Assembly (NCBI GenBank): GCA_964525605.1
Contig: CAZGKT010000001.1
Coordinates: 133,153-197,152 of the forward strand
Reading direction: 5' to 3'
Length of the DNA: 64,000 nucleotides
Source of the DNA: an uncultured bacterium
GTDB lineage: Bacteria > Oederibacteriota > Muellerivitia > Muellerivitales > Muellerivitaceae
Numbering within the stretch: the stretch's first letter is position 1; the number at the start of each line of letters is the position of its first letter. Shown piece by piece: positions 1 through 64,000 of this stretch. The position numbers were made by a program, and so were the translations under genes. The notes under the pieces are model-generated. The model had not been told where the DNA came from and made no database searches. It was given only the letters and a program-made list of their open reading frames with translations.

Positions 1-23
1 TCAAGCTCAACCCAGGGTTGAAA

Positions 24-998
24 CTAGAAATCCCGTTCCAACAGAAAATCAGCGAAACGAAGAAGTTCCGCCTTGTCGCCCCTTCCATTCAAACTCACGA
101 GAGCCGACTTTGCTTCAGCCGCAAATTGACGGGCAACACCCACGGAGTAGGCGATGGCATCATATTTTTTAAGGAGTTTCGTTAAAAAAGCTAGGTCGGC
201 CGAGGTTTTCACCTTTTTCAGGATACCGGCCTTCAAGCGCTGTTTTTCAATCGAGGTCGCCCGGGCCATGCAATGTAAAACAGGTAATGTTAATTTCCCT
301 TCCCTTAAATCGCTCATGACAGGTTTTCCGACTCGGGAAGCTTTACCAACAAAATCTAATGTGTCGTCAATAATTTGAAAAGCCATACCTACTCCCAGGC
401 CAAAGCGGTAAAGATTGTCCACCGTTTCCTGTTCCGCACCCAAAAGCATAGCGGAAGTTTGACAACTGGCCGCCAGGAGGCAGGCGGTTTTTTCTCGGAC
501 GACCTGGAAATACTGCTCCTGCGTGAGCCCCACATTGAACCGATGAAACGTCTCTGAAATCTCACCTCGACAGATTGTGTTGGTCGTATCGGCCAAGGTG
601 CCCAGGACGTTTTTGGGAAGGTGTTTTGCCATTAAGTAGAAGGAGGAGGCAAAAACATAATCTCCCATCAAAACGGAAATCTCGTTTCCCCACTTGAAGT
701 TGAGGGTCTTTTGTTTGCGTCGGACAGCTGAATTGTCAATGATGTCATCGTGTACAAGAGTGGCCACATGTATCATTTCAAGGGCGGCCCCCAGAACCAA
801 AGTTTCTTCACTGACGCGACCACAATAACGGGCGGAGAGAATGGCCAAAGCAGGCCGAGCCCTTTTTCCAGCTGTTTGCGCTAAATAATCAACCATTTGC
901 TGAATGAAAATATTATCCGTTTTGAGCGATTGGGCTATGACTTGTTCGACTCGATCCAGGTCTTTTTGGATGGGATGGGTTAATTGCTTAAGGTCCAC
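24..998 (-). CDS. polyprenyl diphosphate synthase (trans-isoprenyl diphosphate synthase family, IspB/heptaprenyl-like)
   Basis: 324-aa ORF. Contains the two Asp-rich motifs of trans-IPPS enzymes: 'LVHDDIIDNS' (first DDxxD) and 'FQIIDDTLDF' (second DDxxD). Length is typical of medium/long-chain prenyl synthases. Confidence 0.8.
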   Translation of the reverse strand: MDLKQLTHPIQKDLDRVEQVIAQSLKTDNIFIQQMVDYLAQTAGKRARPALAILSARYCGRVSEETLVLGAALEMIHVATLVHDDIIDNSAVRRKQKTLNFKWGNEISVLMGDYVFASSFYLMAKHLPKNVLGTLADTTNTICRGEISETFHRFNVGLTQEQYFQVVREKTACLLAASCQTSAMLLGAEQETVDNLYRFGLGVGMAFQIIDDTLDFVGKASRVGKPVMSDLREGKLTLPVLHCMARATSIEKQRLKAGILKKVKTSADLAFLTKLLKKYDAIAYSVGVARQFAAEAKSALVSLNGRGDKAELLRFADFLLERDF

Positions 999-1111
999 AG
1001 ACTCTCGCTTGACAAAAATAAACCGCCGACCTGACGAAAGGATATTATTTGGCCGAGTCGCATTTCAACACTACATTTAAAATTGTAAAGAGAAAAGGGG
1101 CGGAACAGGCA

Positions 1112-1768
1112 TCACTCCCCGAACTGTTCTTTCATTTCAAGGAATTTAATAAACTGTTCCAAACTTGCCAAGCTGGTTACCAGAATGGCTTCTCCGCTGA
1201 GACTGACAACCCTGGCCTTTTGAAGCCGATCAACTACTTCCTGGGTTTTCGCCAGTTCCAGTCCGCACATTTTACTTAATTCGCTAACGGAAAAATTGAT
1301 ATCCATCGTAATTCCGCCGGGCCCCTCCACACCATGTTTATGGACCTCCAGAAGAATGGTGTTACATACCAAACGGTTGGCATCTTTAATCATTAAGTTT
1401 GCGATTTGTTTATTGGCTTCACGGATTCTAGTCGTCAGATTCTTTAGTATTTTCTTGACGATTTTGGGATTAGTTTGCATATGCATCTCGAATACTTCTT
1501 CATCGAGAGCGATCAAACGGGATGCTTGCAAAGAAATTGCGTTGGCCGATCGAACATCTTTATCGATAACGGCCATTTCACCAAAAAATTCTCCCGGGCC
1601 CAGAATAACAAGGGTCTTTTCCACCCCATCTTTAAGTTGTTTTGTGATTTTTACTTGGCCTGTTTGAATAATGAACATTTCATTACCGACATCGCCCTCG
1701 CGGAAAATGATATCTCCGGGATTGTAGGACCTACCGCATCGCTCGAAAATTTCTTGTTCAGAGCTCAT
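1112..1768 (-). CDS. Crp/Fnr-family transcriptional regulator (cNMP-binding domain plus C-terminal HTH)
   Basis: 218 aa. N-terminal cyclic-nucleotide-binding beta-roll ('IIFREGDVGNEMFIIQTGQVKI', 'GPGEFFGEMAVI'). C-terminal HTH ('VSELSKMCGLELAKTQEVVDRLQKARVV'). Confidence 0.8.
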   Translation of the reverse strand: MSSEQEIFERCGRSYNPGDIIFREGDVGNEMFIIQTGQVKITKQLKDGVEKTLVILGPGEFFGEMAVIDKDVRSANAISLQASRLIALDEEVFEMHMQTNPKIVKKILKNLTTRIREANKQIANLMIKDANRLVCNTILLEVHKHGVEGPGGITMDINFSVSELSKMCGLELAKTQEVVDRLQKARVVSLSGEAILVTSLASLEQFIKFLEMKEQFGE

Positions 1769-2030
1769 GTTATCCGCCTTTTCTTTGCCGGCTAAAACGT
1801 TGGGATTTTAACAAACGAAACCACACTGTCAAGGGAAGGGCCCAAGGCTTGTGTCTATCTATACTAATGCATGCTTGAGGAAGAAGGTACTATCAGGTCG
1901 AATTTCTTCATTTCATCCTACAAAAAGATAAAAACTAGTTGTACCTTAGGAAAGTGGGGGGGTGGGACTTAAAAAGAACCCGACTCATCAACATTTGAAG
2001 GAGCCCACAGAATGAAAAAGGCGGTAATAT

Positions 2031-3044
2031 TTAGAAATAAAAATCGAGGGCAAAATGGTGGTTGGCTCCTAATATGCCCTGATTTGTCCAGGCATAATCC
2101 AGACCCACGTAATTTTTGAATGCCGGAATTTTGACCCCGGCCCCTAAAAACATTCCTGCTAACCCGCCAATTCCCAATTGATTTTGATCCAGGCTTCCCT
2201 GGAACTCATATCCAAAACGCCCCACTAAAGTATCCTGATACCAATACTCCCCGCCTAAGTTAAGCATTATGGCGTTATCGTTTGGAATATTCATATCAAA
2301 GGCGGTTGTAAAATTATCGTCAAAAAGCCTATAAGCCAACCCCACTTTGAAATTGAGAGGTAGCGGATCCGAAACCTGATCGAATTTCATTCCCGGGCCA
2401 AGGTTTTGAATATCCATCCCAGCGGTCAAATGTGGAATTGGAGTTCGATAAAGGACCCCGATGTCAAAAGCGATATCGGAAGAGTTGCTGACGGAGGCCA
2501 AACTCTTAGAAATATATTTCACCACCAGACCCATATCAAAATAATAACTAAGCCGATAAGCGCCAGCTAAATCCACATCAAAGTAATTTTCACCTACCGT
2601 CCCGCCCGTAAGGTTTCCATTGCTGTCGGTGGCTGGATCGGTTCCGGTCCCAAGGATTTTTGCAGCGGCACCGATTGCGGCATCATTTCCTAATTTAGTT
2701 CCCAAGGCAAAGTAGCTGTATTGTACGGTTTCAATAAATAGGTCGTATTGGGCAGTAAAATGGGTTCCACCGAGTTGCACAAGGCCCGCAGGATTCCAAT
2801 AAATGGCATTAGCATCGTTGGCAACAGCAACAAAGGCTTCCCCCATGGCAATGGCCCTAGGCCCAACAGGAATCTTCAATTCGACCGCTCCCGTACTTCC
2901 GGGGCCACTTTGGGCAAAGAGCGGATTCCAAAAGGACGGAATGATAAACAGCGAGGAAATAAAGAAAAGGCGGACGGTGATTTTCAAGAAATTTTGCTCC
3001 TTCATTTGAATAAAATTATATCCTTTTACGGAAATACCCGTCAA
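2031..3044 (-). CDS. outer-membrane beta-barrel protein, FadL/TodX/PorV family (paralog 1)
   Basis: 337 aa with a signal peptide. N-terminal hatch-like motif '[28 protein letters not shown]', resembling the FadL-family 'GxGRAyAGEAAiADdAS...NPA' signature. Beta-strand-like alternation and a C-terminal aromatic residue (..ALDFYF). The start may instead be the internal Met at 3005 (MKEQNF..), giving a cleaner signal peptide. The ORF start as given overlaps the uvrA stop. Confidence 0.6.
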
Positions 3045-5920
3045 TGTGGAATTCCCCGAGCCGCAACGACCTTTCCGCTATTTCGGAGCCGTTTTTCGTC
3101 CTTTCGGATCTTTTCAGCCAGGTACTGACCAGTATGAGACTGTGAATGATTCATGACGTCCTGAACGGTACCCGAGACCAGCACCTCCCCGCCTTCGTCG
3201 CCACCTTCAGGCCCCAAATCAATAATATGATCTGCGGTCTTTATCACATCCAAATTATGTTCAATCACAACGATGGTGTTACCAGCTTCAACCAGCTTTT
3301 TCAAAACTTTAATCAGGTGGTCGACATCAGCAAAATGAAGGCCAGTCGTTGGTTCGTCCAGGATATACAGGGTACGCCCAGTGGCCCTTTTCCCGAGTTC
3401 AGTTGATAATTTTACTCTTTGAGCTTCCCCGCCAGAGAGGGTGGTTGCGGGTTGTCCCAGGTGGATGTACCCCAAACCGACATCTCGGAGGGTTTCTAAT
3501 ATTTTTCTGATTTTCGGAATGGCGGCAAAGAATTCAAGGGCTTCCAGAATGCTCATTTGAAGAACTTCGGCAATATTTTTACCCTTGTATTGGATTTCCA
3601 AGGTTTCACGATTGTATCGCTTGCCCTTGCAGATTTCGCACGGAACATACACATCTGGAAGAAAATGCATTTCGATTTTTAAAACGCCATCTCCCTCACA
3701 AGCCTCGCATCTCCCCCCTTTTACGTTGAAACTGAATCTCCCTTCTTTATAACCACGGGCTCTTGACTCCGACAAGTGAGCGAAAAGATCTCTGACTTGA
3801 GTAAAAAGCCCTGTATACGTGGCTGGATTCGACCTAGGGGTACGGCCAATGGGGGATTGATCGATTTCAATAACCTTGTCCACATGTTCTACACCCTCCA
3901 GGGAATCATATCCCTCAGGTTTTTTTCGCAGTCCGTATAACCGATGCATAAGGGCGGGATAAAGGGTTTCCATCACGAGTGTGCTTTTCCCAGACCCAGA
4001 AACACCCGTAACGGCGAGAAAAACTCCCAGAGGAAACCGTACAGTGAGATTTTTCAGGTTGTTTTTTATTGCGCCTTTTAAAATCAAATGTTTATCAGGT
4101 TCCACCCGAGGGTTGAAATTAGGTCTGATTGATTGGCGCCCAGAAAGGTAGGCACCGGTAAGCGATTTGGAACTTTCCAAGATTTGCTGGAGACCTCCCA
4201 CAGCCACGACTTCCCCGCCTTCCACTCCAGCTCCAACACCCATGTCAATGATATAGTCGGCCGCTTCAATCGTGTCCTCATCGTGTTCCACGACAATAAC
4301 CGAGTTTCCGATATCTCTTAAATGAGTCAAAGTCTCAAGAAGCCGGATATTATCCCGTTGATGCAAACCAATGGAAGGTTCATCCAAAATATAAAGAACC
4401 CCCACCAAAGCGCTCCCGATCTGCGTCGCCAAATGGATTCTTTGAGCTTCTCCCCCGGAAAGCGAGGCGGTCATCCGATCGAGTGTGAGATAGTCCAATC
4501 CAACGTTTTTTAGGAATCCAAGTCTTGATCCAATTTCTTTTAATATTTGGCCAGCGATAGCCTTTTCCCTTACATCCAAGGACAGGGAATCGAAGAACGC
4601 AAGGCATTGGCGCACTGATAGCCTAGTTAAATCAACAATATTTCTGTCACGAACGGTCATAGCCAGGCTTTCTGGTTTTAATCGAGTCCCTTTACAAGCC
4701 CGGCATGGTTTGCTGACAAGGTATTTTTCTATTTCTTCGCGGATGGATTCAGAATCGGTTTCGTGATAGCGACGTTCCAAATTGGGAATAACGCCTTCAA
4801 AAGGGCCCGAAAACTTTTGTCGGTAGGTTCCTTTCAAAATTTTAAACTCAATTTCCTCTTCGCAACCGTAAAGAATAGCTTTCTTAACCTGATCAGAGAG
4901 TTTCTTAAATGGAACGTGAAGGGACGCCTTAAAATGAAGGCAAACGCCCTCCAGGAGGTTTTGATAATAGAGTGTTTTTGGAGAACTGAAGGGTTCTACG
5001 GCCCCCTGAGCAATCGATAATTCCGTATCCAAAACCAAATCCTCGTCGGCTTCCATCTTATATCCCATTCCGGTGCAGGCCGGGCAGGCCCCATGGGGAT
5101 TATTGAACGAGAAGTTGCGCGGAGCGGGTTCTTCCACGCTTACACCACAATGAACACAAGCAAATCGTTCTGAGAATAAATGTTCTTTTTCTTCCTTTCC
5201 CGTGCCCTCTAGTATTTTGACGACCCCCTCCCCAAGCTTGAGGGCAGTTTCCAATGAATCCGCCAGTCTTTTTTTGATTTCTCTTTTTAACACCAGTCTG
5301 TCAACAACCACCTCAATATCGTGCTTTTTATTTTTTTCGAGAGGTATGTCATCTTCCAAATCCCGGATGACGCCATCAACCCGAATTCGGACAAATCCAT
5401 CTTTCCGAACCTGATCGAATATTTTCTTATATTCACCTTTCCGGCTGGATATCAGGGGAGCCAACAAATGCAATTTAACGCCAGGCTTGAAGGTTAAAAC
5501 TTGATCAACAATTTGTTGGACAGTTTGTCGACTGATGGGCCTTCCGCATTCTGGGCAATGGGGTATACCCACGCGAGCGAAAAGTAATCTGAAGTAATCA
5601 TAAATTTCGGTGGTTGTAGCTACCGTGGAACGTGGATTTTTACTACCCGCTTTCTGTTGAATGGCAACGGCAGGTGATAGCCCCTCAATCATGTCAACAT
5701 CCGGCTTTTCCATTAGGCCCAGAAATTGTCTCGCGTAGGAAGACAATGATTCCACGTAACGTCGTTGACCTTCCGCAAAAAGAGTATCAAAAGCCAAAGA
5801 GGATTTGCCTGAACCAGATACACCCGTAAGAACCACCAACCGATCCCTAGGCATTTCGACGTTTATATTTTTGAGATTATGTTCTCGGGCCCCACGAACC
5901 CGAATGGTGTCGCGTTTCAT
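3041..5920 (-). CDS. uvrA: excinuclease ABC subunit A
   Basis: 959 aa. Canonical UvrA N-terminus '[60 protein letters not shown]'. Two ABC ATPase modules (second Walker A 'GVSGSGKST') and zinc-finger Cys clusters. Confidence 0.95.
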
Positions 5921-6014
5921 ATTTTTACCTTAAAAGGAATGGCCCTGGACAATGCGGGGCAAAAGGAAACTATCCGACTTGACTGATTCTTTTTCAAGCG
6001 CTTTGATAAAAGGA

Positions 6015-8135
6015 TTATTGAAATTGAGTGGCGGCCCCGGTCAAGCCCTGATTTCGAACCCCATTGATCTGTTGAAGTTGTGTGTTTGAAACAGTTAACG
6101 GACGCCCGGGGAAAGCTTTCAAATTAAGGGTAAACATGAGTTGTTCCCCATTTGTGGGATCGTCGGTATAGGTGATTTGGGCCTCCCAATCGTGGAGATC
6201 TCGGTAAAGACTGATACTCCGTGCCTCAAGTTTAGCATTAGTGACATCATAACTTTCAATCATGGCCATTCGGTAATTCGTAAAAAAGGCAAAATCAACT
6301 TCGCCCGCCATATCAAAGGTGGGAGGCACCCCCATGCTAATAAATCCCGTGTTAGAAACGTTAGGGTCCACAAAATTACCCGATAACCGGAAGCGCCACA
6401 TGTCGTTTTTACTTTTTAAATCAAGGACAGAGTTAACGTCTTTTAGAGCATTTGCGTTGACGGAATAATCAAAAATAGCCAGGTAATCATAAAAGGTTGA
6501 TGGGGTCAGATAAAATTCTTGTCGCAGGTAAGACAATCGAGCTGATTCGGCGATGACCTGGGCATTCATGTCATAGGACGTGCTTGTTCGAGCCCGAAAG
6601 TAGGTACCCGCATCAAATTCGAGTGACCCACTCAGAAGATTCGACGTAATCCCATGAGGGGAATCGGTGGCTTGTAAGTTATTCAGTTTTTGGGCATAGG
6701 TATAAGCAAGGGACGTGTTGAAAAAGTCTGTCCATCGGCCGCTCCAGGTATTATTCACATTTATACTGTGTGTTTCCCCCTTGTTGGTGCCGTTTATATC
6801 CAACACATCCTGAAAATTTTCATCAATGGCCGCCCGTGTATAAAGGGTTTGCGATGAAAACAAAAGCAGACTTTGGCTTAGTCCAAATTCACCGGTTAAA
6901 TGGTTCACATAATAACTATCCAATGCGGTCCAGGTGTGATCACCATTTAGCGTGAGGTCCCATTTCAGCCAATTTTTTCCGATGAGCCTTTGGGGGAACA
7001 AACTAAATCCAATTTGAGGAAGATTCTGAAGGGTTCTTTGGAAATTCGTTTCGTTAGGGTCATTGGAGTCACCGAAATTAGGGCTTTCTTGCCGTCTCAA
7101 AAGAAAACTAAGCGTGTACTGGGTTTTAGTCAGCGTGGTTGAAAGATCATATTCGCGATAAGTGGAAACTAAGGATGGATCCCTTCGGGCGGCAGAATAG
7201 TCCTGGCTAAAAAAACCATCGCCGGGAATATCCGCTTCCAGCCTCCCTTGGATACTGGACGAAAAGGCCCATAGTCCCCTGGCCCTAGATTCCCATCTAA
7301 ATCGTTTAGTATCTCCCTCTTCAATTCCATATCCATAGAGGGAAAGTACTGAATAATCATTTAGGGCGATTTCATGCCGTAATCCTAATCCCAGCCCTTT
7401 TTTTGAAAAATAATCCGTATAAAGGGCTCCATAGCTTTTCGGGTTTAGAAGATAGCTATTCGTTAGAAGGCCATAATTCCCAAGGTAATCGGATTGGCCC
7501 ACCGAAAGAGAAAATGGCGTGGAGAGATTGTGAATCGATTGAACAAAAAACGGAAAATAAAAGACGGGAACTTTCCCAATATAAAGAACCACATTTTCAG
7601 CAACGAGATAATTTCCTGAGTAAATAATGATCTTGTCGGCTTGTAAATGAAAGTGACGGTAATCCGGCTCGTAATCACATGTTGTGCTAATTGCCTCCTT
7701 AATAATTACTTTTTGAGCTTCAATGTCTATCTCACTCCCAAAACATATCCAAGGAGGAGACGTCGTCCGTATATTGAAGGCTTTGCCTTTCTGGGTTTTC
7801 AGATTGTAGGTCAGGCTTTGTGCTTCTATTTCTTCGCTTTCGTTTTGCCAAACAACATGTCCTTCAGCGTGGACATCCTGGGCTGTCACGTCATAACGAA
7901 TTTTATCTGCGTAGAGGTGAACTGTGCCCTGTTGGATATGAACATTCCCATGGGCCACTACGAGTTCTTGATCTCGAAGGTATTGAATAAAATCAGCCTG
8001 AATTCTCACATTGGCTTCAAGGTTAAAGGTAAGCTGACACTGCGCTATAGCACTTAAACCAAATGCAAAAATAAAAAATAACCAGCCTTTAACCACACGA
8101 GTTTTTTCCTTCTGTTTCTCCGGGAAATTCCTCAC
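6015..8135 (-). CDS. lptD: LPS-assembly outer membrane protein LptD (OstA family)
   Basis: 706 aa with a signal peptide. N-terminal OstA-like domain ('VVAHGNVHIQQGTVHLYADKIRYDVTAQDVHAEGHVVWQNESEEIEAQSLTYNLKTQKGKAF'). Long C-terminal beta-barrel region rich in aromatic/Gly alternation. Adjacent to, and 4-nt overlapping, an LptF/G-type permease. Confidence 0.75.
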   Translation of the reverse strand: MRNFPEKQKEKTRVVKGWLFFIFAFGLSAIAQCQLTFNLEANVRIQADFIQYLRDQELVVAHGNVHIQQGTVHLYADKIRYDVTAQDVHAEGHVVWQNESEEIEAQSLTYNLKTQKGKAFNIRTTSPPWICFGSEIDIEAQKVIIKEAISTTCDYEPDYRHFHLQADKIIIYSGNYLVAENVVLYIGKVPVFYFPFFVQSIHNLSTPFSLSVGQSDYLGNYGLLTNSYLLNPKSYGALYTDYFSKKGLGLGLRHEIALNDYSVLSLYGYGIEEGDTKRFRWESRARGLWAFSSSIQGRLEADIPGDGFFSQDYSAARRDPSLVSTYREYDLSTTLTKTQYTLSFLLRRQESPNFGDSNDPNETNFQRTLQNLPQIGFSLFPQRLIGKNWLKWDLTLNGDHTWTALDSYYVNHLTGEFGLSQSLLLFSSQTLYTRAAIDENFQDVLDINGTNKGETHSINVNNTWSGRWTDFFNTSLAYTYAQKLNNLQATDSPHGITSNLLSGSLEFDAGTYFRARTSTSYDMNAQVIAESARLSYLRQEFYLTPSTFYDYLAIFDYSVNANALKDVNSVLDLKSKNDMWRFRLSGNFVDPNVSNTGFISMGVPPTFDMAGEVDFAFFTNYRMAMIESYDVTNAKLEARSISLYRDLHDWEAQITYTDDPTNGEQLMFTLNLKAFPGRPLTVSNTQLQQINGVRNQGLTGAATQFQ

Positions 8136-9304
8136 GGGTTAACCCTAGGGTTGGAAGTTTTCTTCAGGCGATTTCGAACAAAGAAGATTATAGAAATCCT
8201 ATTTTCAATCCAAAAGGTTAAAAGGATTCCCACAAGCATCAAAAAGAAATTTGGAACCCACATCGCTAAAAAAGGTGATGAACGTCCCAGAAACCCTCCG
8301 TTATCGCCCAACATTAAAAAGCCCTCGTAAGCTGCTACCATGACGATTGCCAGTACAAATCCCAAATAAGAACCGACACGAGTCATCAGACCCAATGGGA
8401 TGCCGATAAAAACAAAGGCCAAAGCGGAAAAAGGCAAGGAAAACTTTTTATTAAATTCAACTTCATCGTATCGGCTATCTAATCTCTTTCCTTTTTCCTC
8501 GGTAATTTTTCGGGCTAATTCTTTGATCTTCATATTTCGAGAGCTGTTCGCATCTAAAGGTCCAAAGGGAGTGGTTTTGGAGCTTAAATCTATGTCGCAT
8601 CCAGAAAATTTTAGTTGTAACAAGTTTGATAATCCTGGTTCGATTCGATTACCAATTTGTTGCATAATCCCTTTTTTAAGTCGGAGGATGATATGAAATT
8701 GACCGTTTTGCTCCAACCGGCCTTCCTGAGCATAGACCATGCGATAAGGTTTTTCTTTTTCATCTAGCATCTCCACGATAACGTTTTTAAGCTTTCCAGT
8801 TCCCTCGTCTTTTTGGTCAACATAAAGAATATAACCCTCAAAATCTTTTATGAATGATCTTTCCTTTACCACTATCGTGGAATGTTCGACTTTGATTTGA
8901 TAATCCAATTTAAGGTAAGAATTATTTCCCCACGGGATTACGATATCCATGAAAACAACCAGCAAAAGACTAAAGACCACTGATAAACACGCCAATGGCC
9001 AGAACAAAGTCCCCACCGTAAGCCCACTGGCTTGCAAGGCCAAAAACTCTTTATCTGCACTCAGACGTCCGTAAACGACCAAAAGCGCCGTTAAAAATCC
9101 GATCGGAATGACTAATACAAGCACACTAGGCTGGTAATAAACAAAAAGGAGAAAGCAATTCCATATGCCCGCATGGTAAAGAAAAAGATATTCGCTGATC
9201 GGAATCGAAAAATAAAGTAAGTTCAGGAATGCGAGCCATATTCCGGTTGCCAAAAAAAAAGGAGGAAAAAGGGATAAAAGACAGTAACGAAGTAAAACTG
9301 GCAT
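8132..9304 (-). CDS. LptF/LptG-family (YjgP/YjgQ) LPS export permease
   Basis: 390 aa. Transmembrane helices at both ends flank a central ~150-aa periplasmic beta-jellyroll-like segment (topology typical of YjgP/YjgQ). Positioned immediately upstream of lptD in the same orientation. Confidence 0.7.
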   Translation of the reverse strand: MPVLLRYCLLSLFPPFFLATGIWLAFLNLLYFSIPISEYLFLYHAGIWNCFLLFVYYQPSVLVLVIPIGFLTALLVVYGRLSADKEFLALQASGLTVGTLFWPLACLSVVFSLLLVVFMDIVIPWGNNSYLKLDYQIKVEHSTIVVKERSFIKDFEGYILYVDQKDEGTGKLKNVIVEMLDEKEKPYRMVYAQEGRLEQNGQFHIILRLKKGIMQQIGNRIEPGLSNLLQLKFSGCDIDLSSKTTPFGPLDANSSRNMKIKELARKITEEKGKRLDSRYDEVEFNKKFSLPFSALAFVFIGIPLGLMTRVGSYLGFVLAIVMVAAYEGFLMLGDNGGFLGRSSPFLAMWVPNFFLMLVGILLTFWIENRISIIFFVRNRLKKTSNPRVNP

Positions 9305-9429
9305 TGATCATCCTTGAAAAATTGGGGAAGAAAGGCAGTAAATGAAATACCCGTTTCGAATCCCTTCCTGGAGGTGAAACCCAGTCATTATAGCGGATTC
9401 AAAAACGGGCTTGGTATGACGGAAAAAGG

Positions 9430-11622
9430 CTAGGCGGTGGGTTTCGAACCTTGGGACGTAAATGTTGGTATGTCCTGAATGAAACGTCCGTTTACTTGAG
9501 TGGGAACAGGTGGCAAACCTAAATTCATAGCTTCTGCTGAAGAAGCGGAACCTGAAGGATTGCTTAACCCAGGGACCTGAAAATCGTCCAATCCGGGAAT
9601 GCCAGCATCAGTAGAAACTATCGGAACCGGCGGAGCTAGTCCATCAATCCCTTCGGGCGGCAAACCGTCTAAACCCGCCGGAGGAAGCGAATTGTCCAAA
9701 ACAGGTGGAGGCAAAAACGAAGAATCACCCATCACTAAATCAGTCAGCGCTGGCGGAAGAGCTTCGTTTTGTAGTGTAGGGGGAAGATCCGCCGTATTCA
9801 AATCTGGAGGAACTGCAGAGACACCATTATCTAGTGGCTGGGGAACGTTCCCGGGAAGCGCTGCCATTGAGTCATCTGGAATTGCTGGAATTCCAGTATC
9901 GACAGGGTTAGGGAGCCCAGCCAAATTATCTTCGGGTATTACAGGTGAAGTTGCCCCTGGAAGGCCATCTGGTATTGGAAGTGAATCGGTCGAAGAAACA
10001 ACCGGCGATGAATTTAATCCGTCCGGTGTGGGAAGAACTGCCATTGAATCATCCGGTGACGTCAGGGCTGTGTTATCCATCAATCCTTCCGGAACAGGAA
10101 GAGCATTATCCTGGGGAGTCGAAAAGCCAGCATTGGCTTGATCTCCCGGCACGGGGAGTAATGCAGGACTTTCGTCAGGCAATACAGGAAGCCCCAGGTT
10201 ATTTGATGGGTAAGTTCCCGGTAAAACCGCCATATCCGTTTGTGGGGTTGGTAAATCGCCCAAAAGAATGGCCGAATTAGAATCCATATCAGCGGGAGGC
10301 AAAGAGGCGTCCTGATTATTATCCAACGGCAGCGTGTTTAAATCGGCCCCAGGATCAACGGGAAGCGAATTTTGCGCCATTGGTTCAGGATAAACGCCAG
10401 GCAATTCCGATTGAGGTAAAGGAGGGAGCCCTGCTGGCGCATTGTTATCCATTCCAGGCAGTGCGGGAACACTATTATCAGGTGTTGAAGAAGGAGCATT
10501 GGATGCGGCTGGTAATGCTGGGAGACCGGAATCTGGCGTAGCAGGTGTAGGAGCACCCACATTATTATCGGATGGGAGGGCAGGAAGACTCGAATCTGAA
10601 GGGCCGGGTGAAGCCATGCCAGTCGGAGCAGGCACAGGAGGTACAGACGAATTATCAGTTGAAAGTGGGGGAAGAGTTGAAGATTGCCCACTATCCGTTG
10701 GCAAGGGCGGCAAACCCGAAGCCGTATTATCACCGGAAGCGCCAGCAGGAACGGGAGGTAATGAACTTGTAGAGTTGGCAGAAGAGTTATCACCTGTCAT
10801 CGGTGGCAATACAACACCTGACCCAGAAGAGGCAGAATTGTCGCCCGGCAATGGAGGCAGGGCTGATGAAGGTGCTAAAGATGATTGAGGCATCGGCGGA
10901 GCTGCCGAATTGGAATCAGAAACCGCCCCTGGAAGAGGAGGCAACCCGGTTGAATTGCCGTTATCCGTAGCGCCGGGTAAAGGTGGCAATCCGGAAGAGG
11001 ACGCGTCTGAAGCGGCACCTGGCAAGGGGGGCAATACAGCAGAAGCCTGACCCGGAAGGGGAGGTAAAACTTCACCATTTGAAGACGACATTCCAGGGAG
11101 GGGAACGGACACCATAGGCGGACTTTGCTTCAACCGCGCCATCCTCACGCCATTATGATAACGCCGCATATCAGGGTGAGCAGAAAGCATGGATGGCAAC
11201 CGGTCCCGAATATCATTGGTAACTTTCTTCGCTTCAAGTTCATCGGAAGGATTGACGGTTAATTCAAGAAATTCAAAAGAAGAGGTGTATCTTTGCACTT
11301 CAGCTATTTTGATAAATCCAACCGGTTCCCCATTGGGAGAAAAAAGGGCAAATACATCACCTCTTTTAACGCCACCCAAATCGCCAACATCAATGTAGTT
11401 ACCGCTGTATTCTTTTCCAGGGGTATCCCTTAAGGCGATAACCTGTCCCCCGATAAAGGAAGCGTTGTGATGTAAATTCTTTAGGTTATTTTTAAATTGA
11501 ACAGAATAAGGTAAATCAGTACCCGTTGAAGGGCCTAAACCATAGGCCCCATTTCCTGGAGTCGATATCCCAACAGATAGGACAAAAGCCAAGGCGGGGA
11601 GAAGGAAAGAATAACGTCTCAT
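9430..11622 (-). CDS. secreted proline-rich repeat protein (N-terminal ~170-aa globular domain plus ~550-aa disordered LPPLPG/LPxxPG repeat region)
   Basis: 730 aa with a signal peptide (MRRYSFLLPALAFVLSVGIS). Dozens of degenerate 'GLPPLPG', 'LPALP', 'LPPV' repeats rich in Pro/Ser/Asp/Asn. No internal stops across 2.2 kb. The + strand of this region is G-rich as expected for CCN codons on the minus strand. Confidence 0.7.
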   Translation of the reverse strand: MRRYSFLLPALAFVLSVGISTPGNGAYGLGPSTGTDLPYSVQFKNNLKNLHHNASFIGGQVIALRDTPGKEYSGNYIDVGDLGGVKRGDVFALFSPNGEPVGFIKIAEVQRYTSSFEFLELTVNPSDELEAKKVTNDIRDRLPSMLSAHPDMRRYHNGVRMARLKQSPPMVSVPLPGMSSSNGEVLPPLPGQASAVLPPLPGAASDASSSGLPPLPGATDNGNSTGLPPLPGAVSDSNSAAPPMPQSSLAPSSALPPLPGDNSASSGSGVVLPPMTGDNSSANSTSSLPPVPAGASGDNTASGLPPLPTDSGQSSTLPPLSTDNSSVPPVPAPTGMASPGPSDSSLPALPSDNNVGAPTPATPDSGLPALPAASNAPSSTPDNSVPALPGMDNNAPAGLPPLPQSELPGVYPEPMAQNSLPVDPGADLNTLPLDNNQDASLPPADMDSNSAILLGDLPTPQTDMAVLPGTYPSNNLGLPVLPDESPALLPVPGDQANAGFSTPQDNALPVPEGLMDNTALTSPDDSMAVLPTPDGLNSSPVVSSTDSLPIPDGLPGATSPVIPEDNLAGLPNPVDTGIPAIPDDSMAALPGNVPQPLDNGVSAVPPDLNTADLPPTLQNEALPPALTDLVMGDSSFLPPPVLDNSLPPAGLDGLPPEGIDGLAPPVPIVSTDAGIPGLDDFQVPGLSNPSGSASSAEAMNLGLPPVPTQVNGRFIQDIPTFTSQGSKPTA

Positions 11623-11679
11623 GTAAACCTCGAAAGGTTGAGATGAAATTGAAGGCCAAACTGTTTTTCATGATAACAA

Positions 11680-11716
11680 AAAACGATAAAAGGGGGGATT
11701 TTTTTGCCCCCTTTTT
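11680..11716. terminator. bidirectional rho-independent terminator-like hairpin (GGGGG-N9-CCCCC flanked by A/T runs)
   Basis: 'aaaaacgataaaaggggggatttttttgccccctttttaa'. Lies between the start side of the Pro-rich gene and the stop (11728) of the convergent-by-position OMP gene. Gives a G/C stem with a T-tract on either strand. Confidence 0.5.
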
Positions 11717-11727
11717 AAACGCTGATT

Positions 11728-12780
11728 CTATAAACGAGTAATGAGCGAAATGTAATTAATTGACCCGATGGAATTACTTACAAATGCGTAATCAACTTCA
11801 AACAGATAAGCCCATATACCCACCCCCACGGAAGGAGTGAAGTCATCATCATCGAATTGCATTCCTTTTGTTTCAAAACCGCCTCGAATAGCTACGAATT
11901 GTTTATACCAATATTCCAAACCGAGATGATAATTATTGAGAGATTGGCCAGCATAAAGGGTATCCGCATCAAAATTAATCTCAAGGGTACTTACCGGGAC
12001 GGGAGCACCGTTAGTGGTCACCCGTTTACCCAGTTCCTGAGTATAAGAAAGCCCCAGCGTCAAGCTAGGTTGGAGTGTTTGGGTTGGATTGGTGGGGGTA
12101 TTAGACCAAGTCACATATGATCCCCCAGTAATGTCCCGTCCAACTAAACCTATTGCAAATTCCTTGGCTGGTTTAAATATTAAACCAAGATCCGACCCAA
12201 TTCCAAAAGCCGAGGCCCCGGCCGCATCGGTTTTTAAAACCTTAATGGTTCCCCCAATCACTAGCTGATCCGCTACTTTCCATCCGCCTGAAAAAAAACC
12301 AGCCTGATCCGAATAAGAAGTCGTACCAATCACATTGGGACTTGATGCGTTGGTTATTGAAATCCCATCCACACCCAATCGCAGATAACTTATAGCGTAA
12401 GAGCCTGCATCTTTAGTATTGAAAGCAATATTTACAAAGTCGTAACTCTGGAGATCGTTTTCAGCCGCATGCATTGTTGTAATTTCAATATCGTCAATTA
12501 AAGCTAAGCCCGCTGGGTTCCAATATGCCGCCGAAGCATCATTTGCCGCCGCAACAAAAGCCCCTCCCATGGCCAATGGTCTTGCCCCTGCACCTTTGGT
12601 TAAAACTTCGGCGGTGTAATCTGTCGATTGGGCCCGAAGAGTAGCAACCCCTAATCCTAAAAAAATGGCTGACGTAAAAACAGAGATATAAAGTTTTGGA
12701 CCCACTGAACTTCTCCTCTCATGGACCAACAAATTTAGGGGCTTCACAAAAAGTTTATCAACCACCCCTTGAAAATTCAA
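11728..12780 (-). CDS. outer-membrane beta-barrel protein, FadL/TodX/PorV family (paralog 2)
   Basis: 350 aa with a signal peptide. Same N-terminal motif as the 2031..3044 protein ('GARPLAMGGAFVAAANDASAAYWNPAGLA'). Clearly paralogous. Confidence 0.6.
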   Translation of the reverse strand: MNFQGVVDKLFVKPLNLLVHERRSSVGPKLYISVFTSAIFLGLGVATLRAQSTDYTAEVLTKGAGARPLAMGGAFVAAANDASAAYWNPAGLALIDDIEITTMHAAENDLQSYDFVNIAFNTKDAGSYAISYLRLGVDGISITNASSPNVIGTTSYSDQAGFFSGGWKVADQLVIGGTIKVLKTDAAGASAFGIGSDLGLIFKPAKEFAIGLVGRDITGGSYVTWSNTPTNPTQTLQPSLTLGLSYTQELGKRVTTNGAPVPVSTLEINFDADTLYAGQSLNNYHLGLEYWYKQFVAIRGGFETKGMQFDDDDFTPSVGVGIWAYLFEVDYAFVSNSIGSINYISLITRL

Positions 12781-12987
12781 CTTGAATAGATTAAGCGATC
12801 TTTTTACTTTCGAAAGACACTTTTACGATAAACTGTGTCACAACAAAAGTAATCTTCGTGGCGGTTCAGTAACTTTATTGGCTGTCTGAGTCGAATAATC
12901 CGGTAAATCAGTTTCCGTTTTGGAGGGCCTGCTAAAAAGAGACACGATCTCTTCGAACTGTCGATTTGTTGACAAAGAACAAAAACG

Positions 12988-15489
12988 ATGGGTATAGTTA
13001 GCCAATTTCCCAAGCTATTCGAATTTGCAGCCCAATCATTTTGCCTATCAAGGAGACGATTAATGCCTGAGGTTAAACTTTGCGGGAAATGCGGTACGAA
13101 AAATCCATCATCAAATAGTTTTTGCGAACAATGCGGCAGTAAATTAAGCACACAAAACACTTCTTCGGCGACTACAGAAAAAACGGAAAAGAAACAACCG
13201 GTTTCGGTCAAATCTGCAAAGACTGGAATTAGTGCACCACCAGACTTAATAGTCGAAAAAAATCTCACTATCACCACCTCAGGGATGAACGCATCTAGCG
13301 TAACGGTCACATGGATGAATCTTTTTTATGTCGCACTACTGTTGATCACTATTTTTACGCGTTTTGATCATCTTGGTTCCAAACCGCATCATCATGATGA
13401 AAGCATGCACTCCTTTTATTCCTACCAACTTTTCAAAGATGGCGATTACGAATACAACCCAATGATGCACGGGCCCTTCCAGTTCCACGGAAACGCATTG
13501 ATGTATTACCTATTCGGTGTTTCAGATGCCACCTCACGGTATCTGGCAGCTTCTTTTGGCGTCCTAACAGTGATACTCGCCATGTTTCTCTCTCCTTTTC
13601 TCGGCCGCACAGGTGCCTTTCTGGCAACGCTACTCATCGTTTTTTCTCCAAGTTTTATGTATTTTGACCGTTTTACTCGGGAAGACGCTTATATTTGCGG
13701 GGCCACCTTTGCTATGGTCGTATTTTTATTCCGCTATGTTCGTTCCCGTCAACCCATCGACTTGTGGATTGCCTCACTAGGTTTTATCATTGCTTTCTGT
13801 ACCAAAGAATCCATGTTTATCACGATTGCCGTTATTGGGACCTATCTTTTTATTCGTCTGCTTCCCTGGCTCGATGTCTTTATCGCCGGAGGCTTAACTT
13901 GCTTGGGCGTTCTCTCGCAATTAGTCTTGAAAAATGTCGCTCCAGAAATGCCACAATCCACCCGTATTGTTTTCTTGCTCGTTTTTGCCGGCTCGGCTTT
14001 AGCTTGGACCCTTTACAACCTTTACATTCGATGGAAGTCAAACCAAGGAAAAAATTCAGAAAGTAACCTTTGGTCTGTTATCGAAAGCTTACGTATTGAA
14101 AAAGTCCAAATGGAATTAATGCTTTTTGCCGGTTGGTGGGTCCTGTGTCTCTTGTATTTGCGTCTATCCTTTTTGCAGCTTCCGCAGTTTACATTTATTT
14201 CAGTTCTGCTTTTGCTGGCCTACTTCATTCTTATTGGGCGTTTCGCTTGGTTGTGGCTCAGCAACGTATCCTCAGCCCTGACCGGTTCCATAACCATTGT
14301 TTCAGTTGTCTTTACCCTCCTCTTCACCACCTTTTTCACGGTGGGCGCCAATCAGCCGGATTGGCTAAGCCGGCTTCACTATCTTTTAAATGCCCTTTAT
14401 AACGGGGCATTTGGAGGTCTTGAATATTGGTGGGGACAACATGATGTCCACCGGGGTGACGAGCCTTTCTATTATTACCTGGTTGAACTTCCTGCCAACG
14501 AACTGGTTTCGTTCTTGTTTTCTGGGATTGCCATAGTTTATTACGGGGTTTTCAAGCGAAAAAACCTCCCACTTTTCTTGTCGTATTGGTACCTGGGTTC
14601 GTTGGCGCTCTTTTCCTGGGCTGGTGAAAAAATGCCCTGGTTGATCCTCCACCCCCTTCTACCTGCCTTGCTTTTAACCGCCTTTTTTGTGGGTGAAATT
14701 TGGGACGCCGTGCCCATCCAACAAGGTTGGCGATCCGCTCGAATTGCCGCACTTATGGGGTTCGGAATCCTCGCTTCATACTCCTTGCATTCGGCAGTTC
14801 TATTAAGCTTCTACCATGAAGCAAATCCCGTCGAACCCCTCGTCTATGTTCAATCGGGGCCCGATTGCAAAGAAGTGGAGCGAATTATAAGAGAGATTTC
14901 TTATGGAGAAACTGGGGGGCCAGACCTTCCCCTGACCATTGAGGATAAATGTTCCTGGCCATTCGCCTGGCAATTGCGAGATTTCGAAAAACGCAATCAT
15001 CCCTCAATGATTACTCAGGCCGATAACCCCATTATTCTTACCGGAACCGAAGCGGACAACCAATCCTATCCCATACTCAGCCAGGCAGGATATGTGAACA
15101 GGAAATACAAATTAAGGGTCTGGTGGGTTCCGTCCTGGTTTAAAAAGGGCTTTCCGGGCAGCGAAATGAATTTTGGACTTTTCTCGGACTGGCTTTTCAG
15201 TAACTTCATACCTGTCAAGCCGGCACGACCCGACATGGTGGATTGGACCGACCTTAAAAACTGGATTCTTTACCGGCAGGTTTGGTCCGATATGGGCAGT
15301 TATAACATGAGGATGTGGGTTCGCCCCGACTTGGCACAAAAATATGGGTTTACCGAAACGACACGTTCCGACATACCCGTTGATTATCCCAAAGCGGACG
15401 CCGTGACAACAGTATCCGTCCCCCAACCTGAAAATAAAAAAATAAATTTTCTAACATCTAAAAAACAACCCATGCCTAAAAAAAATTAA
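12988..15489 (+). CDS. GT-C-fold polytopic membrane glycosyltransferase-like protein (TIGR03663/PMT/ArnT-like) with N-terminal double-CxxC zinc ribbon
   Basis: 833-aa ORF. The probable true start is the Met at 13063 (MPEVKLCGKCGTKNPSSNSFCEQCGSKL: CxxC-X13-CxxC zinc ribbon). This is followed by >10 predicted TM helices with an early loop motif 'HHHDESMHSFYSYQ' (GT-C-like acidic DE motif), then a ~250-aa C-terminal soluble domain. The C-terminal domain resembles that of the N-terminal half of the 2053-aa protein. Confidence 0.6.
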   Translation: MGIVSQFPKLFEFAAQSFCLSRRRLMPEVKLCGKCGTKNPSSNSFCEQCGSKLSTQNTSSATTEKTEKKQPVSVKSAKTGISAPPDLIVEKNLTITTSGMNASSVTVTWMNLFYVALLLITIFTRFDHLGSKPHHHDESMHSFYSYQLFKDGDYEYNPMMHGPFQFHGNALMYYLFGVSDATSRYLAASFGVLTVILAMFLSPFLGRTGAFLATLLIVFSPSFMYFDRFTREDAYICGATFAMVVFLFRYVRSRQPIDLWIASLGFIIAFCTKESMFITIAVIGTYLFIRLLPWLDVFIAGGLTCLGVLSQLVLKNVAPEMPQSTRIVFLLVFAGSALAWTLYNLYIRWKSNQGKNSESNLWSVIESLRIEKVQMELMLFAGWWVLCLLYLRLSFLQLPQFTFISVLLLLAYFILIGRFAWLWLSNVSSALTGSITIVSVVFTLLFTTFFTVGANQPDWLSRLHYLLNALYNGAFGGLEYWWGQHDVHRGDEPFYYYLVELPANELVSFLFSGIAIVYYGVFKRKNLPLFLSYWYLGSLALFSWAGEKMPWLILHPLLPALLLTAFFVGEIWDAVPIQQGWRSARIAALMGFGILASYSLHSAVLLSFYHEANPVEPLVYVQSGPDCKEVERIIREISYGETGGPDLPLTIEDKCSWPFAWQLRDFEKRNHPSMITQADNPIILTGTEADNQSYPILSQAGYVNRKYKLRVWWVPSWFKKGFPGSEMNFGLFSDWLFSNFIPVKPARPDMVDWTDLKNWILYRQVWSDMGSYNMRMWVRPDLAQKYGFTETTRSDIPVDYPKADAVTTVSVPQPENKKINFLTSKKQPMPKKN

Positions 15490-15503
15490 TAAAGATAGAA
15501 TGA

Positions 15504-15541
15504 AAAAGGAGGAACGGTTATTACCGTCCCTCCTTTTTTTA
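15504..15541. terminator. bidirectional terminator hairpin between convergent genes
   Basis: 'aaaaaggaggaacggttattaccgtccctcctttttttaa': ~10-bp stem (1 mismatch), 6-nt loop, T7 tract on + and A5 on the other side. Confidence 0.5.
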
Positions 15542-15558
15542 ATTCTCGATGCCTTTTT

Positions 15559-16287
15559 TTACAGTTTTCCCAACCACACCATCCACCGAAGCTTCCAGAC
15601 CGTGCAAGCAAACAAGGTTAATTCTTTAAGAGAAAGTTTGCTTTCGCCTTGATGTCGGTTTACAAAAACAATCGGAAATTCTATGACTTTCGCATTTAAA
15701 CGAACGGCCCTGAAAAGAATTTCCACCTGAAACGAATAGCCGGGAGAAAATATTTTATTCAAATCGATTTTCTTCAATAGTTCTGCTCGGTAACATTTGT
15801 AACCGCCGGAGCAGTCTTCCGGTTGAAGGCCTAACAGGTATTTCGTCACCGAGTTGGCAAAACGGCTAATAAAAAAACGCCCCATTCCCCAATTCACCAT
15901 TCCCCCATCCCGTACATATCGGGAACCGATCACCAAGTCATATTCCAAGGCCAATTCCAACATTTTGGGGATATTCACCGGATCATGGGAAAGATCGGCA
16001 TCCATCGCGATCACCCGCCGATATCCCTTTTTTAACCCGAATTGCATCCCCTCCACATAAGCGGTTCCAAGACCACTTTTGGCGGAACGGTGAAGCACCT
16101 TTACCCGCCGATCTTTTTTTGCGATAAGGTCCGCAATTTTCCCTGTCCCATCGGGAGAATTATCGTCAACCACCAGTAGGTCGCAAGCCTTTGTGGCTAA
16201 GAATATTTTTTTGTAGACCGTCTCAATATTTCCCTTTTCGTTGTAAGTGGGGACAACAATTAAGGTTTGGTTTCTGGTTGAAGGCAT
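15559..16287 (-). CDS. GT2-family polyprenyl-phosphate sugar synthase (dolichyl-phosphate mannose synthase Dpm1/Ppm1-like)
   Basis: 242 aa: 'VVPTYNEKGNIETV', 'VVDDNSPDGTGKIA', 'RVIAMDADLSHDP' (DxD / D-A-D catalytic motifs of GT-A Dpm1-like enzymes). Confidence 0.8.
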   Translation of the reverse strand: MPSTRNQTLIVVPTYNEKGNIETVYKKIFLATKACDLLVVDDNSPDGTGKIADLIAKKDRRVKVLHRSAKSGLGTAYVEGMQFGLKKGYRRVIAMDADLSHDPVNIPKMLELALEYDLVIGSRYVRDGGMVNWGMGRFFISRFANSVTKYLLGLQPEDCSGGYKCYRAELLKKIDLNKIFSPGYSFQVEILFRAVRLNAKVIEFPIVFVNRHQGESKLSLKELTLFACTVWKLRWMVWLGKL

Positions 16288-16449
16288 TTAATCCCTATTT
16301 TCGGTCAAATGAAGAAATTTAAAATCTCGTTAAAAATAAAGTTCTTCATAAAATCGACTTAATAGTAGTCTAATTTAAAAGCAGGGAACAACTAACAAAG
16401 GTATGTACGACCAATATCTTTAATCAAGAAAAACACCATCGCTAAAATA

Positions 16450-17481
16450 CTATTTCCCTGGTTTCATAATTGGAACAAACCGAGCTACACGATTAATTCC
16501 CTTTTCAACCACCAAAACTCTACCAGCTGTATCCACGGCGATTCCTGCCGTTTCACCCATCGTATCCTTTCGTTGATAAATGGCTAAAAGTTTCCCATCC
16601 GTAGTAAATCTTAAGACCGCACCACGACTGGCGTTGCTCGCATAAATATTACCCTGGTAAAAAGCTAGATAGGGCATCTCCTCGTTTTTACCTTTCCAGG
16701 TTAAAACTTTAAAGGACCCTAAAAATCTTCCATTTAGATCAAACTTTTGTATCCTGCGATTGTCCGAATCAGCAACATAAAGAAAACCGCCGGGGTCAGC
16801 TGTTATTCCAACTGGTTCCTGAAATTGTCCGTTAGCTGAGCCAAAGCCGCCCCACTCCATTAAAAAATTACCATTTAAATCAAAAACTTGTATTTTGTGG
16901 TTACCCGTATCGCAAACGAAGATTCGATTGCCCACCTCCACCAGATCTCGAGGACCAAAAAAACCATGGTTGAATTTAGAAAGAAATTTTCCCTTTCCAT
17001 CAAACTTTTGCACCCTGTGGTTGAAAGTATCGCAGACCAACAGGTTTCCCTGTCCATCCACGATTAAACCGCTGGGTTGAACAAATTGCCCATCCCCTTT
17101 GCCTTGAGTTCCAAAAGCAAATTCTTCCTGGCCGTTGGAATCAAACTTACGGATATTATGTGCGCTGAAATCGCTGACATAAAATCCTCCATCGGGAGAA
17201 GCCGCCACCACCTGGGCTTCCTTAAATTTCTCGGATTTGGGCCCAGAACCATCCACTTCCATATCCGTGTAGATTTGGACAATTTTTGAGAGTGTCAGGG
17301 CCTGGGTCAATCGATCCACCCCCACATACGTCAAGACAGCCAAAAGGGCCAAACCAAAAACAACTGATAAAACCACCATCCCTTTGCCAATTTTTCTTTT
17401 TTTCGCATTTCCCGTCTGCAACTTCGACTTCTTTGAGCGGAGGGTGGATTTATTGGGCATGCTTTTCTCCTTAGGATTCAA
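16450..17481 (-). CDS. N-terminally membrane-anchored NHL-repeat beta-propeller protein
   Basis: 343 aa. Basic N-terminal tail plus TM (MVVLSVVFGLALLAVLTYVG). Six repeats of the 'G.F..P.G.a.d..G.iyVaD..N.RIQ.Fd..G.F' type (e.g. 'NHRVQKFDGKGKF', 'NHKIQVFDLNGNF', 'NRRIQKFDLNGRF'). Confidence 0.75.
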   Translation of the reverse strand: MNPKEKSMPNKSTLRSKKSKLQTGNAKKRKIGKGMVVLSVVFGLALLAVLTYVGVDRLTQALTLSKIVQIYTDMEVDGSGPKSEKFKEAQVVAASPDGGFYVSDFSAHNIRKFDSNGQEEFAFGTQGKGDGQFVQPSGLIVDGQGNLLVCDTFNHRVQKFDGKGKFLSKFNHGFFGPRDLVEVGNRIFVCDTGNHKIQVFDLNGNFLMEWGGFGSANGQFQEPVGITADPGGFLYVADSDNRRIQKFDLNGRFLGSFKVLTWKGKNEEMPYLAFYQGNIYASNASRGAVLRFTTDGKLLAIYQRKDTMGETAGIAVDTAGRVLVVEKGINRVARFVPIMKPGK

Positions 17482-17493
17482 TCAAACTTGATC

Positions 17494-18546
17494 TTATTGG
17501 CCCTTGATCTTGAAAAGGCTTCCAGCCCCTGCGTCAACAACAAGCAAGTTCCCATCCTTATCGACCGCCAGACCCATCGGAACGCGGAACAGATCGTTAC
17601 CAGCCGAATCCTTTTGAATCGAAGTCACCAAGGTTCCGTCGAGATGGTAGCAAAGAACCTGTTTGCCCCTGCCATCCGAAACGTACAGAAGCTGTTTCGT
17701 TTTATCCAATGCCAAGTGGGGTTCCATATCCACCTGATCCTTGACCCATCCCTTAACCGGCCATTGTTTTAGAAATTGTCCATCGGGGGAGAAAACCTGT
17801 ATCCTGAAATTTAATCGGTCGGCGACGTATAAATTTCCCGCTTGATCCAAAGCCAATCCGATGGGTTCATTGAATTCCCCGGGTTTTGTTCCCGGAATCG
17901 GGGCGCCTGACTTGGGGTCTACCGCACACCAGGTCCGTATTTTTTGGCCCTTGGGGTCGAATTTAACGACACGGTGTTTCCCAGTATCCGCGACATAGAT
18001 AAAACCATTTCCGTCGACCGCAACTTCTCGAGGTCCCCAAAATCCATCTCCAATAGCAAATGCCAACTTAGGATTGCCATTTTTATTGAATATTTGAATA
18101 CGGGCGTTCCAAGTGTCGGCGACATAAATAGTATCGTCAGAACCAATGGCAATACCATTCGGCTCGTTCAACTTTCCAGGAAGGGCTGAAGAAAGTTTCT
18201 TTGCGTCCCCACCGCCCACGTTGCCAAATCCCCCAAACTCACCTTGAAATTGCCAATTCTTGGCGGAGAACCGTTGAATTCGATGGTTCTTGCTGTCAGC
18301 CACAAAGATATCGCCCTTACTGTTGACGGCAATTCCGCGAGGATATGAAAACTGGCCCGGTCCGGATCCAGGAGTGCCCCCCATCAGTAAAACCAGGTTA
18401 GCTGCTGCAGGCGATGGTGCCCGGGAGATGATGGGTTTAGGTTTGGAAAGAACCATTGCCCATACCGCCGCCAAGGCCACTAAAATCAGAAGCCCAGCCA
18501 TGATGAGTTCCTTCAGTGTTACAATGCGTTCCCCGATCTTGATCAT
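17494..18546 (-). CDS. N-terminally membrane-anchored NHL-repeat beta-propeller protein (paralog)
   Basis: 350 aa. TM anchor (LIMAGLLILVALAAVWAMV). NHL repeats ('NHRIQRFSAKNWQF', 'NARIQIFNKNGNP', 'KHRVVKFDPKGQK', 'NFRIQVFSPDGQF'). 12-bp spacing to the downstream NHL gene. Confidence 0.75.
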   Translation of the reverse strand: MIKIGERIVTLKELIMAGLLILVALAAVWAMVLSKPKPIISRAPSPAAANLVLLMGGTPGSGPGQFSYPRGIAVNSKGDIFVADSKNHRIQRFSAKNWQFQGEFGGFGNVGGGDAKKLSSALPGKLNEPNGIAIGSDDTIYVADTWNARIQIFNKNGNPKLAFAIGDGFWGPREVAVDGNGFIYVADTGKHRVVKFDPKGQKIRTWCAVDPKSGAPIPGTKPGEFNEPIGLALDQAGNLYVADRLNFRIQVFSPDGQFLKQWPVKGWVKDQVDMEPHLALDKTKQLLYVSDGRGKQVLCYHLDGTLVTSIQKDSAGNDLFRVPMGLAVDKDGNLLVVDAGAGSLFKIKGQ

Positions 18547-18574
18547 TTTCCAACCCTCCCGTTGAATTTTGAAA

Positions 18575-21118
18575 TTATGGATTTAGTTTGTACAACATGG
18601 AATTCCCAACTGCGTATACCAAACTTCCCAATTGGGCGAATTTGGAAAAAGCACCCGTATTCGCCGAGTATTTCTGCCGTTCCGCATCTCCTACATATAT
18701 GTAATCTATATTGTATTTCGTTAATAAGTCCTTTGTTTTTGCGAGATCCATAGAGGTATAGATGGTTTCTACATCCCCCTGGCGACGTTGAATTGTATCA
18801 TCAGAATTCTGTCCCCGGATAACTGCCTGGTCCCAAGATCCACGCCACTGAGCTTCATGAAAATCCCATCCAAGGACCGTTGGAAATCCTGTCAGAGTGG
18901 CCACGGTATCTGTATCTTGATGATATGACAACCCCGGGCATTCCAAAATGATTGGCACCTTTACTCCTGATAAATTTCCCTGTTTTACAGTCGGTTTCAC
19001 ATTTATTTTAATCCATTGCGCCACTTGAAAATCCGCCGGGAAAGTTCGTTCGTAATAAACAGCTCCATCCATGGTAACGTTATCGACTGAAGAACCGTTC
19101 ATACGTGCTGTGAAGGCCAAAACGGGATAAAGGGCCGCCCCCAACAGCGCTAATCCGATCGTAAAACCCCAAACACTTTTTCCCAAGACAGTCCATTGCG
19201 GCCAAGCGTTTTCCATAATCCACTTGAGCCAAAAACCGGAAGCGAGGCTGAGTAAAATCCACGCCTGGTAATGAAACTTGAAAACCGTATTCATCCGATA
19301 AAGAGATCCTCCGGAAAAATGGTCTTTAATAAACACAATCTCACAGCCAATAATCAATAGAAAAGCAAGAAGTGCCAGAAGAGCAGAAAAAATGGTTTCC
19401 CTTGTTTCGGTCTTTTGAATGATCGATAGAACCGCCAACCCCGCCAACAGAAGCGTGGCGAACAGGGTTCCAAGTTTGAGGGCTTCTAAATCCAATAAGC
19501 CAAGCACTAATCCGATGGTTAATAAAGTAACAATCGGTATAAAACGACCCTTTGATCCGTTTAGATACGATATCAATTTATCGAAAATTCCCTGGAGTTG
19601 TACCTTTGGAAGAACCATGACCTCGGAGTCAGAAGCCAGACTCATTTCTCCACCACAAGTTCCACAGTATTTTTTACCAGGATTCTCTCTTCCGCAAAAG
19701 GAGCAGACAGGCTCCTCAGTCTTTTTCGTTTTGGCTTTACCGTTCTTTTCCAGATTCCCCTTCATGATGGATTTGATGATCAAGGCGGGAGTCAAAATCA
19801 AAAAGAACAAGCCAAATAGGATAAACAAATAATAAAGATGGGTTCGGTCCCCCACTATCCCCAGCCCTTTCGCTTGCGACTGAAACTTCAGATAAAAAGG
19901 TAGGTAGATGATGAAACTTCCAGCAACGATCGGAACACCCACTGTAGCTGTTTGAATTAACCAATCCATGAAAGTATCTTCTTTGGCAAGAGCCCAACCC
20001 TGTTGAAGAAAAAGACAGCTTCCTAATAAAAGCATGAAGGTTGGAAAATCCCAACTATTCATGAAGGATAGTCCGCCAAATAAAACCATGAGTAAAAACC
20101 AATAAATCCATCGAACAACGGGCCGTGCACCCAACACCTGCATGCCCCCGAAAGGCGTTCGTAGGAGCGAATAAGCCGCCGCGATCGCCAAAAGGACAAA
20201 CGGAATGGCCATCACATGGGGATGAAGGTCTGAAAGGAAAAAGCTAAATGAAGGAAACTCATTGATCATTTTATCCGTGGGAGGAACGGGAATGATCCGT
20301 GAGGCTTGAAAATAATCCCAACCATGGGCAAGAGGTGAAAAAAGAAAATCGAGGGCTGCCCCCAATCCTTTTGGGGCGCTGGGATTGGCTGGAAAATTGT
20401 AATAAGGGATTCGCAGGTCCCCTATTTGAAAACTCTGGATAACCCGATACCAATAATCCAAGTTTCCGAACAAGGCGAGAGCCGCCACAGAAAATAGAGA
20501 ATATCGATATCGGCGGGTTAACCCATAGGCCAGGGAAAAAGTACAAACCGCGGCCAAAGACCAAGTCAACGCAATCGCTAGGTTATAGGCCACGCCCGAA
20601 CCCACTCCGCTTAAAAGGGAAAGAGCGGAAACGATCATGTAGCCGAAGTAATAATAGGAAATACTGCCTCCAGAAAGCCAAGGATCCTGAGGAGGCATAG
20701 ACGGGGAAGCCAAAATGCCGTTGATCATGGCGAAATCCATGGGTTTTTCGGTCCCGACAATGTCTGGAGTGCGCATTTTGTAAGCACCGGCTATTAAAAA
20801 CGCCATGAGAAACAAAGATTCCACAACTAATATAAAACCCAGGTTTCTGCCCAGATATTCTTTGATGGAAACCCATTGATCCCAAAGAATCCATGAGGAG
20901 AGGAGAATCATCGTCAAGACCGCAAGCCAAACAGTCCCCCTTCCAAAGGAAACATAACCAAAGATCCAGGAAAAATAACCAACCATTAAAAGCGCAACCA
21001 CCTTACTAAAGGCATAGCCTTTTTCGGGAAGATGTCGCAAAAGGATCAAAGTAATTGGCAAAGCCAATATCCCCAAGATTTCAATCATGAACCACCAACC
21101 CAAAAGCGCCGCCATCAT
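18575..21118 (-). CDS. DUF2298 / 'YYY-domain' (TIGR03662-like) large polytopic membrane protein with internal zinc ribbon
   Basis: 847 aa. Signature 'GTEKPMDFAMINGILASPSMPPQDPWLSGGSISYYYFGY' (the YYY motif after the first TM block). Many TM helices. A cytoplasmic-loop zinc ribbon 'EPVCSFCGRENPGKKYCGTCGG' (aa ~470-490, nt ~19654-19710). C-terminal soluble domain ('PTVLGWDFHEAQWRG..IYTSMDLAKTKDLLTKYNIDYIYVG') homologous to the C-terminus of the 2053-aa protein. Confidence 0.65.
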   Translation of the reverse strand: MMAALLGWWFMIEILGILALPITLILLRHLPEKGYAFSKVVALLMVGYFSWIFGYVSFGRGTVWLAVLTMILLSSWILWDQWVSIKEYLGRNLGFILVVESLFLMAFLIAGAYKMRTPDIVGTEKPMDFAMINGILASPSMPPQDPWLSGGSISYYYFGYMIVSALSLLSGVGSGVAYNLAIALTWSLAAVCTFSLAYGLTRRYRYSLFSVAALALFGNLDYWYRVIQSFQIGDLRIPYYNFPANPSAPKGLGAALDFLFSPLAHGWDYFQASRIIPVPPTDKMINEFPSFSFFLSDLHPHVMAIPFVLLAIAAAYSLLRTPFGGMQVLGARPVVRWIYWFLLMVLFGGLSFMNSWDFPTFMLLLGSCLFLQQGWALAKEDTFMDWLIQTATVGVPIVAGSFIIYLPFYLKFQSQAKGLGIVGDRTHLYYLFILFGLFFLILTPALIIKSIMKGNLEKNGKAKTKKTEEPVCSFCGRENPGKKYCGTCGGEMSLASDSEVMVLPKVQLQGIFDKLISYLNGSKGRFIPIVTLLTIGLVLGLLDLEALKLGTLFATLLLAGLAVLSIIQKTETRETIFSALLALLAFLLIIGCEIVFIKDHFSGGSLYRMNTVFKFHYQAWILLSLASGFWLKWIMENAWPQWTVLGKSVWGFTIGLALLGAALYPVLAFTARMNGSSVDNVTMDGAVYYERTFPADFQVAQWIKINVKPTVKQGNLSGVKVPIILECPGLSYHQDTDTVATLTGFPTVLGWDFHEAQWRGSWDQAVIRGQNSDDTIQRRQGDVETIYTSMDLAKTKDLLTKYNIDYIYVGDAERQKYSANTGAFSKFAQLGSLVYAVGNSMLYKLNP

Positions 21119-21151
21119 GAACCTCCGAGGGTGGATAATAAAATCATGCTG

Positions 21152-24100
21152 TTAATTTCGAACAGGAGGAGGATTGTAATAAATTTCAACTTCCGGATTT
21201 TTATAAATCAATGGCAAAAAATTGGCAAATTTCGCCAATCCCAAGGTGGGGTAACCGGCTTTGCCCCCGGCTCCATTTCGTTCAATAGTCCCCACCATTA
21301 CGAGTCGAACCCCATAAGCGTCCAACATCCGCTTGGCCAATCCCAGATCCGTTGTTTCGTATATTTGGTCCACTGCCGCTTTACGGTTGTAGATATCGGT
21401 GTCCAACTGTTTTCCCACCCATTCATGTACATGTGAATCCCACCCCATAAGCGCCGGAATACCTGTGAAAATTGAAAAGCGCGAGCCCCAAGAATTATAA
21501 CCTGCACCCACAAATTCCATGAGGCAGGGCTGGTTGGGGACATGGTCGTTCAAAAAGCGAATCGCGGCGTCGTCTCCCGGGTTGGAGCGGTGCATATACT
21601 CGAGCCCGTTTAGCGTAGGGCTTTCCACATAACCAACCCATTTCAGACGAGTTGATTCAAAAAAACCATGACACTTCCTTATTGAAGCCGCCAGGGGATA
21701 AATCGATACCGCTATAGCTAGAATCAAAACCAATGTACTCCAGCATCGGAAGGCGAGTTTCGCACCCATATTCTTTTGACCTTCCCATAGGAAGGCAATT
21801 AGGGTTACTGAAAGAGCCGCAAGAGAACCCGGTAAAAGAAATTCAACATTCAGGATGTTGCTCCAATGTTGAATCAGGTTTAGAAGAGAGCCAAAACTTC
21901 CTTGAGGAAGCAAGGAAACTATTGATACAAAAATCGACATCCCTCCCAGTCCCAAACTTAAAACCCAATCAGCTGTCTTTTTCAAAGTGCTCGTTGTCAA
22001 TCTCCATATCAAAAGGCCCGCCACAACAACGATGTTAATGATATAGGTAATGGGTGTTTGGAGCGAATCGGCAAAGTTGAAAAAGATAAGTTCCAAAATT
22101 AAGAATAGAAGCACCCCGGCCACCGCAACCAGCACGCGTTTGGATACGAGAGTCTCTTTTTTAGCCGTTTTAAGCCATCCCAAAATGAAATCAATCATCT
22201 TGGGAATCAAAGCTCCCACGGCGATGGAGGCCAACATCCAGGCGTGAATTCCAAATTTAAACAAGGAGTTGTTCCGCATCCAGTCGCCGCCCAAAAACTC
22301 ACTGACGGCGAACAATTCCAAAACTGCTAAGACCAGAAATAAAAGCGCGGTTAGAATATAGGTAAAAGAAAGAGGCCGGTCCTTGATAACCTTCACGGCA
22401 AGTCCAAGATAAAAGAATCCCAAGAGCCACAAAACCGAGCAAAGACCCAACCCAAGGGTTAAAGCCATATCCTGATAAAGGTGAATTCCCTGGAGGGAGA
22501 GAACAACTATCCACAGCAATACCACCGCTGCTTCCGCCAGCCATATTTCCCAGCGAGTTTTTAACTGAACCGCAAGCACAAGCAAAATCGCGGCTACGCT
22601 GGCCAATAGCTGTGAGAAAAAGACCTTCCCCTGGGGTTCAGACCAATGAACCCAGGAAGCTCCCCAAACCACCATCAGAGAAAAGAACCCCAGTGACAAA
22701 ATTCCCCGAACGGGGTCTTTAGGGGAAAGCAATCCCGATAGAAAATCAAAGGCTTTGTCGGGCAAATTTTTCAAGAATCGTTTTTCCGGCTTGGCTTTAC
22801 CCACCCAGAGCAAAATCTCTTTGGAATAGGCCAGAACAAAACTCATTAAAAGTATTGAAAGAAAAAAACCATAAATACCAATGAAGTCGTTAAGATCCGT
22901 GCGAATGGACGGCAGAACCCAGAGAATCTTGTTTTGCTGAGGAGTAAATCGAAGAAAGTTCGGAATCCAGAACAAGCCCGCGGTCACCAATATTCCTGCC
23001 ACACCTACTGCAATAAACAGCAAGTGTTTCGAAAGAAGCCGCGTAGTTTTTTGTAAATATAGCCAGAGGACAGACGCTAAAAACCCAAGACCAAGAAATA
23101 GAATCAAGTAGAACGTGGACCCACCCAGAGCCTGTTGATCCACCCCAGGCATGATCAAGGTCCACCAACCCAGCAAGGTAAACGCAAGAACCAGAATGCT
23201 GAAAACCATGCCAGACCCTTTCACAATGGTTTTTCCATTGAGAACTACAAGTCCGCGAACCAAAAGAGTGATCCCGATGATCGCGAGCCCCGTGAGAATA
23301 TCCCAAGTATTCAGAAACACGAGCCCGCCCATCAAAAATCCAGCAACCAGAAACTTGAACCAATCCCCTTTCCAACTAAATAGCTTAGGCGCAGGGGATA
23401 AATAAATGGAAGCCACCACTCCCCATAAAAGCATGTCGAAAGGCATGGCTAGCGTATGTGAATGCATGTCGCCATAAAGCACGCTGAAATAGGGAAACTC
23501 GTTGATACTGTTCGGAATCACTCGAGAGGGGCCAAAAAAATCATAGGTAATTCCGTTAAGCGCGGACAAGTTATGGGCGACTATGCATTGGTTAATCGCG
23601 GCCAAATATTGTTTAACTCCGGTGAGGTTGCTCGCCATTGCACATAAAAAACCTGCCACCCAACCTCCCGAAAGCCGTCCCGATAAGACGTAGGCTAGAC
23701 CGAAAGCGGATGAAAAAATCAGGGCAAATAGAGTTATCAAGCTCAAGTTATAGGTCACGGCAGGTACCAGCCCCAGAGTTTTGGAGAGTATCCCCATCAT
23801 TAGATGGCCAAAATAATACGGGTAACCAATAGGTTGGCCCGCCATCCACATATTTTGTGGAGGGAATGTCTCGCCCCGCACGATGGAGGCCAAAAATCCA
23901 AAATCCATACCCGCTTCTCCACCCCCATTGTATCCTTCGCCCGAGGGATCATGCACATGAGAGGAATAAAGACGGACGAATGTGAACGCGATAAAGGCAA
24001 AAACGAACACGCCTTCTTGAATTAACCAGACACGACCCAAACGCTTATAAAAATCTTTGATAACTTTTCGGTCGCGCCAATACCCATAAACCGAAAGACC

Positions 24101-27100
24101 CGTAAGAAGCAAAAACCAAACCCAACAGGCCCCCGCTGTAAAATGCGTGATTTTCAAGCTTGTCATAAACCACACAACCCAGGTGAAAACAAGGAAACCC
24201 AGAACCTTACTGAGCGAATAGGCCCCCGCAGAAATAGGGGAAAGGATGCGAAGCGTCAGCGGTAATACGAGCCATCCGAGGACAACCAAAAGCGCCAGCC
24301 AGGTGAACCAGGCGCGGCATTGATAACCCGTCTTCTCTTCCGGTCGGGGAGGCAAATTCATGATGTCATTTTCCACAACTGGGTGGTCCGCCAGGTCTTG
24401 CAAAACCTTGAGGGTTTGAGTGTCCGGCAAGCCGGGCACGGTCGCAGGGGCCTGAACTGGGGGGGCGTTAACATCGGTCACGGAGGAAGAGGCAGCGGAT
24501 GCCGGAGGAAGTTTCCCCCCTATGGGGGGCACAATAGCAGGCAAGGTTTTTTCAGCTTGTAGTTTGTCGGGCGGCGGAGGAGATTGAGTTGCAGGCGCGG
24601 AAAGGTTGTTAAGCTTTTGAAGCAGCCCGGCCTGTTCCAGAGCCTGGTTATGTTTGCTGATGAAATCATCCACGTTTTCAGGCGTGATTGCCCTCATCTG
24701 GTCACGAGTAATGCCCCGCACGTAATCATCCGAGTTGAGAATTTCCAAGATGCGTTCTGGAGTCACTTGCTCGACTTTTTTGAAAATATAAACCCGAGGA
24801 TGGTCATACACGGAAAAGGATTCCTCAGCCATATCATCCGGATGGGCCCACCCTAGCAAGCTGGGAAAATTGTGAAATTCATGTAACATTTTGTAACCTA
24901 AAAGCCCAGCCCAGAGGGCCCGGTAATACCGGGAGGTCACTGGATAAGCATTAAACCCGTGAGGCCTGAACTCAGGAGTTTCATCCGTTAGGGTGTACCA
25001 GAGTTTCTTTGAAGAAATGGCGATATAGTCAGCCTGAGGAATCATATTGGCGTAATAATTTTTCTTTACCGGGCTGTCGTCCGTTGGAAAACCGTGCAGT
25101 TCGTAGGGAGTCAAATCCTGGAGTTGGTAAAGTCCCGGATTCATCGGCCGATCTAACCGTGAGTCCTGTTGGGGGTTCAAATCCACCGGCAACCCATCTC
25201 CCCAGGCCTCGTTATAAATCTTTGAGCCAAGGGGTATGTTTTTATAAATCCAGCCTGATGAATCAAGCCAGGGATGCGCATACCGATAGACATGCATATA
25301 GGCCATTGAATAAAAAAGGCTTCCACCAACGGTTAATGCCAATAGCGCGGGTTTGATAAACCTTTCCAGGTTTTTAGGGAGCCGATCAAACACATTCCAC
25401 AAAAAAATCGCCGCAAAAATGCAAAAAACAGGGGCCAGGGGAACCATATAGCGTATGAATTTCGTGTTCCATCCGCCAATAAAGGCGAAATAGGGGATGA
25501 ACCAAGAAAGAAGAATGAGTTCTGGCAGGATAAATCTAAACCCTTTGTTTTTCAGAAAAGGCGCTGGGAGGATCGCTCCGGAAGAAACCGGTTGAAAAAG
25601 CTGAAGAACGAATCTTCCTAAAACCCAAACCATCCCTAGTACCGCCGTGATCCCGAGGGGCCACCACAACTCCACACTGATCAGGTTCTGAAGATGAAAA
25701 ATGTATCGGGGCGTGTCTTTAAATTGCAGCACATAGCAGGCGCCCGCATCAGATACCACCGACCACTCATAATTCATTGAGTTCATAAACCCCTGGTAAT
25801 CCAAGAGGGACCATGGTGAAAGCAAACAAAAGATCAGAAATGAAAGAGCACCGGCCGAAGAAAGTCTTAACCACAGGGGTACCTGGGCCCGCAATACCCT
25901 GAATTTCGAGACTCCCCACACAAACAGGACTGCGGCCATACCTGCAAGAGAGAGAAAAAGAACAATCCAAATGCCAATGGAACCGTTGGGGTTCAAAGGG
26001 CAGAGATCACGTATGACACCCTTTAATTTATAACCTGCTCCAACCAAAGCGCCTGTACCCCCAGCGAGAAACAGTGCCGCGAGAATATTGTTCAGGCTTT
26101 GATCGTCCCTGTTTTTATGATCAAGCTTCAGCCAATCCTTTTCAGTGGTTTTCGATAAATACACCAGATGGCCGATCAAAATCATGAACAGGTAATAAAG
26201 GGAGCTTGTTTTTGCCGCCATGGAAAGACCAAAAGCCGCACCAACTAAAAGGTAATTTTTCCAAGACCCCTGCCGAGAAACTTCATACGCACCAAGTGCG
26301 ATGACCACCAACATGAGGGTGATAAAAGATTCCGTGATGCAGTAATGGCAAACCTGGATACTCACAACGGAGAAAGCGAAAAACGCAGACCCCAAAAGGG
26401 CTAGTGGTTTATTTTCATAAACCTTGTTCAGGAACCAATAAATAACCAGAATGGTCAGGGTGGAAAAAAAGGCGGCCCAAATACGCCCAATAATCATGCA
26501 ATCGCTGTAACCAGTGTATTGAAGGCCATAATGCGAGAAAGAGGCGAAAATGGCCCAAATCCCCAGGGCCATTTGAAGAAGTCGGCCCCACCGGGATTCC
26601 CAGCTAAACCAAGTAAATGCCGCTCCGACGACCAACGCAAAGGCCATGGAACCAAAGGTTCTCGCGAAAGCATCTGGAAGGAAAAATGGTATGACACCCA
26701 ATAAAAAGGTCAATCCAGCTGCGATATAAATTGGGAGTCCTAACCATTCCAATCCGATGAAATCGGACAAAAGGGCCGAAACCCCGAAAAACAAAATCGC
26801 GTCCAAGCAAAAATTCGCTCCTTTTAATGGCCAATCATTCAGAAAATCAAACCAGGCCGAAAACACTGGCACGAATTTGATAAACAAAACAAGCAAAAAC
26901 ACCCCGGAGGCGATTAAGAAAGAAGGAATTTTGAATTTTTTCCGTGGGAAAAGCCAACCGATTCCCGCAAATAGAGAGATAAGAAAAGCCCAATAAAAGA
27001 AAGCAGCTAGGAAAGCCTGGTTGGGGAAAAACGAATTGAAAAAAGACGGGGTAGAAATTAGTTCACCGGTGGCTCGATAAAGGTAAACAGGCAGTTGGCC

Positions 27101-27313
27101 GTAAGCAAAGAACTTAACCTTAAAACCATCCGAGGCTTGAATACTTGCGGTTTGACCAAGAATGTTTCTTTCATCAGGATGAAAGGACTTGCCAAAATCC
27201 CAGTTAGGATTGTAAAACCGGAAACCCGCTCCTAAGAGAGTAATAAAAACAAGTATGATAAATGTTGGATTATTCCAACGTCTCAAGACCGATAAATTGC
27301 TTTTTCGGGCCAC
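21152..27313 (-). CDS. giant (2053 aa) polytopic membrane protein: N-terminal GT-C (TIGR03663/PMT-like) module, Pro-rich linker, C-terminal DUF2298 'YYY'-like module
   Basis: N-terminal part has an early-loop 'FHPDERN' acidic motif like the 12988 protein, with >12 TM helices and a soluble domain. Pro-rich segment aa ~905-990 ('ATQSPPPPDKLQAEKTLPAIVPPIGGKLPPASAASSSVTDVNAPPVQAPATVPGLP', nt ~24346-24601). C-terminal half repeats the DUF2298 signature 'GGEAGMDFGFLASIVRGETFPPQNMWMAGQPIGYPYYFGH' (aligns to the YYY motif of the 847-aa protein). C-terminus 'PALMGWDSHVHEWVG..IYETTDLGLAKRMLDAYGVRLVMVG' aligns with the 847-aa protein C-terminus. No internal stops over 6.2 kb. Confidence 0.65.
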   Translation of the reverse strand: MARKSNLSVLRRWNNPTFIILVFITLLGAGFRFYNPNWDFGKSFHPDERNILGQTASIQASDGFKVKFFAYGQLPVYLYRATGELISTPSFFNSFFPNQAFLAAFFYWAFLISLFAGIGWLFPRKKFKIPSFLIASGVFLLVLFIKFVPVFSAWFDFLNDWPLKGANFCLDAILFFGVSALLSDFIGLEWLGLPIYIAAGLTFLLGVIPFFLPDAFARTFGSMAFALVVGAAFTWFSWESRWGRLLQMALGIWAIFASFSHYGLQYTGYSDCMIIGRIWAAFFSTLTILVIYWFLNKVYENKPLALLGSAFFAFSVVSIQVCHYCITESFITLMLVVIALGAYEVSRQGSWKNYLLVGAAFGLSMAAKTSSLYYLFMILIGHLVYLSKTTEKDWLKLDHKNRDDQSLNNILAALFLAGGTGALVGAGYKLKGVIRDLCPLNPNGSIGIWIVLFLSLAGMAAVLFVWGVSKFRVLRAQVPLWLRLSSAGALSFLIFCLLSPWSLLDYQGFMNSMNYEWSVVSDAGACYVLQFKDTPRYIFHLQNLISVELWWPLGITAVLGMVWVLGRFVLQLFQPVSSGAILPAPFLKNKGFRFILPELILLSWFIPYFAFIGGWNTKFIRYMVPLAPVFCIFAAIFLWNVFDRLPKNLERFIKPALLALTVGGSLFYSMAYMHVYRYAHPWLDSSGWIYKNIPLGSKIYNEAWGDGLPVDLNPQQDSRLDRPMNPGLYQLQDLTPYELHGFPTDDSPVKKNYYANMIPQADYIAISSKKLWYTLTDETPEFRPHGFNAYPVTSRYYRALWAGLLGYKMLHEFHNFPSLLGWAHPDDMAEESFSVYDHPRVYIFKKVEQVTPERILEILNSDDYVRGITRDQMRAITPENVDDFISKHNQALEQAGLLQKLNNLSAPATQSPPPPDKLQAEKTLPAIVPPIGGKLPPASAASSSVTDVNAPPVQAPATVPGLPDTQTLKVLQDLADHPVVENDIMNLPPRPEEKTGYQCRAWFTWLALLVVLGWLVLPLTLRILSPISAGAYSLSKVLGFLVFTWVVWFMTSLKITHFTAGACWVWFLLLTGLSVYGYWRDRKVIKDFYKRLGRVWLIQEGVFVFAFIAFTFVRLYSSHVHDPSGEGYNGGGEAGMDFGFLASIVRGETFPPQNMWMAGQPIGYPYYFGHLMMGILSKTLGLVPAVTYNLSLITLFALIFSSAFGLAYVLSGRLSGGWVAGFLCAMASNLTGVKQYLAAINQCIVAHNLSALNGITYDFFGPSRVIPNSINEFPYFSVLYGDMHSHTLAMPFDMLLWGVVASIYLSPAPKLFSWKGDWFKFLVAGFLMGGLVFLNTWDILTGLAIIGITLLVRGLVVLNGKTIVKGSGMVFSILVLAFTLLGWWTLIMPGVDQQALGGSTFYLILFLGLGFLASVLWLYLQKTTRLLSKHLLFIAVGVAGILVTAGLFWIPNFLRFTPQQNKILWVLPSIRTDLNDFIGIYGFFLSILLMSFVLAYSKEILLWVGKAKPEKRFLKNLPDKAFDFLSGLLSPKDPVRGILSLGFFSLMVVWGASWVHWSEPQGKVFFSQLLASVAAILLVLAVQLKTRWEIWLAEAAVVLLWIVVLSLQGIHLYQDMALTLGLGLCSVLWLLGFFYLGLAVKVIKDRPLSFTYILTALLFLVLAVLELFAVSEFLGGDWMRNNSLFKFGIHAWMLASIAVGALIPKMIDFILGWLKTAKKETLVSKRVLVAVAGVLLFLILELIFFNFADSLQTPITYIINIVVVAGLLIWRLTTSTLKKTADWVLSLGLGGMSIFVSIVSLLPQGSFGSLLNLIQHWSNILNVEFLLPGSLAALSVTLIAFLWEGQKNMGAKLAFRCWSTLVLILAIAVSIYPLAASIRKCHGFFESTRLKWVGYVESPTLNGLEYMHRSNPGDDAAIRFLNDHVPNQPCLMEFVGAGYNSWGSRFSIFTGIPALMGWDSHVHEWVGKQLDTDIYNRKAAVDQIYETTDLGLAKRMLDAYGVRLVMVGTIERNGAGGKAGYPTLGLAKFANFLPLIYKNPEVEIYYNPPPVRN

Positions 27314-27413
27314 AACACCCTCTAAATTCGTTGATTTTCGCAGAGAAATTCAAAAAACGTGTTGCAGTATAGCTGAATTACCAAGTAAAAAAAACGTTCA
27401 AATTCTAGACCTA

Positions 27414-27800
27414 TTACCGACAAAAAACCTGGGATCCCCCGACTTGAAGGTTATTACAAAACACCTTAAAAGAATATATTCCCGGGGCTGGAAAGACCAC
27501 CCGCCAACTGGTTATCAGGTCATGAAAGCTCATGTCGGAAAACAAAATCTTGCGTGGAGCCGAATCGGATACTTTGACCCCTTTTTCGTCAAAAAGACTA
27601 ATATCAATTTGAAATTCCCCTCCCGAAGGATGGTTCAGCCTGGTAAAAGTCATAAATTCAACCCCAAATGGATAACCCGGCGGCCCAAACCCTTGAAAAA
27701 CACCTCTTAAGTCGTAATTTTTATTCAAAACATCCTGAAAAATAGAATGACAACAGAGAAAGCTTGAAACCTTTGGCAGATTAAAATCAGTTGAGTTCAC
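27414..27800 (-). CDS. hypothetical small protein (128 aa), possibly translationally coupled to the upstream GT2
   Basis: Start overlaps the GT2 stop in an ATGA arrangement (27797-27800). No recognisable motif. The competing + strand ORF 27255..27710 overlaps the giant gene start and looks less plausible. Confidence 0.35.
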   Translation of the reverse strand: MNSTDFNLPKVSSFLCCHSIFQDVLNKNYDLRGVFQGFGPPGYPFGVEFMTFTRLNHPSGGEFQIDISLFDEKGVKVSDSAPRKILFSDMSFHDLITSWRVVFPAPGIYSFKVFCNNLQVGGSQVFCR

Positions 27801-28585
27801 TGGGGCCGCTTCCCTTTTTCTTTGAAGTACCTCAAAGCTTTTTGATTCATTTCACTTGGCACCTCGAATTTTTCTTTAGCCCCTAATAGCATCCGCCCAA
27901 AACACCAGAGACTCAAGGTTAAAACAATGAACCCATCCAAAACCGTGGTTCCGGCTCGGTAATAGGCAATTTTAACTAAAAATTGATTGTCAATACGGAA
28001 TTTGGCCCTGGCCGTGATAAGAGCGATTTCCTGGGCGCAGGAATATTTTATTCCCGTGTAAAAGGAAAGAATAGTCGGTAGGGTTCGAACCTGTAAGAGG
28101 CGAAGCCCCGATTCGACATCCTGATACCTGTGGCCAGAAAGCACTGAGTTTGTGAATGTTAAAAACCTATTTCCCCATATTTTATATCTTGGGTAGACGG
28201 AAAAATCCCTTTTCGTCAAAACCACATCCACTTTTTTCTTCAGCATGTACCGAACTAATTCGGGAATATATTCGGGTTTGTGTTGTCCATCCGCGTCGAG
28301 GGTGACCACGATGTCTGTATTACTCACGATTCCCTGATCGCGCAAGTATAAGACAAACAAAAACCCCTGTTTTAAGGCGCCGGCCATTCCTGAGTTAAGC
28401 TTTAAATCGACTAGAAACAAACTTTGATCTTTTCTAGAGAAAGCACAAAGAATTTCTCGGCTTCCATCGCTCGAGCCGTCATTCACGCAAACCAAATAAT
28501 CCACCCTCGGCCTTAAAAGGTGAAGAACGGAAAGAAGGTGTTTTTCTTCATTGAAAATTGGTAGTACCGCCACGACTTTTGGCAC
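27797..28585 (-). CDS. GT2-family glycosyltransferase (polyprenyl-phosphate sugar synthase, Dpm1-like)
   Basis: 262 aa: 'AVLPIFNEEKHL', 'VCVNDGSSDGSREIL', 'VVTLDADGQHKPEYIPEL' (DxD / D-x-D catalytic signatures). Basic C-terminal tail with a probable TM segment. Confidence 0.8.
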   Translation of the reverse strand: MPKVVAVLPIFNEEKHLLSVLHLLRPRVDYLVCVNDGSSDGSREILCAFSRKDQSLFLVDLKLNSGMAGALKQGFLFVLYLRDQGIVSNTDIVVTLDADGQHKPEYIPELVRYMLKKKVDVVLTKRDFSVYPRYKIWGNRFLTFTNSVLSGHRYQDVESGLRLLQVRTLPTILSFYTGIKYSCAQEIALITARAKFRIDNQFLVKIAYYRAGTTVLDGFIVLTLSLWCFGRMLLGAKEKFEVPSEMNQKALRYFKEKGKRPQ

Positions 28586-28629
28586 AGTGTTCCTCAGAAA
28601 TTAATTAAAAAAATATGACCCAAATAAAA

Positions 28630-28661
28630 AAACCCGAAACCCCAAGGTTTCGGGTTTTTTC
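28630..28661. terminator. bidirectional rho-independent terminator (downstream of korB and of the GT2 promoter side)
   Basis: 'aaaaaacccgaaaccccaaggtttcgggtttttt': 10-bp perfect stem, 4-nt loop, flanking A6/T6. Confidence 0.55.
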
Positions 28662-28671
28662 CCCCCGCCTT

Positions 28672-29655
28672 TTAAAAAAGGAATTCCTCATAAACTTTGC
28701 TCAAATCGGTGGTCGGCAGGTGGCTAGCGTCCTCGTAAGGCACCCGCGCGGGTGAAAACTTTTTCAGCATTGGGACCTGGGCCTGCATCCGTTCCACGTA
28801 GGTAGGCAACTTGATTTCGTAAAATACGCCCACCGGAATCCGATCCCCGTGATAATAGGCCATTTCAAACGCTTTCTTCTGTTTGTCGGTCACTTCATCA
28901 ATATTGGTCGGATCCTTGACCGACCCATCATGTCCCATATCATTGATATTGAAAATTCGCGGGACCTGGTTATTTTCTCCCTCTCCCTTAATTTTCTTGT
29001 TAAACCATTCAGCCGTATGAATGTCGTTAAAGGTTGGGCAAGGTTGAAGAACATCCAGAAGGGCCATGCCCTTATGTTCGATGGCCTTCTTAATCATTTC
29101 TTTGAGATGCTTTCCGTCAAAAGCATAGCTACGGCCAATCCAGGTGTAACCCGCGCTCAAGGCAAGGGCCAACGGTTGGATTGCGTCATTCGTGTTGGGA
29201 AGAGGCAATGACTTGGTCTGTTGGCCCCGTCCCATGGTGGGTGCCGCCTGACCTTTGGTCAGGCCGTAGACTTCATTGGTATAAACGATATAGGCCATAT
29301 CCACATTGCGACGTCCTGCGTGCACAAAATGACCCGCGCCGATACCGTAACCGTCCCCATCTCCTCCTACGGCAATAACTTCCAGGTCTGGATTGGCTAA
29401 TTTGGCGCCAACCGCAAAGGGAAGGACTCTGCCGTGGAGCGTATGCACTCCATGGCAGGACATATAGTTGAATGTCTTCCCTGAGCAACCAATTCCGGCG
29501 AAAACCATCGTTTCCCAAGGCGGAAGAGACAACTCTGCACAAGATTGCTGGATGGCTTGTAGAATTCCAAAGTCACCGCAACCGGGACACCAGTCGTTAT
29601 GCACTTCACTCTTGTAAGCCGCAACGGTTAATGAGGTTTGCAGTTTAGAGACCAT
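28672..29655 (-). CDS. korB: 2-oxoacid:ferredoxin oxidoreductase beta subunit (TPP-binding; KorB/OorB/PorB family)
   Basis: 327 aa: 'DWCPGCGDFGILQAIQQ' N-terminal Cys motif, plus the TPP-binding 'GDGDGYGIG' region typical of OFOR beta subunits. 11-nt overlap with the upstream alpha subunit. Confidence 0.85.
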   Translation of the reverse strand: MVSKLQTSLTVAAYKSEVHNDWCPGCGDFGILQAIQQSCAELSLPPWETMVFAGIGCSGKTFNYMSCHGVHTLHGRVLPFAVGAKLANPDLEVIAVGGDGDGYGIGAGHFVHAGRRNVDMAYIVYTNEVYGLTKGQAAPTMGRGQQTKSLPLPNTNDAIQPLALALSAGYTWIGRSYAFDGKHLKEMIKKAIEHKGMALLDVLQPCPTFNDIHTAEWFNKKIKGEGENNQVPRIFNINDMGHDGSVKDPTNIDEVTDKQKKAFEMAYYHGDRIPVGVFYEIKLPTYVERMQAQVPMLKKFSPARVPYEDASHLPTTDLSKVYEEFLF

Positions 29656-31513
29656 AGGTCAGCACCACCTTTTCGATAGACTGTCCGGAAAGCGCATCCA
29701 TTTCCGGAGTTACCTGATTTTTCACAAGCTTTTCAATTGAATCCAAAATTTCATTCAAAGACATGGGGCGACCGGTGTATTTGACGATCTGAGATTTAAT
29801 GAAAAGACCGGTGCTCATACGGATCAAGTGTCCCAACTGCGTCCCCCAGTTGCTCTCAACGAGAATCAACCGCTTCGCCTTTTTGAGGATTTTTTCGCTC
29901 GCAATCGGAAACGGATGCAACATACGGATATGCAGGCAATTGGCATTGATACCTGCTTTTTTTAGGAGAGGGAGAGCGTCCGCGATCACCCCAAAGGTGG
30001 TTCCCCAACAAACAATCATGACCTCCGCATTTTCATCACCATGCAGGCTGAACTGCCGATCCTCGGGAATCTGTTCCAGCATAAGTTTATATTTTCCCAT
30101 TCTCTTCTCGTGCATTTTCTTTCGAGATTCAGGATTTTCAGTGATGTGGCCATAATCATCGTGCTCATCCCCTGTCATCCAATAGGGACTTCCTTCCTGA
30201 CCGGGATAGGGCCGGGAAGAAATGCCTGATTTTGCATCAGGGCGAAAACGTGGAAACCCCTTGCCATCCGCTATAGCCGCTTCCAATTCCTGGGGAGTCG
30301 CCAACCTTCCCCGGTCTATCGAAAGATGATTTTCCTTAAAGGGCGGAATAGTTTGGAGGCTGTGCGTTAGAAACTTGTCATTCAGAATAATGACTGGAGT
30401 TTGGAATTTGTCCGCATAGTTGAAGGATTCAAACGCCAGGTGAAAATGATCTTCGATCGTGGAAGGTGACATCACAAGACGCGGATATTCTCCATGGCCA
30501 CCATAGACCGAAAACATCAAATCACCTTGCTCATGTCGGGTAGGCAAACCGGTCGAAGGCCCTCCTCGCTGATAATTAAAAACCACAATAGGAACTTCAT
30601 TCATTCCACCCCACCCCAACCCCTCCGCCATCAGACAAAAACCAGGGCCGGAGGTAGCCGTTGAAGCCCTCACTCCAGTCGTCGAGGCACCCAAAGCCAT
30701 TTCCACTGCGGCAATTTCATCTTCGCATTGAACCACGGCGATCCCGAATTCGGGATGACTTTCAAGGTAATAACTCTCATCCGTCGCAGGGCTAATCGGA
30801 TAATAGGATTGGTAACGACAACCGGCTTTCAGTTTTCCCAATGAGTTGGCTTGGGCTCCGTTAATCAACAACCGCTTTGGCATGTTCTTGATGGGTTCTA
30901 AATGGTAGGGGAACTGAGCATGCATTGCTTCCGGCAAGGCATCAACGGCCTCGTAAGCTTTTTTGACTGCAGCCATGTTAAGTGGGATAAACTTGGCCTT
31001 TTTGCCGGAATAAATTCGGGAAAGTGTTTCTTCCATCAGCGAAATGTCCATACGAAGAAGGGCGACCGAAGCTGCGACCGCAATCGTATTTTTAATGATG
31101 GATAATTTAGAATATTCCTCGCCGGTAACTTCCGCTACATGTCGCAAAACCATGTTGAAATCGATGGGGAGTTTAACAACAGAAGATTTAACATTGAGAT
31201 CATCCAAAGTGATTTTGGTGGGATCGTAAATTAGCGCCCCATCATTCACCACCTCATGGGCATGAAGACGAGCTGTTGAGTCCTCAAAGGTCGCCAGAAT
31301 ATGAACATCATCCACATGGCTGTGAATTGGTTTATCAGACACGCGGACCTGAAAATAACTGTGTTTTCCCTTGATGTTAGAATGGTATTCGCGTTTTCCA
31401 AAAATCCATAACCCGGCGGTGGCGCAAGCCTGGGAAAATAGATTGGCGGAAGAATCCACCCCCGTGCCTTGGGGTCCCCCAATCATCCATGACACTTCAT
31501 TGACAACTTTCAT
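29645..31513 (-). CDS. korA: 2-oxoacid:ferredoxin oxidoreductase alpha subunit (fused gamma-like N-domain plus alpha)
   Basis: 622 aa: 'GGPQGTGVDSSANLF' (gamma-like domain start), 'GYPITPATD' -like 'YYPISPATDESYY', and 'GGMNEVPIVVFNYQRGGPSTGLPT' (alpha domain motifs). Confidence 0.85.
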   Translation of the reverse strand: MKVVNEVSWMIGGPQGTGVDSSANLFSQACATAGLWIFGKREYHSNIKGKHSYFQVRVSDKPIHSHVDDVHILATFEDSTARLHAHEVVNDGALIYDPTKITLDDLNVKSSVVKLPIDFNMVLRHVAEVTGEEYSKLSIIKNTIAVAASVALLRMDISLMEETLSRIYSGKKAKFIPLNMAAVKKAYEAVDALPEAMHAQFPYHLEPIKNMPKRLLINGAQANSLGKLKAGCRYQSYYPISPATDESYYLESHPEFGIAVVQCEDEIAAVEMALGASTTGVRASTATSGPGFCLMAEGLGWGGMNEVPIVVFNYQRGGPSTGLPTRHEQGDLMFSVYGGHGEYPRLVMSPSTIEDHFHLAFESFNYADKFQTPVIILNDKFLTHSLQTIPPFKENHLSIDRGRLATPQELEAAIADGKGFPRFRPDAKSGISSRPYPGQEGSPYWMTGDEHDDYGHITENPESRKKMHEKRMGKYKLMLEQIPEDRQFSLHGDENAEVMIVCWGTTFGVIADALPLLKKAGINANCLHIRMLHPFPIASEKILKKAKRLILVESNWGTQLGHLIRMSTGLFIKSQIVKYTGRPMSLNEILDSIEKLVKNQVTPEMDALSGQSIEKVVLTYGL

Positions 31514-31622
31514 TTACGTCTCCCCATTTTGTTAAAATAAAAGATGCTATTTCGTTAATATAGAATCGGGTTATTTAAAAAACAATTCATTTGTCAATAT
31601 TCATTCCCGCTTTTGGATATAA

Positions 31623-31640
31623 CGATAGGAATGCCTATCG
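31623..31640. promoter_or_regulatory. perfect palindrome cgatagg-aatg-cctatcg in the divergent korA / DUF2723 promoter region
   Basis: Seen directly at 31623-31640 within the AT-rich 240-bp divergent intergenic region. A candidate dimeric regulator site. No known family assigned. Confidence 0.2.
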
Positions 31641-31752
31641 ATTTTGTCATTCTTCTTAGGTCCGTGTCATGATAGAGGTCACAAAGTCACAATTTTGTCT
31701 TAATCTGATTAAGATATGCGGTTTCTTTTAAAGATTTCCCAAAGGATAAACG

Positions 31753-33711
31753 GTGGTATTTAAAAGAAACCAGCCCCTCTCCGCAATCACTTTACCCGGT
31801 ACCGTAAACTTAAATTCGTCGCTTCCAGTTAGTCCCCGTCCGGCCAGTTTGTATATAACCCTCGGAGTTAGCCTAGCGGCCTTTTTGATACCATTTATTG
31901 TTTATTTGGTAACCCTCAATCCTGCGCTTTTTAGGAACGACTCACCAGAGGTTGTGGTTGGTTGTGTGGGGCTGGGAATCATCCATGCGCCCGGGTATCC
32001 CCTCTTCATTCTCATCGGAAGGTTGTTCTCGTTATTTCCCATCGGCAACCCGGCCATGACGCTTAACCTCTTTGCGGCCTTCCTGGGCGGCTTCGCCACT
32101 CTTCTGTTCTTTCTTAACGCACGCCTTTTTTTGAACCGTCCCTCATTTTTTGACCTCACCTCCCCATCCCCGACTCATATGGAACTAATCTGCCTATTCT
32201 CCGCTTTAAATTTCGGCCTCTCCCAAACCTTCTGGAGCAACTCACTGGTTTCCAAGGGAGGCATCTATGTTTTGCAAATCGTCCTGGAACTTTCGCTCGT
32301 TCTTACCACCCAAATTTTTCTCGCAAAGGAGAAAAAACCCAAACCCAGTATTTTTTTATTGTTTCTATTTATTTTCGCGTTGGGGTTCTGCAACCACTGG
32401 CCCACCCAAGCGTTTTTGGGGTTTCTCGTGGCGTCGGCAGCATTATTTTCCCGGGCAAATAAACAAAAACTTGATCTCTCCCCAAAGCAAATCATTTTAG
32501 GATTTTCCCAATCGATTTTCGCCCTCAGCCTTTACCTTTATTTACCCATTCGTGCATTTGCAAAACCCATCATCGATTTTGGTGCACCCACGAATCTTTT
32601 TCGCTTTTTGGAAACAATTACGCGAATGAACTATCTAAAGGTGGAAACCCTAGCGACTGCCCCTGTCGGATCCTATCTGTCATTGTTTTATAAAATGGAA
32701 TATATCTCCAACCACACCTTGAGAGAATTCTGTCCGTTTTTCCTGTTTTTCGTTTTGGCGGGAAGTTATTTTCTGTTCAAACGGGACAAACCATTGTGTC
32801 TTTCTGCCGTAGGTTTGATGGCACTCGTGCTTGTTACCAATATTTTTTATCTTCAGGCCACTCCCATTGAATATTGGCATATCGCCGATCATTTACTAAC
32901 AAATAACTGGGTCATCGGATTTTTGGGGTGTATCGGTTTATTTTCTCTCTTTTCCAAAATTAACCGCTTTGGAAAACACCTTCTTTTATTTTGCTTACTC
33001 GCGATGGTTCCTTTGGTGTACCTCAACGGCATCCAGGCCAACAACCAAACCCGGCAATTTCTTTATGTCGGCTACGGTCTTACCGCTCTCAAATCATTGC
33101 CCCTTGACTCCATTTATTTCTCGGAGAATGATTACGATTACTTCTCAGCTCTCTATCTAACGGAAACCCTCCAGTTACGCCCTGACATCCATTTAATTCT
33201 CACGCCTTTTTTAGACAAGGTTTATCAGTTTGATAACGCGTTAGAACGCGTCAAACCTTTATTTGCAAAACAAAGTGATGTGTTCAGCAAAGAACAAGTC
33301 TACAGATGTGTCACGAACACCGATTTTGGCCATCCTCTTTATTGCACTTTTCCGGACGCCTACTTTTCAACCTCTTATTTAGCCTCGCATTCACGATTAG
33401 CCTTTGAGCCACATGACCTTTTGACCCATATCCTCAACCCAAGTGAAAAACCCATTCCAAAAAGTGATTTCTATTTCTTGCGTGACTTTCAGGAACACTA
33501 CCTCGACCCGGAAATATTTAATCCAAACGAGATCAACGGGCTGCTGAAAGAAATTTGCGCTTACCCACTGCTCAATGCAGCTAAATATGAAACAGTATTT
33601 GGAAATACCCAACACCGGGATTGGTATTTCGTCTCGGCCCTCGAACTAATCAGTGAACCAAATTTCTTCAATACTGTCATACGAGAATACAAAAATAAAA
33701 CAACCCGTTAA
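31753..33711 (+). CDS. DUF2723 / TMEM260-like GT-C polytopic membrane protein (putative protein O-mannosyltransferase family)
   Basis: 652 aa. First loop 'RNDSPEVVVGCVGLGIIHAPGYPLFILIGRLF' resembles the conserved 'HPPGYPL' segment of DUF2723 proteins. ~11 TM helices followed by a C-terminal soluble domain. Confidence 0.55.
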   Translation: MVFKRNQPLSAITLPGTVNLNSSLPVSPRPASLYITLGVSLAAFLIPFIVYLVTLNPALFRNDSPEVVVGCVGLGIIHAPGYPLFILIGRLFSLFPIGNPAMTLNLFAAFLGGFATLLFFLNARLFLNRPSFFDLTSPSPTHMELICLFSALNFGLSQTFWSNSLVSKGGIYVLQIVLELSLVLTTQIFLAKEKKPKPSIFLLFLFIFALGFCNHWPTQAFLGFLVASAALFSRANKQKLDLSPKQIILGFSQSIFALSLYLYLPIRAFAKPIIDFGAPTNLFRFLETITRMNYLKVETLATAPVGSYLSLFYKMEYISNHTLREFCPFFLFFVLAGSYFLFKRDKPLCLSAVGLMALVLVTNIFYLQATPIEYWHIADHLLTNNWVIGFLGCIGLFSLFSKINRFGKHLLLFCLLAMVPLVYLNGIQANNQTRQFLYVGYGLTALKSLPLDSIYFSENDYDYFSALYLTETLQLRPDIHLILTPFLDKVYQFDNALERVKPLFAKQSDVFSKEQVYRCVTNTDFGHPLYCTFPDAYFSTSYLASHSRLAFEPHDLLTHILNPSEKPIPKSDFYFLRDFQEHYLDPEIFNPNEINGLLKEICAYPLLNAAKYETVFGNTQHRDWYFVSALELISEPNFFNTVIREYKNKTTR

Positions 33712-33875
33712 TACCTCTCCTCTACTCTTTTATGAATTAATAAACCCTTTGTAAAACGTATTGGCTTGAAAAATGGTGTTCTAGTTAATATTTTTCCTTT
33801 TTTGTTGGGTTGAAGTAATTCACAAATTGATCATTCCTGATTAAATAAACAAACAACACTGTTCAATAAATAAAA

Positions 33876-33906
33876 AACCCAACCTCTCAATTGAAAGGTT
33901 GGGTTC
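33876..33906. terminator. bidirectional terminator hairpin downstream of 5S rRNA (minus) and of the DUF2723 gene (plus)
   Basis: 'aaaaacccaacctctcaattgaaaggttgggttcgtttt': 9-bp stem with A/T runs on both sides. Confidence 0.5.
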
Positions 33907-33914
33907 GTTTTAAA

Positions 33915-34033
<119 letters not shown>

Positions 34034-34129
34034 ACATCGAGATCGTTAACTGTTATTAGCAGTTAAAAAGATTGATTGAAATACTATCCTTGAACCAAAG
34101 TGGATTAGGAATTGCGGTGAAGATGAAAC

Positions 34130-37163
<3,034 letters not shown>

Positions 37164-37370
37164 CATGCTTCTTCGCCACCGCATAAGAATTCACTAATGC
37201 ACTCGGTTCAGCTAATAATAGTATTTCAATCAATTGTCAAAGAACCGCCCCGCTTTTAAAAAGCGGTTCTGGCCATCAGCCAGAAGATACTTTCACTCAA
37301 GAAGTAAAAGCTCCGTGAATTTCTAGCAATAAAAATTCACGCAACCTTCACTCGAAGCCACCACCATTTA

Positions 37371-37446
37371 TGGTGGAGATGACCGGGATCGAACCGGTGA
37401 CCCCCTGCTTGCAAAGCAGGTGCTCTCCCAACTGAGCTACATCCCC
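37371..37446 (-). tRNA. tRNA-Ala (anticodon TGC), in the 16S-23S spacer
   Basis: Revcomp 'GGGGAUGUAGCUCAGUUGGGAGAGCACCUGCUUUGCAAGCAGGGGGUCACCGGUUCGAUCCCGGUCAUCUCCACCA'. Cloverleaf with G3:U70 and a CCA end. Confidence 0.9.
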
Positions 37447-37475
37447 CCGGATCTAACCAGAAGCCCACGCATAGA

Positions 37476-37552
37476 TGGTGGGCCTAACTGGAGTCGAACC
37501 AGTCACCTCGCCCTTATCAGGGGCGCGCTCTAACCAACTGAGCTATAGGCCC
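37476..37552 (-). tRNA. tRNA-Ile (anticodon GAT), in the 16S-23S spacer
   Basis: Revcomp 'GGGCCUAUAGCUCAGUUGGUUAGAGCGCGCCCCUGAUAAGGGCGAGGUGACUGGUUCGACUCCAGUUAGGCCCACCA'. Confidence 0.9.
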
Positions 37553-37712
37553 ATCCCAGTTTGGCGCAGACAGGCAAAAAAATGCCCTCAACTTTAAAAG
37601 AACCGATTCGGTATCGGTCTCTCAAAACTAAATAGTGCTCAACTTGTTTAGGTATCCACTTGGAGTTACGTTAAGGCGCACCCTAAATAGGGTTCCCCTA
37701 ACATGTTCTCCA

Positions 37713-39262
<1,550 letters not shown>

Positions 39263-39578
39263 GAATTTGAGGCTCTAAAAACTCAAACTACTATTGACTA
39301 GCACCCAAACTTATTTCGTAAGCACTATTTAGTTTTCAAAGACCGATCACAGACAAGCATCCATACGATGCTTACCCCACCGGAGACAACAATATTCGCC
39401 GGTGCCGTAAGCACCGCAATCGAAGCCAACTTACATTCGATTGTGTGGGTATCGTATTTAAAAGAACAACTTCACCGCTCACCAGAGGAGCAGGGGCCAC
39501 AAGCCATAGTGGCCGGGGAATGTGTTATACAAAAATAGCTCTTCCCCGTCAACAATATTTTACATAATCTTTAAATAT

Positions 39579-41063
39579 TCAGCCAACACTTAAAGAGGCG
39601 CCAGACGCCTTATATATTGGGCTTTTTTCATTGGAATCGTGGGAAATCCAGCTATTTATAAAATCTTTCGCTTGAAAATATGTCTTTTGAAAATCGTTCC
39701 AGCTATGGATTTTTTTTAATCTTTTAAAAATATAGGTTGGTCTTAAATAAAATTCACGGTATGCGCGAATTCGGGCTTTCTGCAGTTGCTCCGACGATAA
39801 TGTCGGTAAATTCAAAACAGGTTGATTTAACTCATATTTTGAATAATCTTCGGTTGAAATCCATCCATTTTTTTTGCCCATGTCTTCCAATTCCGTTTTG
39901 GGGAAAGGTATGGCGCAATAAAACTGAGCGTAATCAGGGTCCATTTCCTTAACATATTCTATGGTTTTATTAATCGTTTCAATCGTCTCGCCAGGCAATC
40001 CAAAAATGATATGGGTTAGTACTTCGATTCCAGCCATCTTTGTTAAGCGAACCGCGTCTTTAGCCTGTTGGGCGTTTGCTCCTTTTTTCATTTTTTCTAA
40101 GATTTCATCAACGCCCGATTCAACTCCATATGAAACACCTATACATCCCGAGGATTTCATCTCGCCAAGAACTTCTGCATCCACATGATCAACACGGCTA
40201 TTCGCCATCCAACGGATTTTCTTATCCATTCCCCGGCGGTTGATCTCCGCGCATACGTCCAAGACGAATTTTTTACTCTGATTAAACGTATCAGACCACA
40301 TAGTAAAGTTTCGAATATGATGTTTCTCAAGACACTCCTGCATCTCATCGCCTACATTTTCCGCGCTTCGCAATCGTAATTTTTTTCCATAATATTGATG
40401 GGCTGTGCAATAAATACAAGAGTAGGGACATCCCCGGCTGGTGATAATAAGGGTATAGGGTTCATTAATCACGGGAAGGGTGTATCGGGCATTTTCAAGC
40501 AAATGCCGAGCGGCAAAGGGCAAGTCATCTAAATTCTCATTAAAGGGACGATCGTCATTGTTTACGATCGTTCCATCGGTGTTTTTAAACGTAATTCCCA
40601 GGACCTGACCAAGTCCCTTTCCTTTTTCGATCGCATCAACAAGATCTTGGGTTGTCAATTCAGGTTCGCGACGAATCACCGAATCCAAGCCCGAAGCCAT
40701 AAGAACTTCTTCTGGCAAAGATGTGGCGTGATTTCCGATCACTGTGAAATGCGATTTCGTGAGTGGTCGCATCCGGTTGATGACCTCAATATCGCTTGCC
40801 GAGGTCGCGGTTGACATATTAAACAATACAAAACCCGGGTTGAATTCTGTAATAGCCGTCTTTAAGCCTTCCACATCCACATCATTGGCAATACAATCTA
40901 AAATCTTCACATCATGATTTTTGGCTTCTAGGGCTCCCGCTATCATCGGAAGTGAGATGGGGACCATAACATATTGGAAAGAATTGAGTCTTTGTTCGCA
41001 CCTGCCTTCACGGATATATTTCATGCCATTGCAAGTCGGTGGATTCACAATCAAGGTTTTCAA
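39579..41063 (-). CDS. B12-binding-domain radical SAM protein (class B rSAM)
   Basis: 494 aa. N-terminal cobalamin-binding Rossmann-like domain. 'SRGCPYSCIYCTA' CxxxCxxC [4Fe-4S]/SAM motif. TIM-barrel rSAM core. Confidence 0.8.
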   Translation of the reverse strand: MKTLIVNPPTCNGMKYIREGRCEQRLNSFQYVMVPISLPMIAGALEAKNHDVKILDCIANDVDVEGLKTAITEFNPGFVLFNMSTATSASDIEVINRMRPLTKSHFTVIGNHATSLPEEVLMASGLDSVIRREPELTTQDLVDAIEKGKGLGQVLGITFKNTDGTIVNNDDRPFNENLDDLPFAARHLLENARYTLPVINEPYTLIITSRGCPYSCIYCTAHQYYGKKLRLRSAENVGDEMQECLEKHHIRNFTMWSDTFNQSKKFVLDVCAEINRRGMDKKIRWMANSRVDHVDAEVLGEMKSSGCIGVSYGVESGVDEILEKMKKGANAQQAKDAVRLTKMAGIEVLTHIIFGLPGETIETINKTIEYVKEMDPDYAQFYCAIPFPKTELEDMGKKNGWISTEDYSKYELNQPVLNLPTLSSEQLQKARIRAYREFYLRPTYIFKRLKKIHSWNDFQKTYFQAKDFINSWISHDSNEKSPIYKASGASLSVG

Positions 41064-41196
41064 GCGAGTCTCCCCAGAAGCTGTGATGGAATTGAAGAAT
41101 TTAATTTGGATAATTTTGACGGGCAGGTCTAATTGATATTCATTTTCAGGCTACCACCATTTTGGATATTTAGCCATACCGGTACCTTTTATCTCG

Positions 41197-42141
41197 TCAC
41201 CGCAAGGCTTTCCAGCAGGCCACCCTCCAATTTTCGCCAATTTTCTCAAGCTTTTGTGGACTTTCTTTACATCTGTTTTCTACAAGTGGACAACGAGAAG
41301 TAAATGGGCATCTCTGCAATATTTTTGTGGGACTTGGCGGATCCCCATTTAAAAAAATGTGTTTTCCTTCGCTCGCGGCAAGCAATACCTGGGTATAGGG
41401 ATGTCGGGGTTGTTCCAAAACCTTATCAGTCGGTCCCAGTTCAACAATTTTTCCCAAATACATCACCGCCACTCGATCACTTAGATCTCCGACGATTCGC
41501 AAATCATGTGATATGAACAGGTAACCAACTCCCGTCCGTTCGTTTATTTCCTTTAACAAATTCAAAATTGAACTTTGTGTCGTAACATCTAAGCTCGACA
41601 GCGGTTCATCCAAAATGATTAATTTCGGATTCAACGCCAAGACCCGAGCTAGGGCGATTCTTTGCCTTTGTCCACCTGAAAATTGATGCGGATATTTATT
41701 CAAATCTTTGACTGATAATCCCACGCGCTCGATCAAAGTTGTAATTATCCCATCATGGGGCCCAATTTCTTTTTTTCTTTTAACCTTGTGCAAAGCCTCT
41801 TCAAGCATTGATTTAGTTTTTTGGCGTGGATTTAAAGACGCATAGGGATTTTGAAATACCATTTGATAACTCGACCGTAGGAGAGGAACCGAACCATGCC
41901 CCGAGTCGGAAATATCGTTTCCATCCCATTCTACATTTCCTTCTGTGGGGCGGATCAACCCTATAGCGCAGCGCCCCAATGTGCTTTTACCGCATCCCGA
42001 TTCCCCTACGACTCCGAGAATTTCACCCCGTTCAATATCCAATGAGACATCGTTTAAGGCATAAACATAGGTTTCAGGCGCCCCCCAAAATGTTTTTCTG
42101 CCCGTGAATCGATGGCTTACATTTACAAGGGATAAAAGCAA
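41197..42141 (-). CDS. ABC transporter ATP-binding protein, oligopeptide/dipeptide (OppF/DppF-like) type
   Basis: 314 aa: Walker A 'GESGCGKSTL', signature 'FSGGQRQRIALARVL', Walker B 'LIILDEPLSSLD', and the C-terminal oligopeptide-ABC extension with Cys residues. Confidence 0.8.
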   Translation of the reverse strand: MLLSLVNVSHRFTGRKTFWGAPETYVYALNDVSLDIERGEILGVVGESGCGKSTLGRCAIGLIRPTEGNVEWDGNDISDSGHGSVPLLRSSYQMVFQNPYASLNPRQKTKSMLEEALHKVKRKKEIGPHDGIITTLIERVGLSVKDLNKYPHQFSGGQRQRIALARVLALNPKLIILDEPLSSLDVTTQSSILNLLKEINERTGVGYLFISHDLRIVGDLSDRVAVMYLGKIVELGPTDKVLEQPRHPYTQVLLAASEGKHIFLNGDPPSPTKILQRCPFTSRCPLVENRCKESPQKLEKIGENWRVACWKALR

Positions 42142-43100
42142 CGAACTTTCCTCCCATCGTTATTTACGGTTAACAAAGGCTTTTGGGCAAAGCAATCGAG
42201 GTTTGATTTTGAACAACGAGTGGCAAAACTACATCCAGAAGCAACATCATTTGGCGTTTTATCCCTTCCGTTATTCACGTTTAAATTGTCTGTTTTCTTA
42301 TTCTTTTTTAAAAGAGACACAATCAAAGTTTCTGTATATGGGTGCAGGGGATTTGTCAGAACATCTAAAGTCTTTCCTTCCTCTACCACTTGACCCGCAT
42401 AAATCACTGCCACCCTGTCACAAAAACCTTCCACTAATCGGAGATTATGCGTGATAAATAATAAGGAGAATTTTCGGGTCTTTATTTCTTTTTTGAGCAA
42501 TTGAAGAATTTGGCTTTGAACCGTTACATCCAGGGAAGTGGTGGGCTCATCTGCGATCAAAAGCCCCGGGGAAGCGGCTAAAGCCATGGCGATTCCAACT
42601 CGTTGACACATACCGCCGGAAAGTTGATGGGGATATTGACGGTAAATTCGATCAGGATCAGGAAGCCCCATTTCATAAAAAAGACGAATAACTTCAGTCG
42701 TAGCCATTGGCGCATTATTAATCGGGCCACATTCACTGTTCAAAGCCTCACGGACTTGTTCTCCAACCGTGATGAGAGGATTTAACGCTGATAACGGATC
42801 CTGAAATATGATAGAAATTTTTTTGCCGCGTATATCAGGCCAAATTTTTTCGTCTGCCTTCGTTAAATCCCTCCCCTCAAAACATATGGAGCCTTCAGTT
42901 ATTTTCATTTTTGCAGTGGGAAGCAAGTTAACAATCGCCAATGCAGAAATGGTCTTGCCGCATCCCGACTCGCCTACCAAAGCAAGTTTTTGACCAGAAT
43001 AGAGGTCAATATCAAACCCGTTTAAAATTTGTCTTTGGAAATTTCCATCAGCATCAAAAAGACCGATTTTTAAATTTTTAATTTCTAAAACGGGTACCAA
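42123..43100 (-). CDS. ABC transporter ATP-binding protein, oligopeptide/dipeptide (OppD/DppD-like) type
   Basis: 325 aa: Walker A 'GESGCGKTIS', signature 'LSGGMCQRVGIAMAL', Walker B 'LLIADEPTTSLD'. 19-nt overlap with the downstream ATPase gene. Confidence 0.8.
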   Translation of the reverse strand: MVPVLEIKNLKIGLFDADGNFQRQILNGFDIDLYSGQKLALVGESGCGKTISALAIVNLLPTAKMKITEGSICFEGRDLTKADEKIWPDIRGKKISIIFQDPLSALNPLITVGEQVREALNSECGPINNAPMATTEVIRLFYEMGLPDPDRIYRQYPHQLSGGMCQRVGIAMALAASPGLLIADEPTTSLDVTVQSQILQLLKKEIKTRKFSLLFITHNLRLVEGFCDRVAVIYAGQVVEEGKTLDVLTNPLHPYTETLIVSLLKKNKKTDNLNVNNGRDKTPNDVASGCSFATRCSKSNLDCFAQKPLLTVNNDGRKVRCFYPL

Positions 43101-43126
43101 TGCTGTCCTTGTGTTTTATGTTTGGG

Positions 43127-43945
43127 TTAGAAGTCTTCCATGTTACCGAAGCGAACATCCAAACTTGGGAAATCAACCACAGCATAATTCCCTTGAAATA
43201 GGGGGCCAGGGTTCACCACCGTGGTTTTGCCCATTTTCACCAAACCTTGCCCCAATTTTGCGCGGCCACAAATGACAAGAGTAGGTGAAACCCTTTCAAT
43301 AATTTCATTGATTAACAAAACTCCACAATGTTCACCGTCAGACATATCCAAACGACAGACAGGCGGGGAATGGAACAGCAAAATCTTATCCCCTGGGAAA
43401 TACTCCAAACGCCTAAGCGAAAATTCAGCCCATGAGGTTGAATATTGAAGGATCAATTCCCTTTGATCTTCGCTCAATGTTATTTCACCTCCGAAACCCG
43501 CCACCGAAAAAGCTTCCTCATGGTGAAGCATTTCATGCGTTGGCTGTAAATTGGGGTAGATGCTCGAAAGATTGTAAATGGTTTTGAAATAATGGGCCTC
43601 GGGCGCATCCTCCAAACCCGGTATCTCATAGATGGTTTTTTGTGTGTCCGCCAGGGCCAATAAAAACTGCTGGAGATGGATGCTGTCCTCGTGAAATTCT
43701 TTTTGTATCACTGGGGAATCAAGGTCGGGTTTGCTGTGAAACTTTCGCGCCGTCTCATATTCTAACAACCTTTTTTCACCACGCATGGATCCGCCACAAT
43801 AGAAAATAAAATCTGGTTCCTCATTCCGCACCAACAAAGGAATGAAGGGCAAATATTTGGTGGCACCTTGATAATCGGAAAGGCAAATAAATTTCAAAGA
43901 AACCCCCGGTTTAGTTTTCGCGGCCCGCACCAATTCTGTCGACAA
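43127..43945 (-). CDS. metallophosphoesterase-fold (calcineurin-like) protein with degenerate metal-binding motifs
   Basis: 272 aa. Motif order 'FICLSD' / 'IFYCGG' / 'LLFHSPP' / 'VICGRAK' mimics the GDxHG / GDxxDRG / GNHE / GHxH blocks, but several metal ligands are substituted. Assignment is tentative. Confidence 0.4.
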   Translation of the reverse strand: MSTELVRAAKTKPGVSLKFICLSDYQGATKYLPFIPLLVRNEEPDFIFYCGGSMRGEKRLLEYETARKFHSKPDLDSPVIQKEFHEDSIHLQQFLLALADTQKTIYEIPGLEDAPEAHYFKTIYNLSSIYPNLQPTHEMLHHEEAFSVAGFGGEITLSEDQRELILQYSTSWAEFSLRRLEYFPGDKILLFHSPPVCRLDMSDGEHCGVLLINEIIERVSPTLVICGRAKLGQGLVKMGKTTVVNPGPLFQGNYAVVDFPSLDVRFGNMEDF

Positions 43946-43950
43946 CTCAT

Positions 43951-45357
43951 ATGACTCATTGCTTCAAGTTTCGAGTTTCATTACAATTCAATATAACATT
44001 TTCCCACCCTCAATGGATGAGAGAAGGCTCAATGAGGAAATTTCAAAATCTATACCTCAAGATGACCGACGGGACTTTAAAACACATCAATCCCCTAACC
44101 GGCACAGAGGTTTGGACAGTTCCCGACCGAGCCCACCGCCCTCTGACCAACCGATCCCTTAGTCCTCCGAAGCTTTTGGAACACCAGGCGAAGGAAAATT
44201 ATTGCGATTTTTGCACTTCGGGATATTTTCGGACCCCTCCCGAAAAGTCCCGGTTGATTCAAAACTGGGACGGCCATTATCAGAAGCTTGATAAGGTCAA
44301 CCCTGACATGATTGACGCCACGAAGTCGGTTTTCCGCCGGGTGGCCAATTTATTTGAGATCGTCACGATCGATTATTGGGTCAAAAACCACGGTTTTAAA
44401 TTATCACTTCCCCAATCCCAATGGATGCAGAATTACCTGGACAATCCGAAGGGCTGGGAACATGTCAGCCAAATCATCTATACGAAGCTTCGTCTGCTGG
44501 GAAAAACTCCGGAAGATATTGAGTCATTGACTTCAAACGATATTCGCAAACTGTCCGAGTCTTTCTTCGGAGGAGCCCATGAATTGATTATCGCGGGTCG
44601 GCATTTCAAACCCGGTGCCACAACGGATCATGAGTATTATTCCTCTGGAGAAATGTCCGATGAAGAACATTATTGGTTCATGCAATTCACGATCGAAGCC
44701 TTGACGGATATTTATCAGCACAATCCCTTCATCCGATATGTGACTATTTTTCAAAACTGGCTTCAACCCGCCGGAGCATCCCTTGATCATCTTCACAAAC
44801 AGCTCGTGGGCCTAGACGAATGGGGGACCTCTATTCAAGCCGAGGTGGAAATCGCCCGGGATCATCCCAACATTTACAATGACGCCATTATTAATTTTTC
44901 CGCCCAAAACCACCTGATTTTCGCTGAGAACGATCATGCGATCGCCCTAGCGGAACTCGGACACCGCTTTCCCACCTTAGCAATCTATTCCAAATCTAAA
45001 AATGCCCGCCCCGAGGAACATACTCCGGAAGAGTTGCGAGGATTTTCCGATCTGGTTCACGCCTGTCACGCCGCCATGGGAAGTCATATTCCCTGTAACG
45101 AGGAATGGTATTATTCTCCCCGGGACGCGGTAAATGTCATGCCTTGGCATATCCTTATCAAGTGGAGGACCGTTAATCAGGCGGGTTTTGAAGGTGGAAC
45201 CAAAATATACATTAACCCGCTCTCCCCAGTCGCAGTGAGGGATATCATTGTTCCAAGACTCTACGAATTACGACACACCGGAAAATTAAAAAATTTGCGG
45301 ATCGCCACCGAATGCGTCCTAACCCCAAATCCGCTTCAATACTGCCAAAACAAGTAA
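43951..45357 (+). CDS. GalT/HIT-like nucleotidyltransferase-superfamily protein (DUF4921/DUF4931-like)
   Basis: 468-aa ORF. The likely real start is Met at 44032 (MRKFQNLYLKM..). N-terminal 'CDFCTSGYF' Cys pair followed by a histidine-triad-like 'SLDHLHKQLVG', reminiscent of the galactose-1-phosphate uridylyltransferase 'HPHGQ' block. Tentative. Confidence 0.45.
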   Translation: MTHCFKFRVSLQFNITFSHPQWMREGSMRKFQNLYLKMTDGTLKHINPLTGTEVWTVPDRAHRPLTNRSLSPPKLLEHQAKENYCDFCTSGYFRTPPEKSRLIQNWDGHYQKLDKVNPDMIDATKSVFRRVANLFEIVTIDYWVKNHGFKLSLPQSQWMQNYLDNPKGWEHVSQIIYTKLRLLGKTPEDIESLTSNDIRKLSESFFGGAHELIIAGRHFKPGATTDHEYYSSGEMSDEEHYWFMQFTIEALTDIYQHNPFIRYVTIFQNWLQPAGASLDHLHKQLVGLDEWGTSIQAEVEIARDHPNIYNDAIINFSAQNHLIFAENDHAIALAELGHRFPTLAIYSKSKNARPEEHTPEELRGFSDLVHACHAAMGSHIPCNEEWYYSPRDAVNVMPWHILIKWRTVNQAGFEGGTKIYINPLSPVAVRDIIVPRLYELRHTGKLKNLRIATECVLTPNPLQYCQNK

Positions 45358-45368
45358 AATCCACACAA

Positions 45369-47648
45369 TCATTCGACTTGTCGGTAATCTTTCAAAGCTC
45401 CTTTGCACAAACTTCCGACGTCAATGGATTTACCATAAACCATTCCTCCATTGCCTGGTGCCATTCTTAAATAACACCCGAGGGCCCGTGCAGCACTTTT
45501 TTTGTCTCCCGCGCTTAAGTCAACGCGTCTTTCAATCTCATACCCCCATCCCCACTCAGGACAACGTTTTAATAATAGTTTAGCTTCTTCTAATCCCTCG
45601 CGAACATTATCTGGATTCGATTCCACCAACCGAATAATTTTTTCCTGCAACCCCGGCAAATCCTTTAACGGGAAGGAATGTGGGGATGGCGTTTCCTCAA
45701 CAAGATACACTGTGCAATTTTCAAGGCAAAGAAGGGGGTTGGCATAGTGCTTCCAAAATTCGATGTATGAAACCTCCGGTATCCCAGTTACCTCAAATCC
45801 CTTCTCCTTCCCCGACATCATGACCGCCTCTTCCCTTTGATACAGGATGTATTTAACACCTTCTTCCTTTAATCGTCTGGCCAATCCCTCTGCCGTCTGA
45901 GCACTTGCCGCCCACTTGAAAAGAATTGGTTCTTTCCAAAAGAAATCAACATACGACATTCGGCACAGGGGATAGGTTTGGAAAACCCCAAAGGCCAAAA
46001 CCTTATCCCGCGGAGAGGAGTTATTTTCTATTTCGCGATAAGCAGCATAGGTATCCAAGTTAAAAGAATAATTTCTTTTAAGGCGAACCAACGAATCTTC
46101 CATTCCGATAGCCGTGGCATAGGGAGCGGTCGTTTGAATTTGCGTGAAAAGAGTTAACACGAACGAAAAAATGATCCCCACGAAAAATATTAATTTCGCC
46201 TTCGATCCCCCGTCCCGAAAGGCCTCGCCCCAAAGAAAAGTGGCCAGAACCAATAATGCCAAGCAACCACCCGATCCATGTCTGAGGTTCGTACAAAGTA
46301 GAGCCCAGATCCCAAAATAAATTAAAGTGAATATGATCAATAGAAAAATTCTTTTTTCTCTAGTTTTAATCCATACCCCCCATGGCAAGGACATAAAAAC
46401 CAATGGCGTCCAGGAAGCCCCCAATCCATTTTCAGGGGTAAAAAAAACAAGCCAAAGCCGCTTTAACGATTCAAAAATATTTTCGCCGAAAATCCTTCCC
46501 GTGTCGGTCCAAAGCGCCATTTCCATAGAGGGATCAAACCCTGGAGGTCCACCGAAAACACCTGTCCCGAGAGGATAAACAGGGTTCCCATTGGCCATTC
46601 CATTTCGTAAATACCAGGGTAATGGGCAAAGAACAAAAACAGCAAATAACACCCAATTCATCTTTGTTTTAAATACTCCCGGCTTTGCAAGCAAAAGCAA
46701 TGCGGTTACCCCCACCATCCCCAACAGCGCCGTGTATTTCGTGGCAATAGCCGCGCCCATAAAAAAGAACCCGTTCAGAAGCCAAACCTTTTGGCGCGGT
46801 TTTTCAATAAATTCCAAAAGCGAGATCAGGGATAAAATCTCAAACAGAGCCAAATGTCCCTCGACATATCCCCATGCAAACAATGCCAAAAAGAAGGGAC
46901 AGGTTAAAAAGATGCAGGGCCCTAGATACGCGGGAAATCCTTTGGAAGCGGGATATACCATTAAAATCCAAACGGTCAATCCTACTGAGATGGCCATGGA
47001 AGCTTTCGCCATAAATTCTCCGCCCATAGCCCAAAATCCGGCCCAAATCATTTCAACGAATTTGGGCATATCCCCTGTGTGATTTGTCCAATGAATGGGG
47101 AGCGAGTGAAGTCTCACCACTTCGCCTGCAAAGCGGAAATGATCCAATACCGCGTCCCAAATTAAAGGGGGTGATAAAAACTCAAACATCCAGACACAAA
47201 GAATGAAAATTCCACCCCCGATCACCCAGGGTTTCAGAACCGGAATTTTAAAATTTTTAACCCGGGATACAAAATCAAATAATCCTCGGGGAACGAAGGG
47301 CAGAAAAAAACAAATAGCTGTCAGGGGAAATAAAAGTCCATTAACCGCCCATCCAAACGAATAACATGAAAACATGCACAGGACCGCGGTATGGGCAAAA
47401 GGATCTCGAAGTTTTGAATCCAAAGAGCCAAGAAAAAGTCTCGAGATTGAAGAGGCCCACCCGCACCAGCCAAGCCAAACCGGGATGGCCATTAAGATCG
47501 CTGTCAGACGAATACGCCAATAGTCCCCCGCGAGGCTCGGATCCCAGGGAGTGTCCAAAAGTATGCGAAACGAGGGATGTAAAAATGAAAATTTTGTTGC
47601 CAAAAGAAAAAGAACGAAAAAGAAGAGTGAAAAAAGCGTTCGGGTCAA
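45369..47648 (-). CDS. large polytopic membrane protein with C-terminal soluble domain (possible GT-C / lipid-linked glycosyl- or aminoarabinosyl-transferase-like)
   Basis: 759 aa, ~14 predicted TM helices over the first ~500 aa, then a ~250-aa soluble domain. No firm motif assignment. Similar overall architecture to the other GT-C-like proteins in the window. Confidence 0.45.
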   Translation of the reverse strand: MTRTLFSLFFFVLFLLATKFSFLHPSFRILLDTPWDPSLAGDYWRIRLTAILMAIPVWLGWCGWASSISRLFLGSLDSKLRDPFAHTAVLCMFSCYSFGWAVNGLLFPLTAICFFLPFVPRGLFDFVSRVKNFKIPVLKPWVIGGGIFILCVWMFEFLSPPLIWDAVLDHFRFAGEVVRLHSLPIHWTNHTGDMPKFVEMIWAGFWAMGGEFMAKASMAISVGLTVWILMVYPASKGFPAYLGPCIFLTCPFFLALFAWGYVEGHLALFEILSLISLLEFIEKPRQKVWLLNGFFFMGAAIATKYTALLGMVGVTALLLLAKPGVFKTKMNWVLFAVFVLCPLPWYLRNGMANGNPVYPLGTGVFGGPPGFDPSMEMALWTDTGRIFGENIFESLKRLWLVFFTPENGLGASWTPLVFMSLPWGVWIKTREKRIFLLIIFTLIYFGIWALLCTNLRHGSGGCLALLVLATFLWGEAFRDGGSKAKLIFFVGIIFSFVLTLFTQIQTTAPYATAIGMEDSLVRLKRNYSFNLDTYAAYREIENNSSPRDKVLAFGVFQTYPLCRMSYVDFFWKEPILFKWAASAQTAEGLARRLKEEGVKYILYQREEAVMMSGKEKGFEVTGIPEVSYIEFWKHYANPLLCLENCTVYLVEETPSPHSFPLKDLPGLQEKIIRLVESNPDNVREGLEEAKLLLKRCPEWGWGYEIERRVDLSAGDKKSAARALGCYLRMAPGNGGMVYGKSIDVGSLCKGALKDYRQVE

Positions 47649-47754
47649 TCCATGGCCTTTAAATCATACTTACCGGTTGGTTTGACAATCAGTGTTCAAA
47701 AAGTATAATACGCTTCCTTTCCATTGGAAGGAATCAGCCTTCACGTTGATTTAA

Positions 47755-47838
47755 GCCCGGGTGGTGAAATGGCAGACACGTACGCTTGAGGTGCGTATGG
47801 GGAAACCCGTGCGGGTTCGAGTCCCGCCTCGGGCACCA
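47755..47838 (+). tRNA. tRNA-Leu (anticodon GAG), class II with long variable arm
   Basis: 'GCCCGGGUGGUGAAAUGGCAGACACGUACGCUUGAGGUGCGUAUGGGGAAACCCGUGCGGGUUCGAGUCCCGCCUCGGGCACCA': 7-bp acceptor stem, anticodon loop cUUGAGg, extended variable stem-loop, CCA encoded. Confidence 0.85.
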
Positions 47839-47855
47839 TTTTGAACAAATTCAAA

Positions 47856-47889
47856 GCCACAAATTCCTTAGGAATTTGTGGCTTTTTTA
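47856..47889 (+). terminator. rho-independent terminator after tRNA-Leu
   Basis: Perfect 27-nt palindrome 'gccacaaattccttaggaatttgtggc' followed by 'ttttttat'. Confidence 0.55.
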
Positions 47890-47943
47890 TAAAGAGAAAT
47901 TGATAGTACCCCGCCAAAGGGCGGGTTCACCATTAAAACAAAA

Positions 47944-47976
47944 AACCGTGAAACCTTATCGGGTTCACGGTTTTTT
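47944..47976. terminator. bidirectional terminator between tRNA-Leu and the convergent 48009 gene
   Basis: 'aaaaaccgtgaaaccttatcgggttcacggtttttt': ~10-bp stem (1 mismatch), with an A-run and a T-run on the flanks. Confidence 0.5.
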
Positions 47977-48008
47977 CACCGAACTTTCAGCCTTATTTTG
48001 AATTTGTC

Positions 48009-49103
48009 CTACTTCATCTTCTCTTTCACCGCCAAAGCGTCCGGGTTATCACTCTGGAAAGTAAAGGCGGTTTTTAAATAAAAAGTCGCGTCCTTTTTTG
48101 ATCCTTTGTCCAGCAGAGCTTGTGCGACTGCCGCATAGTATGTGGCTCTCATGGACGCGAAATCCTTTCCAACGATTCCGCTTTTGTGAACTTCTTGGAA
48201 AAATGCGCTAGCTTCCTGCCCGAGTTGGGCGATTTTATTATCTTGAATCCGGGCCGGTACTATTTCGGTCTTTAGTTTCACAAGAGAAGCCTGAGCGTCC
48301 AAGGGTTCATCCCACCATCCCTTTCCCTTCTTTTTAGGCGCCGCTGCCACTGCAACGGGAGTCGCGGCAGAGACCACCACCGCCGGTGCCGTGACGGGCA
48401 CAGGAGTCGCAATTCGAAGAGAGCTTCCAGCCCAAGTACCCGCGGCCGAAACCACGATTTGATCCACATACAGATCCTGCGTCTCGTCCCAATCAAAAGC
48501 ATGGTCCGCTGTCGCTCGATCCTTGGGGGTTTCCTTCGCGGAACAAAGAATCTCGTTCGGGGTAACCGCCGCAAAAAGCTGGGGCGACATAACTTCTAAT
48601 ACCGGCTTCATTGTACCGGCCAGATAGGTGTAACCCCGAACCACCTGGTTTCCCTTCAAGTCATCCCGTTGATAAATGAGAAAGACGTGCCTTTTTTCAG
48701 TGTCCGTGAAGACCTTGACCCAGAGAATGGGACCGCCGTCATCCGAGAAATTTTTGATGTACTTCTTCTGGGTCGGATCGTAAAAACAAACCGCCAAGGT
48801 CTGGCTGTGGGGTTTGTCTAAATCACCGACCGGAACAGCCTGGCGGTATATCAAAATCAAATCCCTTTGGTTCAAGCCCCTCACATCCTCGAAATCGAAC
48901 AAGCCCTTGCTTTCCAGTTTCCCATCGTCGGAAAGCCATGGAAGATTCTCAAGTAAATGATCCTTGGGTAGAACCGAATCGGTCGGGGAATCCTGAGCCC
49001 AAACCCTGACCGGCAAAGTTGTCCACGCCAAAACTGCCAAAACGATGATTCCCTTTATCCCCTTGCACATAAACCCCTCCGGTATAAATCTGCGATTGGC
49101 CAC
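48009..49103 (-). CDS. secreted hypothetical protein with Pro/Ala/Val-rich linker and Lys-rich patch
   Basis: 364 aa with a signal peptide (GIIVLAVLAWTTLPVRVWAQ). Internal 'PVPVTAPAVVVSAATPVAVAAAPKKKGKGWW' low-complexity linker. C-terminal helical domain. No family recognised. Confidence 0.5.
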   Translation of the reverse strand: MANRRFIPEGFMCKGIKGIIVLAVLAWTTLPVRVWAQDSPTDSVLPKDHLLENLPWLSDDGKLESKGLFDFEDVRGLNQRDLILIYRQAVPVGDLDKPHSQTLAVCFYDPTQKKYIKNFSDDGGPILWVKVFTDTEKRHVFLIYQRDDLKGNQVVRGYTYLAGTMKPVLEVMSPQLFAAVTPNEILCSAKETPKDRATADHAFDWDETQDLYVDQIVVSAAGTWAGSSLRIATPVPVTAPAVVVSAATPVAVAAAPKKKGKGWWDEPLDAQASLVKLKTEIVPARIQDNKIAQLGQEASAFFQEVHKSGIVGKDFASMRATYYAAVAQALLDKGSKKDATFYLKTAFTFQSDNPDALAVKEKMK

Positions 49104-49104
49104 A

Positions 49105-50121
49105 TTATCCCTTTATCCAGCCCTCTTGTTGATAAAAACTTGCCGCATCCCGCACGCCTTTTTCAAGGTTCCATTGTGGCTTGAAACCCAATTGGGCGCG
49201 AATCTTTCCGTTATCACAGGTCCAATGGGTATAAAAAGCCTCTTTTACCTTGTCCACATTCAGCATGGAGGCTTTCCCGCTTATTTTCTCAGCCAATTCT
49301 CCCGCATAAGCGACAATCCGAACCACCCCCATGGGAATCGGGATGGTTCGAAATTTCCGCCTCATCGCCTTGCCGATTTCCCGGGTCAGCTCCTGCCAAC
49401 TGTAGGGTATGCCGTCCGACACGAAATAAACCTGACCTACCGCCTTAGGCGAATGGCCCGCCAATAGAATGGCGTTCACTAGATCTTGCACATGGACGAA
49501 ACTGACTTCCTGCTTTAAGGATGGGAGCAAAACCCAGCCATCCTTCACCATTTTGAAATAGGCGAAAATATCGGTTTCACGCGGCCCATACACAGCGCCT
49601 GGCCGGAGAATCGTCAAGGGAAGTCTTTTTCCGTAAGCCTGGGCTAATTCCTCTCCCTTGAATTTCGTCACACCATAAAGCGAAACAGGCTGACAGGGTA
49701 AATTTTCTTTGAGGGGCTTTCCGTCCCGGCTAGGTCCCGCCGCAGACAAAGAGCTGACATAAACAAGCCTTTTCAGCCCTTTCACTTTCAACGCCGCCTC
49801 GCACACATTCCGTGTTCCCTCGGCGTTGACCTCGTTTAATTTTATAAAGCTAGAACCTCGTAATATTCCCGCCAAATGGTAAATGACCTTAACGCCTTGA
49901 GCGGCCTTCACCACCGAATCGCGATCCGTGACATCCCCATAGCACAATTGAATTTGCGGCCCCACTTTGAAAGGAATTTTGCTTGTCTTGCGAACTAGCA
50001 GGTTTACCTTCACGCCGTTTTGGGCCAGTTTTTCCGCCAAGTGGCTTCCCACAAAGCCGCTTGCGCCGGTCACTAATACTGGGGATGAAAATTTCATGGT
50101 AAGTCCTGGTTTATTAGGCAA
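49105..50121 (-). CDS. NAD(P)-dependent epimerase/dehydratase-family (extended SDR) oxidoreductase; candidate 3-ketosphinganine/ceramide reductase
   Basis: 338 aa: N-terminal 'VLVTGASGFVGSHLAEKL' Rossmann motif and an extended-SDR 'Y..xK'-type catalytic region ('LYGVTKFKGE'). Divergently adjacent to an SPT-like gene. Confidence 0.8.
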   Translation of the reverse strand: MPNKPGLTMKFSSPVLVTGASGFVGSHLAEKLAQNGVKVNLLVRKTSKIPFKVGPQIQLCYGDVTDRDSVVKAAQGVKVIYHLAGILRGSSFIKLNEVNAEGTRNVCEAALKVKGLKRLVYVSSLSAAGPSRDGKPLKENLPCQPVSLYGVTKFKGEELAQAYGKRLPLTILRPGAVYGPRETDIFAYFKMVKDGWVLLPSLKQEVSFVHVQDLVNAILLAGHSPKAVGQVYFVSDGIPYSWQELTREIGKAMRRKFRTIPIPMGVVRIVAYAGELAEKISGKASMLNVDKVKEAFYTHWTCDNGKIRAQLGFKPQWNLEKGVRDAASFYQQEGWIKG

Positions 50122-50296
50122 AAAGTTTGAACTGGCAAGCGGGCATCATTATAATGCCCCCGCTTCTGGCAACAACCTTTCGAACCGTGTTTATACAAAA
50201 TTTGCCCCTCCGATCGGTTTAAGACCCGCTCCCAATGGGTAAGCCGGAAAATTCAAGCTGTATTGATTAAACCAACCCAAATCATGAAGAGGCCCC

Positions 50297-51478
50297 ATGG
50301 ATATTTTTGATAAGGCGAACAATTGGACTGCGGCAGATGACGTGCGGAAGGCCGGCCTTTATCCCTACTTCCGCCCCAACACTTCCAAAATGGGGACTGA
50401 AGTCACCATTGGCGGCAAAAAAATGATCATGGTGGGCTCTAACAATTACCTGGGACTGGTTACCCATCCTGAAGTGCTTGAAGCCATGGTTAATGCCATC
50501 AATAAGTATGGTTCCGCCTGCACCGGCTCCCCTTTCCTGAACGGCACCCTCGATATCCGAGTGGAATTGGAAGAAAAATTGGCCGATTTTGTCCACATGG
50601 AAGAGACCCTTGTCTATTCCACCGGCTTCCTGGCTAACCTGGGAGCGCTCTCCACTATTGCCACCCGGGGCGATTACATCATTTCCGACCGCGATAACCA
50701 CGCCTCCATCGTCGATGGCCAAAAGCTTTCCTACGCCAAGACGGTCAAGTACCTTCATAACGACATGGAAGACCTGGAGCGGGTCCTTTCGAACCATCCG
50801 GATGTCCCCAAACTTATCGTGACCGATGGGGTCTTCTCCATGGGAGGGGATGTTTGCCACCTTCCCAAGATCGTCGAGCTTAAGAAAAAATACAAAGCCC
50901 GGCTGATGGTGGACGAGGCCCATTCCATCGGCGTTCTCGGCCCCCAGGGGGATGGTACCGGCCCCCATTTCGGCGTTCAAAAAGATGTGGATATGGTCAT
51001 GGGTACCTTTTCCAAGTCCCTGGTCTCCATCGGCGGCTTTATCGCCTCTACACACAAGGTCATCGATTATCTGCGCCACAATAGCCGCCCGCTCATCTTC
51101 ACGGCCAGCCTATCCCCCGCCGACACGGCCGCCGTTTTGAAGAGCCTGGAAATCATCAAGCGCGAACCCGACCGCCAGAAACGCCTTTGGGAAATCATCA
51201 AGCGTATGCGCACCGAGTTCAACGCCATGGGTTACAACACCCTCAACACCAATTCCGCCATCATTCCCCTCATGGTGGGAGACAACTTGAAAACCTTCGC
51301 CATGACCAAGGAACTGGGCGAAATGGGGGTCTTCGCCACACCCGTGGTATCGCCCGCCGTGCCGCCAGAACAAACCCTCATCCGCACTTCCTACACCGCC
51401 ACCCACACCGACGCCCAGTTGAGCCATGTATTGGAGGCGTTCCGCACGGTGGGCAAGAAGTATGGGGTTATCCACTAA
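50297..51478 (+). CDS. spt: alpha-oxoamine synthase family PLP enzyme, serine palmitoyltransferase-like
   Basis: 393 aa. PLP-lysine region 'GTFSKSLVSIGGF'. 'MVDEAHSIGVLGPQGDG'. N-terminal 'VGSNNYLGL' and C-terminal 'IRTSYTATHTDAQLSHVLEAFRTVGKKYGVIH'. These track the Sphingomonas SPT blocks 'LGTYNYMGM', 'LVDEAHSMGFFGPNGRG', 'GTFSKSVGTVGGF', '..CSICAEHTPAQIQTVLGMFQAAGRAVGVIG' more closely than BioF/Kbl. Confidence 0.75.
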   Translation: MDIFDKANNWTAADDVRKAGLYPYFRPNTSKMGTEVTIGGKKMIMVGSNNYLGLVTHPEVLEAMVNAINKYGSACTGSPFLNGTLDIRVELEEKLADFVHMEETLVYSTGFLANLGALSTIATRGDYIISDRDNHASIVDGQKLSYAKTVKYLHNDMEDLERVLSNHPDVPKLIVTDGVFSMGGDVCHLPKIVELKKKYKARLMVDEAHSIGVLGPQGDGTGPHFGVQKDVDMVMGTFSKSLVSIGGFIASTHKVIDYLRHNSRPLIFTASLSPADTAAVLKSLEIIKREPDRQKRLWEIIKRMRTEFNAMGYNTLNTNSAIIPLMVGDNLKTFAMTKELGEMGVFATPVVSPAVPPEQTLIRTSYTATHTDAQLSHVLEAFRTVGKKYGVIH

Positions 51479-51593
51479 CCAGGTTGCGGGAAGGTAAACT
51501 TGCCTTCCCTGCTCCCTTAAAAAATTGTCCCCGAAGTCAAATTTCTATAGAATCTTGTCCTGTCTATTTAATTTTTTATAGCGAGGGAAAAAC

Positions 51594-52742
51594 GTGGCTA
51601 TCACGATTAAGACAGTTGAAACCAAGCAGGATATCGAAACCTTTCTTCATCTACCGTGGAAAATCTATGTCTCGCCGGATGGAAAAAGAGACCCCAACTG
51701 GGTGCCACCCTTCCTCGACGACCAGCGCAGTCTGCTCAGCCCGCAAAAAAACCCCTACCACCAGCACAGCCGAACCAAACTCTTCATGGCCTTCAACGAT
51801 AAGAACGAGCTGGTGGGCCGCATCTCCGCCAGCGTGGACGACAATTTCAACCGGTTCTGGACCTCCAAGGTCGGTTTTTTCGGATGGTTCGAGTGCGTGA
51901 ACGACCAGACCGTGGCCAACGCCCTATTCGCCGAGGGGGAGAAGTTCTTCAAGTCGGAGGGTATCAGCGAAGTTCGGGGCCCGGCCAGTTTCACCTCCAA
52001 CGACGATTATTTCGGTTTTCTCTTAGAAGGATATGATTCCCCGGCTCGCATTGCCATGACCTACAACCCGCCCTATTACCTCCAACTAACCGAAAAAGCT
52101 GGTTACACCAAGGCCAAAGATCTTTACGCCTGGTACCTTTCCGCGGAAATTGACATTCCAGAGCGTATCGCGAAAATCGTCGATCGCACCATGAAACGTG
52201 AAAGAATCACGATCCGTCCCCTCAACATGAAGCGGCTCTTCGAGGATGCGAAGATTCTTCAAGAACTCTACAACAAGATCTGGGAAAAGAACTGGGGCTT
52301 CGTGCCCATGACCGACGAGGAATTCAAATATCAGGTCAAGAAACTCAAGGACATCGTCTGGGCCGATTTCGTGGTTTTCGCCGAGGTCGATGGCAAGGCA
52401 GTTGGCTTCAATCTGGTGGTACCGGATATCAACCAGGTTCTGATCAAAATGGACGGCGAGCTCTTTTCGTTGAAAACACCCTTCGCCCTGATCACCTTCC
52501 TCACGAATATCGGAAAAATCAACGATACCCGCGAAATGGCCATGGGAATCCATCCCGATTACCGTAAAAAGGGGTTGGAAGCCGTTCTCTATCTGGAAGG
52601 GCTTAAAACCGGCAAGAAACGCAAGATCAAGGGGGGGGAGCTGTCCTGGACCCTGGAAGACAACGAGGGCATCAACAGCGGCATCACGGCCATGGGTGGA
52701 AAGATCGTCAAAAAGTACCGTATCTACTCAAAAGCCATTTAG
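51594..52742 (+). CDS. GNAT/FemAB-fold N-acyltransferase-like protein (~380 aa); candidate bacterial ceramide synthase
   Basis: 382 aa. Two tandem acyl-CoA N-acyltransferase-like halves (a pattern seen in FemAB/bCerS-type proteins). Located 115 bp downstream of the SPT-like gene on the same strand. The family assignment is from fold-level impression, not a specific motif. Confidence 0.4.
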   Translation: MAITIKTVETKQDIETFLHLPWKIYVSPDGKRDPNWVPPFLDDQRSLLSPQKNPYHQHSRTKLFMAFNDKNELVGRISASVDDNFNRFWTSKVGFFGWFECVNDQTVANALFAEGEKFFKSEGISEVRGPASFTSNDDYFGFLLEGYDSPARIAMTYNPPYYLQLTEKAGYTKAKDLYAWYLSAEIDIPERIAKIVDRTMKRERITIRPLNMKRLFEDAKILQELYNKIWEKNWGFVPMTDEEFKYQVKKLKDIVWADFVVFAEVDGKAVGFNLVVPDINQVLIKMDGELFSLKTPFALITFLTNIGKINDTREMAMGIHPDYRKKGLEAVLYLEGLKTGKKRKIKGGELSWTLEDNEGINSGITAMGGKIVKKYRIYSKAI

Positions 52743-52761
52743 CTAACCTTTTAAAACAAAA

Positions 52762-52794
52762 AAAGCCATTCCCTTCCCGGGGATGGCTTTTTTT
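52762..52794. terminator. bidirectional terminator between convergent genes
   Basis: 'aaaaaaagccattcccttcccggggatggcttttttt': imperfect 9-bp stem flanked by A7/T7. Confidence 0.5.
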
Positions 52795-52830
52795 GTTTAA
52801 GGCCAAATGCGTAACCCAATTTCAACAACT

Positions 52831-55350
52831 CTATCGAAGAATCAACACCTTCTTAAGCCACTTATCTGATGGGGTGGTCACAACGGCGTAGAAAAGGCCA
52901 TTGCTGATCTTGGAGAGGTCGAAATCATCCAGGATGAGGGTATAGGCCCCGGCGGACACGTATGGCCAATTACGCTGATAGATCTTCCGGTATGCCGTGG
53001 TGAAAATCTTGACCGTTACGTAATCGTGCGGCTGGCTGAAATAAACAGCAACCTGGAGGGGTCCATTCCCCTTCACCGGGTTGGGATAAATAACCGGCGG
53101 TTGGTTGGTCGCAATAGTTGGTGACGGCGTCGCGGTTAGCGTGACGGTAACGGTTACAGTTTGTGTTATCGATAAGGTCGGGCTAGGCGTGAAGGTGAAG
53201 GTATTTGTGGGGGTAGAGGAATAGGTCCAGGTCGAGGTCACAGTGGGTGTATTGGTTATCGTGCTGGTAACGGTCCATGTGGGGGTAAAGGTGGGAGTTA
53301 GAGTAACGGTGGGCGTTAAAGAGATGGTCGGGGTATTGGTGATAGTGGGGGTATTGGTCGCCGTGAGTGTATTGGTCACGGTTCCCGTATTGGTGGGCGT
53401 CATGGTCCAGGTGGGGGACAGGGTTTCCGTAGGTGAGGGGGTATAAGTAAGGGTATTGGTGATCGTGGGGGTATTGGACGAAGTGGCTGTATTGGTGGGT
53501 GTTCCGGTCCAAGTGGAGGTATTTGTATTTGTTGGCGAAAGAGTAAATGTCGAAGTGTTGGTAATCGTAAGAGTCGAAGTCACCGTGGGAGTGTTGGTGG
53601 ATGTCGTAGTGGAAGTCGCTGTCGAGGTCGCAGTGGGGCTTAGGGTATCCGTGATAGTAGAAGTTACCGTTGGCGTGTCTGAAACCGTAAAGGTTGAGGT
53701 AACGGTGGATGTAACTGTTGGAGTGCTGGTAAAGGTAAATGTCGGGGACAGGGTCGAGGTTAAGGTATTGGTGGGGCTTAGCGTAATGGTAGGAGTGTTG
53801 GTGACGGTATTGGTAAAGGTCATCGTGAGGGTATTTGTTATGGTGCTTGTCTGGGTAATGGTGGGCGAAAGCGTGGGGGTACTGGTGTTGACCGTCCCGG
53901 GACAAAAACTGGCATAGATCGAATCCCACCCGTTATTACCACCGTTCACCGTGAAATAGGAAACAGGGCTACTGAACCCCGAAGATGCATTCGGAAAGGT
54001 AAAACCCGGGTTTAAAACGTAGCCGATGACCCCCCAGGTGGTGGCCGGGGAGTTCTGGTAATTAAAGACGAAACTCAGAGGCGCGTCAAATTCGTAGGTC
54101 AGCCAATAGTTCCCCGCCGCCAGGTAGGTTGGGTTCATCTGCAGGATGTTCCATTGTCCCGGGGTTACCATCATATAAGTCACGGATTGGGCCTGCAGGT
54201 TTCCCATAACCCAGGTGGTCCCAGATGAAGCCGCACTATATATGGCGGATTGAATGTAAGCTCCGGTGTCCAAACTGTTGTTCGGGACATAGAGCGACAT
54301 CGTATAAACCGTCCCCGCCTGAGGCAGGTTATAAAAGTCGGCCCGCATTTCCTCTTGGACAGCCGTAGCCGGGCCTCCAGCTGAAATTGTATCCCCAAAA
54401 TAAGTTACAGCGCTCCCGCATGGCGGGGTTAAGGAAAGATTGGGAGTGACTGTATCAGTTTGAGACGGAGTCTCGGACATCGTTGGGACAGGCGTATAGG
54501 TGAAGGTTAAAGTCGGAGTGTTGGTATAAATCGTCCCGGTCATTGTTGCGGTTGATGTGATGGTGGGCGTCGGTGAAACGGTGGGCGTGTTGGTCGGAGT
54601 GATGGTGTTGGATACTGTCGGGGTGCTGGTCGGAACAATACAATAGTTGGCGTAAATGGGCACATTACCCGCGCCATAGGCGATGCTTGCCGGGGCGGAA
54701 CTGGGTAGACTCCCAAAGACTTGGGATGCGGTCGTATAAACTAAATATCCATTCGTCCCTGTCGCGTAATTCAGGCTGTACCCGTTTGTGTTGTACATAT
54801 AAACCAACCAATAGAACCCCGAACTTAACTCGGTCGGTGTTATGAAAAATCCATTCCAGCCGGCTACGACCGGTTGAGGTGCTGATTGAACGACGAGAGT
54901 CCCCAGACTGCTGACGCTCCCAGAGTAGATGCCGACGATCAAAGACGCTCCCCCGGAATTGCTCCAAGCCGTGAGGCTGTAAACCGAAGCCGGTTTGCTC
55001 AAAGTATATAAACTTCCGTAAATTCCAGGAGCGGTAGCCGCACTCCCATTGTTTAATCCGGTCGCGTTATTCCCAAAGAAAGTCGCCGAAGCTCCGCAGG
55101 GGGGAGTAAGTGTTAAATTCTGGGTTGGTGAATCGGTGGGGGTATTCGTCGGCAGGTTGGTGTTTGTGATGGTCGGGGTCATTGTGATCGTTGGAGTATT
55201 GGTCATCGTTCGGGTCATTGTGGGCGTCGAGGAATTCGTGAAAGTCCGCGTTACCGTGGGCGTGGAAGTATTGGCTGCAAAACCGTTGGTCGACACGAGT
55301 AAAAGTAATCCCGTTAACAAAACCAAAGACGTAAACCGCAAGGTGGTCAT
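52831..55350 (-). CDS. secreted Thr/Pro/Ser-rich mucin-like surface protein with T9SS-type C-terminal sorting domain (Por_Secre_tail-like)
   Basis: 839 aa with a signal peptide ([17 protein letters not shown]). Two lectin/Ig-like globular segments separated by long 'TPT(V/I)T(N/S)T' low-complexity tracts (hundreds of Thr). C-terminal ~85 aa '[79 protein letters not shown]' matches the T9SS CTD pattern (YPNP ... G.Y.... G.Y...V....... K.L). Confidence 0.7.
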
Positions 55351-55463
55351 TGAATGGTATCCAGATTGAACATGAATAAACTAACGGCAAATTCCTTTAT
55401 AACTTGATCAATTCTAATCGTTTAGTTGACCTGGGGATGACAAGCCATCCATGCGCTTTGCGC

Positions 55464-57023
55464 CTAATTGTCCGACCGGCGGAGCACCTGGCCTGGGTAA
55501 CCGTTCAAGAAGTATCCCTTCCCGAAAACCTGTTGGCCGTTGACTAATACCATCCTCATGCCGGTGGGCGGAACCCCGGGATTAACGGCCGTGGCATTGT
55601 CCCCGATCGTCTTGTAGTCGAAGACTACCACATCTCCCCAGAAACCGGGTTTCAACTGGCCCCTATCTTTCAATCCCATCAACCCAGCCGGTTCCTTCGT
55701 GAGCCGTTCAATCGCCTCGGAAAGACGAATGACACCCTGATCCCTGACGTAGGTTCCCAAAAGACGGGGAAAGGCACCCACATCCCTGGGGTGAGGGATG
55801 GTGGCTGCCGAATCGGACCCAAAAAGCACGTAGGGCGATTGGATCTTCTTGATCAGCCCCTCTTCCGAAAGACCGTGGTAACAGATTTTGACATCCTTTC
55901 CGTTTTCAAGGAGCAGGGCCAGAATCGTGTTCTCCTCCGATAGATTGCGTTGTTGGGCCAGTTCTTTGAGGGTTAATCCTAGTGCGGAACGGGAAGATTT
56001 ATTTCGCACCATCGTGATTTCGATTTTGTCCCCACCGCCGTATTCCTGAAGCCGGCGCTTAATTCGGGCCATCGCGTCGTCCGCCTTGTCTTCTTTGTGG
56101 TAGAAAGACCAGCGGGATGTATCCTCAGGCAAGTAAAGGAACTGATAGAGGGGGATTTGAACCTCGTTGCCCCAAAAGTCATAAGGGTAAACCGTGGCAT
56201 AGGCCTGTAAGCCCCGTCCCCTCGCCTCTTCCAACAAACGAAGCCCGCTTTCCGTCTGGTCCCAGTTGCTGGGCAATTTGAAGAGCAAATGTTGAATCAC
56301 CACAGGAACCTTATCCGTCTCCCCCAAGTGAAGGGCCTCTTTGATGGCATCGAGCACGCCCGAACGGTAATTGCGGATATGGGTGTAATAAACCGCGTGG
56401 GGATATTTGGAAAGTACGGATGCGAGATCTTCTAATTCGGCGCTTTGGCACCATTCCCCCGGCTCGTAGCCCAACCCGCTGGAAAGGCCGAAAGCCCCGG
56501 CTTTGAGACCCAATTCTAAAAAGTTCTTCATCTTGGTCATGGCAACGGCATCGGCCGGCTTTTGCTTTTGGGTCTTTACGAACCAATCCCTCACGCTTCC
56601 CTGGCCTAACAGGGTCCCCAGGTTGATCAGACCCCTGTGTTTTTGCAATTTTTGGAGGTTTTTTTCGACATCTAGGATCGAAAAGCCGCAATTACCCGCC
56701 AAGCCGGAAGTGACCCCCCTGCGGATGGCCTTTTGCTGTTCCGTGAAGGACCAGAGCAGGTCATTGTGGCAAAGCAGGTCGATAAAGCCCGGGGCCACCA
56801 CAAAGCCCTTTACATCCACTTCTTTCTTGGCCGTATAGGGTGGCAAAACCCCAACCGCGGCGATCTTGCCGTCTTTAATGGCCAAGTTGCCCTGGTAGGG
56901 CGGAAGACCGGACCCATCCATGATGGTCCCGTTCAAGAGGACGAAGTCATACTGCACTGGCTCGACGGCAAAGGCCGAGGCCGAGAGGACGAGAACGATG
57001 ATGATAAAGAAAAACTTGTTCAA
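55464..57023 (-). CDS. amidohydrolase-superfamily enzyme, N-acyl-D-amino-acid deacylase (D-aminoacylase) family, secreted
   Basis: 519 aa with a signal peptide. 'DFVLLNGTIMDGSG', 'GFIDLLCHND' (metal-binding HxH-type start of a TIM-barrel amidohydrolase). Length and C-terminal beta-sandwich insert typical of D-aminoacylases. Confidence 0.7.
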   Translation of the reverse strand: MNKFFFIIIVLVLSASAFAVEPVQYDFVLLNGTIMDGSGLPPYQGNLAIKDGKIAAVGVLPPYTAKKEVDVKGFVVAPGFIDLLCHNDLLWSFTEQQKAIRRGVTSGLAGNCGFSILDVEKNLQKLQKHRGLINLGTLLGQGSVRDWFVKTQKQKPADAVAMTKMKNFLELGLKAGAFGLSSGLGYEPGEWCQSAELEDLASVLSKYPHAVYYTHIRNYRSGVLDAIKEALHLGETDKVPVVIQHLLFKLPSNWDQTESGLRLLEEARGRGLQAYATVYPYDFWGNEVQIPLYQFLYLPEDTSRWSFYHKEDKADDAMARIKRRLQEYGGGDKIEITMVRNKSSRSALGLTLKELAQQRNLSEENTILALLLENGKDVKICYHGLSEEGLIKKIQSPYVLFGSDSAATIPHPRDVGAFPRLLGTYVRDQGVIRLSEAIERLTKEPAGLMGLKDRGQLKPGFWGDVVVFDYKTIGDNATAVNPGVPPTGMRMVLVNGQQVFGKGYFLNGYPGQVLRRSDN

Positions 57024-57123
57024 TTCAGTTTTACCTTCTCAATTAAGTTTGGTGTCATTGCGAGGAATGCCCGACGAATAGTCGGGCGTTCATGACGAAG
57101 CAATCCCAGTTTAAATATGCCTT

Positions 57124-57185
57124 ACAACAATCTAACGCGAACATCGAACTGAGATTGCCACGTCGGCAAACGCCCCGATTGGGGC
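57124..57185 (+). repeat. 62-bp conserved intergenic element, copy 1 (between the amidohydrolase start and rsmB stop)
   Basis: 'aacgcgaacatcgaactgagattgccacgtcggcaaacgccccgattggggcgcctcctcgc' matches 61833-61894 with 3 mismatches. Contains the hairpin cgcccc-gatt-ggggcg. Copy 1 is bracketed by a 12-13-bp inverted repeat (tgtcattgcgagg at 57053 / cctcgcaatgaca at 57182). Confidence 0.5.
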
Positions 57186-57214
57186 GCCTCCTCGCAATGA
57201 CAACTTGGGAACTT

Positions 57215-59338
57215 CTAATTCCTAATCTTCTGCACTACCGACAAGAAACCTCCGTCCCGGTCACCCGTGGGGAGGAACGTAACTCCCCATTTGTCCTTCA
57301 AAAGATTCGTAACCTCTGAAGGAGAATCGGGTATGGCCAAGTCCCATCCTGGATGGGATTCCATGAACGTCTTTATTAAATCCTGGTTTTCTTCCCTTTC
57401 CAGCGAGCAGGTGCTGTAAATCAAATAGCCCTTGGGGTAAAGATGCCCGTGGACTTCCTCCAGTAGTTTGAGCTGTTCGATCGCGTGCTTTTTGATTTCA
57501 TCGGGCCTTAACTTCCACCGCAAATCAGCCCGGCGGGACAAGACGCCCGTGCCGCTACAAGGCGCATCCACCCAGATAAGATCAAACTTCTGAGAGGGCG
57601 GAATTTTTTCGATGGCTTCCTCATACACCCTCACCTTGTTCAACCCCAACCGGCGCAGGTTTTCTTTCAGTTTCACCATGCGAACAGGCGAAAAGTCGGT
57701 GGCCCAAACCTCGCCCTTCTCGCCCAGCTTCCAGGCCAGGCCCGCCGTCTTACCGCCCGGGGCCGCGCAAACATCCCACGCCCTAAAGACATTATTGAAG
57801 GGGAGCATTTCCAACATGGCCTGGGGGGTCCAATCCTGCACAAACCAATCGCCCTGTCCAAAACTATCGCCGGAAAAGAGACCGCCTTCATGGCTTGCCA
57901 ACCGAAGGGTGTAGGGAGGCCAAGCCAAGGGCTCGACCCGAACATTCTGGGTCAGCAGATCGGCCTGAACTTTCGCACCCGTGCCGGGTTTGGAACGCAA
58001 AAAGACCGGATGGGGCTTGTTGTTGGCGGCCAGCACCGGTTCCAGGTTCTCGGTATTGAGGCCGTCGGCTGACAGGCCGGTCGCCCAACGGCGTACCAAC
58101 CAGGTGGGATGGGAATACTTGATGGCTAGGGTATCCATGTCGTCTTCGCCCGTGATCTTGAAATCGGCTTTTTGTTTTTCGGCGTTGCGTAGGACCGCGT
58201 TGGAAAAACCGGCAAGGGATTCCTGCCCCGCGCCTTTGACCAGGTTCACCGCCTCGTGTACCGCCGCGTGGGCGGGTACCCGGGTGAGGAACAAAAGTTG
58301 GTAGATTCCCATGCGCAGGGAAATTTTGACCTCGACCGGTAATTTGGCGAAGGGTGATTGGCAAAGCTTATCCAGATGGTAATCCAGCAAACGCTTTTGG
58401 CGGGTGCAGCCATATACTATTTCCCGAAAGAGGGCCATATCCTCGGGAATCAATCCACGAACTTCCATTACATCCGCCACCTTAGCGCCCTTTTCAATCT
58501 TCAAAAGCGCCTTGGCCGATTCAAGCCTAGAAGGAGAAACGGTATCACTGGGGCCGACTTCTCCCGCAGGGCGGGGACCGGTAGGCCTGGGGCCGGTGGG
58601 CATGGAACCTGAAACCATTCCTGGCCGTGGCCTAATAGAATCGGGACCACCCGGCTTGCTGGGGCCGCGAAAGGTCGGGCGGCTGCCGGGGCCAGGGCCC
58701 CTGCGATCCCCAAACTTTGAAGGACCACTTGGCCTGGGGTGGAACGATTCTTTTGGCCGAGGCGCGGCCTGATCAACGGATTTCACCGGAGGCGCGAGTT
58801 TGCTTACGGATGCTGGAATTACTATTCCAGCTCCCGCGAACGTCGGCACGAATGGGGCTGGCGCGGGTGGTTTGGGGGGGTCATCCGAATGCACAGGCGA
58901 GGAAACAACTGGAGACGTTCCCGACCTGTAGGATTTTCTTGGACCGCCAAAATTTTTGGTGCCCATCGGTCCCTTCGGACGATAGGGCCCCTTGGAATCA
59001 TGGGATTTAAATCTCCCCCTGGGAGCGTTTGGATCTCTGGGTTTGTACGAACCCTTGGGAAGAGACGGTCTCGGGGGGCCACTGGGCCCCTTGGAATCAA
59101 ACGAACGCTTGGGTTCAAACGACCGCGGGGGAGCATTTGGATCACCTGACTTGTACGGGCCCTTCGAGTCAAACGGTCGCTTGGGGCCGAACGACCCCTT
59201 CGGTTTATAGGGAGCCTTGGACGCATTTGGGTCACGGGGTTTATAAGGCCCTTTGGCGTCCCGTGGTTTGTAAGGGCCTTTCGGCTTGTAGGGGCCTTTA
59301 GGTTTGTCGTTTCTTGGTTTATGGGGAGGGGGGGTCAC
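57215..59338 (-). CDS. rsmB: 16S rRNA m5C967 methyltransferase RsmB/Sun with a ~260-aa N-terminal Lys/Pro/Gly-rich repeat extension
   Basis: The C-terminal ~440 aa carry the NusB-like domain ('ALFREIVYGCTRQKRLLDYHL') and the MTase motifs 'VCAAPGGKT', 'DAPCSGTGV', 'YSTCSL'. The N-terminal 260 aa are in-frame degenerate repeats 'KPKGPYKPKGPYKPRDAKGPYKPRDPNASKAPYKPKGSFGPKRP..'. The GTG start overlaps the fmt stop (GTGA). Confidence 0.8.
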   Translation of the reverse strand: MTPPPHKPRNDKPKGPYKPKGPYKPRDAKGPYKPRDPNASKAPYKPKGSFGPKRPFDSKGPYKSGDPNAPPRSFEPKRSFDSKGPSGPPRPSLPKGSYKPRDPNAPRGRFKSHDSKGPYRPKGPMGTKNFGGPRKSYRSGTSPVVSSPVHSDDPPKPPAPAPFVPTFAGAGIVIPASVSKLAPPVKSVDQAAPRPKESFHPRPSGPSKFGDRRGPGPGSRPTFRGPSKPGGPDSIRPRPGMVSGSMPTGPRPTGPRPAGEVGPSDTVSPSRLESAKALLKIEKGAKVADVMEVRGLIPEDMALFREIVYGCTRQKRLLDYHLDKLCQSPFAKLPVEVKISLRMGIYQLLFLTRVPAHAAVHEAVNLVKGAGQESLAGFSNAVLRNAEKQKADFKITGEDDMDTLAIKYSHPTWLVRRWATGLSADGLNTENLEPVLAANNKPHPVFLRSKPGTGAKVQADLLTQNVRVEPLAWPPYTLRLASHEGGLFSGDSFGQGDWFVQDWTPQAMLEMLPFNNVFRAWDVCAAPGGKTAGLAWKLGEKGEVWATDFSPVRMVKLKENLRRLGLNKVRVYEEAIEKIPPSQKFDLIWVDAPCSGTGVLSRRADLRWKLRPDEIKKHAIEQLKLLEEVHGHLYPKGYLIYSTCSLEREENQDLIKTFMESHPGWDLAIPDSPSEVTNLLKDKWGVTFLPTGDRDGGFLSVVQKIRN

Positions 59339-60396
59339 TTGAGCCTTTCACCTGGTTTGAAATTGGGATGGCCTAAGGTGAACTCGAAGGCGCCCATGCG
59401 TTTTTTCCCTGGAGGCTGAATTTCCTTCAACAGCACTCTTCCCTTCCCTGATGCAACTTCCACGCCTTCTTTACCGACCGCCAACACCTCGCCGGGTGTG
59501 GTGGAAACCGTTCCATCAAGCGCCTTCGCCGAAAATAGTCTTAAGGGCATTTCGCCCCACTGGGTTTCCGCCACGGGCCAGGGGGCCAAGCCCCGAATCT
59601 GGTTGACGACTTCAGGAGCTGATTTCTCCCATTGCACCCTGCACTTTTCCCTTTTGATGCTCGGGGAGAAGGTGGCTAGGGAGTGGTCCTGTGGAATGCG
59701 GGGAGCCTTGTTCTCAGCAAGGAGGGCCAGCGCCTCCACGATGCCTTCTGCGCCAAGAATGGCCAAACGATCGTGCACATCGCCAGTGCATTCATCCGGC
59801 CCGATAGGGGTTTTCTTGACCAGTAACATGTCGCCGTCATCCAGCTTTTCGCCCATGTACATGATGGTGACGCCCGTTTCAGTTTCACCCGCCATCACGG
59901 CGTAATGGATCGGAGCCGCGCCCCGGTATTTGGGAAGAATCGAGCCGTGAATATTCAAGTTGGTGACCGTGGGCACCTGCAAAACGGAGAGGGGGAGAAT
60001 TTGTCCGTAGGCCGCGACCACCGTGACGTCGGGCGGGTGGGACTTTAACATCTCGACCGATTCGGGAAATTTTATTTTTTCAGGCTGAAACACCTCGAGG
60101 CCCAGTTCCACCGCGGTCTTCTTGACCGGCGAGGCCTTGAGCTCCAGGCCGCGACCCGCGGGACGGTCGGGCTGGGTAACGACCAGCGTTAGGGGATACC
60201 CGGCCCCATGGAGGGCCTTTAGGGCGGGCACGGCAAAATCCGACGTTCCCATGAACAAGATTTTTAAAGGTGGTTTCAAGGACGATCCGATGACCTTCGA
60301 ATGTGCTTCGCCAGGAGGGAAATTATAAGGTAATTCGTCGTGGATAATGTAGGAATATCCAGTAAACAAGGCAAGGCACAGACAACACAAAGCCAC
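59335..60396 (-). CDS. fmt: methionyl-tRNA formyltransferase
   Basis: Core 'ILFMGTSDFAVPALKAL..', 'HGSILPKYRGAAPI', and the C-terminal Fmt domain. The annotated ORF start probably over-extends; the conserved N-terminus (KILFMGT) begins near 60252-60270. Confidence 0.85.
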   Translation of the reverse strand: MALCCLCLALFTGYSYIIHDELPYNFPPGEAHSKVIGSSLKPPLKILFMGTSDFAVPALKALHGAGYPLTLVVTQPDRPAGRGLELKASPVKKTAVELGLEVFQPEKIKFPESVEMLKSHPPDVTVVAAYGQILPLSVLQVPTVTNLNIHGSILPKYRGAAPIHYAVMAGETETGVTIMYMGEKLDDGDMLLVKKTPIGPDECTGDVHDRLAILGAEGIVEALALLAENKAPRIPQDHSLATFSPSIKREKCRVQWEKSAPEVVNQIRGLAPWPVAETQWGEMPLRLFSAKALDGTVSTTPGEVLAVGKEGVEVASGKGRVLLKEIQPPGKKRMGAFEFTLGHPNFKPGERLK

Positions 60397-60518
60397 GAAG
60401 ACACTAAGTAAACCAAAATTAGAGAATCAAGGCCAATCGGAAGCCAAAAACTAAGACCTTAGGTAGTTATTCAAAATTCTTGTTTTCACTTTGTGTCTTC
60501 GTGTCTTTGTGTTGGATG
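60379..60518. other. long inverted repeat (19-bp arms, ~95-bp spacer) spanning the def-fmt intergenic region
   Basis: 'cacaaagccacgaagacac' (60386-60404) versus 'gtgtcttcgtgtctttgtg' (60494-60512): 18/19 complementary. The spacer is A-rich. Confidence 0.3.
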
Positions 60519-60531
60519 CTGGTTTGGCTTT

Positions 60532-61059
60532 TTAAAGCCGGATGGGGGCTTTTTCGAAGTTCTTCTTCAGCTGATGCAGTTGTTTCTGGTGGAAAAGCCT
60601 TTTGACGGCGGGTATTCGCTGAATGAAAAGCTGGCCGTTCATGTGGTCGATCTCGTGTAATACGCAGCGTGCCAAGAGGCCCTCGTAATCGCGGGTTTGT
60701 TCCTTGCCCTCCAAGTCTTGAAACTTCACCTTCACCTTCAGAGCCCTCTCTACCTCTTCCCTGACATCGGGGATGGAAAGACAACCTTCTTCGGACAGAT
60801 CGCTTCCATCCTCTTCCAACACCACGGGGTTGACCAAGGCGGTGGATTCACCCTTTTCTTCCTGATCGTAACGCTCGTCCATCACCATCATACGGATCGC
60901 TTCGCCAATCTGGATGGCCGCCAACCCCACGCCGTTGGCATCCCGCATGGTTTCGGTCATGTTTCCGGCCAGGGTCTTGAGTTCGGGTGTGAAGGCGGTC
61001 ACGGGCTTGCTCTTGTGCTTCAAGCGGGGATCGGGATATAGAACGATTGGAAGAACCAT
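60532..61059 (-). CDS. def: peptide deformylase
   Basis: 175 aa: 'GVGLAAIQIGE' (motif 1), 'EGCLSIPD' (motif 2), 'HEIDHMNGQLF' (HExxH motif 3). Confidence 0.9.
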   Translation of the reverse strand: MVLPIVLYPDPRLKHKSKPVTAFTPELKTLAGNMTETMRDANGVGLAAIQIGEAIRMMVMDERYDQEEKGESTALVNPVVLEEDGSDLSEEGCLSIPDVREEVERALKVKVKFQDLEGKEQTRDYEGLLARCVLHEIDHMNGQLFIQRIPAVKRLFHQKQLHQLKKNFEKAPIRL

Positions 61060-61132
61060 CGGCTCACTTTCCTTGTATGAATTCTAAGTAAAATTATAAG
61101 GTTTGGATTTTGCTTAACTCAAGGGGGGAGGA

Positions 61133-61783
61133 TCATAAAACAAAGTTTTTGAGGTTGGCTTTGAGGTTTTGAGCCATCGATTCGGGGTTCTCGGCTTCCA
61201 TCAAGCACCGGACAACCGAGACCCGGGTGGCCCCTGACTGGAGTACAGAATTAAGATTGCTAAGGTCAATCCCGCCGATGGCGAAAAAGGGAATGGAAAG
61301 ATTCATTCCCGTTACTTCTGTGACGAATGAAAGACCCGCCGCCGGACGGCCTTGTTTGGTGGGGGTAGCGAAGATCGGGCCCACACCGATATAGTCCGCG
61401 CCTTCGGTGACGGCCCTTTTGGCCTGGTCCGGATCGTGGGTGGAGAGTCCGACGATCTTGCCTTCCCCGATCACGGTCCTGGCCGCGAAAACCGGCAGGT
61501 CTTCCTGGCCCACGTGAACCCCATCCGCCCCGGAAAGAAAGGCGATATCGGGCCGGTTATTGACGATGAAAAGAGCATCGTACTTAATGGTCAGGTTACG
61601 AAGTTGGCAGGCCATCTCCAGCAAGATCTCATCCGGGACTTCATAGTTACGCAGTTGAACAATATCCACACCGCCCTTCAAGGCCGCTTCCACCGTTGTC
61701 AGGAGGGGCCGTCCACCCGGCTTTTCTGGGCTAGTGACGAGGTAAAGCCTGGCGGTTAAAAGTCGTTCTTGCAGGGTGTTCAT
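61133..61783 (-). CDS. thiE: thiamine-phosphate synthase
   Basis: 216 aa TIM barrel: 'VDIVQLRNYEVPD', 'DGVHVGQEDL', 'YIGVGPIFATPTK'. Confidence 0.85.
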   Translation of the reverse strand: MNTLQERLLTARLYLVTSPEKPGGRPLLTTVEAALKGGVDIVQLRNYEVPDEILLEMACQLRNLTIKYDALFIVNNRPDIAFLSGADGVHVGQEDLPVFAARTVIGEGKIVGLSTHDPDQAKRAVTEGADYIGVGPIFATPTKQGRPAAGLSFVTEVTGMNLSIPFFAIGGIDLSNLNSVLQSGATRVSVVRCLMEAENPESMAQNLKANLKNFVL

Positions 61784-61832
61784 AAAATATTAGTCTCTTT
61801 CCAAATTTGGCCGATGGAAATCAAAAAAGGCC

Positions 61833-61894
61833 AACACGAACATCGAACGGAGATCGCCACGTCGGCAAACGCCCCGATTGGGGCGCCTCCTCGC
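61833..61894 (+). repeat. 62-bp conserved intergenic element, copy 2 (between thiG stop and thiE start)
   Basis: Matches 57124-57185 at 59/62 positions. The downstream 17-bp segment 'ctcctcgcgataaaaga' pairs with 'tcttttatcggggaggag' at 61961-61979. Confidence 0.5.
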
Positions 61895-61953
61895 GATAAA
61901 AGACAACAAAAATCTTTACTCCGCGTCTTCGCGGTGAAATCTTTTTTTCAGCA

Positions 61954-62754
61954 TTAAAAATCTTTTATCGGGGAGGAGGCCTGCGCATAAAGTTTTTTGG
62001 GGATGCGGCCAGCCAGGTAAGAGAGTCGGCCAGCTTCGGTGGCGTTCTTCATGGCGTAGGCCATCTTCAAAGGGTCTTTCGCGTGGGCGATGGCGGTGTT
62101 CAAGAGGACGGCCTGCACGCCCAGCTCCATGGCCACAGCCACATCCGAGGCCGAACCAACCCCAGCGTCAATCAAGACCGGGCATTTGAGCCTTTCCAGG
62201 ATGATACGGATGTTGTTGGGGTTGAGGACTCCCTGCCCCGAGCCGATAGGTGACCCCGCCGGCATGACCGCGTGAGCGCCCGCTTGTTCCAGCTTCTGGG
62301 CCATGACAGGGTCGTCGGACGTGTAGCACATGACGGTGAAGCCTTCCTTCACCAATATCTGGGTGGCTTCCAGCGTGGCGATCGGGTCGGGCAAAAGGGT
62401 CTTTTCGTCGAAGAGCACTTCCAGCTTCACGAAGTCGGAAATTCCGGAAGCGCGCGACAAGTGCGCCACCCGGATAGCCTCCTCGGCATTGAAACAGCCG
62501 GCCGTGTTGGGAAGCAGGGTGTATTTCTTGAGGTCAATGAAATCGAGCAGGTTCTTCTCGTTCTTCTTGTCGAGGGGAATGCGGCGCAGGGCCACCGTAA
62601 CGATCTGGGTTCCGGAGGCTTCCAGGCACTCGGCCATGAGCTCATGGGTGGCGTACTTCCCCGTCCCCACCAACAGGCGGGAGGTGAAATTCTTTCCATT
62701 GATGGTCCAGCTATCCTGGGATTTGATCTGTTCCAATGTTTGAGTCATGGTCAT
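61954..62754 (-). CDS. thiG: thiazole synthase
   Basis: 266 aa: '[32 protein letters not shown]', '[13 protein letters not shown]', '[19 protein letters not shown]'. 4-nt overlap with thiS. Confidence 0.9.
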
Positions 62755-62972
62755 CCACCCCCGACAAATTGAATAAGCTCGATTTGATCGCCCTCGGCAA
62801 GTTTCAAGTCCGCCCGATCGATAGGCTGGATGATCTTACGGTTTACTTCAGCCACAACGGCTTCCTTCTTGATTCCCAATTGAAGGATCAAGGCTTCCAG
62901 TCCCAGGCCATCGGAAAACTCTCGGATCTCCCCATTGACGAGCAATTTCAAAAAACACCTCGATCCAACCAT
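62751..62972 (-). CDS. thiS: sulfur-carrier protein ThiS (ubiquitin-like, C-terminal GG)
   Basis: '[12 protein letters not shown]....[16 protein letters not shown]': ThiS/MoaD fold with the terminal Gly-Gly. The true start is probably internal (~66 aa). Confidence 0.7.
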
Positions 62973-63014
62973 TTAATTTTCGAGTGGTTATATTTATTTA
63001 ATTGTCGGAGGTTT

Positions 63015-63422
63015 TCAAGACCGGCTTTTGAGCTGGCGGAGAATCTCGAGGGCCTTCGCTTCCAATTCGTTTTCCTCGGCGCTATTTTCGATTTCCAACA
63101 GATGATTCAGGGCAATTCGCATGAGTTGGCTGGGAGAAAGCTGGGTATCCCGGCCGTGAATTTCCTCCAAAGCCTTCAGCTGGAGGAGGGTCAGTTTCGC
63201 GCTTTTGCGTTTTCCCTCAAACTTTGTGCGTTTTTGTCCAGGAGTTTGGGCGGCCTTTTTCTTCATGGCTGTAAGCCTGTCGGTGGTCCGCTCGACATTG
63301 GTTTTCTGGTGGAAAAAGGTTTTTTCGGCCGAATCCTTGGATTCCTGCTCTTTGCGAAGACGTAATTGCTCAAGCCGTTGGATTTGCTTTTCCGCCTCGG
63401 TCAAGTGCTTTTCTTCACTCAT
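63015..63422 (-). CDS. hypothetical basic coiled-coil protein
   Basis: 135 aa, Lys/Glu/Gln-rich helical sequence. No motif recognised. Confidence 0.4.
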   Translation of the reverse strand: MSEEKHLTEAEKQIQRLEQLRLRKEQESKDSAEKTFFHQKTNVERTTDRLTAMKKKAAQTPGQKRTKFEGKRKSAKLTLLQLKALEEIHGRDTQLSPSQLMRIALNHLLEIENSAEENELEAKALEILRQLKSRS

Positions 63423-63578
63423 GAGTCAGCGCCTCCTGAAGATTCCGGCTGATAAACAACTTCCATAACAATAGATGATAACTCCCGCCAATGATTCCGG
63501 CAAACATCCCTTTGGCAAAAAAAATAGGGTTTTATTAGGAAGATCCGGATCATAAGACAAGAATAAAATTTCCATCTA

Positions 63579-63959
63579 TTAGGGACTAAACGGATGGATC
63601 ACCGAGGGAGTTCCATTCAAAGCCGACTTATAAAAGTAGATTTCCGATTCTCCCGGTTTTCCGTCAGCCCTCAAGGTCAACCTTGCCGCTCCCATCTCAG
63701 GAACCTCAAAATCGGTCTCAATGGAAATATCAGAAATGACGCTGACATCTTCATCTCCTCCACTCAAGCTGATCCGCGGGTGCAGGTAACGGTCCCCCGT
63801 GTTCACGATGAAGAGATTCACCGTCCGAGTGGACTCTTCCTCAGAAGCGAAAACATAAAGATTCGACATGCGAGTCTGGGCCGATAACACCTTGCCTTTC
63901 AAATGGGGGGCCATCATTTTCATCGCCCAGTAAAGCGGCCCCGGAACACCGGAAACCAT
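63579..63959 (-). CDS. hypothetical protein (may extend upstream beyond the window end)
   Basis: 126-aa ORF with a plausible beta-rich composition. No motif recognised. Confidence 0.3.
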   Translation of the reverse strand: MVSGVPGPLYWAMKMMAPHLKGKVLSAQTRMSNLYVFASEEESTRTVNLFIVNTGDRYLHPRISLSGGDEDVSVISDISIETDFEVPEMGAARLTLRADGKPGESEIYFYKSALNGTPSVIHPFSP

Positions 63960-64000
63960 CGCATCCAGGGCAGGGTTGCCGGATAAAGTTGAAAAATGAA

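Follow-up and report, generated by a model that had tools for sequence, protein, structure and literature searches.

Proteobacterial tethers of the LpoB and Lpp type use a flexible or extended segment to reach across the periplasm or the peptidoglycan or to set the intermembrane distance. Gram-positive surface proteins carry Pro-rich regions that span the wall, and Actinobacteria secrete Pro/Ala-rich, O-mannosylated proteins, e.g., Apa; the actinobacterial PMT mannosylates Ser/Thr within Pro-rich segments of Sec substrates. In TonB and TolA, exported proteins of the envelope, a long Pro-rich middle lies between a conserved N-terminal part and a C-terminal element that binds partners. FlgT, a scaffold of the Vibrio flagellar H-ring (Protein Data Bank entries 3w1e and 8z5n), is a periplasmic, ring-forming protein; in the Vibrio LPHT ring its grooves bind the extended tails of FlgH and FlgP (bioRxiv 10.64898/2025.12.04.692373).

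Analysis of a 64,000-nucleotide stretch of DNA from an uncultured bacterium (here called the window) revealed a gene encoding a protein of 730 amino acids that can be compared with each of these systems. From its N terminus to its C terminus, the protein comprises a signal peptide, a conserved N-terminal domain (the head), an acidic Pro-rich region of about 520 residues (the linker), and a conserved C-terminal peptide (Table 1). Among known structures, FlgT comes closest to the predicted head. FlgT has three domains and no Pro-rich tail, whereas the head is a single barrel, and the sequence similarity between the two proteins is not significant. The general layout is that of TonB and TolA, but the 730-residue protein differs from them in its cleavable-looking signal peptide, its C-terminal peptide of only 22 residues, and its purely acidic LPPLP spacer. 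The concept of the LpoB/Lpp-type tethers is similar; here, the protein has no lipobox and thus no outer membrane lipid anchor, the LpoB linker is about ten times shorter, and there is no sequence relationship to LpoB or Lpp. Long nonglobular Pro-rich segments in Sec-exported proteins are shared with the Gram-positive and Apa-type proteins. The actinobacterial ones are substrates of PMT-type GT-C enzymes, and GT-C genes are abundant in the window; however, the host is a diderm that carries lptF and lptD, no sortase signal or other anchoring signal is present, and no glycosylation motif is enriched.

Genomic context and conservation of the gene

The first-pass annotation had placed the gene directly upstream of lptF and the lptD-like gene and had suggested a comparison with related genomes. 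This comparison revealed the order PorV-like gene, Pro-rich gene, lptF, lptD, and uvrA in all ten loci with enough flanking sequence, at LptF identities down to 48%. The whole 15-kb block, including uvrA and crp, is syntenic, and the adjacency to the lpt genes is therefore weak functional evidence. The annotated neighbors comprise the PorV-like gene, lptF, lptD, uvrA, glycosyltransferase genes, and NHL-repeat genes; no flagellar genes and no exbBD or tolQR genes were found among them.

Cotranscription of the Pro-rich gene with lptF was first inferred from a simple terminator scan, which found no terminator between the two genes. This was withdrawn because a conserved long-loop hairpin is located there. 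The predicted free energy of this hairpin is -24.8 kcal/mol (z -2.5) in the window and -29.6 kcal/mol (z -4.6) in the related locus L012. The hairpin is invariant in six clade A genomes and is not conserved in clades B and C. Cotranscription with lptF now appears doubtful. The terminator-like hairpins located after the PorV-like gene and before lptF suggest that the Pro-rich gene may be monocistronic.

Table 1. Features of the Pro-rich gene and its surroundings, with positions in the window
Feature	Position	Strand	Basis or remark
lptD-like gene; LptD_N/OstA domain at residues 45-141 plus long C-terminal part	6015..8135	-	Pfam/NCBIfam scan
lptF (LptF_LptG, E 1e-66); its end overlaps the lptD-like gene by 4 nt	8132..9304	-	Pfam/NCBIfam scan
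Hairpin between Pro-rich gene and lptF: 15-17 bp stem, inner 5-bp hairpin, invariant TATAAT (9387-9392) in loop, then U-rich run	9349..9410	-	Folding, comparison
Pro-rich gene, whole ORF, 730 aa + stop	9430..11622	-	Intact; orthologues intact in L012, L004, L005, L009
Conserved C-terminal peptide, residues 700-721: NLGLPPVPTQVNGRFIQDIPTF	9460..9525	-	11-member alignment
Acidic Pro-rich degenerate-repeat region (linker), residues 173-690; unit approximately (D/S)(S/N)(G/S)-L-P-(P/A)-L-P-G-D-N-S	9553..11106	-	Composition, motif counts
Basic segment joining barrel to linker, residues 141-172 (6 K+R, 1 D+E)	11107..11202	-	Composition; low AF2 confidence
Conserved N-domain core, residues 38-140: predicted helix plus six-strand small beta-barrel	11203..11511	-	AF2 model
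Predicted signal peptide, residues 1-25: MRR, 16-residue hydrophobic core, G-N-G before A26-Y27	11548..11622	-	Inspection
GAGG Shine-Dalgarno-like motif, 6 nt 5' of the ATG start codon	11628..11631	-	Read from sequence
Terminator-like hairpin plus T-run, just 3' of the PorV-like gene	11694..11711	-	Equivalents at the same place in L012, L009
PorV/PorQ-family (FadL-like) outer membrane barrel gene, directly upstream	11728..12780	-	PorV_fam 87 bits, cutoff 90

An exhaustive search of 1.84 billion proteins yielded 19 representatives of the family; all long members share the architecture, and all members that could be placed belong to the candidate phylum FCPU426. FCPU426 is an uncultured soil and peat phylum. 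Scanning of the 730-residue protein against Pfam and NCBIfam revealed no match at E <= 0.01, the PHROGs search revealed no match, and an HMM search of the Protein Data Bank sequences returned only noise (best E 0.089). Pfam analysis of ten further family members (seven of them long) was equally negative. The homology search proposed in the first-pass annotation therefore leads to a tiny FCPU426 family without a Pfam, NCBIfam, PHROGs, or PDB sequence match. As judged by these searches, the family is previously undescribed and restricted to FCPU426. The search for related loci used an alignment of three sequences. The gene is single-copy, and no paralogue was detected when the window and all loci were translated in six frames and scanned with an HMM.

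The full-length reading frame is intact in five assemblies (730 aa in the window, 712 aa in L012, 780 aa in L004, 704 aa in L005, and 737 aa in L009); in L002, L007, L013, and L014, which are short contigs, it remains open as far as the contig reaches. In the SPAdes, MEGAHIT, and JGI contigs, it is open throughout. A decaying or spurious ORF in low-complexity DNA, devoid of function, might be suspected because the frame is broken in L001, L006, L010, and L003 and because long antisense ORFs occur inside the gene. However, a neighboring gene is also broken in two of these four assemblies (uvrA is in at least five pieces in L001, and the Agl23-like gene is split in L010), and nearly all gene calls in L003 are short. 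In L004, lptD is in three pieces, yet the assembly's own copy of the Pro-rich gene is intact. The interpretation of the breaks as assembly noise rests on the broken neighbor genes in some assemblies; the frameshifts in L001, L006, and L010 could not be cleanly assigned to homopolymers. Compared with L012, the linker is 67% identical, with 505 of 525 residues alignable, and its dN of about 0.24 is similar to that of LptF (0.19). The dN/dS ratio of about 0.1 against the same locus is indicative only, since dS is near saturation or saturated. On sequence comparison, the linker is under purifying selection. Together with the intact orthologues and the conserved C-terminal peptide at the far end of the ORF, this selection refutes the nonfunctional reading. 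The gene is real and conserved, and the two findings that the first-pass annotation had named as contrary to its view, a frame broken in independent assemblies and a match to a phage or mobile protein, do not apply: the frame is intact in the window and in four orthologues, and no such match was found.

Domain architecture of the 730-residue protein

Relatives of the protein carry A-x-A or G-x-G directly before a near-invariant Tyr at the end of the signal peptide, which is the least conserved part of the protein (42-62% identity). The length of the hydrophobic core, the small residues at positions -3 and -1, and the low conservation suggest that the signal peptide is cleaved. Inspection revealed no lipobox Cys in the signal peptide of the window protein and no conserved Cys there across the family; the family sequences showed no membrane-spanning segment other than the signal peptide and neither an LPXTG nor a PEP-CTERM sorting signal. 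In the Pfam and NCBIfam models, TonB_C, an OstA-type domain, and a T9SS C-terminal domain were absent from the protein, including the C-terminal sorting domain Por_Secre_tail/TIGR04183 (about 80-100 aa). LptD_N, OstA_2, and LptC did not match it either, while the same scan detected them in the neighboring LptD-like protein. The protein is probably a Sec-exported soluble protein of the cell envelope with a putative function discussed below.

The head was modeled with AF2. A run on a mere three-sequence alignment reached a pLDDT of 40 and was repeated with 16 sequences, which gave pLDDT values of 80 to 93 over residues 38 to 140. Searching the Protein Data Bank with this model by Foldseek revealed chain 0 of 8z5n (LPHT ring) at E 2.7e-4 and FlgT (3w1e) at 5e-3, followed by ATPase crown barrels and MreC. 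The FlgT match is weak, with a TM-score of 0.35 on the full query. The Pfam FlgT_C model matched four of 16 isolated N-terminal domains, only at E 0.1 or worse, and none of the ten further family members at E <= 1. The model describes one helix and a small beta-barrel that weakly resembles FlgT and the ATPase crown barrels. The OstA-type beta-jellyroll of the LptA/LptC/OstA bridge proteins was considered as an identity for the head and rejected because no domain match was obtained and the predicted fold is a closed six-strand barrel. The head is 96% identical to that of L012, compared with 82% for LptD and 72% for LptF. A K/R-rich stretch corresponding to the basic segment occurs at the equivalent place in relatives.

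The linker contains P (20%), S (13%), L (12%), A (10%), G (9%), D (8%), and N (6.5%), and its residues 173 to 690 include 53 D+E and 0 K+R. Comparison of motif counts with 300 composition-preserving shuffles revealed 43 LP (shuffled, 13.3 +/- 2.9), 10 LPxLP (0.3), and 14 [LMIV]P[PA][LMIV]P (0.4) motifs; PL, with 10 copies against 13.3, is not enriched. Across the family, each chain carries 14 to 25 motifs of the [LMIV]PP type, 3- to 40-fold more than the shuffles. The linker length varies twofold, from 276 to 596 aa. A fully extended PPII rod of the window linker would measure 161 nm. According to polymer scaling, a coil would have a root mean square end-to-end distance of about 16-20 nm, i.e., about one periplasm, and the coil is the more realistic model because Pro makes up only one fifth of the residues and the longest Pro run is 3. 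The charge-hydropathy plot places the linker on the "folded" side, which is due to its Leu content; the proposed disorder of the linker is presumptive.

The conserved C-terminal peptide contains invariant L, P, P, Q, D, P, and T residues in the 11 aligned family members, and the C-terminal tail is 85% identical to that of L012. The peptide is conserved across clades A and B and is absent in clade C (L008 and L011). Searching 5.8 billion proteins with its profile returned solely fragments of its own family; the peptide is therefore not a shared sorting signal.

The first-pass annotation had described a secreted protein with a folded N-terminal domain and a huge Pro-rich region, and the ORF, the signal peptide, the composition, and the head model bear this out. 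Its details need revision. A folded domain is predicted, but the confident core comprises about 100 residues (38 to 140) and not about 170, and a basic segment of 30 aa follows. About 550 residues of LPPLPG-type repeats had been proposed. LPPLP-type motifs are indeed enriched, but only five exact LPPLPG copies occur, and the spacing of the repeats is regular (11-17 aa) only in roughly residues 173 to 405 and degenerate beyond. At the DNA level, the suggested tandem-repeat analysis by TRF found no tandem repeat, and the DNA repeat search yielded only copies of 15-31 nt with 63-93% identity. A spacer several periplasms long, as envisaged earlier, holds only for the PPII rod.

Possible roles in the cell envelope

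The best reading, which we put forward tentatively, is that the protein docks at both ends and acts in the periplasm as a tether or spacer. After cleavage of the signal peptide, the protein would have two conserved ends, the beta-barrel head with its basic segment and the 22-residue C-terminal peptide, joined by an acidic, Lys/Arg-free Pro-rich chain in which hydrophobic LP(P/A)LP motifs are separated by spacers of the G-D-N-S type. Each end would dock on a different envelope partner, and the noncollapsing anionic middle, with the mean span of the coil, would bridge or fill the intermembrane space. Since no anchor or sorting signal was detected, the periplasm would be the default destination. 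The gene is always located between the PorV-like gene and lptF-lptD, and components of outer membrane biogenesis or LPS export are therefore the likeliest partners. The agreement of the coil span with the width of one periplasm supports a tether, as do the architecture shared by all long family members, the C-terminal peptide confined to the family, the conserved gene order, and the weak resemblance of the predicted head to FlgT, a periplasmic scaffold that binds extended tails. The twofold variation in linker length and the lack of the C-terminal peptide in clade C argue against a precise two-ended ruler. The periplasmic location, the docking by both ends, and any link to Lpt are presumptive.

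A far more specific proposal, which we consider improbable, is that the protein is an as-yet-unknown, largely disordered part of the FCPU426 trans-envelope machinery for LPS and outer membrane biogenesis. The head and the C-terminal peptide would dock at the outer membrane side (LptD-like or PorV-like barrels) and at the inner membrane side (periplasmic domain of LptF), and the acidic chain would tether the two halves, supplementing or replacing a rigid LptA bridge. An open beta-jellyroll might take up the C-terminal peptide by edge-strand pairing. Literature searches revealed no relevant report linking Pro-rich proteins to LptD, Pro-rich regions to FlgT, or LPPLP motifs to the periplasm.

Among the alternatives to a tether, a surface or extracellular glycoprotein is possible, though on balance unlikely. 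It would form a brush of the mucin or extensin type that, once displayed or released, would serve in hydration, adhesion, or protection. A GT-C enzyme would O-glycosylate it at the periplasmic face with polyprenyl-phosphate-hexose donors that the neighboring GT2/Agl23-like pair makes and flips. The 100 Ser+Thr in 545 linker residues are consistent with this view, as are the adjacent divergent Agl23/PMT_2-like gene (TIGR03663, E 1e-71) and DPM1/AglJ-like GT2 gene, and the Agl23-like gene lies beside the cluster in every locus with enough upstream flank. The window holds five GT-C-like genes, among them Agl23/PMT_2-like and DUF2298 genes and a TMEM260-like protein O-mannosyltransferase gene, and the actinobacterial PMT provides a precedent for Pro-rich segments. 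The acceptor motifs, however, occur at chance frequency: N-x-S/T was counted 5 times (5.0 +/- 1.9 in shuffles; about twofold excess only in clade C), D/E-x-N-x-S/T 0 times (0.5 expected), and the Bacteroidetes O-glycosylation motif D(S/T)(A/I/L/V/M/T) 26 times against 28.7 family-wide, while [ST]P is depleted. The protein also lacks an outer membrane anchor, a secretion signal, and a T9SS C-terminal domain. GT-C genes are so frequent in the window that adjacency is unspecific, and lipid A or LPS could just as well be the target of the GT2/GT-C pair, as with ArnC/ArnT; the GT2 also matches the ArnC model. A Thr-rich PT-repeat protein encoded at positions 52831-55350 looks like a better substrate. 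The earlier view of the protein as an "obvious" candidate substrate of the adjacent glycosylation-like machinery is not supported by these results.

A self-associating network former is decidedly improbable. Here, the head would bind the LP(P/A)LP motifs or the C-terminal peptide of other copies, with a motif core like that of SH3 ligands, and assemblies formed head to tail or through multivalent contacts would turn the periplasm or a pericellular layer into a gel. The enriched motifs form a sticker-and-spacer layout, the head is predicted to be a small barrel of a ring-forming class that binds extended peptides, and hairpins on both sides of the gene would be expected for an abundant structural protein expressed alone. 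On the other hand, the fold matches are six-strand crown barrels and not SH3 domains, and the motifs, lying in a linker without K or R, do not have the basic residue that SH3 ligands carry.

A dedicated LptD accessory, similar to LptE or LptM, whose head plugs or chaperones the LptD-like barrel and whose tail is incidental, is very unlikely. The invariable location upstream of lptF-lptD would fit, as would a head more conserved than LptD and the result that no lptE was recognized among the window ORFs scanned with Pfam or NCBIfam. Against it stand the missing lipobox, the terminator-like hairpin before lptF, and the predicted closed barrel, as LptE has a two-layer alpha/beta fold. A TonB- or TolA-like energy transducer across the periplasm, for which the N-terminal hydrophobic helix and the long Pro-rich segment behind it might speak, is effectively refuted: the protein has no TonB_C (PF03544) or other Pfam domain and a conserved C-terminal element of only about 22 residues, its 16-residue hydrophobic segment with conserved small residues at -3/-1 belongs to its least conserved part and looks cleavable, its linker lacks the Lys that is found in the Glu-Pro/Lys-Pro spacer of TonB, and exbBD and tolQR are not adjacent.

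No member of the candidate phylum FCPU426 has been cultured, and functional annotation of the phylum is almost absent. Even on the most cautious view, the protein defines a new domain family, consisting of the head barrel and the C-terminal peptide, and a clean FCPU426 marker, and it offers a well-defined example on which disordered, multivalent Pro-rich proteins of bacterial envelopes can be tested. If it were a glycoprotein, it would offer a natural substrate on which to study the GT-C glycosyltransferases, of which this lineage has an unusually rich set. If the protein is indeed a tether, it would represent a new way for a diderm cell to set or bridge the distance between its two membranes and would possibly inform the organization of LPS export outside Proteobacteria.

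The Pro-rich gene and its relatives

Analysis of the Pro-rich gene revealed a single ORF for a 730-aa product, with an ATG start and a GAGG motif 6 nt upstream; it is a real gene, and the long antisense ORFs inside it are by-products of low complexity. A word-index search for relatives of the protein returned only three. Exhaustive HMMER searching of 1.84 billion representatives returned 19, 17 of them with an E value of <1e-10. All long members have a common plan of a signal peptide, a conserved domain of ~135 aa and an acidic LPPLP-rich region. Eight loci were placed in a GTDB scan: five are labelled candidate division FCPU426, a candidate phylum of the rare biosphere (PMC10434106), and the labels of the other three read just "bacterium" or "uncultured proteobacterium", yet these have the same gene or gene order. 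Each locus scanned carries one copy of the head and of the C-terminal peptide. An origin of the N-terminal domain in phages or mobile elements, considered in the first-pass annotation, found no support, as the protein matched no phage or mobile element.

Among related loci from other public assemblies (L001 to L015), the frame was intact at full length in L012 (712 aa; JGI, 102-kb contig), L004 (780 aa), L005 (704 aa) and L009 (737 aa), as in the window. It was open to the contig end in L002/L015 (SPAdes), L007 (MEGAHIT), and L013 and L014 (JGI). The two clade C loci, L008 (9875-11320, 481 aa) and L011 (9908-11413, 501 aa), share an earlier stop after ...DLDLPALPxTGxK and lack the C-terminal peptide. 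Their proteins are Asn-rich (14% N), and only in this clade are N-x-S/T sequons in about twofold excess (11 versus 5.7 and 16 versus 7.5).

The frame was broken in L001, L003, L006 and L010. Some of the assemblies are visibly error-prone: uvrA is cut into at least five frame pieces and the PorV-like gene into three in L001, the Agl23-like gene is split in L010, gene calls are almost all short in L003, and lptD is in three pieces in L004, where the Pro-rich copy is intact. Frameshifts in clearly essential genes, uvrA and lptD among them, occur in L001, L003, L004, L006 and L010, of which three are MFD MAGs and the other two ENA contigs named "contig_N". A broken frame had been named earlier as a reason to doubt the gene. 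Intact copies exist, and because some of the assemblies are error-prone and the broken copies still encode the conserved C-terminal peptide in another frame, these breaks do not count against it. A pseudogene or artefact was given almost no credence. Since frameshifted assemblies give fragmented gene calls, the family is present in protein databases mostly as pieces of 100 to 250 aa.

Comparison of the window with L012 revealed identities of 62% for the signal peptide, 96% for the N-domain, 67% for the linker (505 of 525 residues alignable) and 85% for the C-tail, compared with 82% for LptD and 72% for LptF. The linker dN (0.24) was near that of LptF (0.19), which indicates that the linker is constrained in sequence, beyond composition. 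The dN/dS of ~0.1 is indicative only, as dS is saturated.

Architecture of the protein

Residues 1 to 25 (MRR, a 16-residue hydrophobic core and G-N-G, followed by A26-Y27) look like a Sec signal peptide. Residues 26 to 172 are of ordinary composition and include a basic segment (residues 141 to 172; six K+R versus one D+E) with an equivalent stretch in relatives. An AF2 model of residues 38 to 140, built with 16 sequences, had a pLDDT of 80 to 93 and consisted of a single helix and a small barrel of six strands. The best Foldseek matches of this head in the PDB were 8z5n chain 0 (Vibrio LPHT ring; E = 2.7e-4) and FlgT (3w1e; E = 5e-3), followed by V1/F1 ATPase N-terminal crown barrels and MreC. 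A PDB sequence profile search with the head gave only noise. FlgT_C was matched nonsignificantly (E = 0.1 at best) by the N-domains of 4 of 16 members and was absent from ten further members. The modelled likeness to FlgT and the crown barrels is thus one of fold class, not of family membership.

The linker (residues 173 to 690) consists of 20% P, 13% S, 12% L, 10% A, 9% G, 8% D and 6.5% N, with 53 acidic, no basic and only 5 aromatic residues; its longest Pro run is three. Motif counts were compared with 300 shuffles. LP occurred 43 times (shuffled, 13.3 +/- 2.9), PL 10 times (13.3), LPxLP 10 times (0.3) and [LMIV]P[PA][LMIV]P 14 times (0.4). The LPPLP-type motif is not explained by linker composition. 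Pooling of 135 motifs from 16 family members gave the unit (D/S)(S/N)(G/S)-L-P-(P/A)-L-P-G-D-N-S, and D[ND][SN] was enriched ninefold. The LPPLPG-type repeats described in the first-pass annotation were therefore borne out as an enriched motif, but exact LPPLPG copies number only five and regular spacing (11 to 17 aa) is limited to about the first 230 linker residues. The gene's DNA contains no tandem repeat, only copies of 15 to 31 nt at 63 to 93% identity, which indicates that the repeats are old and degenerate.

The C-terminal peptide, L-G-(L/I)-P-x-V-P-x-x-V-x-x-x-(Y/F)-(L/I)-Q-D-(I/L/V)-P-T-(L/F), is kept in clades A and B; seven of its positions are invariant across 11 sequences. When 5.8 billion proteins were searched with a profile of the peptide, only family fragments were returned.

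Gene neighborhood and transcription

Features in the window
Feature	Position	Strand	Remarks
Second PorV/PorQ-family barrel gene	2031-3044	-	NCBIfam PorV_fam, 180 bits (cutoff 90)
lptD-like gene	6015-8135	-	4-nt overlap with lptF (8132-8135)
lptF	8132-9304	-	
Intergenic element	9349-9410	-	TATAAT at 9387-9392
Pro-rich gene	9430-11622	-	
PorV/PorQ-family (FadL-like) outer-membrane barrel gene	11728-12780	-	
Agl23/PMT_2 gene	12988-15489	+	GT-C-like
GT2 gene	15559-16287		
Two tandem NHL-repeat beta-propeller genes	16450-18546	-	343 and 350 aa
DUF2298/chlor_Arch_YYY gene	18575-21118	-	GT-C-like
Giant gene containing DUF2298	21152-27313	-	GT-C-like; 2053 aa
GT2 gene	27797-28585		
TMEM260-like O-mannosyltransferase gene	31753-33711	+	GT-C-like
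rRNA operon, complete	33916-39263	-	16S, two spacer tRNAs, 23S, 5S
PMT_2-like gene	45369-47648	-	GT-C-like
Thr-rich protein gene	52831-55350	-	839 aa; signal-peptide-like N-terminus, 25% Thr, PT/TxT repeats

The lptD-like gene is followed on the same strand by uvrA, the second barrel gene and a crp-like gene. Divergently upstream lie genes for the Agl23/PMT_2-like GT-C protein and a DPM1/AglJ-like GT2. The position of the Pro-rich gene upstream of lptF-lptD, noted in the first-pass annotation, was confirmed: the 10 loci whose flanks were long enough all keep the order, even where LptF identity falls to 48%. Synteny extends over the entire 15-kb block, uvrA and crp included, so that the lpt adjacency has to be read with caution. 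Both barrel genes, which bracket the Pro-rich/lptF/lptD/uvrA block, keep their positions in all FCPU426 loci. The overlap of lptF with the lptD-like gene suggests translational coupling. No lptG adjoins this pair, a layout unlike the usual lptFG and lptD-surA. The C-terminal ~450 aa of the LptD-like protein matched no model.

Downstream of the PorV-like gene, the window, L012 and L009 each have a terminator-like hairpin. The intergenic element (~8160-8225 in L012), a long-loop hairpin missed by a simple terminator scan, has a stem of 15 to 17 bp; its loop carries a TATAAT box, a second hairpin is nested inside, and a U-run follows. The free energy lies between -24.8 and -29.6 kcal/mol (z between -2.5 and -4.6). 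The element is invariant across six clade A genomes, whereas clades B and C do not conserve it. Its only changes are wobble changes, so covariation does not distinguish RNA from DNA constraint. The element may be a terminator or attenuator overlapping the lptF promoter. The Pro-rich gene appears insulated on both sides; because of these hairpins, cotranscription with lptF-lptD is doubtful, and expression may be from this gene alone, as is often the case for abundant structural envelope proteins.

Possible function in the envelope

In the Pro-rich protein we found neither a lipobox nor a second transmembrane segment, and no T9SS C-terminal domain, sortase-type signal or beta-barrel anchor, which leaves the periplasm as the default destination after Sec export; the protein is predicted to be periplasmic. 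Its two conserved ends are set apart by a chain not easily collapsed (20% Pro, net charge of -53, no basic residues). Such a layout points to a tether or spacer that docks on a different partner at each end, a tentative assignment that we rate at somewhat less than an even chance. The narrower claim that these partners are Lpt components is improbable. Polymer scaling of the 518-residue linker gave an Rg of 6.6 to 8.1 nm and an rms end-to-end distance of 16 to 20 nm, compared with a contour length of 161 nm. The Gram-negative periplasm is ~20 to 25 nm wide, and the linker would therefore span about one periplasm, not several as proposed initially. FlgT, a periplasmic scaffold binding extended tails of its partners (bioRxiv 10.64898/2025.12.04.692373), offers a possible precedent for this barrel class in such a role. 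Against a tether stand the twofold variation in linker length, the missing tail peptide in clade C and a charge-hydropathy plot that does not call the linker disordered. TonB, LpoB and Lpp (as a spacer) would be closest in working, as Pro-rich or flexible envelope-spanning tethers, and the Pro-rich protein appears to have none of the family-defining features tested.

That the Pro-rich protein is a glycoprotein is unlikely, though next in rank. The neighboring GT2 and Agl23-like pair resembles archaeal Agl22/Agl23, a system that synthesizes hexose-P-dolichol and flips it for use in extracellular glycosylation (PMC11182771), and the 64-kb window contains five GT-C-like genes of the membrane glycosyltransferase or flippase type. 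However, N-x-S/T sequons (versus shuffles) and the Bacteroidetes O-glycosylation motif occur at chance, [ST]P is depleted in the linker, adjacency to a GT-C gene is unspecific, and the pair could instead modify LPS, its GT2 also matching the ArnC model. As a candidate for mucin-like glycosylation, the Thr-rich protein looks better than the Pro-rich one. It has two similar globular inserts, and its C-terminal ~90 aa (YPNP...) looks like a T9SS-type sorting domain, with no match in Pfam or NCBIfam. A self-associating network is considerably less probable than glycosylation, an LptE-like accessory is very improbable, and a TonB-like transducer can practically be set aside.

The function of the Pro-rich protein is inferred, and the finding itself is solid and clean: the protein lies outside every described family and belongs to a new, phylum-restricted one, in which a head, a huge acidic LPPLP array and a tail peptide form an unusual combination.

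Follow-up and report, generated by a model that had tools for sequence, protein, structure and literature searches.

A candidate lipid-linked-sugar glycosylation cassette with four predicted GT-C modules in a diderm bacterium

What could two GT2 glycosyltransferases, two NHL propellers and three large membrane proteins be doing together in one bacterial locus? The original prediction proposed a glycosylation machine that depends on lipid-linked sugars. We found all eight of its open reading frames in place in the window, that is, the whole 64,000-nucleotide stretch of DNA analysed, and profile annotation of the array proteins upheld the family to which each had been assigned. The features of the locus are:

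H, 27797-28585, minus strand: GT2 protein of 262 aa, first gene of the unit
G, 27414-27800, minus strand: soluble DUF6941 protein of 128 aa
F, 21152-27313, minus strand: protein of 2053 aa, PMT_2-like + TIGR03662
F residues 1-900, 24614-27313, minus strand: PMT_2/ArnT-like GT-C module
F residues 901-1000, 24314-24613, minus strand: Pro/Ala/Ser-rich linker joining both predicted GT-C modules
F residues 1001-2053, 21152-24313, minus strand: DUF2298/TIGR03662 (YYY) module, paralogue of E
E, 18575-21118, minus strand: DUF2298/TIGR03662 (YYY) protein of 847 aa
D, 17494-18546, minus strand: NHL propeller of 350 aa
C, 16450-17481, minus strand: NHL propeller of 343 aa
B, 15559-16287, minus strand: GT2 protein of 242 aa, last gene of the unit
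A, 12988-15489, plus strand: TIGR03663 protein of 833 aa, convergent to B
Hairpin with a 16-bp stem, 15503-15538, no strand assigned: between B and A, with T-runs on both strands
GC-rich hairpin followed by a T-run, 28626-28660, minus strand: just upstream of H

Reading the sequence confirmed the gaps claimed for F-E (33 nt), E-D (28 nt) and D-C (12 nt). G and F are 100 nt apart, C and B 162 nt, and the convergent genes B and A 69 nt. H and G overlap by 4 nt, as had been described, but the shared sequence is GTGA (G starts with GTG) and not ATGA. The hairpin between B and A, seen in the terminator scan and in the intergenic sequence, is probably a bidirectional terminator. The hairpin upstream of H was read by eye from the sequence and was not among the hits of the terminator pattern scan. 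It lies downstream of the genes for 2-oxoacid:ferredoxin oxidoreductase. This hairpin suggests that the array from H to B is a transcription unit of its own. A promoter-like site (12969-12998) overlaps the annotated ATG of A, and the real start of A may be Met26.

The two GT2 proteins had been called Dpm1-like, and both indeed group with polyprenyl-phosphate sugar synthases in NCBIfam and among solved structures. B (PF00535, 96 bits) carries the DAD motif (MDADLSH), and TM prediction found no TM segment in its 242 aa. Its closest solved relative is the dolichol-phosphate mannose synthase of P. furiosus (5mlz, 4.1e-30, residues 9-241), whose catalytic domain it matches end to end; its top NCBIfam matches, all under cut-off, are AglJ, PgfS and Dol-P hexose transferase. 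H (PF00535, 71 bits; DAD motif in LDADGQH) has a single C-terminal hydrophobic helix (TM segment 215-233) and is closest to ArnC (5e-07) and GtrB among solved proteins, while PpgS and ArnC, both far under the equivalog cut-offs, are its top NCBIfam matches. Judged by sequence, B and H are probably the enzymes which load sugars onto a membrane lipid. Since all GT2 scores are far under the equivalog cut-offs, we assign no donor sugar to either of them.

The large membrane proteins proved to be GT-C proteins and not transporters, as predicted, according to profile matches, models and Foldseek. E matches TIGR03662 with 498 bits (cut-off 300). Its AF2 model (pLDDT 92.5, pTM 0.95) has full-length AfAglB as the best Foldseek match (1.3e-06), and the prediction is a GT-C fold into which a cytoplasmic zinc ribbon is inserted and which is followed, at the C-terminus, by a globular domain like that of AglB. 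The DUF2298/YYY family is thus predicted to adopt a GT-C fold and to end in a domain like that of the archaeal oligosaccharyltransferase AglB. This C-terminal domain is conserved in the family, and clusters of Glu, Asp and His are invariant in long loops that would lie outside the membrane. The YYY module had been seen as the partner of a GT-C; since it is modelled as a GT-C fold itself, F would be a tandem of two GT-C modules and the locus would have four, where at least three putative transferases had been proposed.

In F, residues 1003-2053 match TIGR03662 with 344 bits, and the YYY module is 29% identical to E (4e-31, BLASTP), with an additional match of the C-terminal domain (7e-16). The PMT_2 match of the N-terminal part (27.3 bits, cut-off 26.1) was seen only when residues 1-1000 were scanned alone. 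Every homologue of this module has PMT_2 or PMT, and its profile matches ArnT (9e-4) and Pmt1/Pmt2 (1.5e-3). The AF2 model of the module has a pLDDT of 89. Residues 1-900 contain HPDER in the first loop, invariant among homologues (H45 P46 D47 E48 R49), and a soluble C-terminal domain of ~250 aa. TM prediction gave no TM segment for residues 643-1005, and in some relatives the N-terminal module is a separate protein of 926-1128 aa. A matches TIGR03663 (242 bits, cut-off 126) and PMT_2 (31.4 bits). It has an N-terminal zinc ribbon (Zn_Ribbon_1, 25 bits), the DE motif HHDES, the HGP motif MHGPF and a soluble C-terminus of ~260 aa.

The two propellers are 30% identical (2e-35). D (NHL, 160 bits) has a single N-terminal anchor (TM segment 14-32), which would put its propeller on the outer side of the cytoplasmic membrane; its solved relatives are the NHL domains of TRIM71, Thin and Brat and the sensor domain of PknD. 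In C (NHL, 99.6 bits) the TM segment (35-53) follows a Lys/Arg-rich N-terminal tail. The small protein G matches PF22091 (DUF6941) with 28.2 bits, above the cut-off (27); no TM segment was predicted and no solved relative was found for it. Among the loci compared, the DUF6941 gene was confined to those of FCPU426 type (7 loci).

Since the GT2 matches, the GT-C matches and the conserved neighbourhood described below were all favourable, a lipid-linked-sugar glycosylation machine is the favoured and well supported reading. We give a probability of about 70% that H to B together with A form a glycosylation cassette that works on the outer side of the cytoplasmic membrane and draws on lipid-linked monosaccharides. 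Homology suggests how it would work. At the cytoplasmic face, B (Dpm1/DPMS-like) and H (ArnC/PpgS/GtrB-like) would each charge polyprenyl phosphate from a nucleotide sugar, and the two synthases would probably give two different donors. The lipid-linked sugars would move to the outer leaflet, with A of the Agl23 family as the candidate mover. There the PMT_2-like half of F, its YYY half, E and, if it is a transferase, A would transfer the sugars to an outside acceptor, probably with one linkage per GT-C module. The anchored C and D could form a complex with the PMT_2-type modules, as acceptor-binding or scaffolding subunits.

Synthase, flippase and GT-C are an established design (PMC11127046), known from GtrA/GtrB/GtrC in Salmonella and Shigella and from the polyprenyl-phosphoribose synthase, MATE flippase and GT136 in Citrobacter (PMC11127046). 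These three-component systems likewise make a polyprenyl-phosphate monosaccharide in the cytoplasm and then use a GT-C with a soluble periplasmic domain outside. However, they have one GT-C, whereas the cassette has four predicted modules, two of them within one 2053-aa chain, and these belong to TIGR03662/03663 and not to GtrC or GT136. The cassette also has two synthases and two anchored NHL propellers, and it has no GtrA, MATE or Wzx flippase. The N-terminal module of F and A match PMT_2 and thereby resemble Pmt1/2/4 (GT39), bacterial Pmt with Ppm1, and ArnT (GT83), with which they share the acidic DE-type motif of the first loop and a Dpm1/Ppm1- or ArnC-type GT2 as donor source. This similarity is marginal (27-31 bits), no acceptor specificity can be inferred, and the cassette proteins have different soluble domains, with neither MIR nor PMT_4TMC. 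The YYY proteins are built like AglB, STT3 and PglB, in that a GT-C membrane domain of many helices precedes a globular domain at the C-terminus. Unlike these, they have extra N-terminal helices, no STT3 Pfam match and, in place of WWDYG, the conserved motif TGxPTxLGWxxHExQWRG, and their genes are linked to monosaccharide-phosphate lipid synthases and not to an oligosaccharide-diphosphate lipid pathway.

What would the acceptor be? Secreted or envelope proteins with Ser/Thr/Pro-rich regions are our first choice, at slightly less than even odds, followed by a cell-envelope glycan or lipoglycan and, with a small share, by anything else; overall, glycans or lipids are about as probable as proteins. 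It is possible, although we doubt it, that a cell-envelope polysaccharide or lipoglycan, and not proteins, is what the cassette assembles or modifies, with the propellers as carbohydrate-binding modules. The chemistry would be the same and the acceptor alone would differ. By analogy, it could resemble the assembly of mycobacterial lipomannan, lipoarabinomannan and arabinogalactan, in which Ppm1 feeds polyprenyl-phosphate mannose to several GT-C enzymes. Multiple GT-C modules per locus would suit stepwise polymer synthesis. However, the GT-C families differ from PimE, MptA/B, EmbA-C and AftA-D, the host envelopes are unrelated and, to our knowledge, the mycobacterial genes form no such compact cassette and involve no NHL propellers. 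An envelope polymer would also agree with the methyltransferase, GT4, GT9, UbiA-family prenyltransferase and Wzx-like Polysacc_synt genes in related loci, with a Chloroflexi locus in which DUF2298 adjoins a PMT2/PA14 protein (PMC8756737), and with the C-terminal carbohydrate-binding module which the GT-C has in one of the known three-component systems (PMC11127046). Against this, the cassette spans the diderm FCPU426 (lpt genes are in the window), Chloroflexota and Archaea. We know of no envelope polymer common to these three. Moreover, the nearest solved NHL relatives are protein or RNA binders or sensor domains, the YYY C-terminal domain is like that of the protein-modifying AglB, and Agl23 is said to supply donors for protein N- and O-glycans (PMC11182771).

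The role of A bears on the flipping step. TIGR03663 is currently named 'flippase activity-associated protein Agl23' in NCBIfam, and Agl23 is described as a putative flippase for hexose-P-dolichol, which donates the sugar for N- and O-glycans (PMC11182771). The purified Haloarcula hispanica protein moves lipid-linked glycans across liposome membranes: it translocated M5GN2-PP-phytanol, M5GN2-PP-dolichol and M3GN2-PP-phytanol without ATP, and for the last of these the text speaks of flipping activity on M3GN2-PP-Dol; it also rescued yeast rft1-delta (PMC11182771). The claim that these families have no experimentally assigned function thus fails for TIGR03663 and stands for DUF2298, as we found no biochemical data for any DUF2298 protein in the literature. 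Since profile annotation of the window revealed no canonical or dedicated flippase (GtrA, MATE or Wzx), A is the sole flipping candidate with experimental precedent. All this would fit A, and possibly the YYY proteins, being scramblases or flippases for polyprenyl-linked sugars, with the PMT_2-type module of F as the only catalytic one. We consider this unlikely because A retains HGP and, where the GT-C catalytic loop lies, the DE motif, the invariant clusters and C-terminal domain of YYY are enzyme-like and unlike scramblases, and the Goldbacteria locus L005 has a Wzx-like gene besides its A-like gene.

Agl22 and Agl23 of H. hispanica reportedly help to make and to use lipid-linked intermediates of N- and O-glycosylation (Lu et al. 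2020), and Agl22 is listed as a glycosyltransferase of the N-glycosylation pathway. With A next to a Dpm1-like GT2, the locus pairs the gene families of that study. Here, however, the host is bacterial and diderm, and A has an N-terminal zinc ribbon, is convergent and not co-directional with the GT2 gene, and belongs to a larger cassette that also has genes for DUF2298 and NHL proteins.

The glycosylation cassette is further supported by its neighbourhood, which is conserved in related genomes, as the original prediction expected. All loci of the FCPU426-type clade with adequate flanks (L001-L003, L006-L008, L011) had the seven-gene order from H to B, apart from local insertions, an F that is split in L007 and a missing DUF6941 in L003. 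L009 retained it as far as the contig end, and the order persists in relatives down to 47% identity. Loci L004 and L005, from other phyla and at 32-34% identity, have a reshuffled gene set that includes GT2 and two to three genes for NHL propellers. Chloroflexota, Goldbacteria and Archaea also have the PMT_2/YYY core, in which the GT-C is often fused to an NHL propeller. PMT_2+DUF2298 fusions were found in 39 ORFs of the retrieved loci and in many database proteins, and PMT_2/TIGR03663+NHL fusions in at least 10 loci of Chloroflexota, where the propeller is attached to the C-terminus of the GT-C. One protein, P0159, unites PMT, DUF2298 and NHL. The suggested neighbourhood comparison asked if Dpm1-like GT2 genes recurrently flank TIGR03662/03663 pairs, and in general they do not: among adequately flanked loci, we found GT2 no more than 10 kb from the cassette in 7/7 of the FCPU426-type clade and in 0/41 of Chloroflexota. 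This means that the synthase link is clade-specific or that the GT2 genes are elsewhere in those genomes.

In the FCPU426-type clade the whole region is syntenic, oxidoreductase genes included, so conservation within that clade alone proves little. Still, it is very improbable that these are neighbours by synteny in one candidate phylum, with GT2, NHL and GT-C in separate envelope pathways: the oxidoreductase, PorV-like and Pro/Ser-rich genes beside the array are conserved there too, the C-B and G-F gaps could hold internal promoters and Chloroflexota have no GT2 nearby, but the fusions, the reordered yet united gene set in other phyla, an archaeal GT2 gene which overlaps the YYY gene start (L075), and the gaps of 12-33 nt with the 4-nt overlap, which indicate co-transcription, all speak against it.

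The polyprenyl diphosphate synthase noted at 24-998 does exist (PF00348, 237 bits). The usual glycan carrier of bacteria is the product of the cis-type UppS, whereas we take PF00348 to be the trans-polyprenyl synthase family, so this trans-type protein is not the usual carrier-lipid enzyme. Its gene lies 12 kb from the array, behind uvrA and the lpt genes.

All eight open reading frames of the original prediction, A to H, were found exactly at the positions it had given. Genes H to B lie on the minus strand and A converges with B.

Genes of the array, in the order of the minus-strand genes, with A last
H, 27797-28585, minus strand: GT2, 262 aa
G, 27414-27800, minus strand: soluble DUF6941 protein
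F, 21152-27313, minus strand: 2053 aa, PMT_2-type module and DUF2298
E, 18575-21118, minus strand: 847 aa, DUF2298/TIGR03662
D, 17494-18546, minus strand: NHL beta-propeller
C, 16450-17481, minus strand: NHL beta-propeller
B, 15559-16287, minus strand: GT2, 242 aa
A, 12988-15489, plus strand: 833 aa, TIGR03663, convergent with B

The short gaps reported for F-E (33 nt), E-D (28 nt) and D-C (12 nt) are the same in the sequence, and further gaps of 100 nt and 162 nt separate G from F and C from B. H and G do overlap by 4 nt as proposed, but the overlap reads GTGA and not ATGA. The stretch that separates H from the upstream 2-oxoacid:ferredoxin oxidoreductase genes contains a GC-rich hairpin with a T-run, and a hairpin with a 16-bp stem separates B and A. 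Judging from the gene spacing, the overlap and these bounding hairpins, H to B looks like a single transcription unit of 13 kb. The promoter scan was uninformative, with fewer sites (13) than in shuffled sequence (22.7), the sole exception being a single 11-of-12 match where A starts.

E and the second half of F are paralogous and belong to the DUF2298/TIGR03662 (YYY) family (497.9 and 344.3 bits, respectively, with a cut-off of 300.25). The YYY motif reads SYYYFGY in E and appears as the variant YPYYFGH in the C-terminal module of F. When the YYY profile was compared with solved structures by sequence, there was no relevant match and the zinc-ribbon segment alone resembled ribosomal proteins. 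The structural model of E (pLDDT 92.5, pTM 0.95) gave full-length Archaeoglobus AglB as the first Foldseek match (1.3e-06), followed by DPY19 and AftA, with E-values from 1e-6 to 1e-4. Residues invariant in 59 YYY sequences (E124, D145, the YYY motif, D297/H299/H301 in the arrangement D297-x-H-x-H301, and TGxPTxLGWxxHExQWRG) cluster in the long loops of the E model and in its C-terminal domain. As modelled, the YYY family itself has the GT-C fold and F is a tandem GT-C. The locus would therefore hold four GT-C modules, namely A, both halves of F, and E.

The original prediction had set transporter families against GT-C for the large membrane proteins, and the comparison came out for GT-C. Transporters appeared in the Foldseek search at a probability of 0.3 or less only, and we rejected this assignment. 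The likeness of YYY to AglB is limited to the fold of the C-terminal domain. Since the YYY proteins had neither an STT3 Pfam match nor the WWDYG motif, and conserve LGWxxHExQWRG instead, we also rejected their membership in the oligosaccharyltransferase family (STT3/AglB/PglB). Among the candidates scored, DUF2298/TIGR03662 had 2423 matches at E <= 1e-10. Zinc-ribbon-like CxxC...CxxC segments are present at the N-terminus of A (12988-13150, plus strand) and in an internal Lys-rich loop of E (CSFCG...CGTCGG, 19600-19760, minus strand), and the Goldbacteria homologues of A and E at locus L005 also carry a zinc ribbon (PF13240). These common ribbons may point to a shared cytoplasmic partner or regulator.

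The first 1000 residues of F narrowly pass the PMT_2 profile (27.3 bits, cut-off 26.1), and only if scanned alone. Every homologue of the F N-terminal module matches PMT_2 or PMT, some of them with PF02366, and those with names are ArnT-family, GT39 or phospholipid-carrier-dependent glycosyltransferases. In a 38-sequence alignment of the module the stretch H45 P46 D47 E48 R49 (HPDER) is invariant; in the AF2 model (pLDDT 89.3, pTM 0.89) it lies directly behind the first helix (16-32). Among solved structures, the profile of this alignment matches ArnT and the yeast proteins Pmt1 and Pmt2. The F N-terminal module has both the fold and the acidic first-loop motif of a GT-C enzyme. Its soluble domain is followed by a Pro-rich linker that connects it to the YYY half, and F has about 34 hydrophobic segments in total.

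A matches TIGR03663 with 241.9 bits (cut-off 126.25) over profile positions 4-432 of 435. It also scores above the PMT_2 cut-off and has a zinc ribbon at its N-terminus. A search with it against solved structures gave nothing relevant, with just the zinc-ribbon segment resembling ribosomal proteins. The translation contains HHDES and MHGPF, in agreement with the invariant DE dipeptide and the HGP tripeptide near the N-terminus, which we take to be the hallmark of TIGR03663. A retains a DE motif of the kind used in GT-C catalysis. Neither A nor the F N-terminus has the GT39 set of PMT (PF02366), MIR and PMT_4TMC domains; both match PMT_2 alone (27-31 bits). Because BLASTP of the F N-terminus against A found no significant similarity, the two represent distinct PMT_2-type families, and their origin as recent paralogues was ruled out. 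The current NCBIfam name of TIGR03663 is 'flippase activity-associated protein Agl23'. Agl23 of H. hispanica is described as the putative flippase for hexose-P-dolichol, and the purified protein translocated lipid-linked glycans; Agl23 also rescued yeast rft1-delta (PMC11182771). The claim that these families have no experimentally assigned function is therefore sound for TIGR03662 as far as the searchable literature shows, but not for TIGR03663, for which flipping data exist. A could act as a transferase, as a scramblase, or in both roles.

Both GT2 proteins of the array carry a DAD motif, MDADLSH in B and LDADGQH in H, and they share 27% identity. B (242 aa) has no membrane segment and matches Pyrococcus furiosus dolichol-phosphate mannose synthase (DPMS, 5mlz) over the whole catalytic domain with 4.1e-30. 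H (262 aa) carries one C-terminal hydrophobic helix; among solved structures it is closest to ArnC (5e-07) and GtrB (8e-06), and its best NCBIfam match is PpgS. The proposal that both make polyprenyl-phosphate sugars agrees with the GT-A/DAD features and with these solved relatives, so their assignment to the polyprenyl-phosphate glycosyltransferase class of GT2 is supported at the level of sequence. An equivalog-level NCBIfam assignment would fix the sugar specificity; neither protein reached that level, the best matches being AglJ for B (59 bits, cut-off 325) and PpgS for H (51 bits, cut-off 370).

C and D, which share 30% identity, each have one N-terminal membrane anchor before the NHL propeller. 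Among solved structures, D comes closest to the NHL domains of TRIM71, Thin and Brat and to the PknD sensor domain, which is extracellular. A search against solved structures found no relative for G.

The window is bacterial and includes a complete rRNA operon, 16S-tRNA(Ile)-tRNA(Ala)-23S-5S (33916-39263, minus strand), which could serve for a phylogenetic placement of the organism. The host is a diderm, because LptD, LptF/G and PorV-like genes are found in the window. The nearest genomes are MAGs of 'candidate division FCPU426', where the homologue of E has 80% amino-acid identity, and their isolate names point to bog and palsa samples.

The H-G-F-E-D-C-B order is kept in six loci of the FCPU426-type clade (L001, L002, L006, L007, L008, L011) and, up to the contig end, in L009. 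At 47% identity, L003 keeps H-F-E-D-C-B without DUF6941 and with extra genes. A convergent A-like gene lies beyond B in five of these loci. In L007 (4471-10642) F is divided into two overlapping ORFs, and in the database homologues P0123-P0129 the PMT_2-like and YYY parts are separate, stand-alone proteins of 926-1128 aa. In these close relatives F may have undergone genuine fission, or the split may come from a frameshift or an assembly error where the Pro-rich linker is encoded.

More distant loci keep the theme in other combinations. L004 (34% identity) has UbiA, a 1502-aa PMT_2+DUF2298 fusion, a GT2, a DUF2298 protein and three NHL genes. At the Goldbacteria locus L005 (32%), DUF2298 is accompanied by a PMT protein, two NHL genes, a Wzx-like Polysacc_synt and a GT2. 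In an archaeal locus (L075) the GT2 gene overlaps the start of the YYY gene. Of 41 Chloroflexota loci flanked by 6 kb or more on each side, 21 have a large YYY fusion, 23 an A-like gene and 8 an NHL domain. Flanking of TIGR03662/03663 genes by Dpm1-like GT2 genes was seen in FCPU426, L004, L005 and at least one archaeon, but in none of the 41 Chloroflexota loci.

PMT_2+DUF2298 fusions account for 39 ORFs among the fetched loci, at least 10 Chloroflexota loci encode a PMT_2/TIGR03663 protein with a C-terminal NHL propeller, and PMT, DUF2298 and NHL are joined in one protein of 1645 aa. The locus of this triple fusion (L086, 1-16137) also encodes a Mannosyl_trans2-like GT-C, a second DUF2298 protein, three methyltransferases, a GT4, an unfused NHL protein and a PMT_2+NHL fusion, a set of genes that would fit a product with methylated sugars. 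YYY genes occur in the cultured Chloroflexota Dictyobacter alpinus and D. arantiisoli, and loci from Thermoflexus-related MAGs were recovered as well. In some relatives, such as Dictyobacter (L024, L065), the F N-terminal module is a gene of its own adjoining YYY, and D. alpinus (strain Uno16, L024) has the four-gene GT-C core. The conserved core is a PMT_2-type GT-C with a YYY GT-C, often together with NHL, and adjoining lipid-sugar synthases are a trait of FCPU426, L004, L005 and at least one archaeon.

The families, folds, motifs and gene linkage observed here make glycosylation outside the cytoplasmic membrane the best-supported reading of the cassette, and from them we infer each chemical step. 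B and H would form two polyprenyl-phosphate sugars at the inner face. These sugars would then get to the outer leaflet, where the GT-C modules would pass them to an acceptor; the polyprenyl-linked donor is connected to these modules by the genomic linkage of Dpm1/ArnC-like GT2 genes only. The NHL propellers would bind the acceptor or provide a scaffold, working in trans in this cassette and in cis in Chloroflexota.

Systems built from a synthase, a flippase and a GT-C are well known (PMC11127046). Such three-component systems have a dedicated flippase; here, a scan of window ORFs of at least 150 aa, a range above the size of GtrA (about 120 aa), found no GtrA, MATE or MOP/Wzx protein. By analogy, A is the only flippase candidate with a precedent, flipping having been shown for the H. 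hispanica protein only. The polyprenyl synthase at 24-998 was rejected as a part of the system, being of the trans type (PF00348) and 12 kb away with uvrA and lpt genes in between. Together with a cNMP-binding (Crp-like) gene it occupies 24-1768 (minus strand), 11 kb from A. Homologues of the two genes are found about 5 kb or less past the cassette in L004 (15565-18554), which may be a remnant of linkage.

As for the acceptor, we tentatively favour protein, with a probability of about 45%. The structural relatives are PMT-like and AglB-like, the solved NHL relatives bind protein or RNA, Agl23 acts in protein glycosylation, and two secreted proteins of the window have very long Ser/Thr/Pro-rich regions. 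A glycan or lipoglycan acceptor is only somewhat less likely. It would be in line with AftA among the best structural matches of YYY, with several GT-C modules side by side, with the methyltransferase, GT4, GT9, UbiA and Wzx genes in related loci, and with a Chloroflexi locus where DUF2298 has a PMT2/PA14 neighbour (PMC8756737). An acceptor of some other kind is unlikely.

The first of the two secreted proteins (9430-11622, minus strand) has 730 aa and a signal peptide and matches no known family. Its tail of about 560 aa contains 20% Pro, 13% Ser and 13 LPPLPG-like repeats, and the protein is a possible O-glycosylation substrate. Together with a PorV/PorQ-like gene (11728-12780), it is encoded beyond A, on the opposite side from the H-to-B array. 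The pair is at the same place in L002, L006, L007, L008 and L011, and the whole region is syntenic in the clade. The second, a candidate glycoprotein of 839 aa (52831-55350, minus strand), has no family match either, and very long Thr/Pro-rich (TPT-type) linkers connect its two globular domains. In our reading its C-terminal segment resembles the sorting domains of type IX secretion, with no HMM match.

The cassette had been proposed as a new system. This may hold for several of its parts, but the general design is known and Agl23 has experimental data. The searchable literature has no paper assigning a function under the names DUF2298, TIGR03662 or TIGR03663. As far as this literature shows, three things are undescribed: the reading of DUF2298 as a GT-C that carries a domain similar to one of AglB, the recurrent fusion and pairing of DUF2298 with PMT_2/Agl23-type GT-Cs and NHL across phyla, and the full donor-to-transferase layout in the FCPU426-type clade. 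The bioinformatic case for the cassette is solid and experimentally approachable, and cultured Chloroflexota with YYY genes are where the role can be tested. The uncharacterised and widespread DUF2298/TIGR03662 gains a testable role: as a GT-C transferase it would be in physical association with PMT_2/Agl23-type partners and NHL, and in the FCPU426-type clade be fed by the two adjoining lipid-sugar synthases. The debated 'flippase' Agl23 is set in a wider genomic context. A protein acceptor would mean a new glycosylation pathway in bacteria, and a glycan acceptor a new pathway for an envelope polymer in phyla of which little is known. A bolder version, which we regard as improbable in its entirety, is that YYY is a new oligosaccharyltransferase-like GT-C family (a GT-C membrane domain with an AglB-type C-terminal domain). 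With PMT_2/Agl23-type partners and NHL it would form an undescribed machine for general protein glycosylation, present in Chloroflexota, FCPU426, Goldbacteria and some Archaea and targeting Ser/Thr/Pro-rich secreted proteins like the 9430-11622 and 52831-55350 products.

A fifth GT-C in the window (31753-33711, plus strand) is a 652-aa TMEM260-like protein (former DUF2723; PF11028, 80 bits), set apart from the array by two oxidoreductase genes. The gene at 45369-47648 (minus strand) encodes a multi-pass membrane protein of 759 aa whose C-terminus is soluble and whose PMT_2 score of 23 bits (E 1e-4) is below the cut-off of 26.1; it may be a sixth GT-C-like protein.

What the first reader, a model, noticed from the sequence alone, without database searches (positions are those of the whole stretch)
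13063..19710. Both unfused partners carry CxxC...CxxC zinc ribbons, at different positions
- The 833-aa GT-C-like protein begins with a cytoplasmic double zinc ribbon: CGKCGTKNPSSNSFCEQCG at nt 13063-13140.
- The 847-aa YYY protein carries an equivalent ribbon, CSFCGRENPGKKYCGTCGG, inserted in a cytoplasmic loop at nt ~19654-19710.
- Zinc ribbons on two partner membrane proteins could mediate cytoplasmic dimerisation or bind a cytoplasmic factor.
- The fused giant apparently lacks them, consistent with the fusion replacing a ribbon-mediated interaction.
Basis: seen in the sequence. Interest (0 to 1): 0.55.

Follow-up and report, generated by a model that had tools for sequence, protein, structure and literature searches.

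The report
Paired cytoplasmic zinc ribbons on glycosyltransferases
Two separately encoded membrane glycosylation proteins of an uncultured soil bacterium (candidate division FCPU426) each carry a small, conserved four-cysteine zinc-ribbon on their cytoplasmic side, gained together in the same lineages, which probably serve as docking handles; a modest, new domain-architecture observation rather than a new kind of system.

Summary
The Agl23-like GT-C protein (true start nt 13063, 808 aa) begins with CGKCGTKNPSSNSFCEQC (nt 13081-13134). The YYY/DUF2298 protein has CSFCGRENPGKKYCGTC (nt 19655-19705) in an internal loop. Such a motif arises in 3 and 0 of 20,000 shuffles. Each is a single ribbon, not a double one.

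Both ribbons are fully conserved in orthologues and as well conserved as the enzyme cores, while the flanking linkers are not. GT-C topology and the positive-inside rule place both in the cytoplasm. Both model as beta-hairpin knuckles. Both occur in FCPU426 and Goldbacteria-type homologues, and both are absent from Chloroflexi pairs.

- The 2053-aa giant is not a fusion of these two proteins. It is an older paralogous module pair.
- Ribbon-free unfused pairs exist in Chloroflexi.
- None of 84 fused or stand-alone relatives of the giant's N-module has a ribbon.

My best reading is that the ribbons are co-acquired cytoplasmic docking modules that tie both membrane proteins to a shared cytoplasmic partner, or to each other, within one glycosylation gene cluster. 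That function is inferred, not shown. Interest is modest: a new variant of a known kind.

The parts
13063..15489 (+). Protein A: Agl23-like GT-C-fold membrane protein (TIGR03663 family), 808 aa from the corrected start.
   Evidence: NCBIfam TIGR03663 scores 241.9 bits against a cut-off of 126.25. Pfam PMT_2 matches. The AF2 model has pLDDT 87.6. Foldseek finds STT3, ArnT, Pmt4 and PglB. A Shine-Dalgarno sequence and the orthologue starts support the ATG at 13063.
13063..13149 (+). N-terminal Cys4 zinc ribbon of A (aa 1-29). The Cys ligands are C7, C10, C21 and C24 of the 808-aa protein, at nt 13081-13134.
   Evidence: Pfam Zn_Ribbon_1 scores 25.0 bits. All four Cys are 100% conserved in 47 orthologues, and the mean frequency of the commonest residue per column is 0.77. 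The AF2 model shows beta-hairpins with pLDDT 79-91.
13150..13311 (+). Low-complexity, poorly conserved tether (aa 30-83) between the ribbon and TM1.
   Evidence: pLDDT is below 50 for aa 32-69. Column conservation is 0.32, against 0.74-0.86 elsewhere in the protein.
18575..21118 (-). Protein B: YYY / DUF2298 membrane protein (TIGR03662 family), 847 aa, predicted GT-C fold with an AglB-like C-terminal domain.
   Evidence: Pfam DUF2298 scores 363 bits. TIGR03662 scores 497.9 bits against a cut-off of 300.25. The AF2 model has pLDDT 92 and pTM 0.95. Foldseek finds DPY19, AglB, AftA, ArnT and PglB.
19541..19765 (-). Cytoplasmic loop of B (aa 452-526) that holds the inserted ribbon. Homologues without a ribbon have a short basic loop here.
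   Evidence: Alignment of 86 homologues. The loop has 13 K+R. Short loops on the cytoplasmic side ('in') have K+R density 0.208, against 0.064 for those on the outer side ('out').
19655..19705 (-). Cys4 zinc ribbon of B: C472, C475, C485, C488.
   Evidence: The four Cys are 100% conserved in 42 orthologues, and ribbon-column conservation is 0.75 against 0.38-0.40 for the flanks. Zinc-ribbon Pfam families are hit in orthologue loops: DZR_2 in 27 of 37, Zn_Ribbon_1 in 8 of 37 with best E 1.1e-8. AF2 pLDDT is 61-82 with short strands.
21152..27313 (-). Giant 2053-aa protein: a PMT_2-like GT-C module (aa ~1-990), a P/A-rich linker, and a YYY/DUF2298 module (aa ~1000-2053). It is a paralogous fused system with no ribbon.
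   Evidence: DUF2298 is matched at aa 1042-1694. The N-module profile matches the Agl23-like profile at 94% probability over 112 columns only. No ribbon is present in any orthologue examined.
22706..22798 (-). Basic loop of the giant's YYY module (aa 1506-1536) that I take to correspond to B's ribbon loop. It is 31 aa with 8 K+R and no Cys.
   Evidence: The correspondence is inferred from its position in the TM series, not from an alignment.
15559..16287 (-). GT2 glycosyltransferase, 242 aa, with no predicted transmembrane segment. It is a candidate cytoplasmic donor-synthesising partner.
   Evidence: Pfam Glycos_transf_2, E 3.1e-27. The maximum 19-residue hydropathy is 1.27. It is syntenic in all FCPU426 loci.
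16450..17481 (-). NHL-repeat beta-propeller protein with a basic N-terminal tail and one TM anchor.
   Evidence: Pfam NHL, hydropathy, conserved synteny.
17494..18546 (-). Second NHL-repeat beta-propeller protein with an N-terminal TM anchor.
   Evidence: Pfam NHL, hydropathy, conserved synteny.
27797..28585 (-). Second GT2 glycosyltransferase, 262 aa, upstream of the giant.
   Evidence: Pfam Glycos_transf_2, conserved synteny.

Best explanation
**What is there (shown).** Two separately encoded GT-C-fold membrane proteins belong to one conserved envelope-glycosylation gene cluster in candidate division FCPU426. One is an Agl23-like protein (TIGR03663). The other is a YYY/DUF2298 protein (TIGR03662). 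Each carries one Cys4 zinc ribbon of the common CxxCG...[FY]CxxCG type on the cytoplasmic face.

- In the Agl23-like protein the ribbon is an N-terminal extension held on a disordered tether of about 55 residues ahead of TM1.
- In the YYY protein the ribbon is part of an insertion of about 65 residues in a loop that is short and basic in ribbon-free homologues.
- Both additions are invariant within their clades, and the two have the same phyletic distribution.

**What it does (inferred).** The ribbons are zinc-stabilised protein-docking modules. They let both membrane proteins hold the same cytoplasmic partner, or hold each other. This would assemble three steps into one machine: synthesis of the polyprenyl-phosphate-sugar donor on the cytoplasmic face, flipping of that donor, and its transfer outside the membrane. 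My favoured partner is the membrane-anchor-less GT2 encoded in the cluster. That choice is speculative.

**The giant.** The neighbouring 2053-aa giant is an older paralogous fused system, so its lack of ribbons says nothing about fusion replacing them.
For: - **Motifs and chance:**
- **Family assignments:**. Both proteins model with a GT-C fold at high confidence, with Foldseek hits to STT3, AglB, PglB, ArnT, DPY19 and AftA.
- **Cytoplasmic side, protein A:** the ribbon precedes TM1 (aa 84-101), and the next loop carries the family's invariant D112-E113. In solved GT-C enzymes that loop is extracytoplasmic and the N-terminus is cytoplasmic (established knowledge).
- **Cytoplasmic side, protein B:** the ribbon loop is separated by an odd number of modelled TM helices from the loops bearing invariant acidic residues and from the AglB-like C-terminal domain. 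It is K/R-rich: short 'in' loops have K+R density 0.208 against 0.064 for 'out' loops.
- **Conservation:** the ribbon is present in 48 of the 56 closest A orthologues. The other 8 are N-terminally short gene calls, and the one checked is a miscalled start with the ribbon encoded upstream. It is present in 65 of the 66 closest B orthologues; the exception is a fragment. Ribbon columns score 0.77 and 0.75, against 0.32-0.40 for the flanks.
- **Correlated distribution:** among loci holding both unfused genes, 8 have both ribbons, 2 have neither and none is mixed. In Goldbacteria the two ribbon-bearing genes are adjacent with a 10-bp gap. Only 10 of 150 family-wide YYY representatives have a ribbon, always in the same loop.
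- **Not a lineage-wide habit:** across about 330 kb of FCPU426 loci, the strict motif occurs almost only in these two proteins.
- **GT2 partner:** the 242-aa GT2 has no TM segment.
Against: - No interaction was tested.
- The correlated gain may reflect only one or two evolutionary events, because FCPU426 and Goldbacteria-type clades may share an ancestor. The statistical weight is therefore small.
- In three lineages (L009, L025, L032) a ribbon-bearing YYY has no Agl23-like gene within 10 kb. Whether one lies elsewhere in those genomes is unknown.
- High conservation of a 25-residue fold could reflect folding constraints rather than an interface.
- B's window copy does not reach any Pfam zinc-ribbon gathering score.
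- Zinc binding itself is not shown.
Confidence: 0.45

Rival explanations
1. The two ribbons bind each other and so hold the unfused partners together as a cytoplasmic heterodimer. In the fused giant the covalent link makes the ribbons unnecessary.
For: - Both ribbons are cytoplasmic and of the same type.
- They co-occur perfectly in loci that hold both genes.
- The giant in the same genomes never has one.
- A's ribbon sits on a long flexible tether that could reach a partner.
Against: - The giant is not a fusion of A and B. Its N-module is only remotely related to A, and its C-module is 27-29% identical to B.
- Giant-plus-YYY systems in Anaerolineales have no ribbons.
- Unfused YYY/Agl23-like pairs in Chloroflexi have no CxxC at all.
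- None of 84 N-module homologues, including stand-alone ones, has a ribbon.
- By my topology count, the fusion junction joins an external C-terminal domain to an external N-terminus, on the opposite side of the membrane from the ribbons (inference).
- Isolated zinc ribbons are not known as homotypic dimerisation modules (my own knowledge).
Confidence: 0.15
2. The ribbons are topology or biogenesis determinants. A fast-folding zinc module would keep the N-terminus of A and one loop of B in the cytoplasm, or stabilise the proteins, without binding any specific partner.
For: - N-terminal ribbon, then TM, then an extracytoplasmic domain is a widespread architecture of unknown function (PMC3355149).
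- Both ribbons sit exactly at cytoplasm-membrane boundaries.
- High conservation could be purely structural.
Against: - Ribbon-free homologues have the same predicted topology with ordinary basic loops.
- This model does not explain why exactly these two partner proteins gained ribbons together while the paralogous giant and other membrane proteins in the same genomes did not.
- A disordered tether of about 55 residues is not needed for a topogenic plug.
Confidence: 0.15
3. The ribbons are regulatory sensors, or they bind nucleic acid or the ribosome. Under this model the Cys4 sites would sense redox state or zinc. Alternatively they would tether the enzymes to RNA or translating ribosomes, coupling glycosylation to cell state or to protein export.
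For: - Zinc ribbons often bind nucleic acids and proteins (PMC3355149 and PMC3581485).
- B's loop weakly resembles ribosomal-protein and TFIIB ribbons in a few orthologues.
- Invariant lysines K5, K13 and K27 lie in A's ribbon.
Against: - No DNA-binding or signalling domain accompanies the ribbons.
- The hits to ribosomal and TFIIB ribbons are the generic cross-matches expected within the zinc-ribbon clan.
- No evidence of any kind for redox switching.
Confidence: 0.1
4. The motifs are chance cysteine patterns that do not bind metal.
For: B's window copy is below all Pfam zinc-ribbon gathering thresholds.
Against: - Chance frequency is 3 of 20,000 shuffles for A and 0 of 20,000 for B.
- All eight Cys are invariant over dozens of orthologues, down to about 31% identity.
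- The two ribbon profiles match each other.
- Both model as hairpin knuckles.
Confidence: 0.02

Closest known systems
Agl23 of Haloarcula hispanica (TIGR03663, 'flippase activity-associated protein Agl23')
   Same: Protein A passes the NCBIfam model (241.9 bits against a cut-off of 126.25). It keeps the family's invariant DE, HGP and Arg residues. It is encoded next to or near a TIGR03662 YYY protein and a GT2. HhAgl23 is described as a putative hexose-P-dolichol flippase, and the purified protein flipped M5GN2-PP-Dol in liposomes (PMC11182771).
   Different: Protein A is bacterial and from a diderm; Lpt genes lie in the window. I did not have the HhAgl23 sequence, so the absence of a ribbon there is not checked. 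Flippase activity is not testable here.
Chlor_Arch_YYY / DUF2298 family (TIGR03662, PF10060), function unknown
   Same: Protein B is a full-length member (497.9 and 363 bits) with the YYYxG motif. The family description's two classes, single-domain and long fused, are both present in this window.
   Different: B belongs to a subfamily with a zinc-ribbon insertion of about 65 residues in one cytoplasmic loop. Only 10 of 150 family representatives have it. No paper in the searchable library describes the family's function. My models indicate a GT-C fold with an AglB-like C-terminal domain.
N-terminal zinc-ribbon + TM + extracytoplasmic-domain proteins (Pfam PF13240 / PF12773 / PF13248 architectures, e.g. 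YARHG-domain proteins)
   Same: A small Cys4 ribbon on the cytoplasmic side of a membrane protein, with function unknown. The literature infers it to be intracellular and to bind nucleic acid or protein (PMC3355149).
   Different: Here the carriers are polytopic GT-C enzymes rather than single-pass proteins. One ribbon is inserted in an internal loop. Two partner proteins carry matched ribbons.
STT3 / AglB / PglB oligosaccharyltransferases, ArnT and PMT (GT-C glycosyltransferases)
   Same: Best structural matches of both models. Conserved acidic residues lie in external loops. B has a C-terminal globular domain matching AglB's.
   Different: TM-scores are low (0.3-0.4) and sequence identity is 9-15%. 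I know of no cytoplasmic zinc ribbon in these enzymes, and a literature search for 'GT-C' with 'zinc ribbon' returned nothing.
Membrane tethering of anchor-less polyprenol-phosphate-mannose synthases (human DPM1 by DPM3; mycobacterial Ppm1 by Ppm2). From my own knowledge, not tested here.
   Same: A soluble GT2 that makes the lipid-linked sugar must be held at the membrane by a partner. The cluster's 242-aa GT2 has no TM segment.
   Different: In those systems the tether is a helix or a separate membrane protein, not a zinc ribbon. No evidence here links the GT2 to the ribbons.

Membership tests
Zinc ribbon (Pfam Zn_Ribbon_1 PF13240 and related) | Two CxxC knuckles, giving four Cys ligands, separated by a short hairpin | tested here: met
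   A has C-x2-C-x10-C-x2-C. B has C-x2-C-x9-C-x2-C. The Cys are invariant in orthologues.
Zinc ribbon (Pfam Zn_Ribbon_1 PF13240 and related) | Profile score at or above the curated cut-off | tested here: inconclusive
   A scores 25.0 bits on PF13240, exactly at the 25.0 cut-off. B's window copy reaches at most 18.7-20.5 bits on any ribbon model, below the cut-offs. Among B-orthologue loops, 8 of 37 hit PF13240 (best E 1.1e-8), 27 of 37 hit DZR_2 and 15 of 37 hit Zn_ribbon_3. The A and B ribbon profiles match each other, E 5.5e-9.
Zinc ribbon (Pfam Zn_Ribbon_1 PF13240 and related) | Beta-hairpin ribbon fold | tested here: met
   AF2 models: A has strands at aa 4-6 and 13-15 with pLDDT 79-91. 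B has short strands around aa 470-500 with pLDDT 61-82. This is prediction only.
Zinc ribbon (Pfam Zn_Ribbon_1 PF13240 and related) | Binds one Zn2+ | not testable with these tools
   Needs metal analysis of purified protein.
Double zinc ribbon (DZR, PF12773) | Two consecutive ribbons (eight Cys) | tested here: not met
   Each protein has only four clustered Cys. The DZR profile is matched over positions 1-23 of 45 only and below the cut-off.
TIGR03663 (Agl23) | HMM score above the curated cut-off | tested here: met
   241.9 bits against 126.25.
TIGR03663 (Agl23) | Invariant N-terminal DE dipeptide, HGP tripeptide and two Arg. This is the family description as I recall it. | tested here: met
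   Invariant columns D112 E113, H136 G137 P138, R100 and R159 among 79 aligned members.
TIGR03663 (Agl23) | Encoded in the same genome as, and often near, a TIGR03662 protein | tested here: met
   The genes are about 3 kb apart in the window. They are adjacent or overlapping in L023, L028 and L029.
TIGR03663 (Agl23) | Lipid-linked sugar flippase activity | not testable with these tools
   Activity has been shown only for HhAgl23 (PMC11182771).
TIGR03662 / DUF2298 (Chlor_Arch_YYY) | HMM score above the cut-off, and the YYYxG motif | tested here: met
   497.9 bits against 300.25 and 363 bits against 27.8. The motif SISYYYFGY is present, with Y155, Y156 and G158 invariant.
GT-C fold glycosyltransferases | Polytopic fold similar to solved GT-C enzymes | tested here: met
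   Foldseek probability is 1.00 to STT3, AglB, PglB, ArnT, DPY19 and AftA, with E down to 6.6e-7. TM-scores are only 0.3-0.4.
GT-C fold glycosyltransferases | Conserved acidic residues in an extracytoplasmic loop near the N-terminal TM helices | tested here: met
   A: invariant D112 and E113 directly after TM1. B: invariant E123 and D144 in the loop at aa 116-172. The side of the membrane is inferred, not measured.
GT-C fold glycosyltransferases | Transfer of sugar from a polyprenyl-phosphate-linked donor | not testable with these tools
   Supported only by context: two GT2 genes lie in the cluster.

The most novel reading that the evidence does not exclude
The two matched ribbons would form a dedicated cytoplasmic docking platform. 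The platform would recruit a soluble factor to a complex of two GT-C proteins. That factor would be the anchor-less GT2 donor synthase or, more radically, the translating ribosome or translocon. This would create a bacterial 'synthesis-flipping-transfer' metabolon, or a co-translocational glycosylation machine, in which DUF2298 acts as an oligosaccharyltransferase-like enzyme.
Probability: 0.15. Interest if true: 0.55.

Novelty: new variant of a known kind. Interest (0 to 1): 0.3.

Why it matters
DUF2298/YYY proteins are a large, uncharacterised family; the representative library holds 6,832 hits at E <= 0.001. Their Agl23-like partners have only recently been tied to lipid-linked sugar flipping.

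Three results give concrete handles on an otherwise opaque pathway in candidate phyla:
- Both partners are GT-C-fold proteins.
- They sit in a conserved cluster with GT2 and NHL-propeller proteins.
- One bacterial clade has equipped both with matched cytoplasmic zinc ribbons.

The ribbons are short, excisable baits for finding cytoplasmic partners.

The work also corrects a tempting but wrong evolutionary story, that a fusion replaced the ribbons. The finding remains a domain-architecture observation about a very common small module, so the wider impact is limited unless a specific partner is found.

Tried and rejected
- **Exact look-up of the window's own YYY protein (P0121):** not on record. 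Taxonomy came from the genome-contig scan instead, which gave FCPU426 MAGs.
- **Had some orthologues lost the N-terminal ribbon?** All eight ribbon-less close hits are N-terminally short gene calls. For P0003 the ribbon is encoded in frame just upstream, so the start was miscalled. I rejected loss for that case and did not check the other seven.
- **A natural 'split giant' in L003 as a test of the fusion idea:** rejected. The split is a frameshift inside the P/A-rich linker with no new start codon.
- **P0061, a ribbon-less Agl23-like relative:** it has no YYY neighbour, so it is uninformative.
- **P0246 and P0247:** these are stand-alone paralogues of the giant's N-module in unrelated contexts. 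They are useful only for showing that such proteins lack ribbons.
- **Comparing GT2 anchoring between lineages with and without ribbons:** the Chloroflexi loci held no GT2 neighbour, so there was no test.
- **Literature searches:** 'DUF2298', 'TIGR03662/3', 'YYY domain', and 'GT-C' with 'zinc ribbon' found nothing relevant.
- **Mirror-tree co-evolution of the two ribbons:** considered and not run. Both follow the species tree, so it would not discriminate between models.


Full report
**1.

ORF 12988-15489 (+) encodes ...MPEVKLCGKCGTKNPSSNSFCEQCGSKL..., with the four Cys at nt 13081-13134. ORF 18575-21118 (-) encodes ...EEPVCSFCGRENPGKKYCGTCGGEM..., with the four Cys at nt 19655-19705.

Shuffling each protein's residues produces a CxxC-x5-25-CxxC motif in 3 of 20,000 trials for A and 0 of 20,000 for B. 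Among 37 window ORFs, only one other protein has such motifs, the 959-aa protein at 3041-5920.

Three details need correcting:
- Each protein has a single Cys4 ribbon, not a double one. The DZR model is matched over half its length only.
- The true start of the first protein is the ATG at 13063. It has an AGGAGA eight bases upstream, and every orthologue starts M-x-E-x-K-x-C, giving 808 aa.
- The giant does contain one CxxC (CHYC, aa 322-325). It lies in a hydrophobic segment and its first Cys is not conserved. The giant has no ribbon.

**2. What the carriers are**

*Protein A* passes NCBIfam TIGR03663, 'flippase activity-associated protein Agl23', at 241.9 bits against 126.25, and Pfam PMT_2.

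*Protein B* passes TIGR03662 (Chlor_Arch_YYY) at 497.9 bits against 300.25, and DUF2298 at 363 bits.

AlphaFold2 models built on 79 and 86 homologues are confident: pLDDT 87.6 with pTM 0.84 for A, and pLDDT 92.0 with pTM 0.95 for B.
- Foldseek against the PDB returns only GT-C glycosyltransferases at the top. For A these are STT3, ArnT, Pmt4, PglB and ALG12. For B they are DPY19, AglB, AftA, ArnT and PglB, plus AglB's C-terminal globular domain.
- Probabilities are 1.00, but TM-scores are only 0.3-0.4.
- Both 'partners' are therefore GT-C-fold proteins.

The surrounding cluster, with genes listed in transcription order along the minus strand (descending window coordinates), is GT2 - giant - YYY - NHL - NHL - GT2, then the Agl23-like gene on the opposite strand. 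It sits between pyruvate:ferredoxin oxidoreductase genes and a UPF0164/Lpt block.

The cluster is syntenic in 15 MAG loci, mostly labelled candidate division FCPU426, which identifies the source lineage.

From the literature, H. hispanica Agl23 is a putative hexose-P-dolichol flippase, and the purified protein translocated M5GN2-PP-Dol in liposomes (PMC11182771). Nothing in the searchable library describes DUF2298.

**3. Both ribbons are on the cytoplasmic side (inferred, but consistently)**

In A, the ribbon is residues 1-29, modelled as beta-hairpins with pLDDT 79-91.
- A disordered, unconserved tether follows (aa 32-69, pLDDT below 50, conservation 0.32), then TM1 at aa 84-101.
- The next loop carries the family-invariant D112-E113.
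- In all solved GT-C enzymes the N-terminus is cytoplasmic and that acidic loop is external (established knowledge). The ribbon is therefore cytoplasmic.

In B, the model's helices put the ribbon loop (aa 452-526) an odd number of TM helices away from two landmarks: the loops with invariant acidic and aromatic residues, and the AglB-like C-terminal domain.
- With that assignment, short loops on the cytoplasmic side ('in') have K+R density 0.208, against 0.064 for those on the outer side ('out'). The ribbon loop itself has 13 K+R.
- In ribbon-free homologues the same position is a short basic loop, so the ribbon is an insertion of about 65 residues into a cytoplasmic turn.

**4. Conservation and distribution**

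*Protein A*:
- 48 of the 56 closest orthologues (53-99% identity) have the ribbon at residues 7-24.
- The other 8 are N-terminally short gene calls. For the one I checked (P0003), the ribbon is encoded in frame just upstream.
- A Goldbacteria-type clade of about 650-aa proteins has it too.
- More distant Chloroflexi-type members, many fused to NHL domains, do not.

*Protein B*:
- 65 of the 66 closest homologues, down to about 31% identity and including Goldbacteria and FCPU426, have it in the same loop. The exception is a fragment.
- With one exception (P0208, which carries the ribbon), the more distant homologues listed lack any CxxC.

In an exhaustive search of 1.84 billion representatives, 10 of the best 150 carry the ribbon, always in that loop. 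The other 140, including 2000-2700-aa fusions, do not.

Ribbon columns are as conserved as the catalytic cores (0.77 and 0.75), while the flanks score 0.32-0.40. The two ribbon profiles match each other: hhalign probability 95.9%, E 5.5e-9. B-orthologue loops hit DZR_2 (27 of 37), Zn_ribbon_3 (15 of 37) and Zn_Ribbon_1 (8 of 37).

**5. The two gains go together**

Among loci that hold both unfused genes, 8 have both ribbons: the window, six FCPU426 loci, and one Goldbacteria locus in which the genes are adjacent with a 10-bp gap. Two have neither; these are Chloroflexi loci L028 and L029, where the genes overlap and contain no CxxC at all. None is mixed.

Across about 330 kb of FCPU426 DNA the strict ribbon motif occurs almost only in these two proteins, so this is not a lineage-wide fashion.

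Two caveats apply. The pattern may rest on one or two evolutionary events. In L009, L025 and L032 a ribbon-bearing YYY has no Agl23-like gene within 10 kb.

**6. The giant is a different system**

- Its N-module has no significant BLASTP similarity to A (best E 0.084). At profile level it matches over only 112 core columns (94% probability, E 1.2e-7). Its relatives are PMT_2/GT39-like proteins.
- Its C-module is 27-29% identical to B.
- Anaerolineales have the same giant-then-YYY arrangement without ribbons.
- None of 84 homologues of the N-module has a ribbon. These include fused proteins of 1350-1714 aa and stand-alone ones of 540-980 aa.
- An apparent split giant in L003 is a frameshift in the P/A linker.
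- By my topology count, the fusion joins an external C-terminal domain to an external N-terminus, on the opposite face from the ribbons.

The absence of ribbons from the giant is therefore real, but it does not support 'fusion replaced a ribbon-mediated interaction'.

**7. Mechanism**

*Shown:* two conserved Cys4 ribbon motifs; their presence in a defined sub-clade of both partner families; and the gene-cluster context.

*Inferred:* their cytoplasmic placement (by topology count and homology); zinc binding; and a docking role.

I favour docking to a common cytoplasmic factor, or to each other, for four reasons:
- The gains are correlated and specific to the two partners.
- One ribbon sits on a long flexible tether.
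- Non-ligand residues are invariant.
- The cluster's 242-aa GT2 lacks any membrane anchor, although it must deliver a lipid-linked sugar to membrane enzymes.

The specific GT2 partner is a guess.

The rivals are direct ribbon-ribbon pairing, a topogenic or stabilising role, and a sensor or nucleic-acid/ribosome-binding role. They remain open at lower probability. Chance is excluded.

**8. Comparison with what is known, and verdict**

The ribbons belong to the ubiquitous bacterial zinc-ribbon families that often precede a TM helix and whose function is unknown (PMC3355149 and PMC3581485). The carriers are members of TIGR03663 and TIGR03662.

Three things are new:
- The matched pair of ribbons on two polytopic GT-C partners.
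- The internal-loop insertion in DUF2298.
- The structural assignment of DUF2298 to the GT-C/OST-like fold.

No paper in the library links GT-C enzymes with zinc ribbons, although precomputed Pfam annotations already flag PF13240 on many of these proteins.

It is a new variant of a known kind, of modest interest (0.3).

Noticed in passing
window 16450-18546 (-); P0072, P0081-P0091, P0096-P0104 and others: The two NHL beta-propeller proteins of the cluster each have a basic N-terminal tail and one TM anchor. In Chloroflexi the NHL propeller is fused to the C-terminus of Agl23-like proteins (877-1140 aa). This is a Rosetta-stone link suggesting that the propellers work with the Agl23-like protein outside the membrane.
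   Followed up: partly
window 18575-21118 (-): DUF2298/YYY models confidently (pLDDT 92, pTM 0.95) as a GT-C fold with an AglB-like C-terminal globular domain. I found no published functional or structural assignment for this large family.
   Followed up: partly
window 13063-15489 (+), aa ~469-473 of the 808-aa protein: The Agl23-like protein has its own conserved YYY motif (GDEPFYYYLVELPANE; Y471 and Y472 are nearly invariant or invariant). It resembles the motif that names its partner family.
   Followed up: no
window 24344-24700 (-) approx.; L002 and L003: The giant's two modules are joined by a P/A/S-rich low-complexity linker. In two MAGs the gene appears split exactly there, by a frameshift in L003 and by overlapping ORFs in L002. 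This is probably an assembly error in the repeat-like linker.
   Followed up: partly
window 9430-11622 (-): A 730-aa protein with a signal-peptide-like N-terminus has a body made almost entirely of degenerate LPPLPG / P-S-N-D-rich repeats and no Pfam hit. It is syntenic but fast-evolving in FCPU426 loci, at 35-63% identity.
   Followed up: no
window 33916-39263 (-): A complete rRNA operon: 16S at 37716-39263, two tRNAs at 37374-37552, 23S at 34132-37162 and 5S at 33916-34031. It could be used to place the organism precisely.
   Followed up: partly
window 6015-9304 (-) and 11728-12780 (-): LptD-N-like and LptF/G genes, plus a UPF0164 (Treponema-type outer-membrane) protein, flank the cluster. 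The organism is therefore a diderm, and the cluster may modify an outer-envelope component.
   Followed up: no
L004, L006, L007, L015 (genome contigs records): Several MAGs titled 'uncultured proteobacterium' carry the same syntenic cluster at 57-59% identity as the FCPU426 MAGs. Their taxonomic labels are probably wrong.
   Followed up: no
P0328-P0341, P0370, P0397 (representative library): Very long proteins of 2400-2750 aa contain a YYY domain at about residue 710-1190 or 1550-2170. These architectures are larger than the window's giant, and none has a ribbon.
   Followed up: no
L023 16450-17736 (Goldbacteria locus): In the Goldbacteria cluster a Wzx-like Polysacc_synt flippase gene follows the NHL genes. 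This sits oddly with the Agl23-like protein being the pathway's flippase.
   Followed up: no
L031 7509-12811: In one FCPU426-type genome a ribbon-bearing Agl23-like gene lies directly upstream of a stand-alone paralogue of the giant's N-module (936 aa), away from any YYY gene.
   Followed up: no

Follow-up and report, generated by a model that had tools for sequence, protein, structure and literature searches.

The window (the whole stretch of DNA that was analyzed, 64,000 nucleotides long) contains a giant gene whose product is an unusually long member of a widespread, functionally uncharacterized family in which a PMT/ArnT-like module is fused to a DUF2298 module. The fusion of the GT-C and DUF2298 modules is genuine and selected. 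The product is probably a single inner-membrane chain of about 40 transmembrane (TM) helices in which two GT-C-type modules act side by side on an acceptor in the periplasm or at the cell surface. The features of the gene and of its neighbors are listed in Table 1.

Table 1. Positions of the giant gene, its domains and motifs, and neighboring features in the window
Feature	Residues	Position	Strand	Remarks
Giant ORF	1-2053	21152..27313	minus	GTG start; stop codon 21152-21154; no internal stop
N-module membrane domain	1-678	25280..27313	minus	GT-C fold; ~19 TM helices; N-terminus predicted cytoplasmic
FHPDERN	44-50	27164..27184	minus	predicted first periplasmic loop; H45, P46, D47, E48 and R49 near-invariant in 53 family members
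Lineage-specific insertion	95-262	26528..27031	minus	168 aa; ~six extra TM helices
PMT_2 (PF13231)	277-389	26147..26485	minus	27.7 bits against a gathering score of 26.1, N-half scanned alone; marginal
N-module soluble domain	679-904	24602..25279	minus	presumably periplasmic; highly conserved FPSLLGWAHPDD...VYDHP region
Variable Pro/Ala/Ser/Thr-rich linker	905-955	24449..24601	minus	21% identity, indels, always in frame (18 orthologues)
Conserved pre-membrane segment	956-1005	24299..24448	minus	TVPGLPDTQTLKVL...HPVVEND...; 52% identity among orthologues
DUF2298 membrane domain	1006-1880	21674..24298	minus	~22 TM helices, three of them ahead of the GT-C-like core
DUF2298 signature loop	1131-1170	23804..23923	minus	GGEAGMDF...FPPQNMW...GYPYYFGH; conserved E1133 and degenerate 'YYY' motif
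DUF2298 C-terminal globular domain	1881-2053	21155..21673	minus	EFxG and FTGIPALMGWDSHVHEW motifs
Free-standing DUF2298 paralogue	847 aa	18575..21118	minus	33 nt downstream of the giant; TIGR03662 498 bits, PF10060 363 bits
Agl23-like GT-C protein	833 aa	12988..15489	plus	TIGR03663 242 bits (cut-off 126), PMT_2 31 bits; N-terminal zinc ribbon
GT2 glycosyltransferase		27797..28585	minus	PF00535; two genes upstream of the giant; likely polyprenyl-phosphate-sugar synthase
DUF6941 protein	128 aa	27414..27800	minus	immediately upstream of the giant; 4-nt overlap with the GT2 gene
Two membrane-anchored NHL beta-propeller proteins		16450..18546	minus	between the free DUF2298 and GT2 genes; syntenic in related loci
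Second GT2		15559..16287	minus	likely polyprenyl-phosphate-sugar synthase; last gene of the array
Only strong terminator		15503..15538		after the second GT2

Architecture of the two modules and the linker

An earlier note on this DNA described the N-terminal half of the giant as TIGR03663/PMT-like. The PMT-like part of that description holds. PMT_2 is matched just above its threshold, PF13231 is carried by all close homologues of this half, and its model has a GT-C fold with structural matches that include PDB 6p2r and 7bvf. TIGR03663 (cut-off 126 bits) gives no match to this half even at E-values up to 10, and by these comparisons the module is a PMT_2/ArnT-like GT-C subfamily other than TIGR03663. 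The acidic motif FHPDERN, which the same note had picked out in an early loop, proved to contain residues that are near-invariant in the family. Its residues D47 and E48 come after the first helix (residues 16-32) in the model of the N-terminal half and are likely the catalytic acidic pair, equivalent to the 'DE' motif of PMT-type enzymes. R277, H323, E328 and K368 are also near-invariant among the same 53 family members. The insertion at residues 95-262 is found only in FCPU426-type sequences; alignment A2 shows eight residues or fewer there for every other member of the family, and the stretches found by phmmer are gapped at matching places. The soluble domain that ends the module is mixed alpha/beta in the model, is 62-83% identical among orthologues, and is also kept in stand-alone (550 residues) and fused (about 1500 residues) relatives.

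The two halves are joined by a Pro/Ala/Ser-rich stretch that begins after residue 905 and had been estimated at about 85 residues; only about residues 905-955 are variable, the remainder up to residue 1005 being conserved. From residue 992 onward the chain is a confidently modelled helix, continuous with the first TM helix of the DUF2298 domain.

The C-terminal half is a DUF2298 'YYY' module, as first proposed, and exceeds the curated cut-offs of both PF10060 (264.4 bits against 27.8; residues 1042-1694) and TIGR03662 (344.3 bits against 300.25). Every polar residue that is near-invariant in the family is kept (E1133, R1264, E1272, H1284, H1286, N1335, R1680, N1682, K1686, W1958 and H1961). 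Within the signature loop the near-invariant residues are E142, P160, W165, Y173, Y175, Y176 and H179 in A1 numbering, to which 991 is added to give the numbering of the giant. The YYYxG motif, located in the loop after the fourth helix, is degenerate in the giant (GYPYYFGH, residues 1163-1170) and reads SYYYFGY in the 847-residue paralogue. The high-confidence model of this half has DPY19 and AglB as its top Foldseek matches, and the DUF2298 core appears from it to be a divergent GT-C-like fold, which the first reading of the sequence missed. The C-terminal domain has the oligosaccharyltransferase central core fold and is AglB-like. The apparent arrangement of this half, a GT-C-like membrane core that precedes a presumably periplasmic globular domain, is also that of AglB, STT3 and PglB. 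The C-terminal half differs from these in that it is matched by no STT3-type Pfam or NCBIfam model, has three extra N-terminal helices, and lacks WWDYG; the putatively corresponding region reads GWDSH, its version of the conserved motif (L/M)GWDxHxxxW. Since the three helices precede the GT-C-like core, the N-terminus of the DUF2298 module is predicted to face the periplasm. A sequence search of solved structures (PDB) gave no match, and no homology between the two modules was found by profile-profile comparison.

Neighboring genes and the proposed function

The genes are arranged like an operon, and the array has just one strong terminator. Both flanking GT2 proteins are most similar to polyprenyl-phosphate-sugar synthases; the best NCBIfam likenesses of the one upstream of the giant, all under cut-off, are PpgS, ArnC, PgfS and Dol-P-hexose transferase. 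The DUF6941 gene is syntenic in loci L003, L004 and L006. Nearby are genes for a secreted Pro/Ser/Thr-rich (mucin-like) protein of 730 residues and a TMEM260-like O-mannosyltransferase homologue. Five GT-C-type modules are encoded in the locus, which adjoins Lpt genes; the organism has an outer membrane.

In the proposed pathway, the two adjacent GT2 enzymes would load sugars onto polyprenyl phosphate at the cytoplasmic face, and the lipid-linked sugars would then be flipped, possibly with the help of the Agl23-like neighbor. Flippase activity towards lipid-linked glycans has been reported for the Agl23 family (PMC11182771). The first module (residues 1-904) would be a PMT/ArnT-like transferase with its N-terminus in the cytoplasm and D47-E48 in the first periplasmic loop. 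Its use of polyprenyl-phosphate-linked sugar as donor may be indirectly supported by the adjacent GT2 synthase-like genes. The second module, whose three extra helices would permit it to start from the periplasmic side, would comprise a core resembling GT-C and, at its end, a globular domain similar to the one in AglB, the oligosaccharyltransferase of archaea. Both loops, the linker and both soluble domains would thus lie in the periplasm. Side by side, the modules would be a covalently joined counterpart of the GT-C heterodimers formed by yeast Pmt1-Pmt2 (PDB 6p2r) and mycobacterial EmbA-EmbB (PDB 7bvf), glycosylating a periplasmic or surface acceptor. In each of these cases two different GT-C subunits form one membrane complex; those subunits are separate and closely related chains, whereas the modules of the giant are covalently joined, have diverged so far that neither sequence nor profile methods relate them, and are presumably paired. 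The TMTC-type protein O-mannosyltransferases (PMT_2 plus TPR) also join a PMT_2-type module to a large extra module, and the likeness extends to the TPR ends of the longest relatives of the giant. The giant differs in having no TPR repeats, its extra module being a second polytopic membrane domain. Arguing against this overall explanation are the absence of WWDYG, the lack of sequence matches to solved structures and of profile-level homology between the modules, a PMT_2 score barely above threshold, the heterogeneous gene contexts of the family elsewhere, and the existence of module 1 paralogues that have no DUF2298 neighbor.

A protein is the likeliest acceptor, as hinted by the TPR tails of long Chloroflexota relatives, the AglB-like C-terminal domain, and the mucin-like protein and TMEM260-like gene. 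It is possible, if on the unlikely side, that the modules instead add successive sugars to a lipid-linked glycan, a lipoglycan or a polysaccharide of the cell envelope. Non-protein acceptors have precedents in ArnT, the Emb/Aft arabinosyltransferases and PimE. The neighboring Lpt genes and the outer membrane of the organism, the assembly-line-like set of five GT-C-type modules, and a sister-clade fusion (L031) that has a PAP2 phosphatase and a polysaccharide deacetylase as neighbors are consistent with such an acceptor; the three hints of a protein acceptor speak against it and are not decisive.

It is unlikely that transferase activity is confined to the PMT-like module and that DUF2298 is a non-catalytic GT-C-like partner feeding it, either by translocating or holding the lipid-linked sugar or as a scaffold that binds the acceptor. 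PIG-U/GAB1 are lipid-binding GT-C-like subunits that are not transferases and, together with Agl23, provide precedents for such a role. The canonical DxD and WWDYG motifs are absent from DUF2298, and its classic genomic partner, Agl23, is GT-C-like and has reported flippase activity. However, the dense near-invariant Glu, His, Arg, Asn and Lys residues, in what are predicted to be periplasmic loops, and the conserved soluble domain suggest an active site more than they do a scaffold. DUF2298 is also encoded alone in many genomes (46 of the 103 homologues retrieved), and some proteins have two copies of it.

A broader reading, which is speculative and quite unlikely, is that the DUF2298 family consists of catalytically active enzymes of the GT-C type, similar to oligosaccharyltransferases, that work with a dedicated PMT-like GT-C partner in cis or in trans as a two-site machine for protein glycosylation. 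A literature search on DUF2298 proteins found no biochemical data for any of them, and the sequence clusters of the family, more than 5000 in number, are spread over Chloroflexota, candidate phyla and archaea. If this reading were true, DUF2298 would be a so far unrecognized enzyme family and the FCPU426 locus would encode the pathway in full, with two synthases of lipid-linked sugars, a flippase helper of the Agl23 type, four or five GT-C modules, partner proteins of the propeller kind and an acceptor resembling mucin.

Fused relatives and the free-standing paralogue

The fused architecture is not special to this locus. A search for it elsewhere found that 57 of the 103 DUF2298 homologues retrieved from other lineages, a majority, have the same N-module in one chain, always upstream. 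Such proteins are labelled 'YYY domain-containing', 'DUF2298 domain-containing protein' or 'GT39 family' by the source databases, and those closest to the giant are mainly from Chloroflexota and have about 1400-1860 residues; Chloroflexota versions reach 2744 and the longest (2434-2744) end in TPR repeats. Their modules and module order are those of the giant, and their N-module is homologous to that of the giant over the first loop, PMT_2 core, late helices and soluble domain. The giant is 500 residues longer. It has the 168-residue insertion in module 1, its linker is longer, its DUF2298 part contains inserts (1062 residues compared with about 800) and, unlike them, it comes from a candidate phylum with an outer membrane. 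In other phyla, the genes around members of the fused family often include no GT2 gene. Fusion and gene neighborhood do argue that the two families work together, as the earlier note held. Unfused versions of the modules occur within one gene cluster (L030), and there are free-standing paralogues of module 1 with no DUF2298 neighbor, so the partnership is not obligatory.

The pairing of DUF2298 with a PMT-like GT-C partner is also seen in the TIGR03662/TIGR03663 pairs (Chlor_Arch_YYY and Agl23) of archaea and Chloroflexota. An actual pair of this kind, the 847- and 833-residue proteins, is present in the locus of the giant. The GT-C module of the giant is of a different PMT_2 subfamily that fails the TIGR03663 model, and Agl23 is tied to flippase activity, not to transfer (PMC11182771).

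It is very improbable that the giant is a fusion of TIGR03663- and TIGR03662-type proteins derived by duplication of this unfused pair, as had been proposed. The two gene sets are less than 15 kb apart, both GT-C partners have a D-E pair in the first loop, and the DUF2298 copies are truly homologous. They are colinear over their full length, with BLASTP segments at the N-terminal part (E-value 3e-31, 29% identity), the R-N-x-x-F-K loop and the C-terminal domain (8e-16 at the far C-terminus), and these alignments contain the motif matches and colinear far C-termini noted at first reading. By this comparison the C-terminal half is a true but ancient paralogue of the 847-residue protein. The copies are, however, just 27-29% identical and branch with different outgroups. 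In an unbootstrapped neighbor-joining tree the DUF2298 half of the giant groups with fused proteins, five of which are its sisters, and the 847-residue protein groups with free-standing ones; the distance between the two (0.77) exceeds that from either to outgroups (0.66-0.72). The supposed likeness of the N-terminal half to the 833-residue protein did not survive comparison: the best BLASTP E-value was 0.087, which is not significant, and hhalign aligned only 104 columns of the PMT_2 core (E-value 6e-4, probability 29%) and none of the soluble domain that the two had been thought to share. The relatedness of these GT-C partners is thus not detectable by such methods beyond the superfamily level. 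The presence of the same fused architecture in other phyla points to a fusion that predates this lineage.

Integrity of the giant gene

Judged from its conservation, the giant gene is real and under selection. The probability of 2053 codons without a stop arising by chance at 46% GC was computed as about 1e-49, in agreement with the view that an ORF of 6.2 kb is no accident. Uninterrupted orthologues of 2047-2210 residues are found at the same syntenic position in 17 of the 22 species genomes, including both MEGAHIT and SPAdes assemblies, and the majority of the genomes with a syntenic orthologue are labelled candidate phylum FCPU426. Both halves are 40-85% identical among orthologues, and the linker is variable yet in frame. 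Of the 18 loci in which the giant is uninterrupted, 17 have the 847-residue DUF2298 gene directly downstream; in the other (L017) the contig ends before this position. An identical protein is present in public assemblies (three Logan contigs), and NCBI holds a second protein of 2053 residues within the 90%-identity cluster of the giant.

The long ORF is almost certainly not an assembly artefact in which a single-base error joined two ordinary neighboring genes: the orthologues in L003, L025 and L026 (the last on the same contig as L006) are split into two ORFs in overlapping frames in or near the linker, but the fusion is intact in 17 other species, short-read assemblies among them, and the identical protein comes from independent sources. 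In the split loci the downstream frame is open far upstream and encodes linker-like sequence, which indicates frameshifts in a fused gene rather than a gene boundary inherited from an ancestor. In L003 the gene is broken close to five consecutive C in the Pro/Ala-rich linker, and the name style of its contig (contig_N) is that of MFD MAG assemblies.

Family membership and predicted topology of the two halves

The C-half of the giant protein belongs to the DUF2298 family, matching PF10060 at 264 bits and TIGR03662 ('Chlor_Arch_YYY') at 344 bits against a cut-off of 300, as an earlier note on this DNA had proposed. BLASTP against the free-standing 847-aa DUF2298 neighbour (3e-31 and 8e-16) also reproduces the two motif alignments that the note had drawn between these proteins. 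The same note had assigned the N-half to TIGR03663 and likened it to the 833-aa protein, which is a member of that family (242 bits), now named 'flippase activity-associated protein Agl23'. The N-half has no match to TIGR03663 at E<=10 and reaches only E 0.087 with the 833-aa protein in BLASTP. When the profiles of the two are compared, no more than 104 columns align, all in the PMT_2 core (probability 29%), and the N-half scanned alone barely passes PMT_2 (27.7 versus 26.1 bits). The description of the N-half thus holds at the superfamily level only, and the assignment to TIGR03663 is not supported. Homologues of the N-half are PMT_2-type proteins, which their sources call ArnT-family or GT39 glycosyltransferases. 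A 99.9% profile match between the alignments of the DUF2298 family and the N-module family was spurious, produced by frameshifted orthologue fragments with overhanging N-termini in the former, and profile comparison found no homology once the overhangs were trimmed.

Foldseek searches with a model of the DUF2298 module gave DPY19 and AglB as top matches with low TM-scores; the core looks GT-C-like and the C-terminal domain AglB-like. PF10060 may already have been placed in Pfam's GT-C clan. No sequence or profile method tried linked DUF2298 to GT-C proteins or oligosaccharyltransferases. Neither half, nor the DUF2298 profile, matched PDB chains except by chance matches to triosephosphate isomerase, and the isolated soluble domains gave only noise in a Pfam scan at E<=10.

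A hydropathy scan and models place about 19 helices in aa 1-678 of the giant and a hydrophilic stretch of 363 residues at aa 643-1005, upstream of about 22 further helices; the hydrophilic C-terminal tail has 175 residues. The N-terminus is rich in Arg and Lys and loop charges alternate consistently over the ~19 helices, so that the soluble domain at aa 679-904 would be periplasmic. An Arg/Lys-rich loop (1077-1091) between helices 3 and 4 of the DUF2298 module would likewise put the linker in the periplasm, together with the conserved loop after helix 4 (GGEAGMDF...YPYYFGH). On this predicted topology, the three extra N-terminal DUF2298 helices would allow a module that starts outside to be joined to a PMT-like module that ends outside. 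Free-standing DUF2298 proteins start directly at the same first helix.

A short motif, F-x-x-(F/I)-P-(S/A)-L-(L/M)-G-W, is common to both soluble domains (aa 816-827 and 1949-1961), and it may be a shared acceptor-binding element or a chance likeness. Comparison of the two domains with hhalign aligned 19 columns (E 1.3e-3, probability 18%), a match too weak for homology to be claimed.

The giant gene and its orthologues

The giant gene is real and conserved. The chance of 2053 stop-free codons at 46% GC was computed as ~1e-49, which agrees with the earlier view that the ORF is not accidental. Plus-strand AT skew is strongly positive across 20-28 kb of the window, which probably reflects the T-rich coding strand of a very hydrophobic protein. 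Public collections hold an identical 2053-aa protein (P0202, from Logan assemblies), and its 90%-identity cluster has a second 2053-aa member, encoded on an NCBI contig 199,924 bases long.

An orthologue scan with one genome per species gave 22 related loci, mostly labelled candidate division FCPU426. Stop-to-stop analysis found an unbroken ORF of 2047-2210 aa at 16 loci, and a 17th uninterrupted case (L017, at least 1868 aa) is truncated at the contig end. Loci with an intact giant include MEGAHIT and SPAdes assemblies, and a free-standing DUF2298 gene of ~840 aa lies downstream of the giant wherever the sequence extends far enough. Alignment of 18 fused ORFs shows both halves to be conserved, with 40-85% identity in blocks of 50 residues; identity falls to 21% over residues 901-950, where indels are always in frame, and conservation resumes at residues 951-1000.

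The earlier note had named a frameshift or stop found in this ORF on resequencing as evidence against a fusion. At five related loci (L003, L023, L025, L026 and L029; L026 is the same contig as L006) the giant is split into overlapping-frame ORFs. Three of these breaks fall in or near the linker. In L003, five consecutive C residues precede the stop by a few bases, and the frame of the downstream ORF is open for 54 codons further upstream; where the frame breaks in L026, the variable linker differs from that of L013 by an indel of net +2 nt. The open upstream frame and the linker indel argue that the breaks arose when a fused gene was frameshifted, through sequencing error or recent fission, and on the same grounds an ancestral gene boundary was rejected.

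Fused architecture in other lineages and origin of the locus

The fusion is not unusual; its architecture is widespread and already catalogued, and the giant, a long example of it, adds no new principle. Other genomes with the fused form, for which the earlier note had proposed a search, are common: 57 of 103 DUF2298 homologues from other lineages have an N-module homologue ahead of DUF2298 in one chain (median 1551 aa), and 46 are free-standing (median 800 aa). N-module homology covers the first loop, PMT_2 core, late helices and soluble domain, which indicates that the partner of DUF2298 is one specific GT-C subfamily. Sources name such proteins 'YYY domain-containing protein', 'DUF2298 domain-containing protein' or 'glycosyltransferase family 39 protein'. 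An exhaustive search with the DUF2298 half found 5354 representative clusters at E<=1e-3, including Chloroflexota proteins of 2434-2744 aa that combine PMT_2, two DUF2298 copies and TPR repeats. One of these, P0216 (2719 aa), has all of these elements in one chain with the TPR repeats C-terminal; in P0222 (2744 aa), the Pfam matches are confined to two DUF2298 stretches and TPR repeats. In a Patescibacteria-type locus (L030), the two modules occur unfused within one gene cluster, as a 550-aa N-module homologue and a 742-aa DUF2298 protein.

The FCPU426 giants differ from other fusions in a 168-residue insertion of about six helices (aa 95-262), a longer linker and inserts in DUF2298. Among two-module forms seen in organisms with an outer membrane, the giant is the longest; the Lpt-like and PorV-like genes, UvrA and the rRNA operon of the window confirm that this bacterium has such a membrane. 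A related locus, L001 (7509..12811), holds a free-standing N-module paralogue (P0005, 936 aa) with the six-helix insertion and without DUF2298. Its gene is directly downstream of an 805-aa Agl23-like gene, so that the PMT-like subfamily pairs with Agl23-type genes too; the 805-aa gene was considered as a hidden DUF2298 and rejected.

The earlier note had held that the locus arose by duplication. In an NJ tree of DUF2298 domains, which lacks support values, 13 FCPU426 giants form a clade sister to five ~1500-aa fusions, and 13 free-standing FCPU426 copies form a separate clade sister to ~800-aa free-standing proteins. The window's two DUF2298 copies are further from each other (0.77) than either is from outgroups (0.66-0.72). 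Together with the dissimilar GT-C partners, this tree argues against local duplication.

Flanking genes of the window are 71-96% identical to those of the related loci L028 and L011 (pyruvate oxidoreductase 86-96%, free DUF2298 71-80%), and in L028 the NHL proteins are 84-88% and the Agl23-like protein 84% identical. The giant itself is 59-60% (N-half), 35-42% (linker) and 48-49% (C-half) identical to the L028 and L011 giants, which are 76/70% identical to each other, and it is about equidistant from all 17 orthologues. These identities suggest allele replacement or accelerated evolution of the giant alone inside a conserved locus.

Gene neighbourhood and proposed function

The minus-strand array runs from pyruvate:ferredoxin oxidoreductase genes through GT2 and DUF6941 genes to the giant, and on through the free-standing DUF2298 gene and two NHL-propeller genes to a GT2 gene, with short intergenic gaps. 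Synteny around the giant is very well conserved, being kept in L003, L004, L006 and FCPU426 loci. Promoter and terminator scans gave counts not above shuffled expectation, and only the stem in the table looks meaningful. For both GT2 proteins the best resemblances, all below family cut-offs, are to polyprenyl-phosphate-sugar synthases (AglJ, PgfS, Dol-P-hexose transferase, ArnC, PpgS).

Features of the window at and near the giant gene
Feature	Position (nt)	Strand	Description
Envelope genes and UvrA	1..9304		LptF/G- and LptD-like, PorV-like; upstream
730-aa protein	9430..11622	-	signal peptide; long Pro/Ser/Thr-rich low-complexity body, many LPPLPG-type repeats
PorV2-like gene	11728..12780		outer-membrane protein; adjoins 730-aa protein gene
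Agl23-like gene	12988..15489	+	833 aa
Zinc-ribbon of Agl23-like protein	12988..13150	+	N-terminal, cytoplasmic
Terminator	15503..15538		sole strong one; 16-bp stem; Agl23-like gene converges on it
NHL-repeat beta-propellers	16450..18546	-	two paralogues, each with N-terminal membrane anchor
Free-standing DUF2298	18575..21118	-	847 aa
Giant	21152..27313	-	GTG start; 2053 codons, uninterrupted
Soluble-domain motif, C-half	~21431..21469
Soluble-domain motif, N-half	~24833..24868
TMEM260-like GT-C gene	31753..33711		near giant
rRNA operon	33916..39263	-	complete (16S, tRNA-Ile, tRNA-Ala, 23S, 5S); 6.6 kb from giant
PMT_2 gene	45369..47648		near giant

DUF2298 is a large membrane-protein family without assigned function, and no functional study of DUF2298, TIGR03662, TIGR03663 or the YYY domain was found in the literature. 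Agl23 is the classic genomic partner of DUF2298. Purified Haloarcula Agl23 was reported to translocate lipid-linked oligosaccharide and proposed to flip Dol-P-hexose (PMC11182771). The frequency of fusion, GT-C-like core, AglB-like C-domain and flipping link of Agl23 lead to a testable hypothesis, in which DUF2298 would serve a periplasmic or extracellular glycosylation step using polyprenyl-phosphate sugars. In the best-supported reading, the giant joins two GT-C-type modules in a single chain, and both would act in periplasmic glycosylation with such sugars, in analogy to Pmt1-Pmt2 and EmbA-EmbB. The conserved fused gene supports the earlier proposal that the two families work together. DUF2298 may be catalytic, or may be a carrier- or acceptor-handling partner. 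The acceptor may be a protein or an envelope glycan; a protein is somewhat favoured by the long relatives that end in TPR repeats, by the AglB-like domain and by the secreted Pro/Ser/Thr-rich protein of the locus.

That 730-aa protein, which matches nothing in Pfam or NCBIfam, could speculatively be an acceptor that is heavily glycosylated; it has syntenic counterparts in L028 (62%) and, at 39-43%, in L009, L021 and L025. The NHL pair lies between the free DUF2298 and GT2 in the gene tables of L003, L005 and L006 and, by tblastn, in four loci with enough downstream sequence; the propellers are candidates for a partner subunit or a substrate. In L031 (7001..13480), genes for a PAP2-family phosphatase and a polysaccharide deacetylase come after a 1487-aa fusion from the sister clade of the giant's DUF2298 half. 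In this single observation, the PAP2 enzyme could serve in carrier recycling if DUF2298 used a diphosphate-linked donor. The Agl23-like proteins of the lineage, in the window and in L001 (from 7509), have an N-terminal, cytoplasmic zinc-ribbon (CGKCG...CEQCG) outside the TIGR03663 model, and the free 847-aa DUF2298 protein has an internal CxxC...CxxC insert at aa 472-487.
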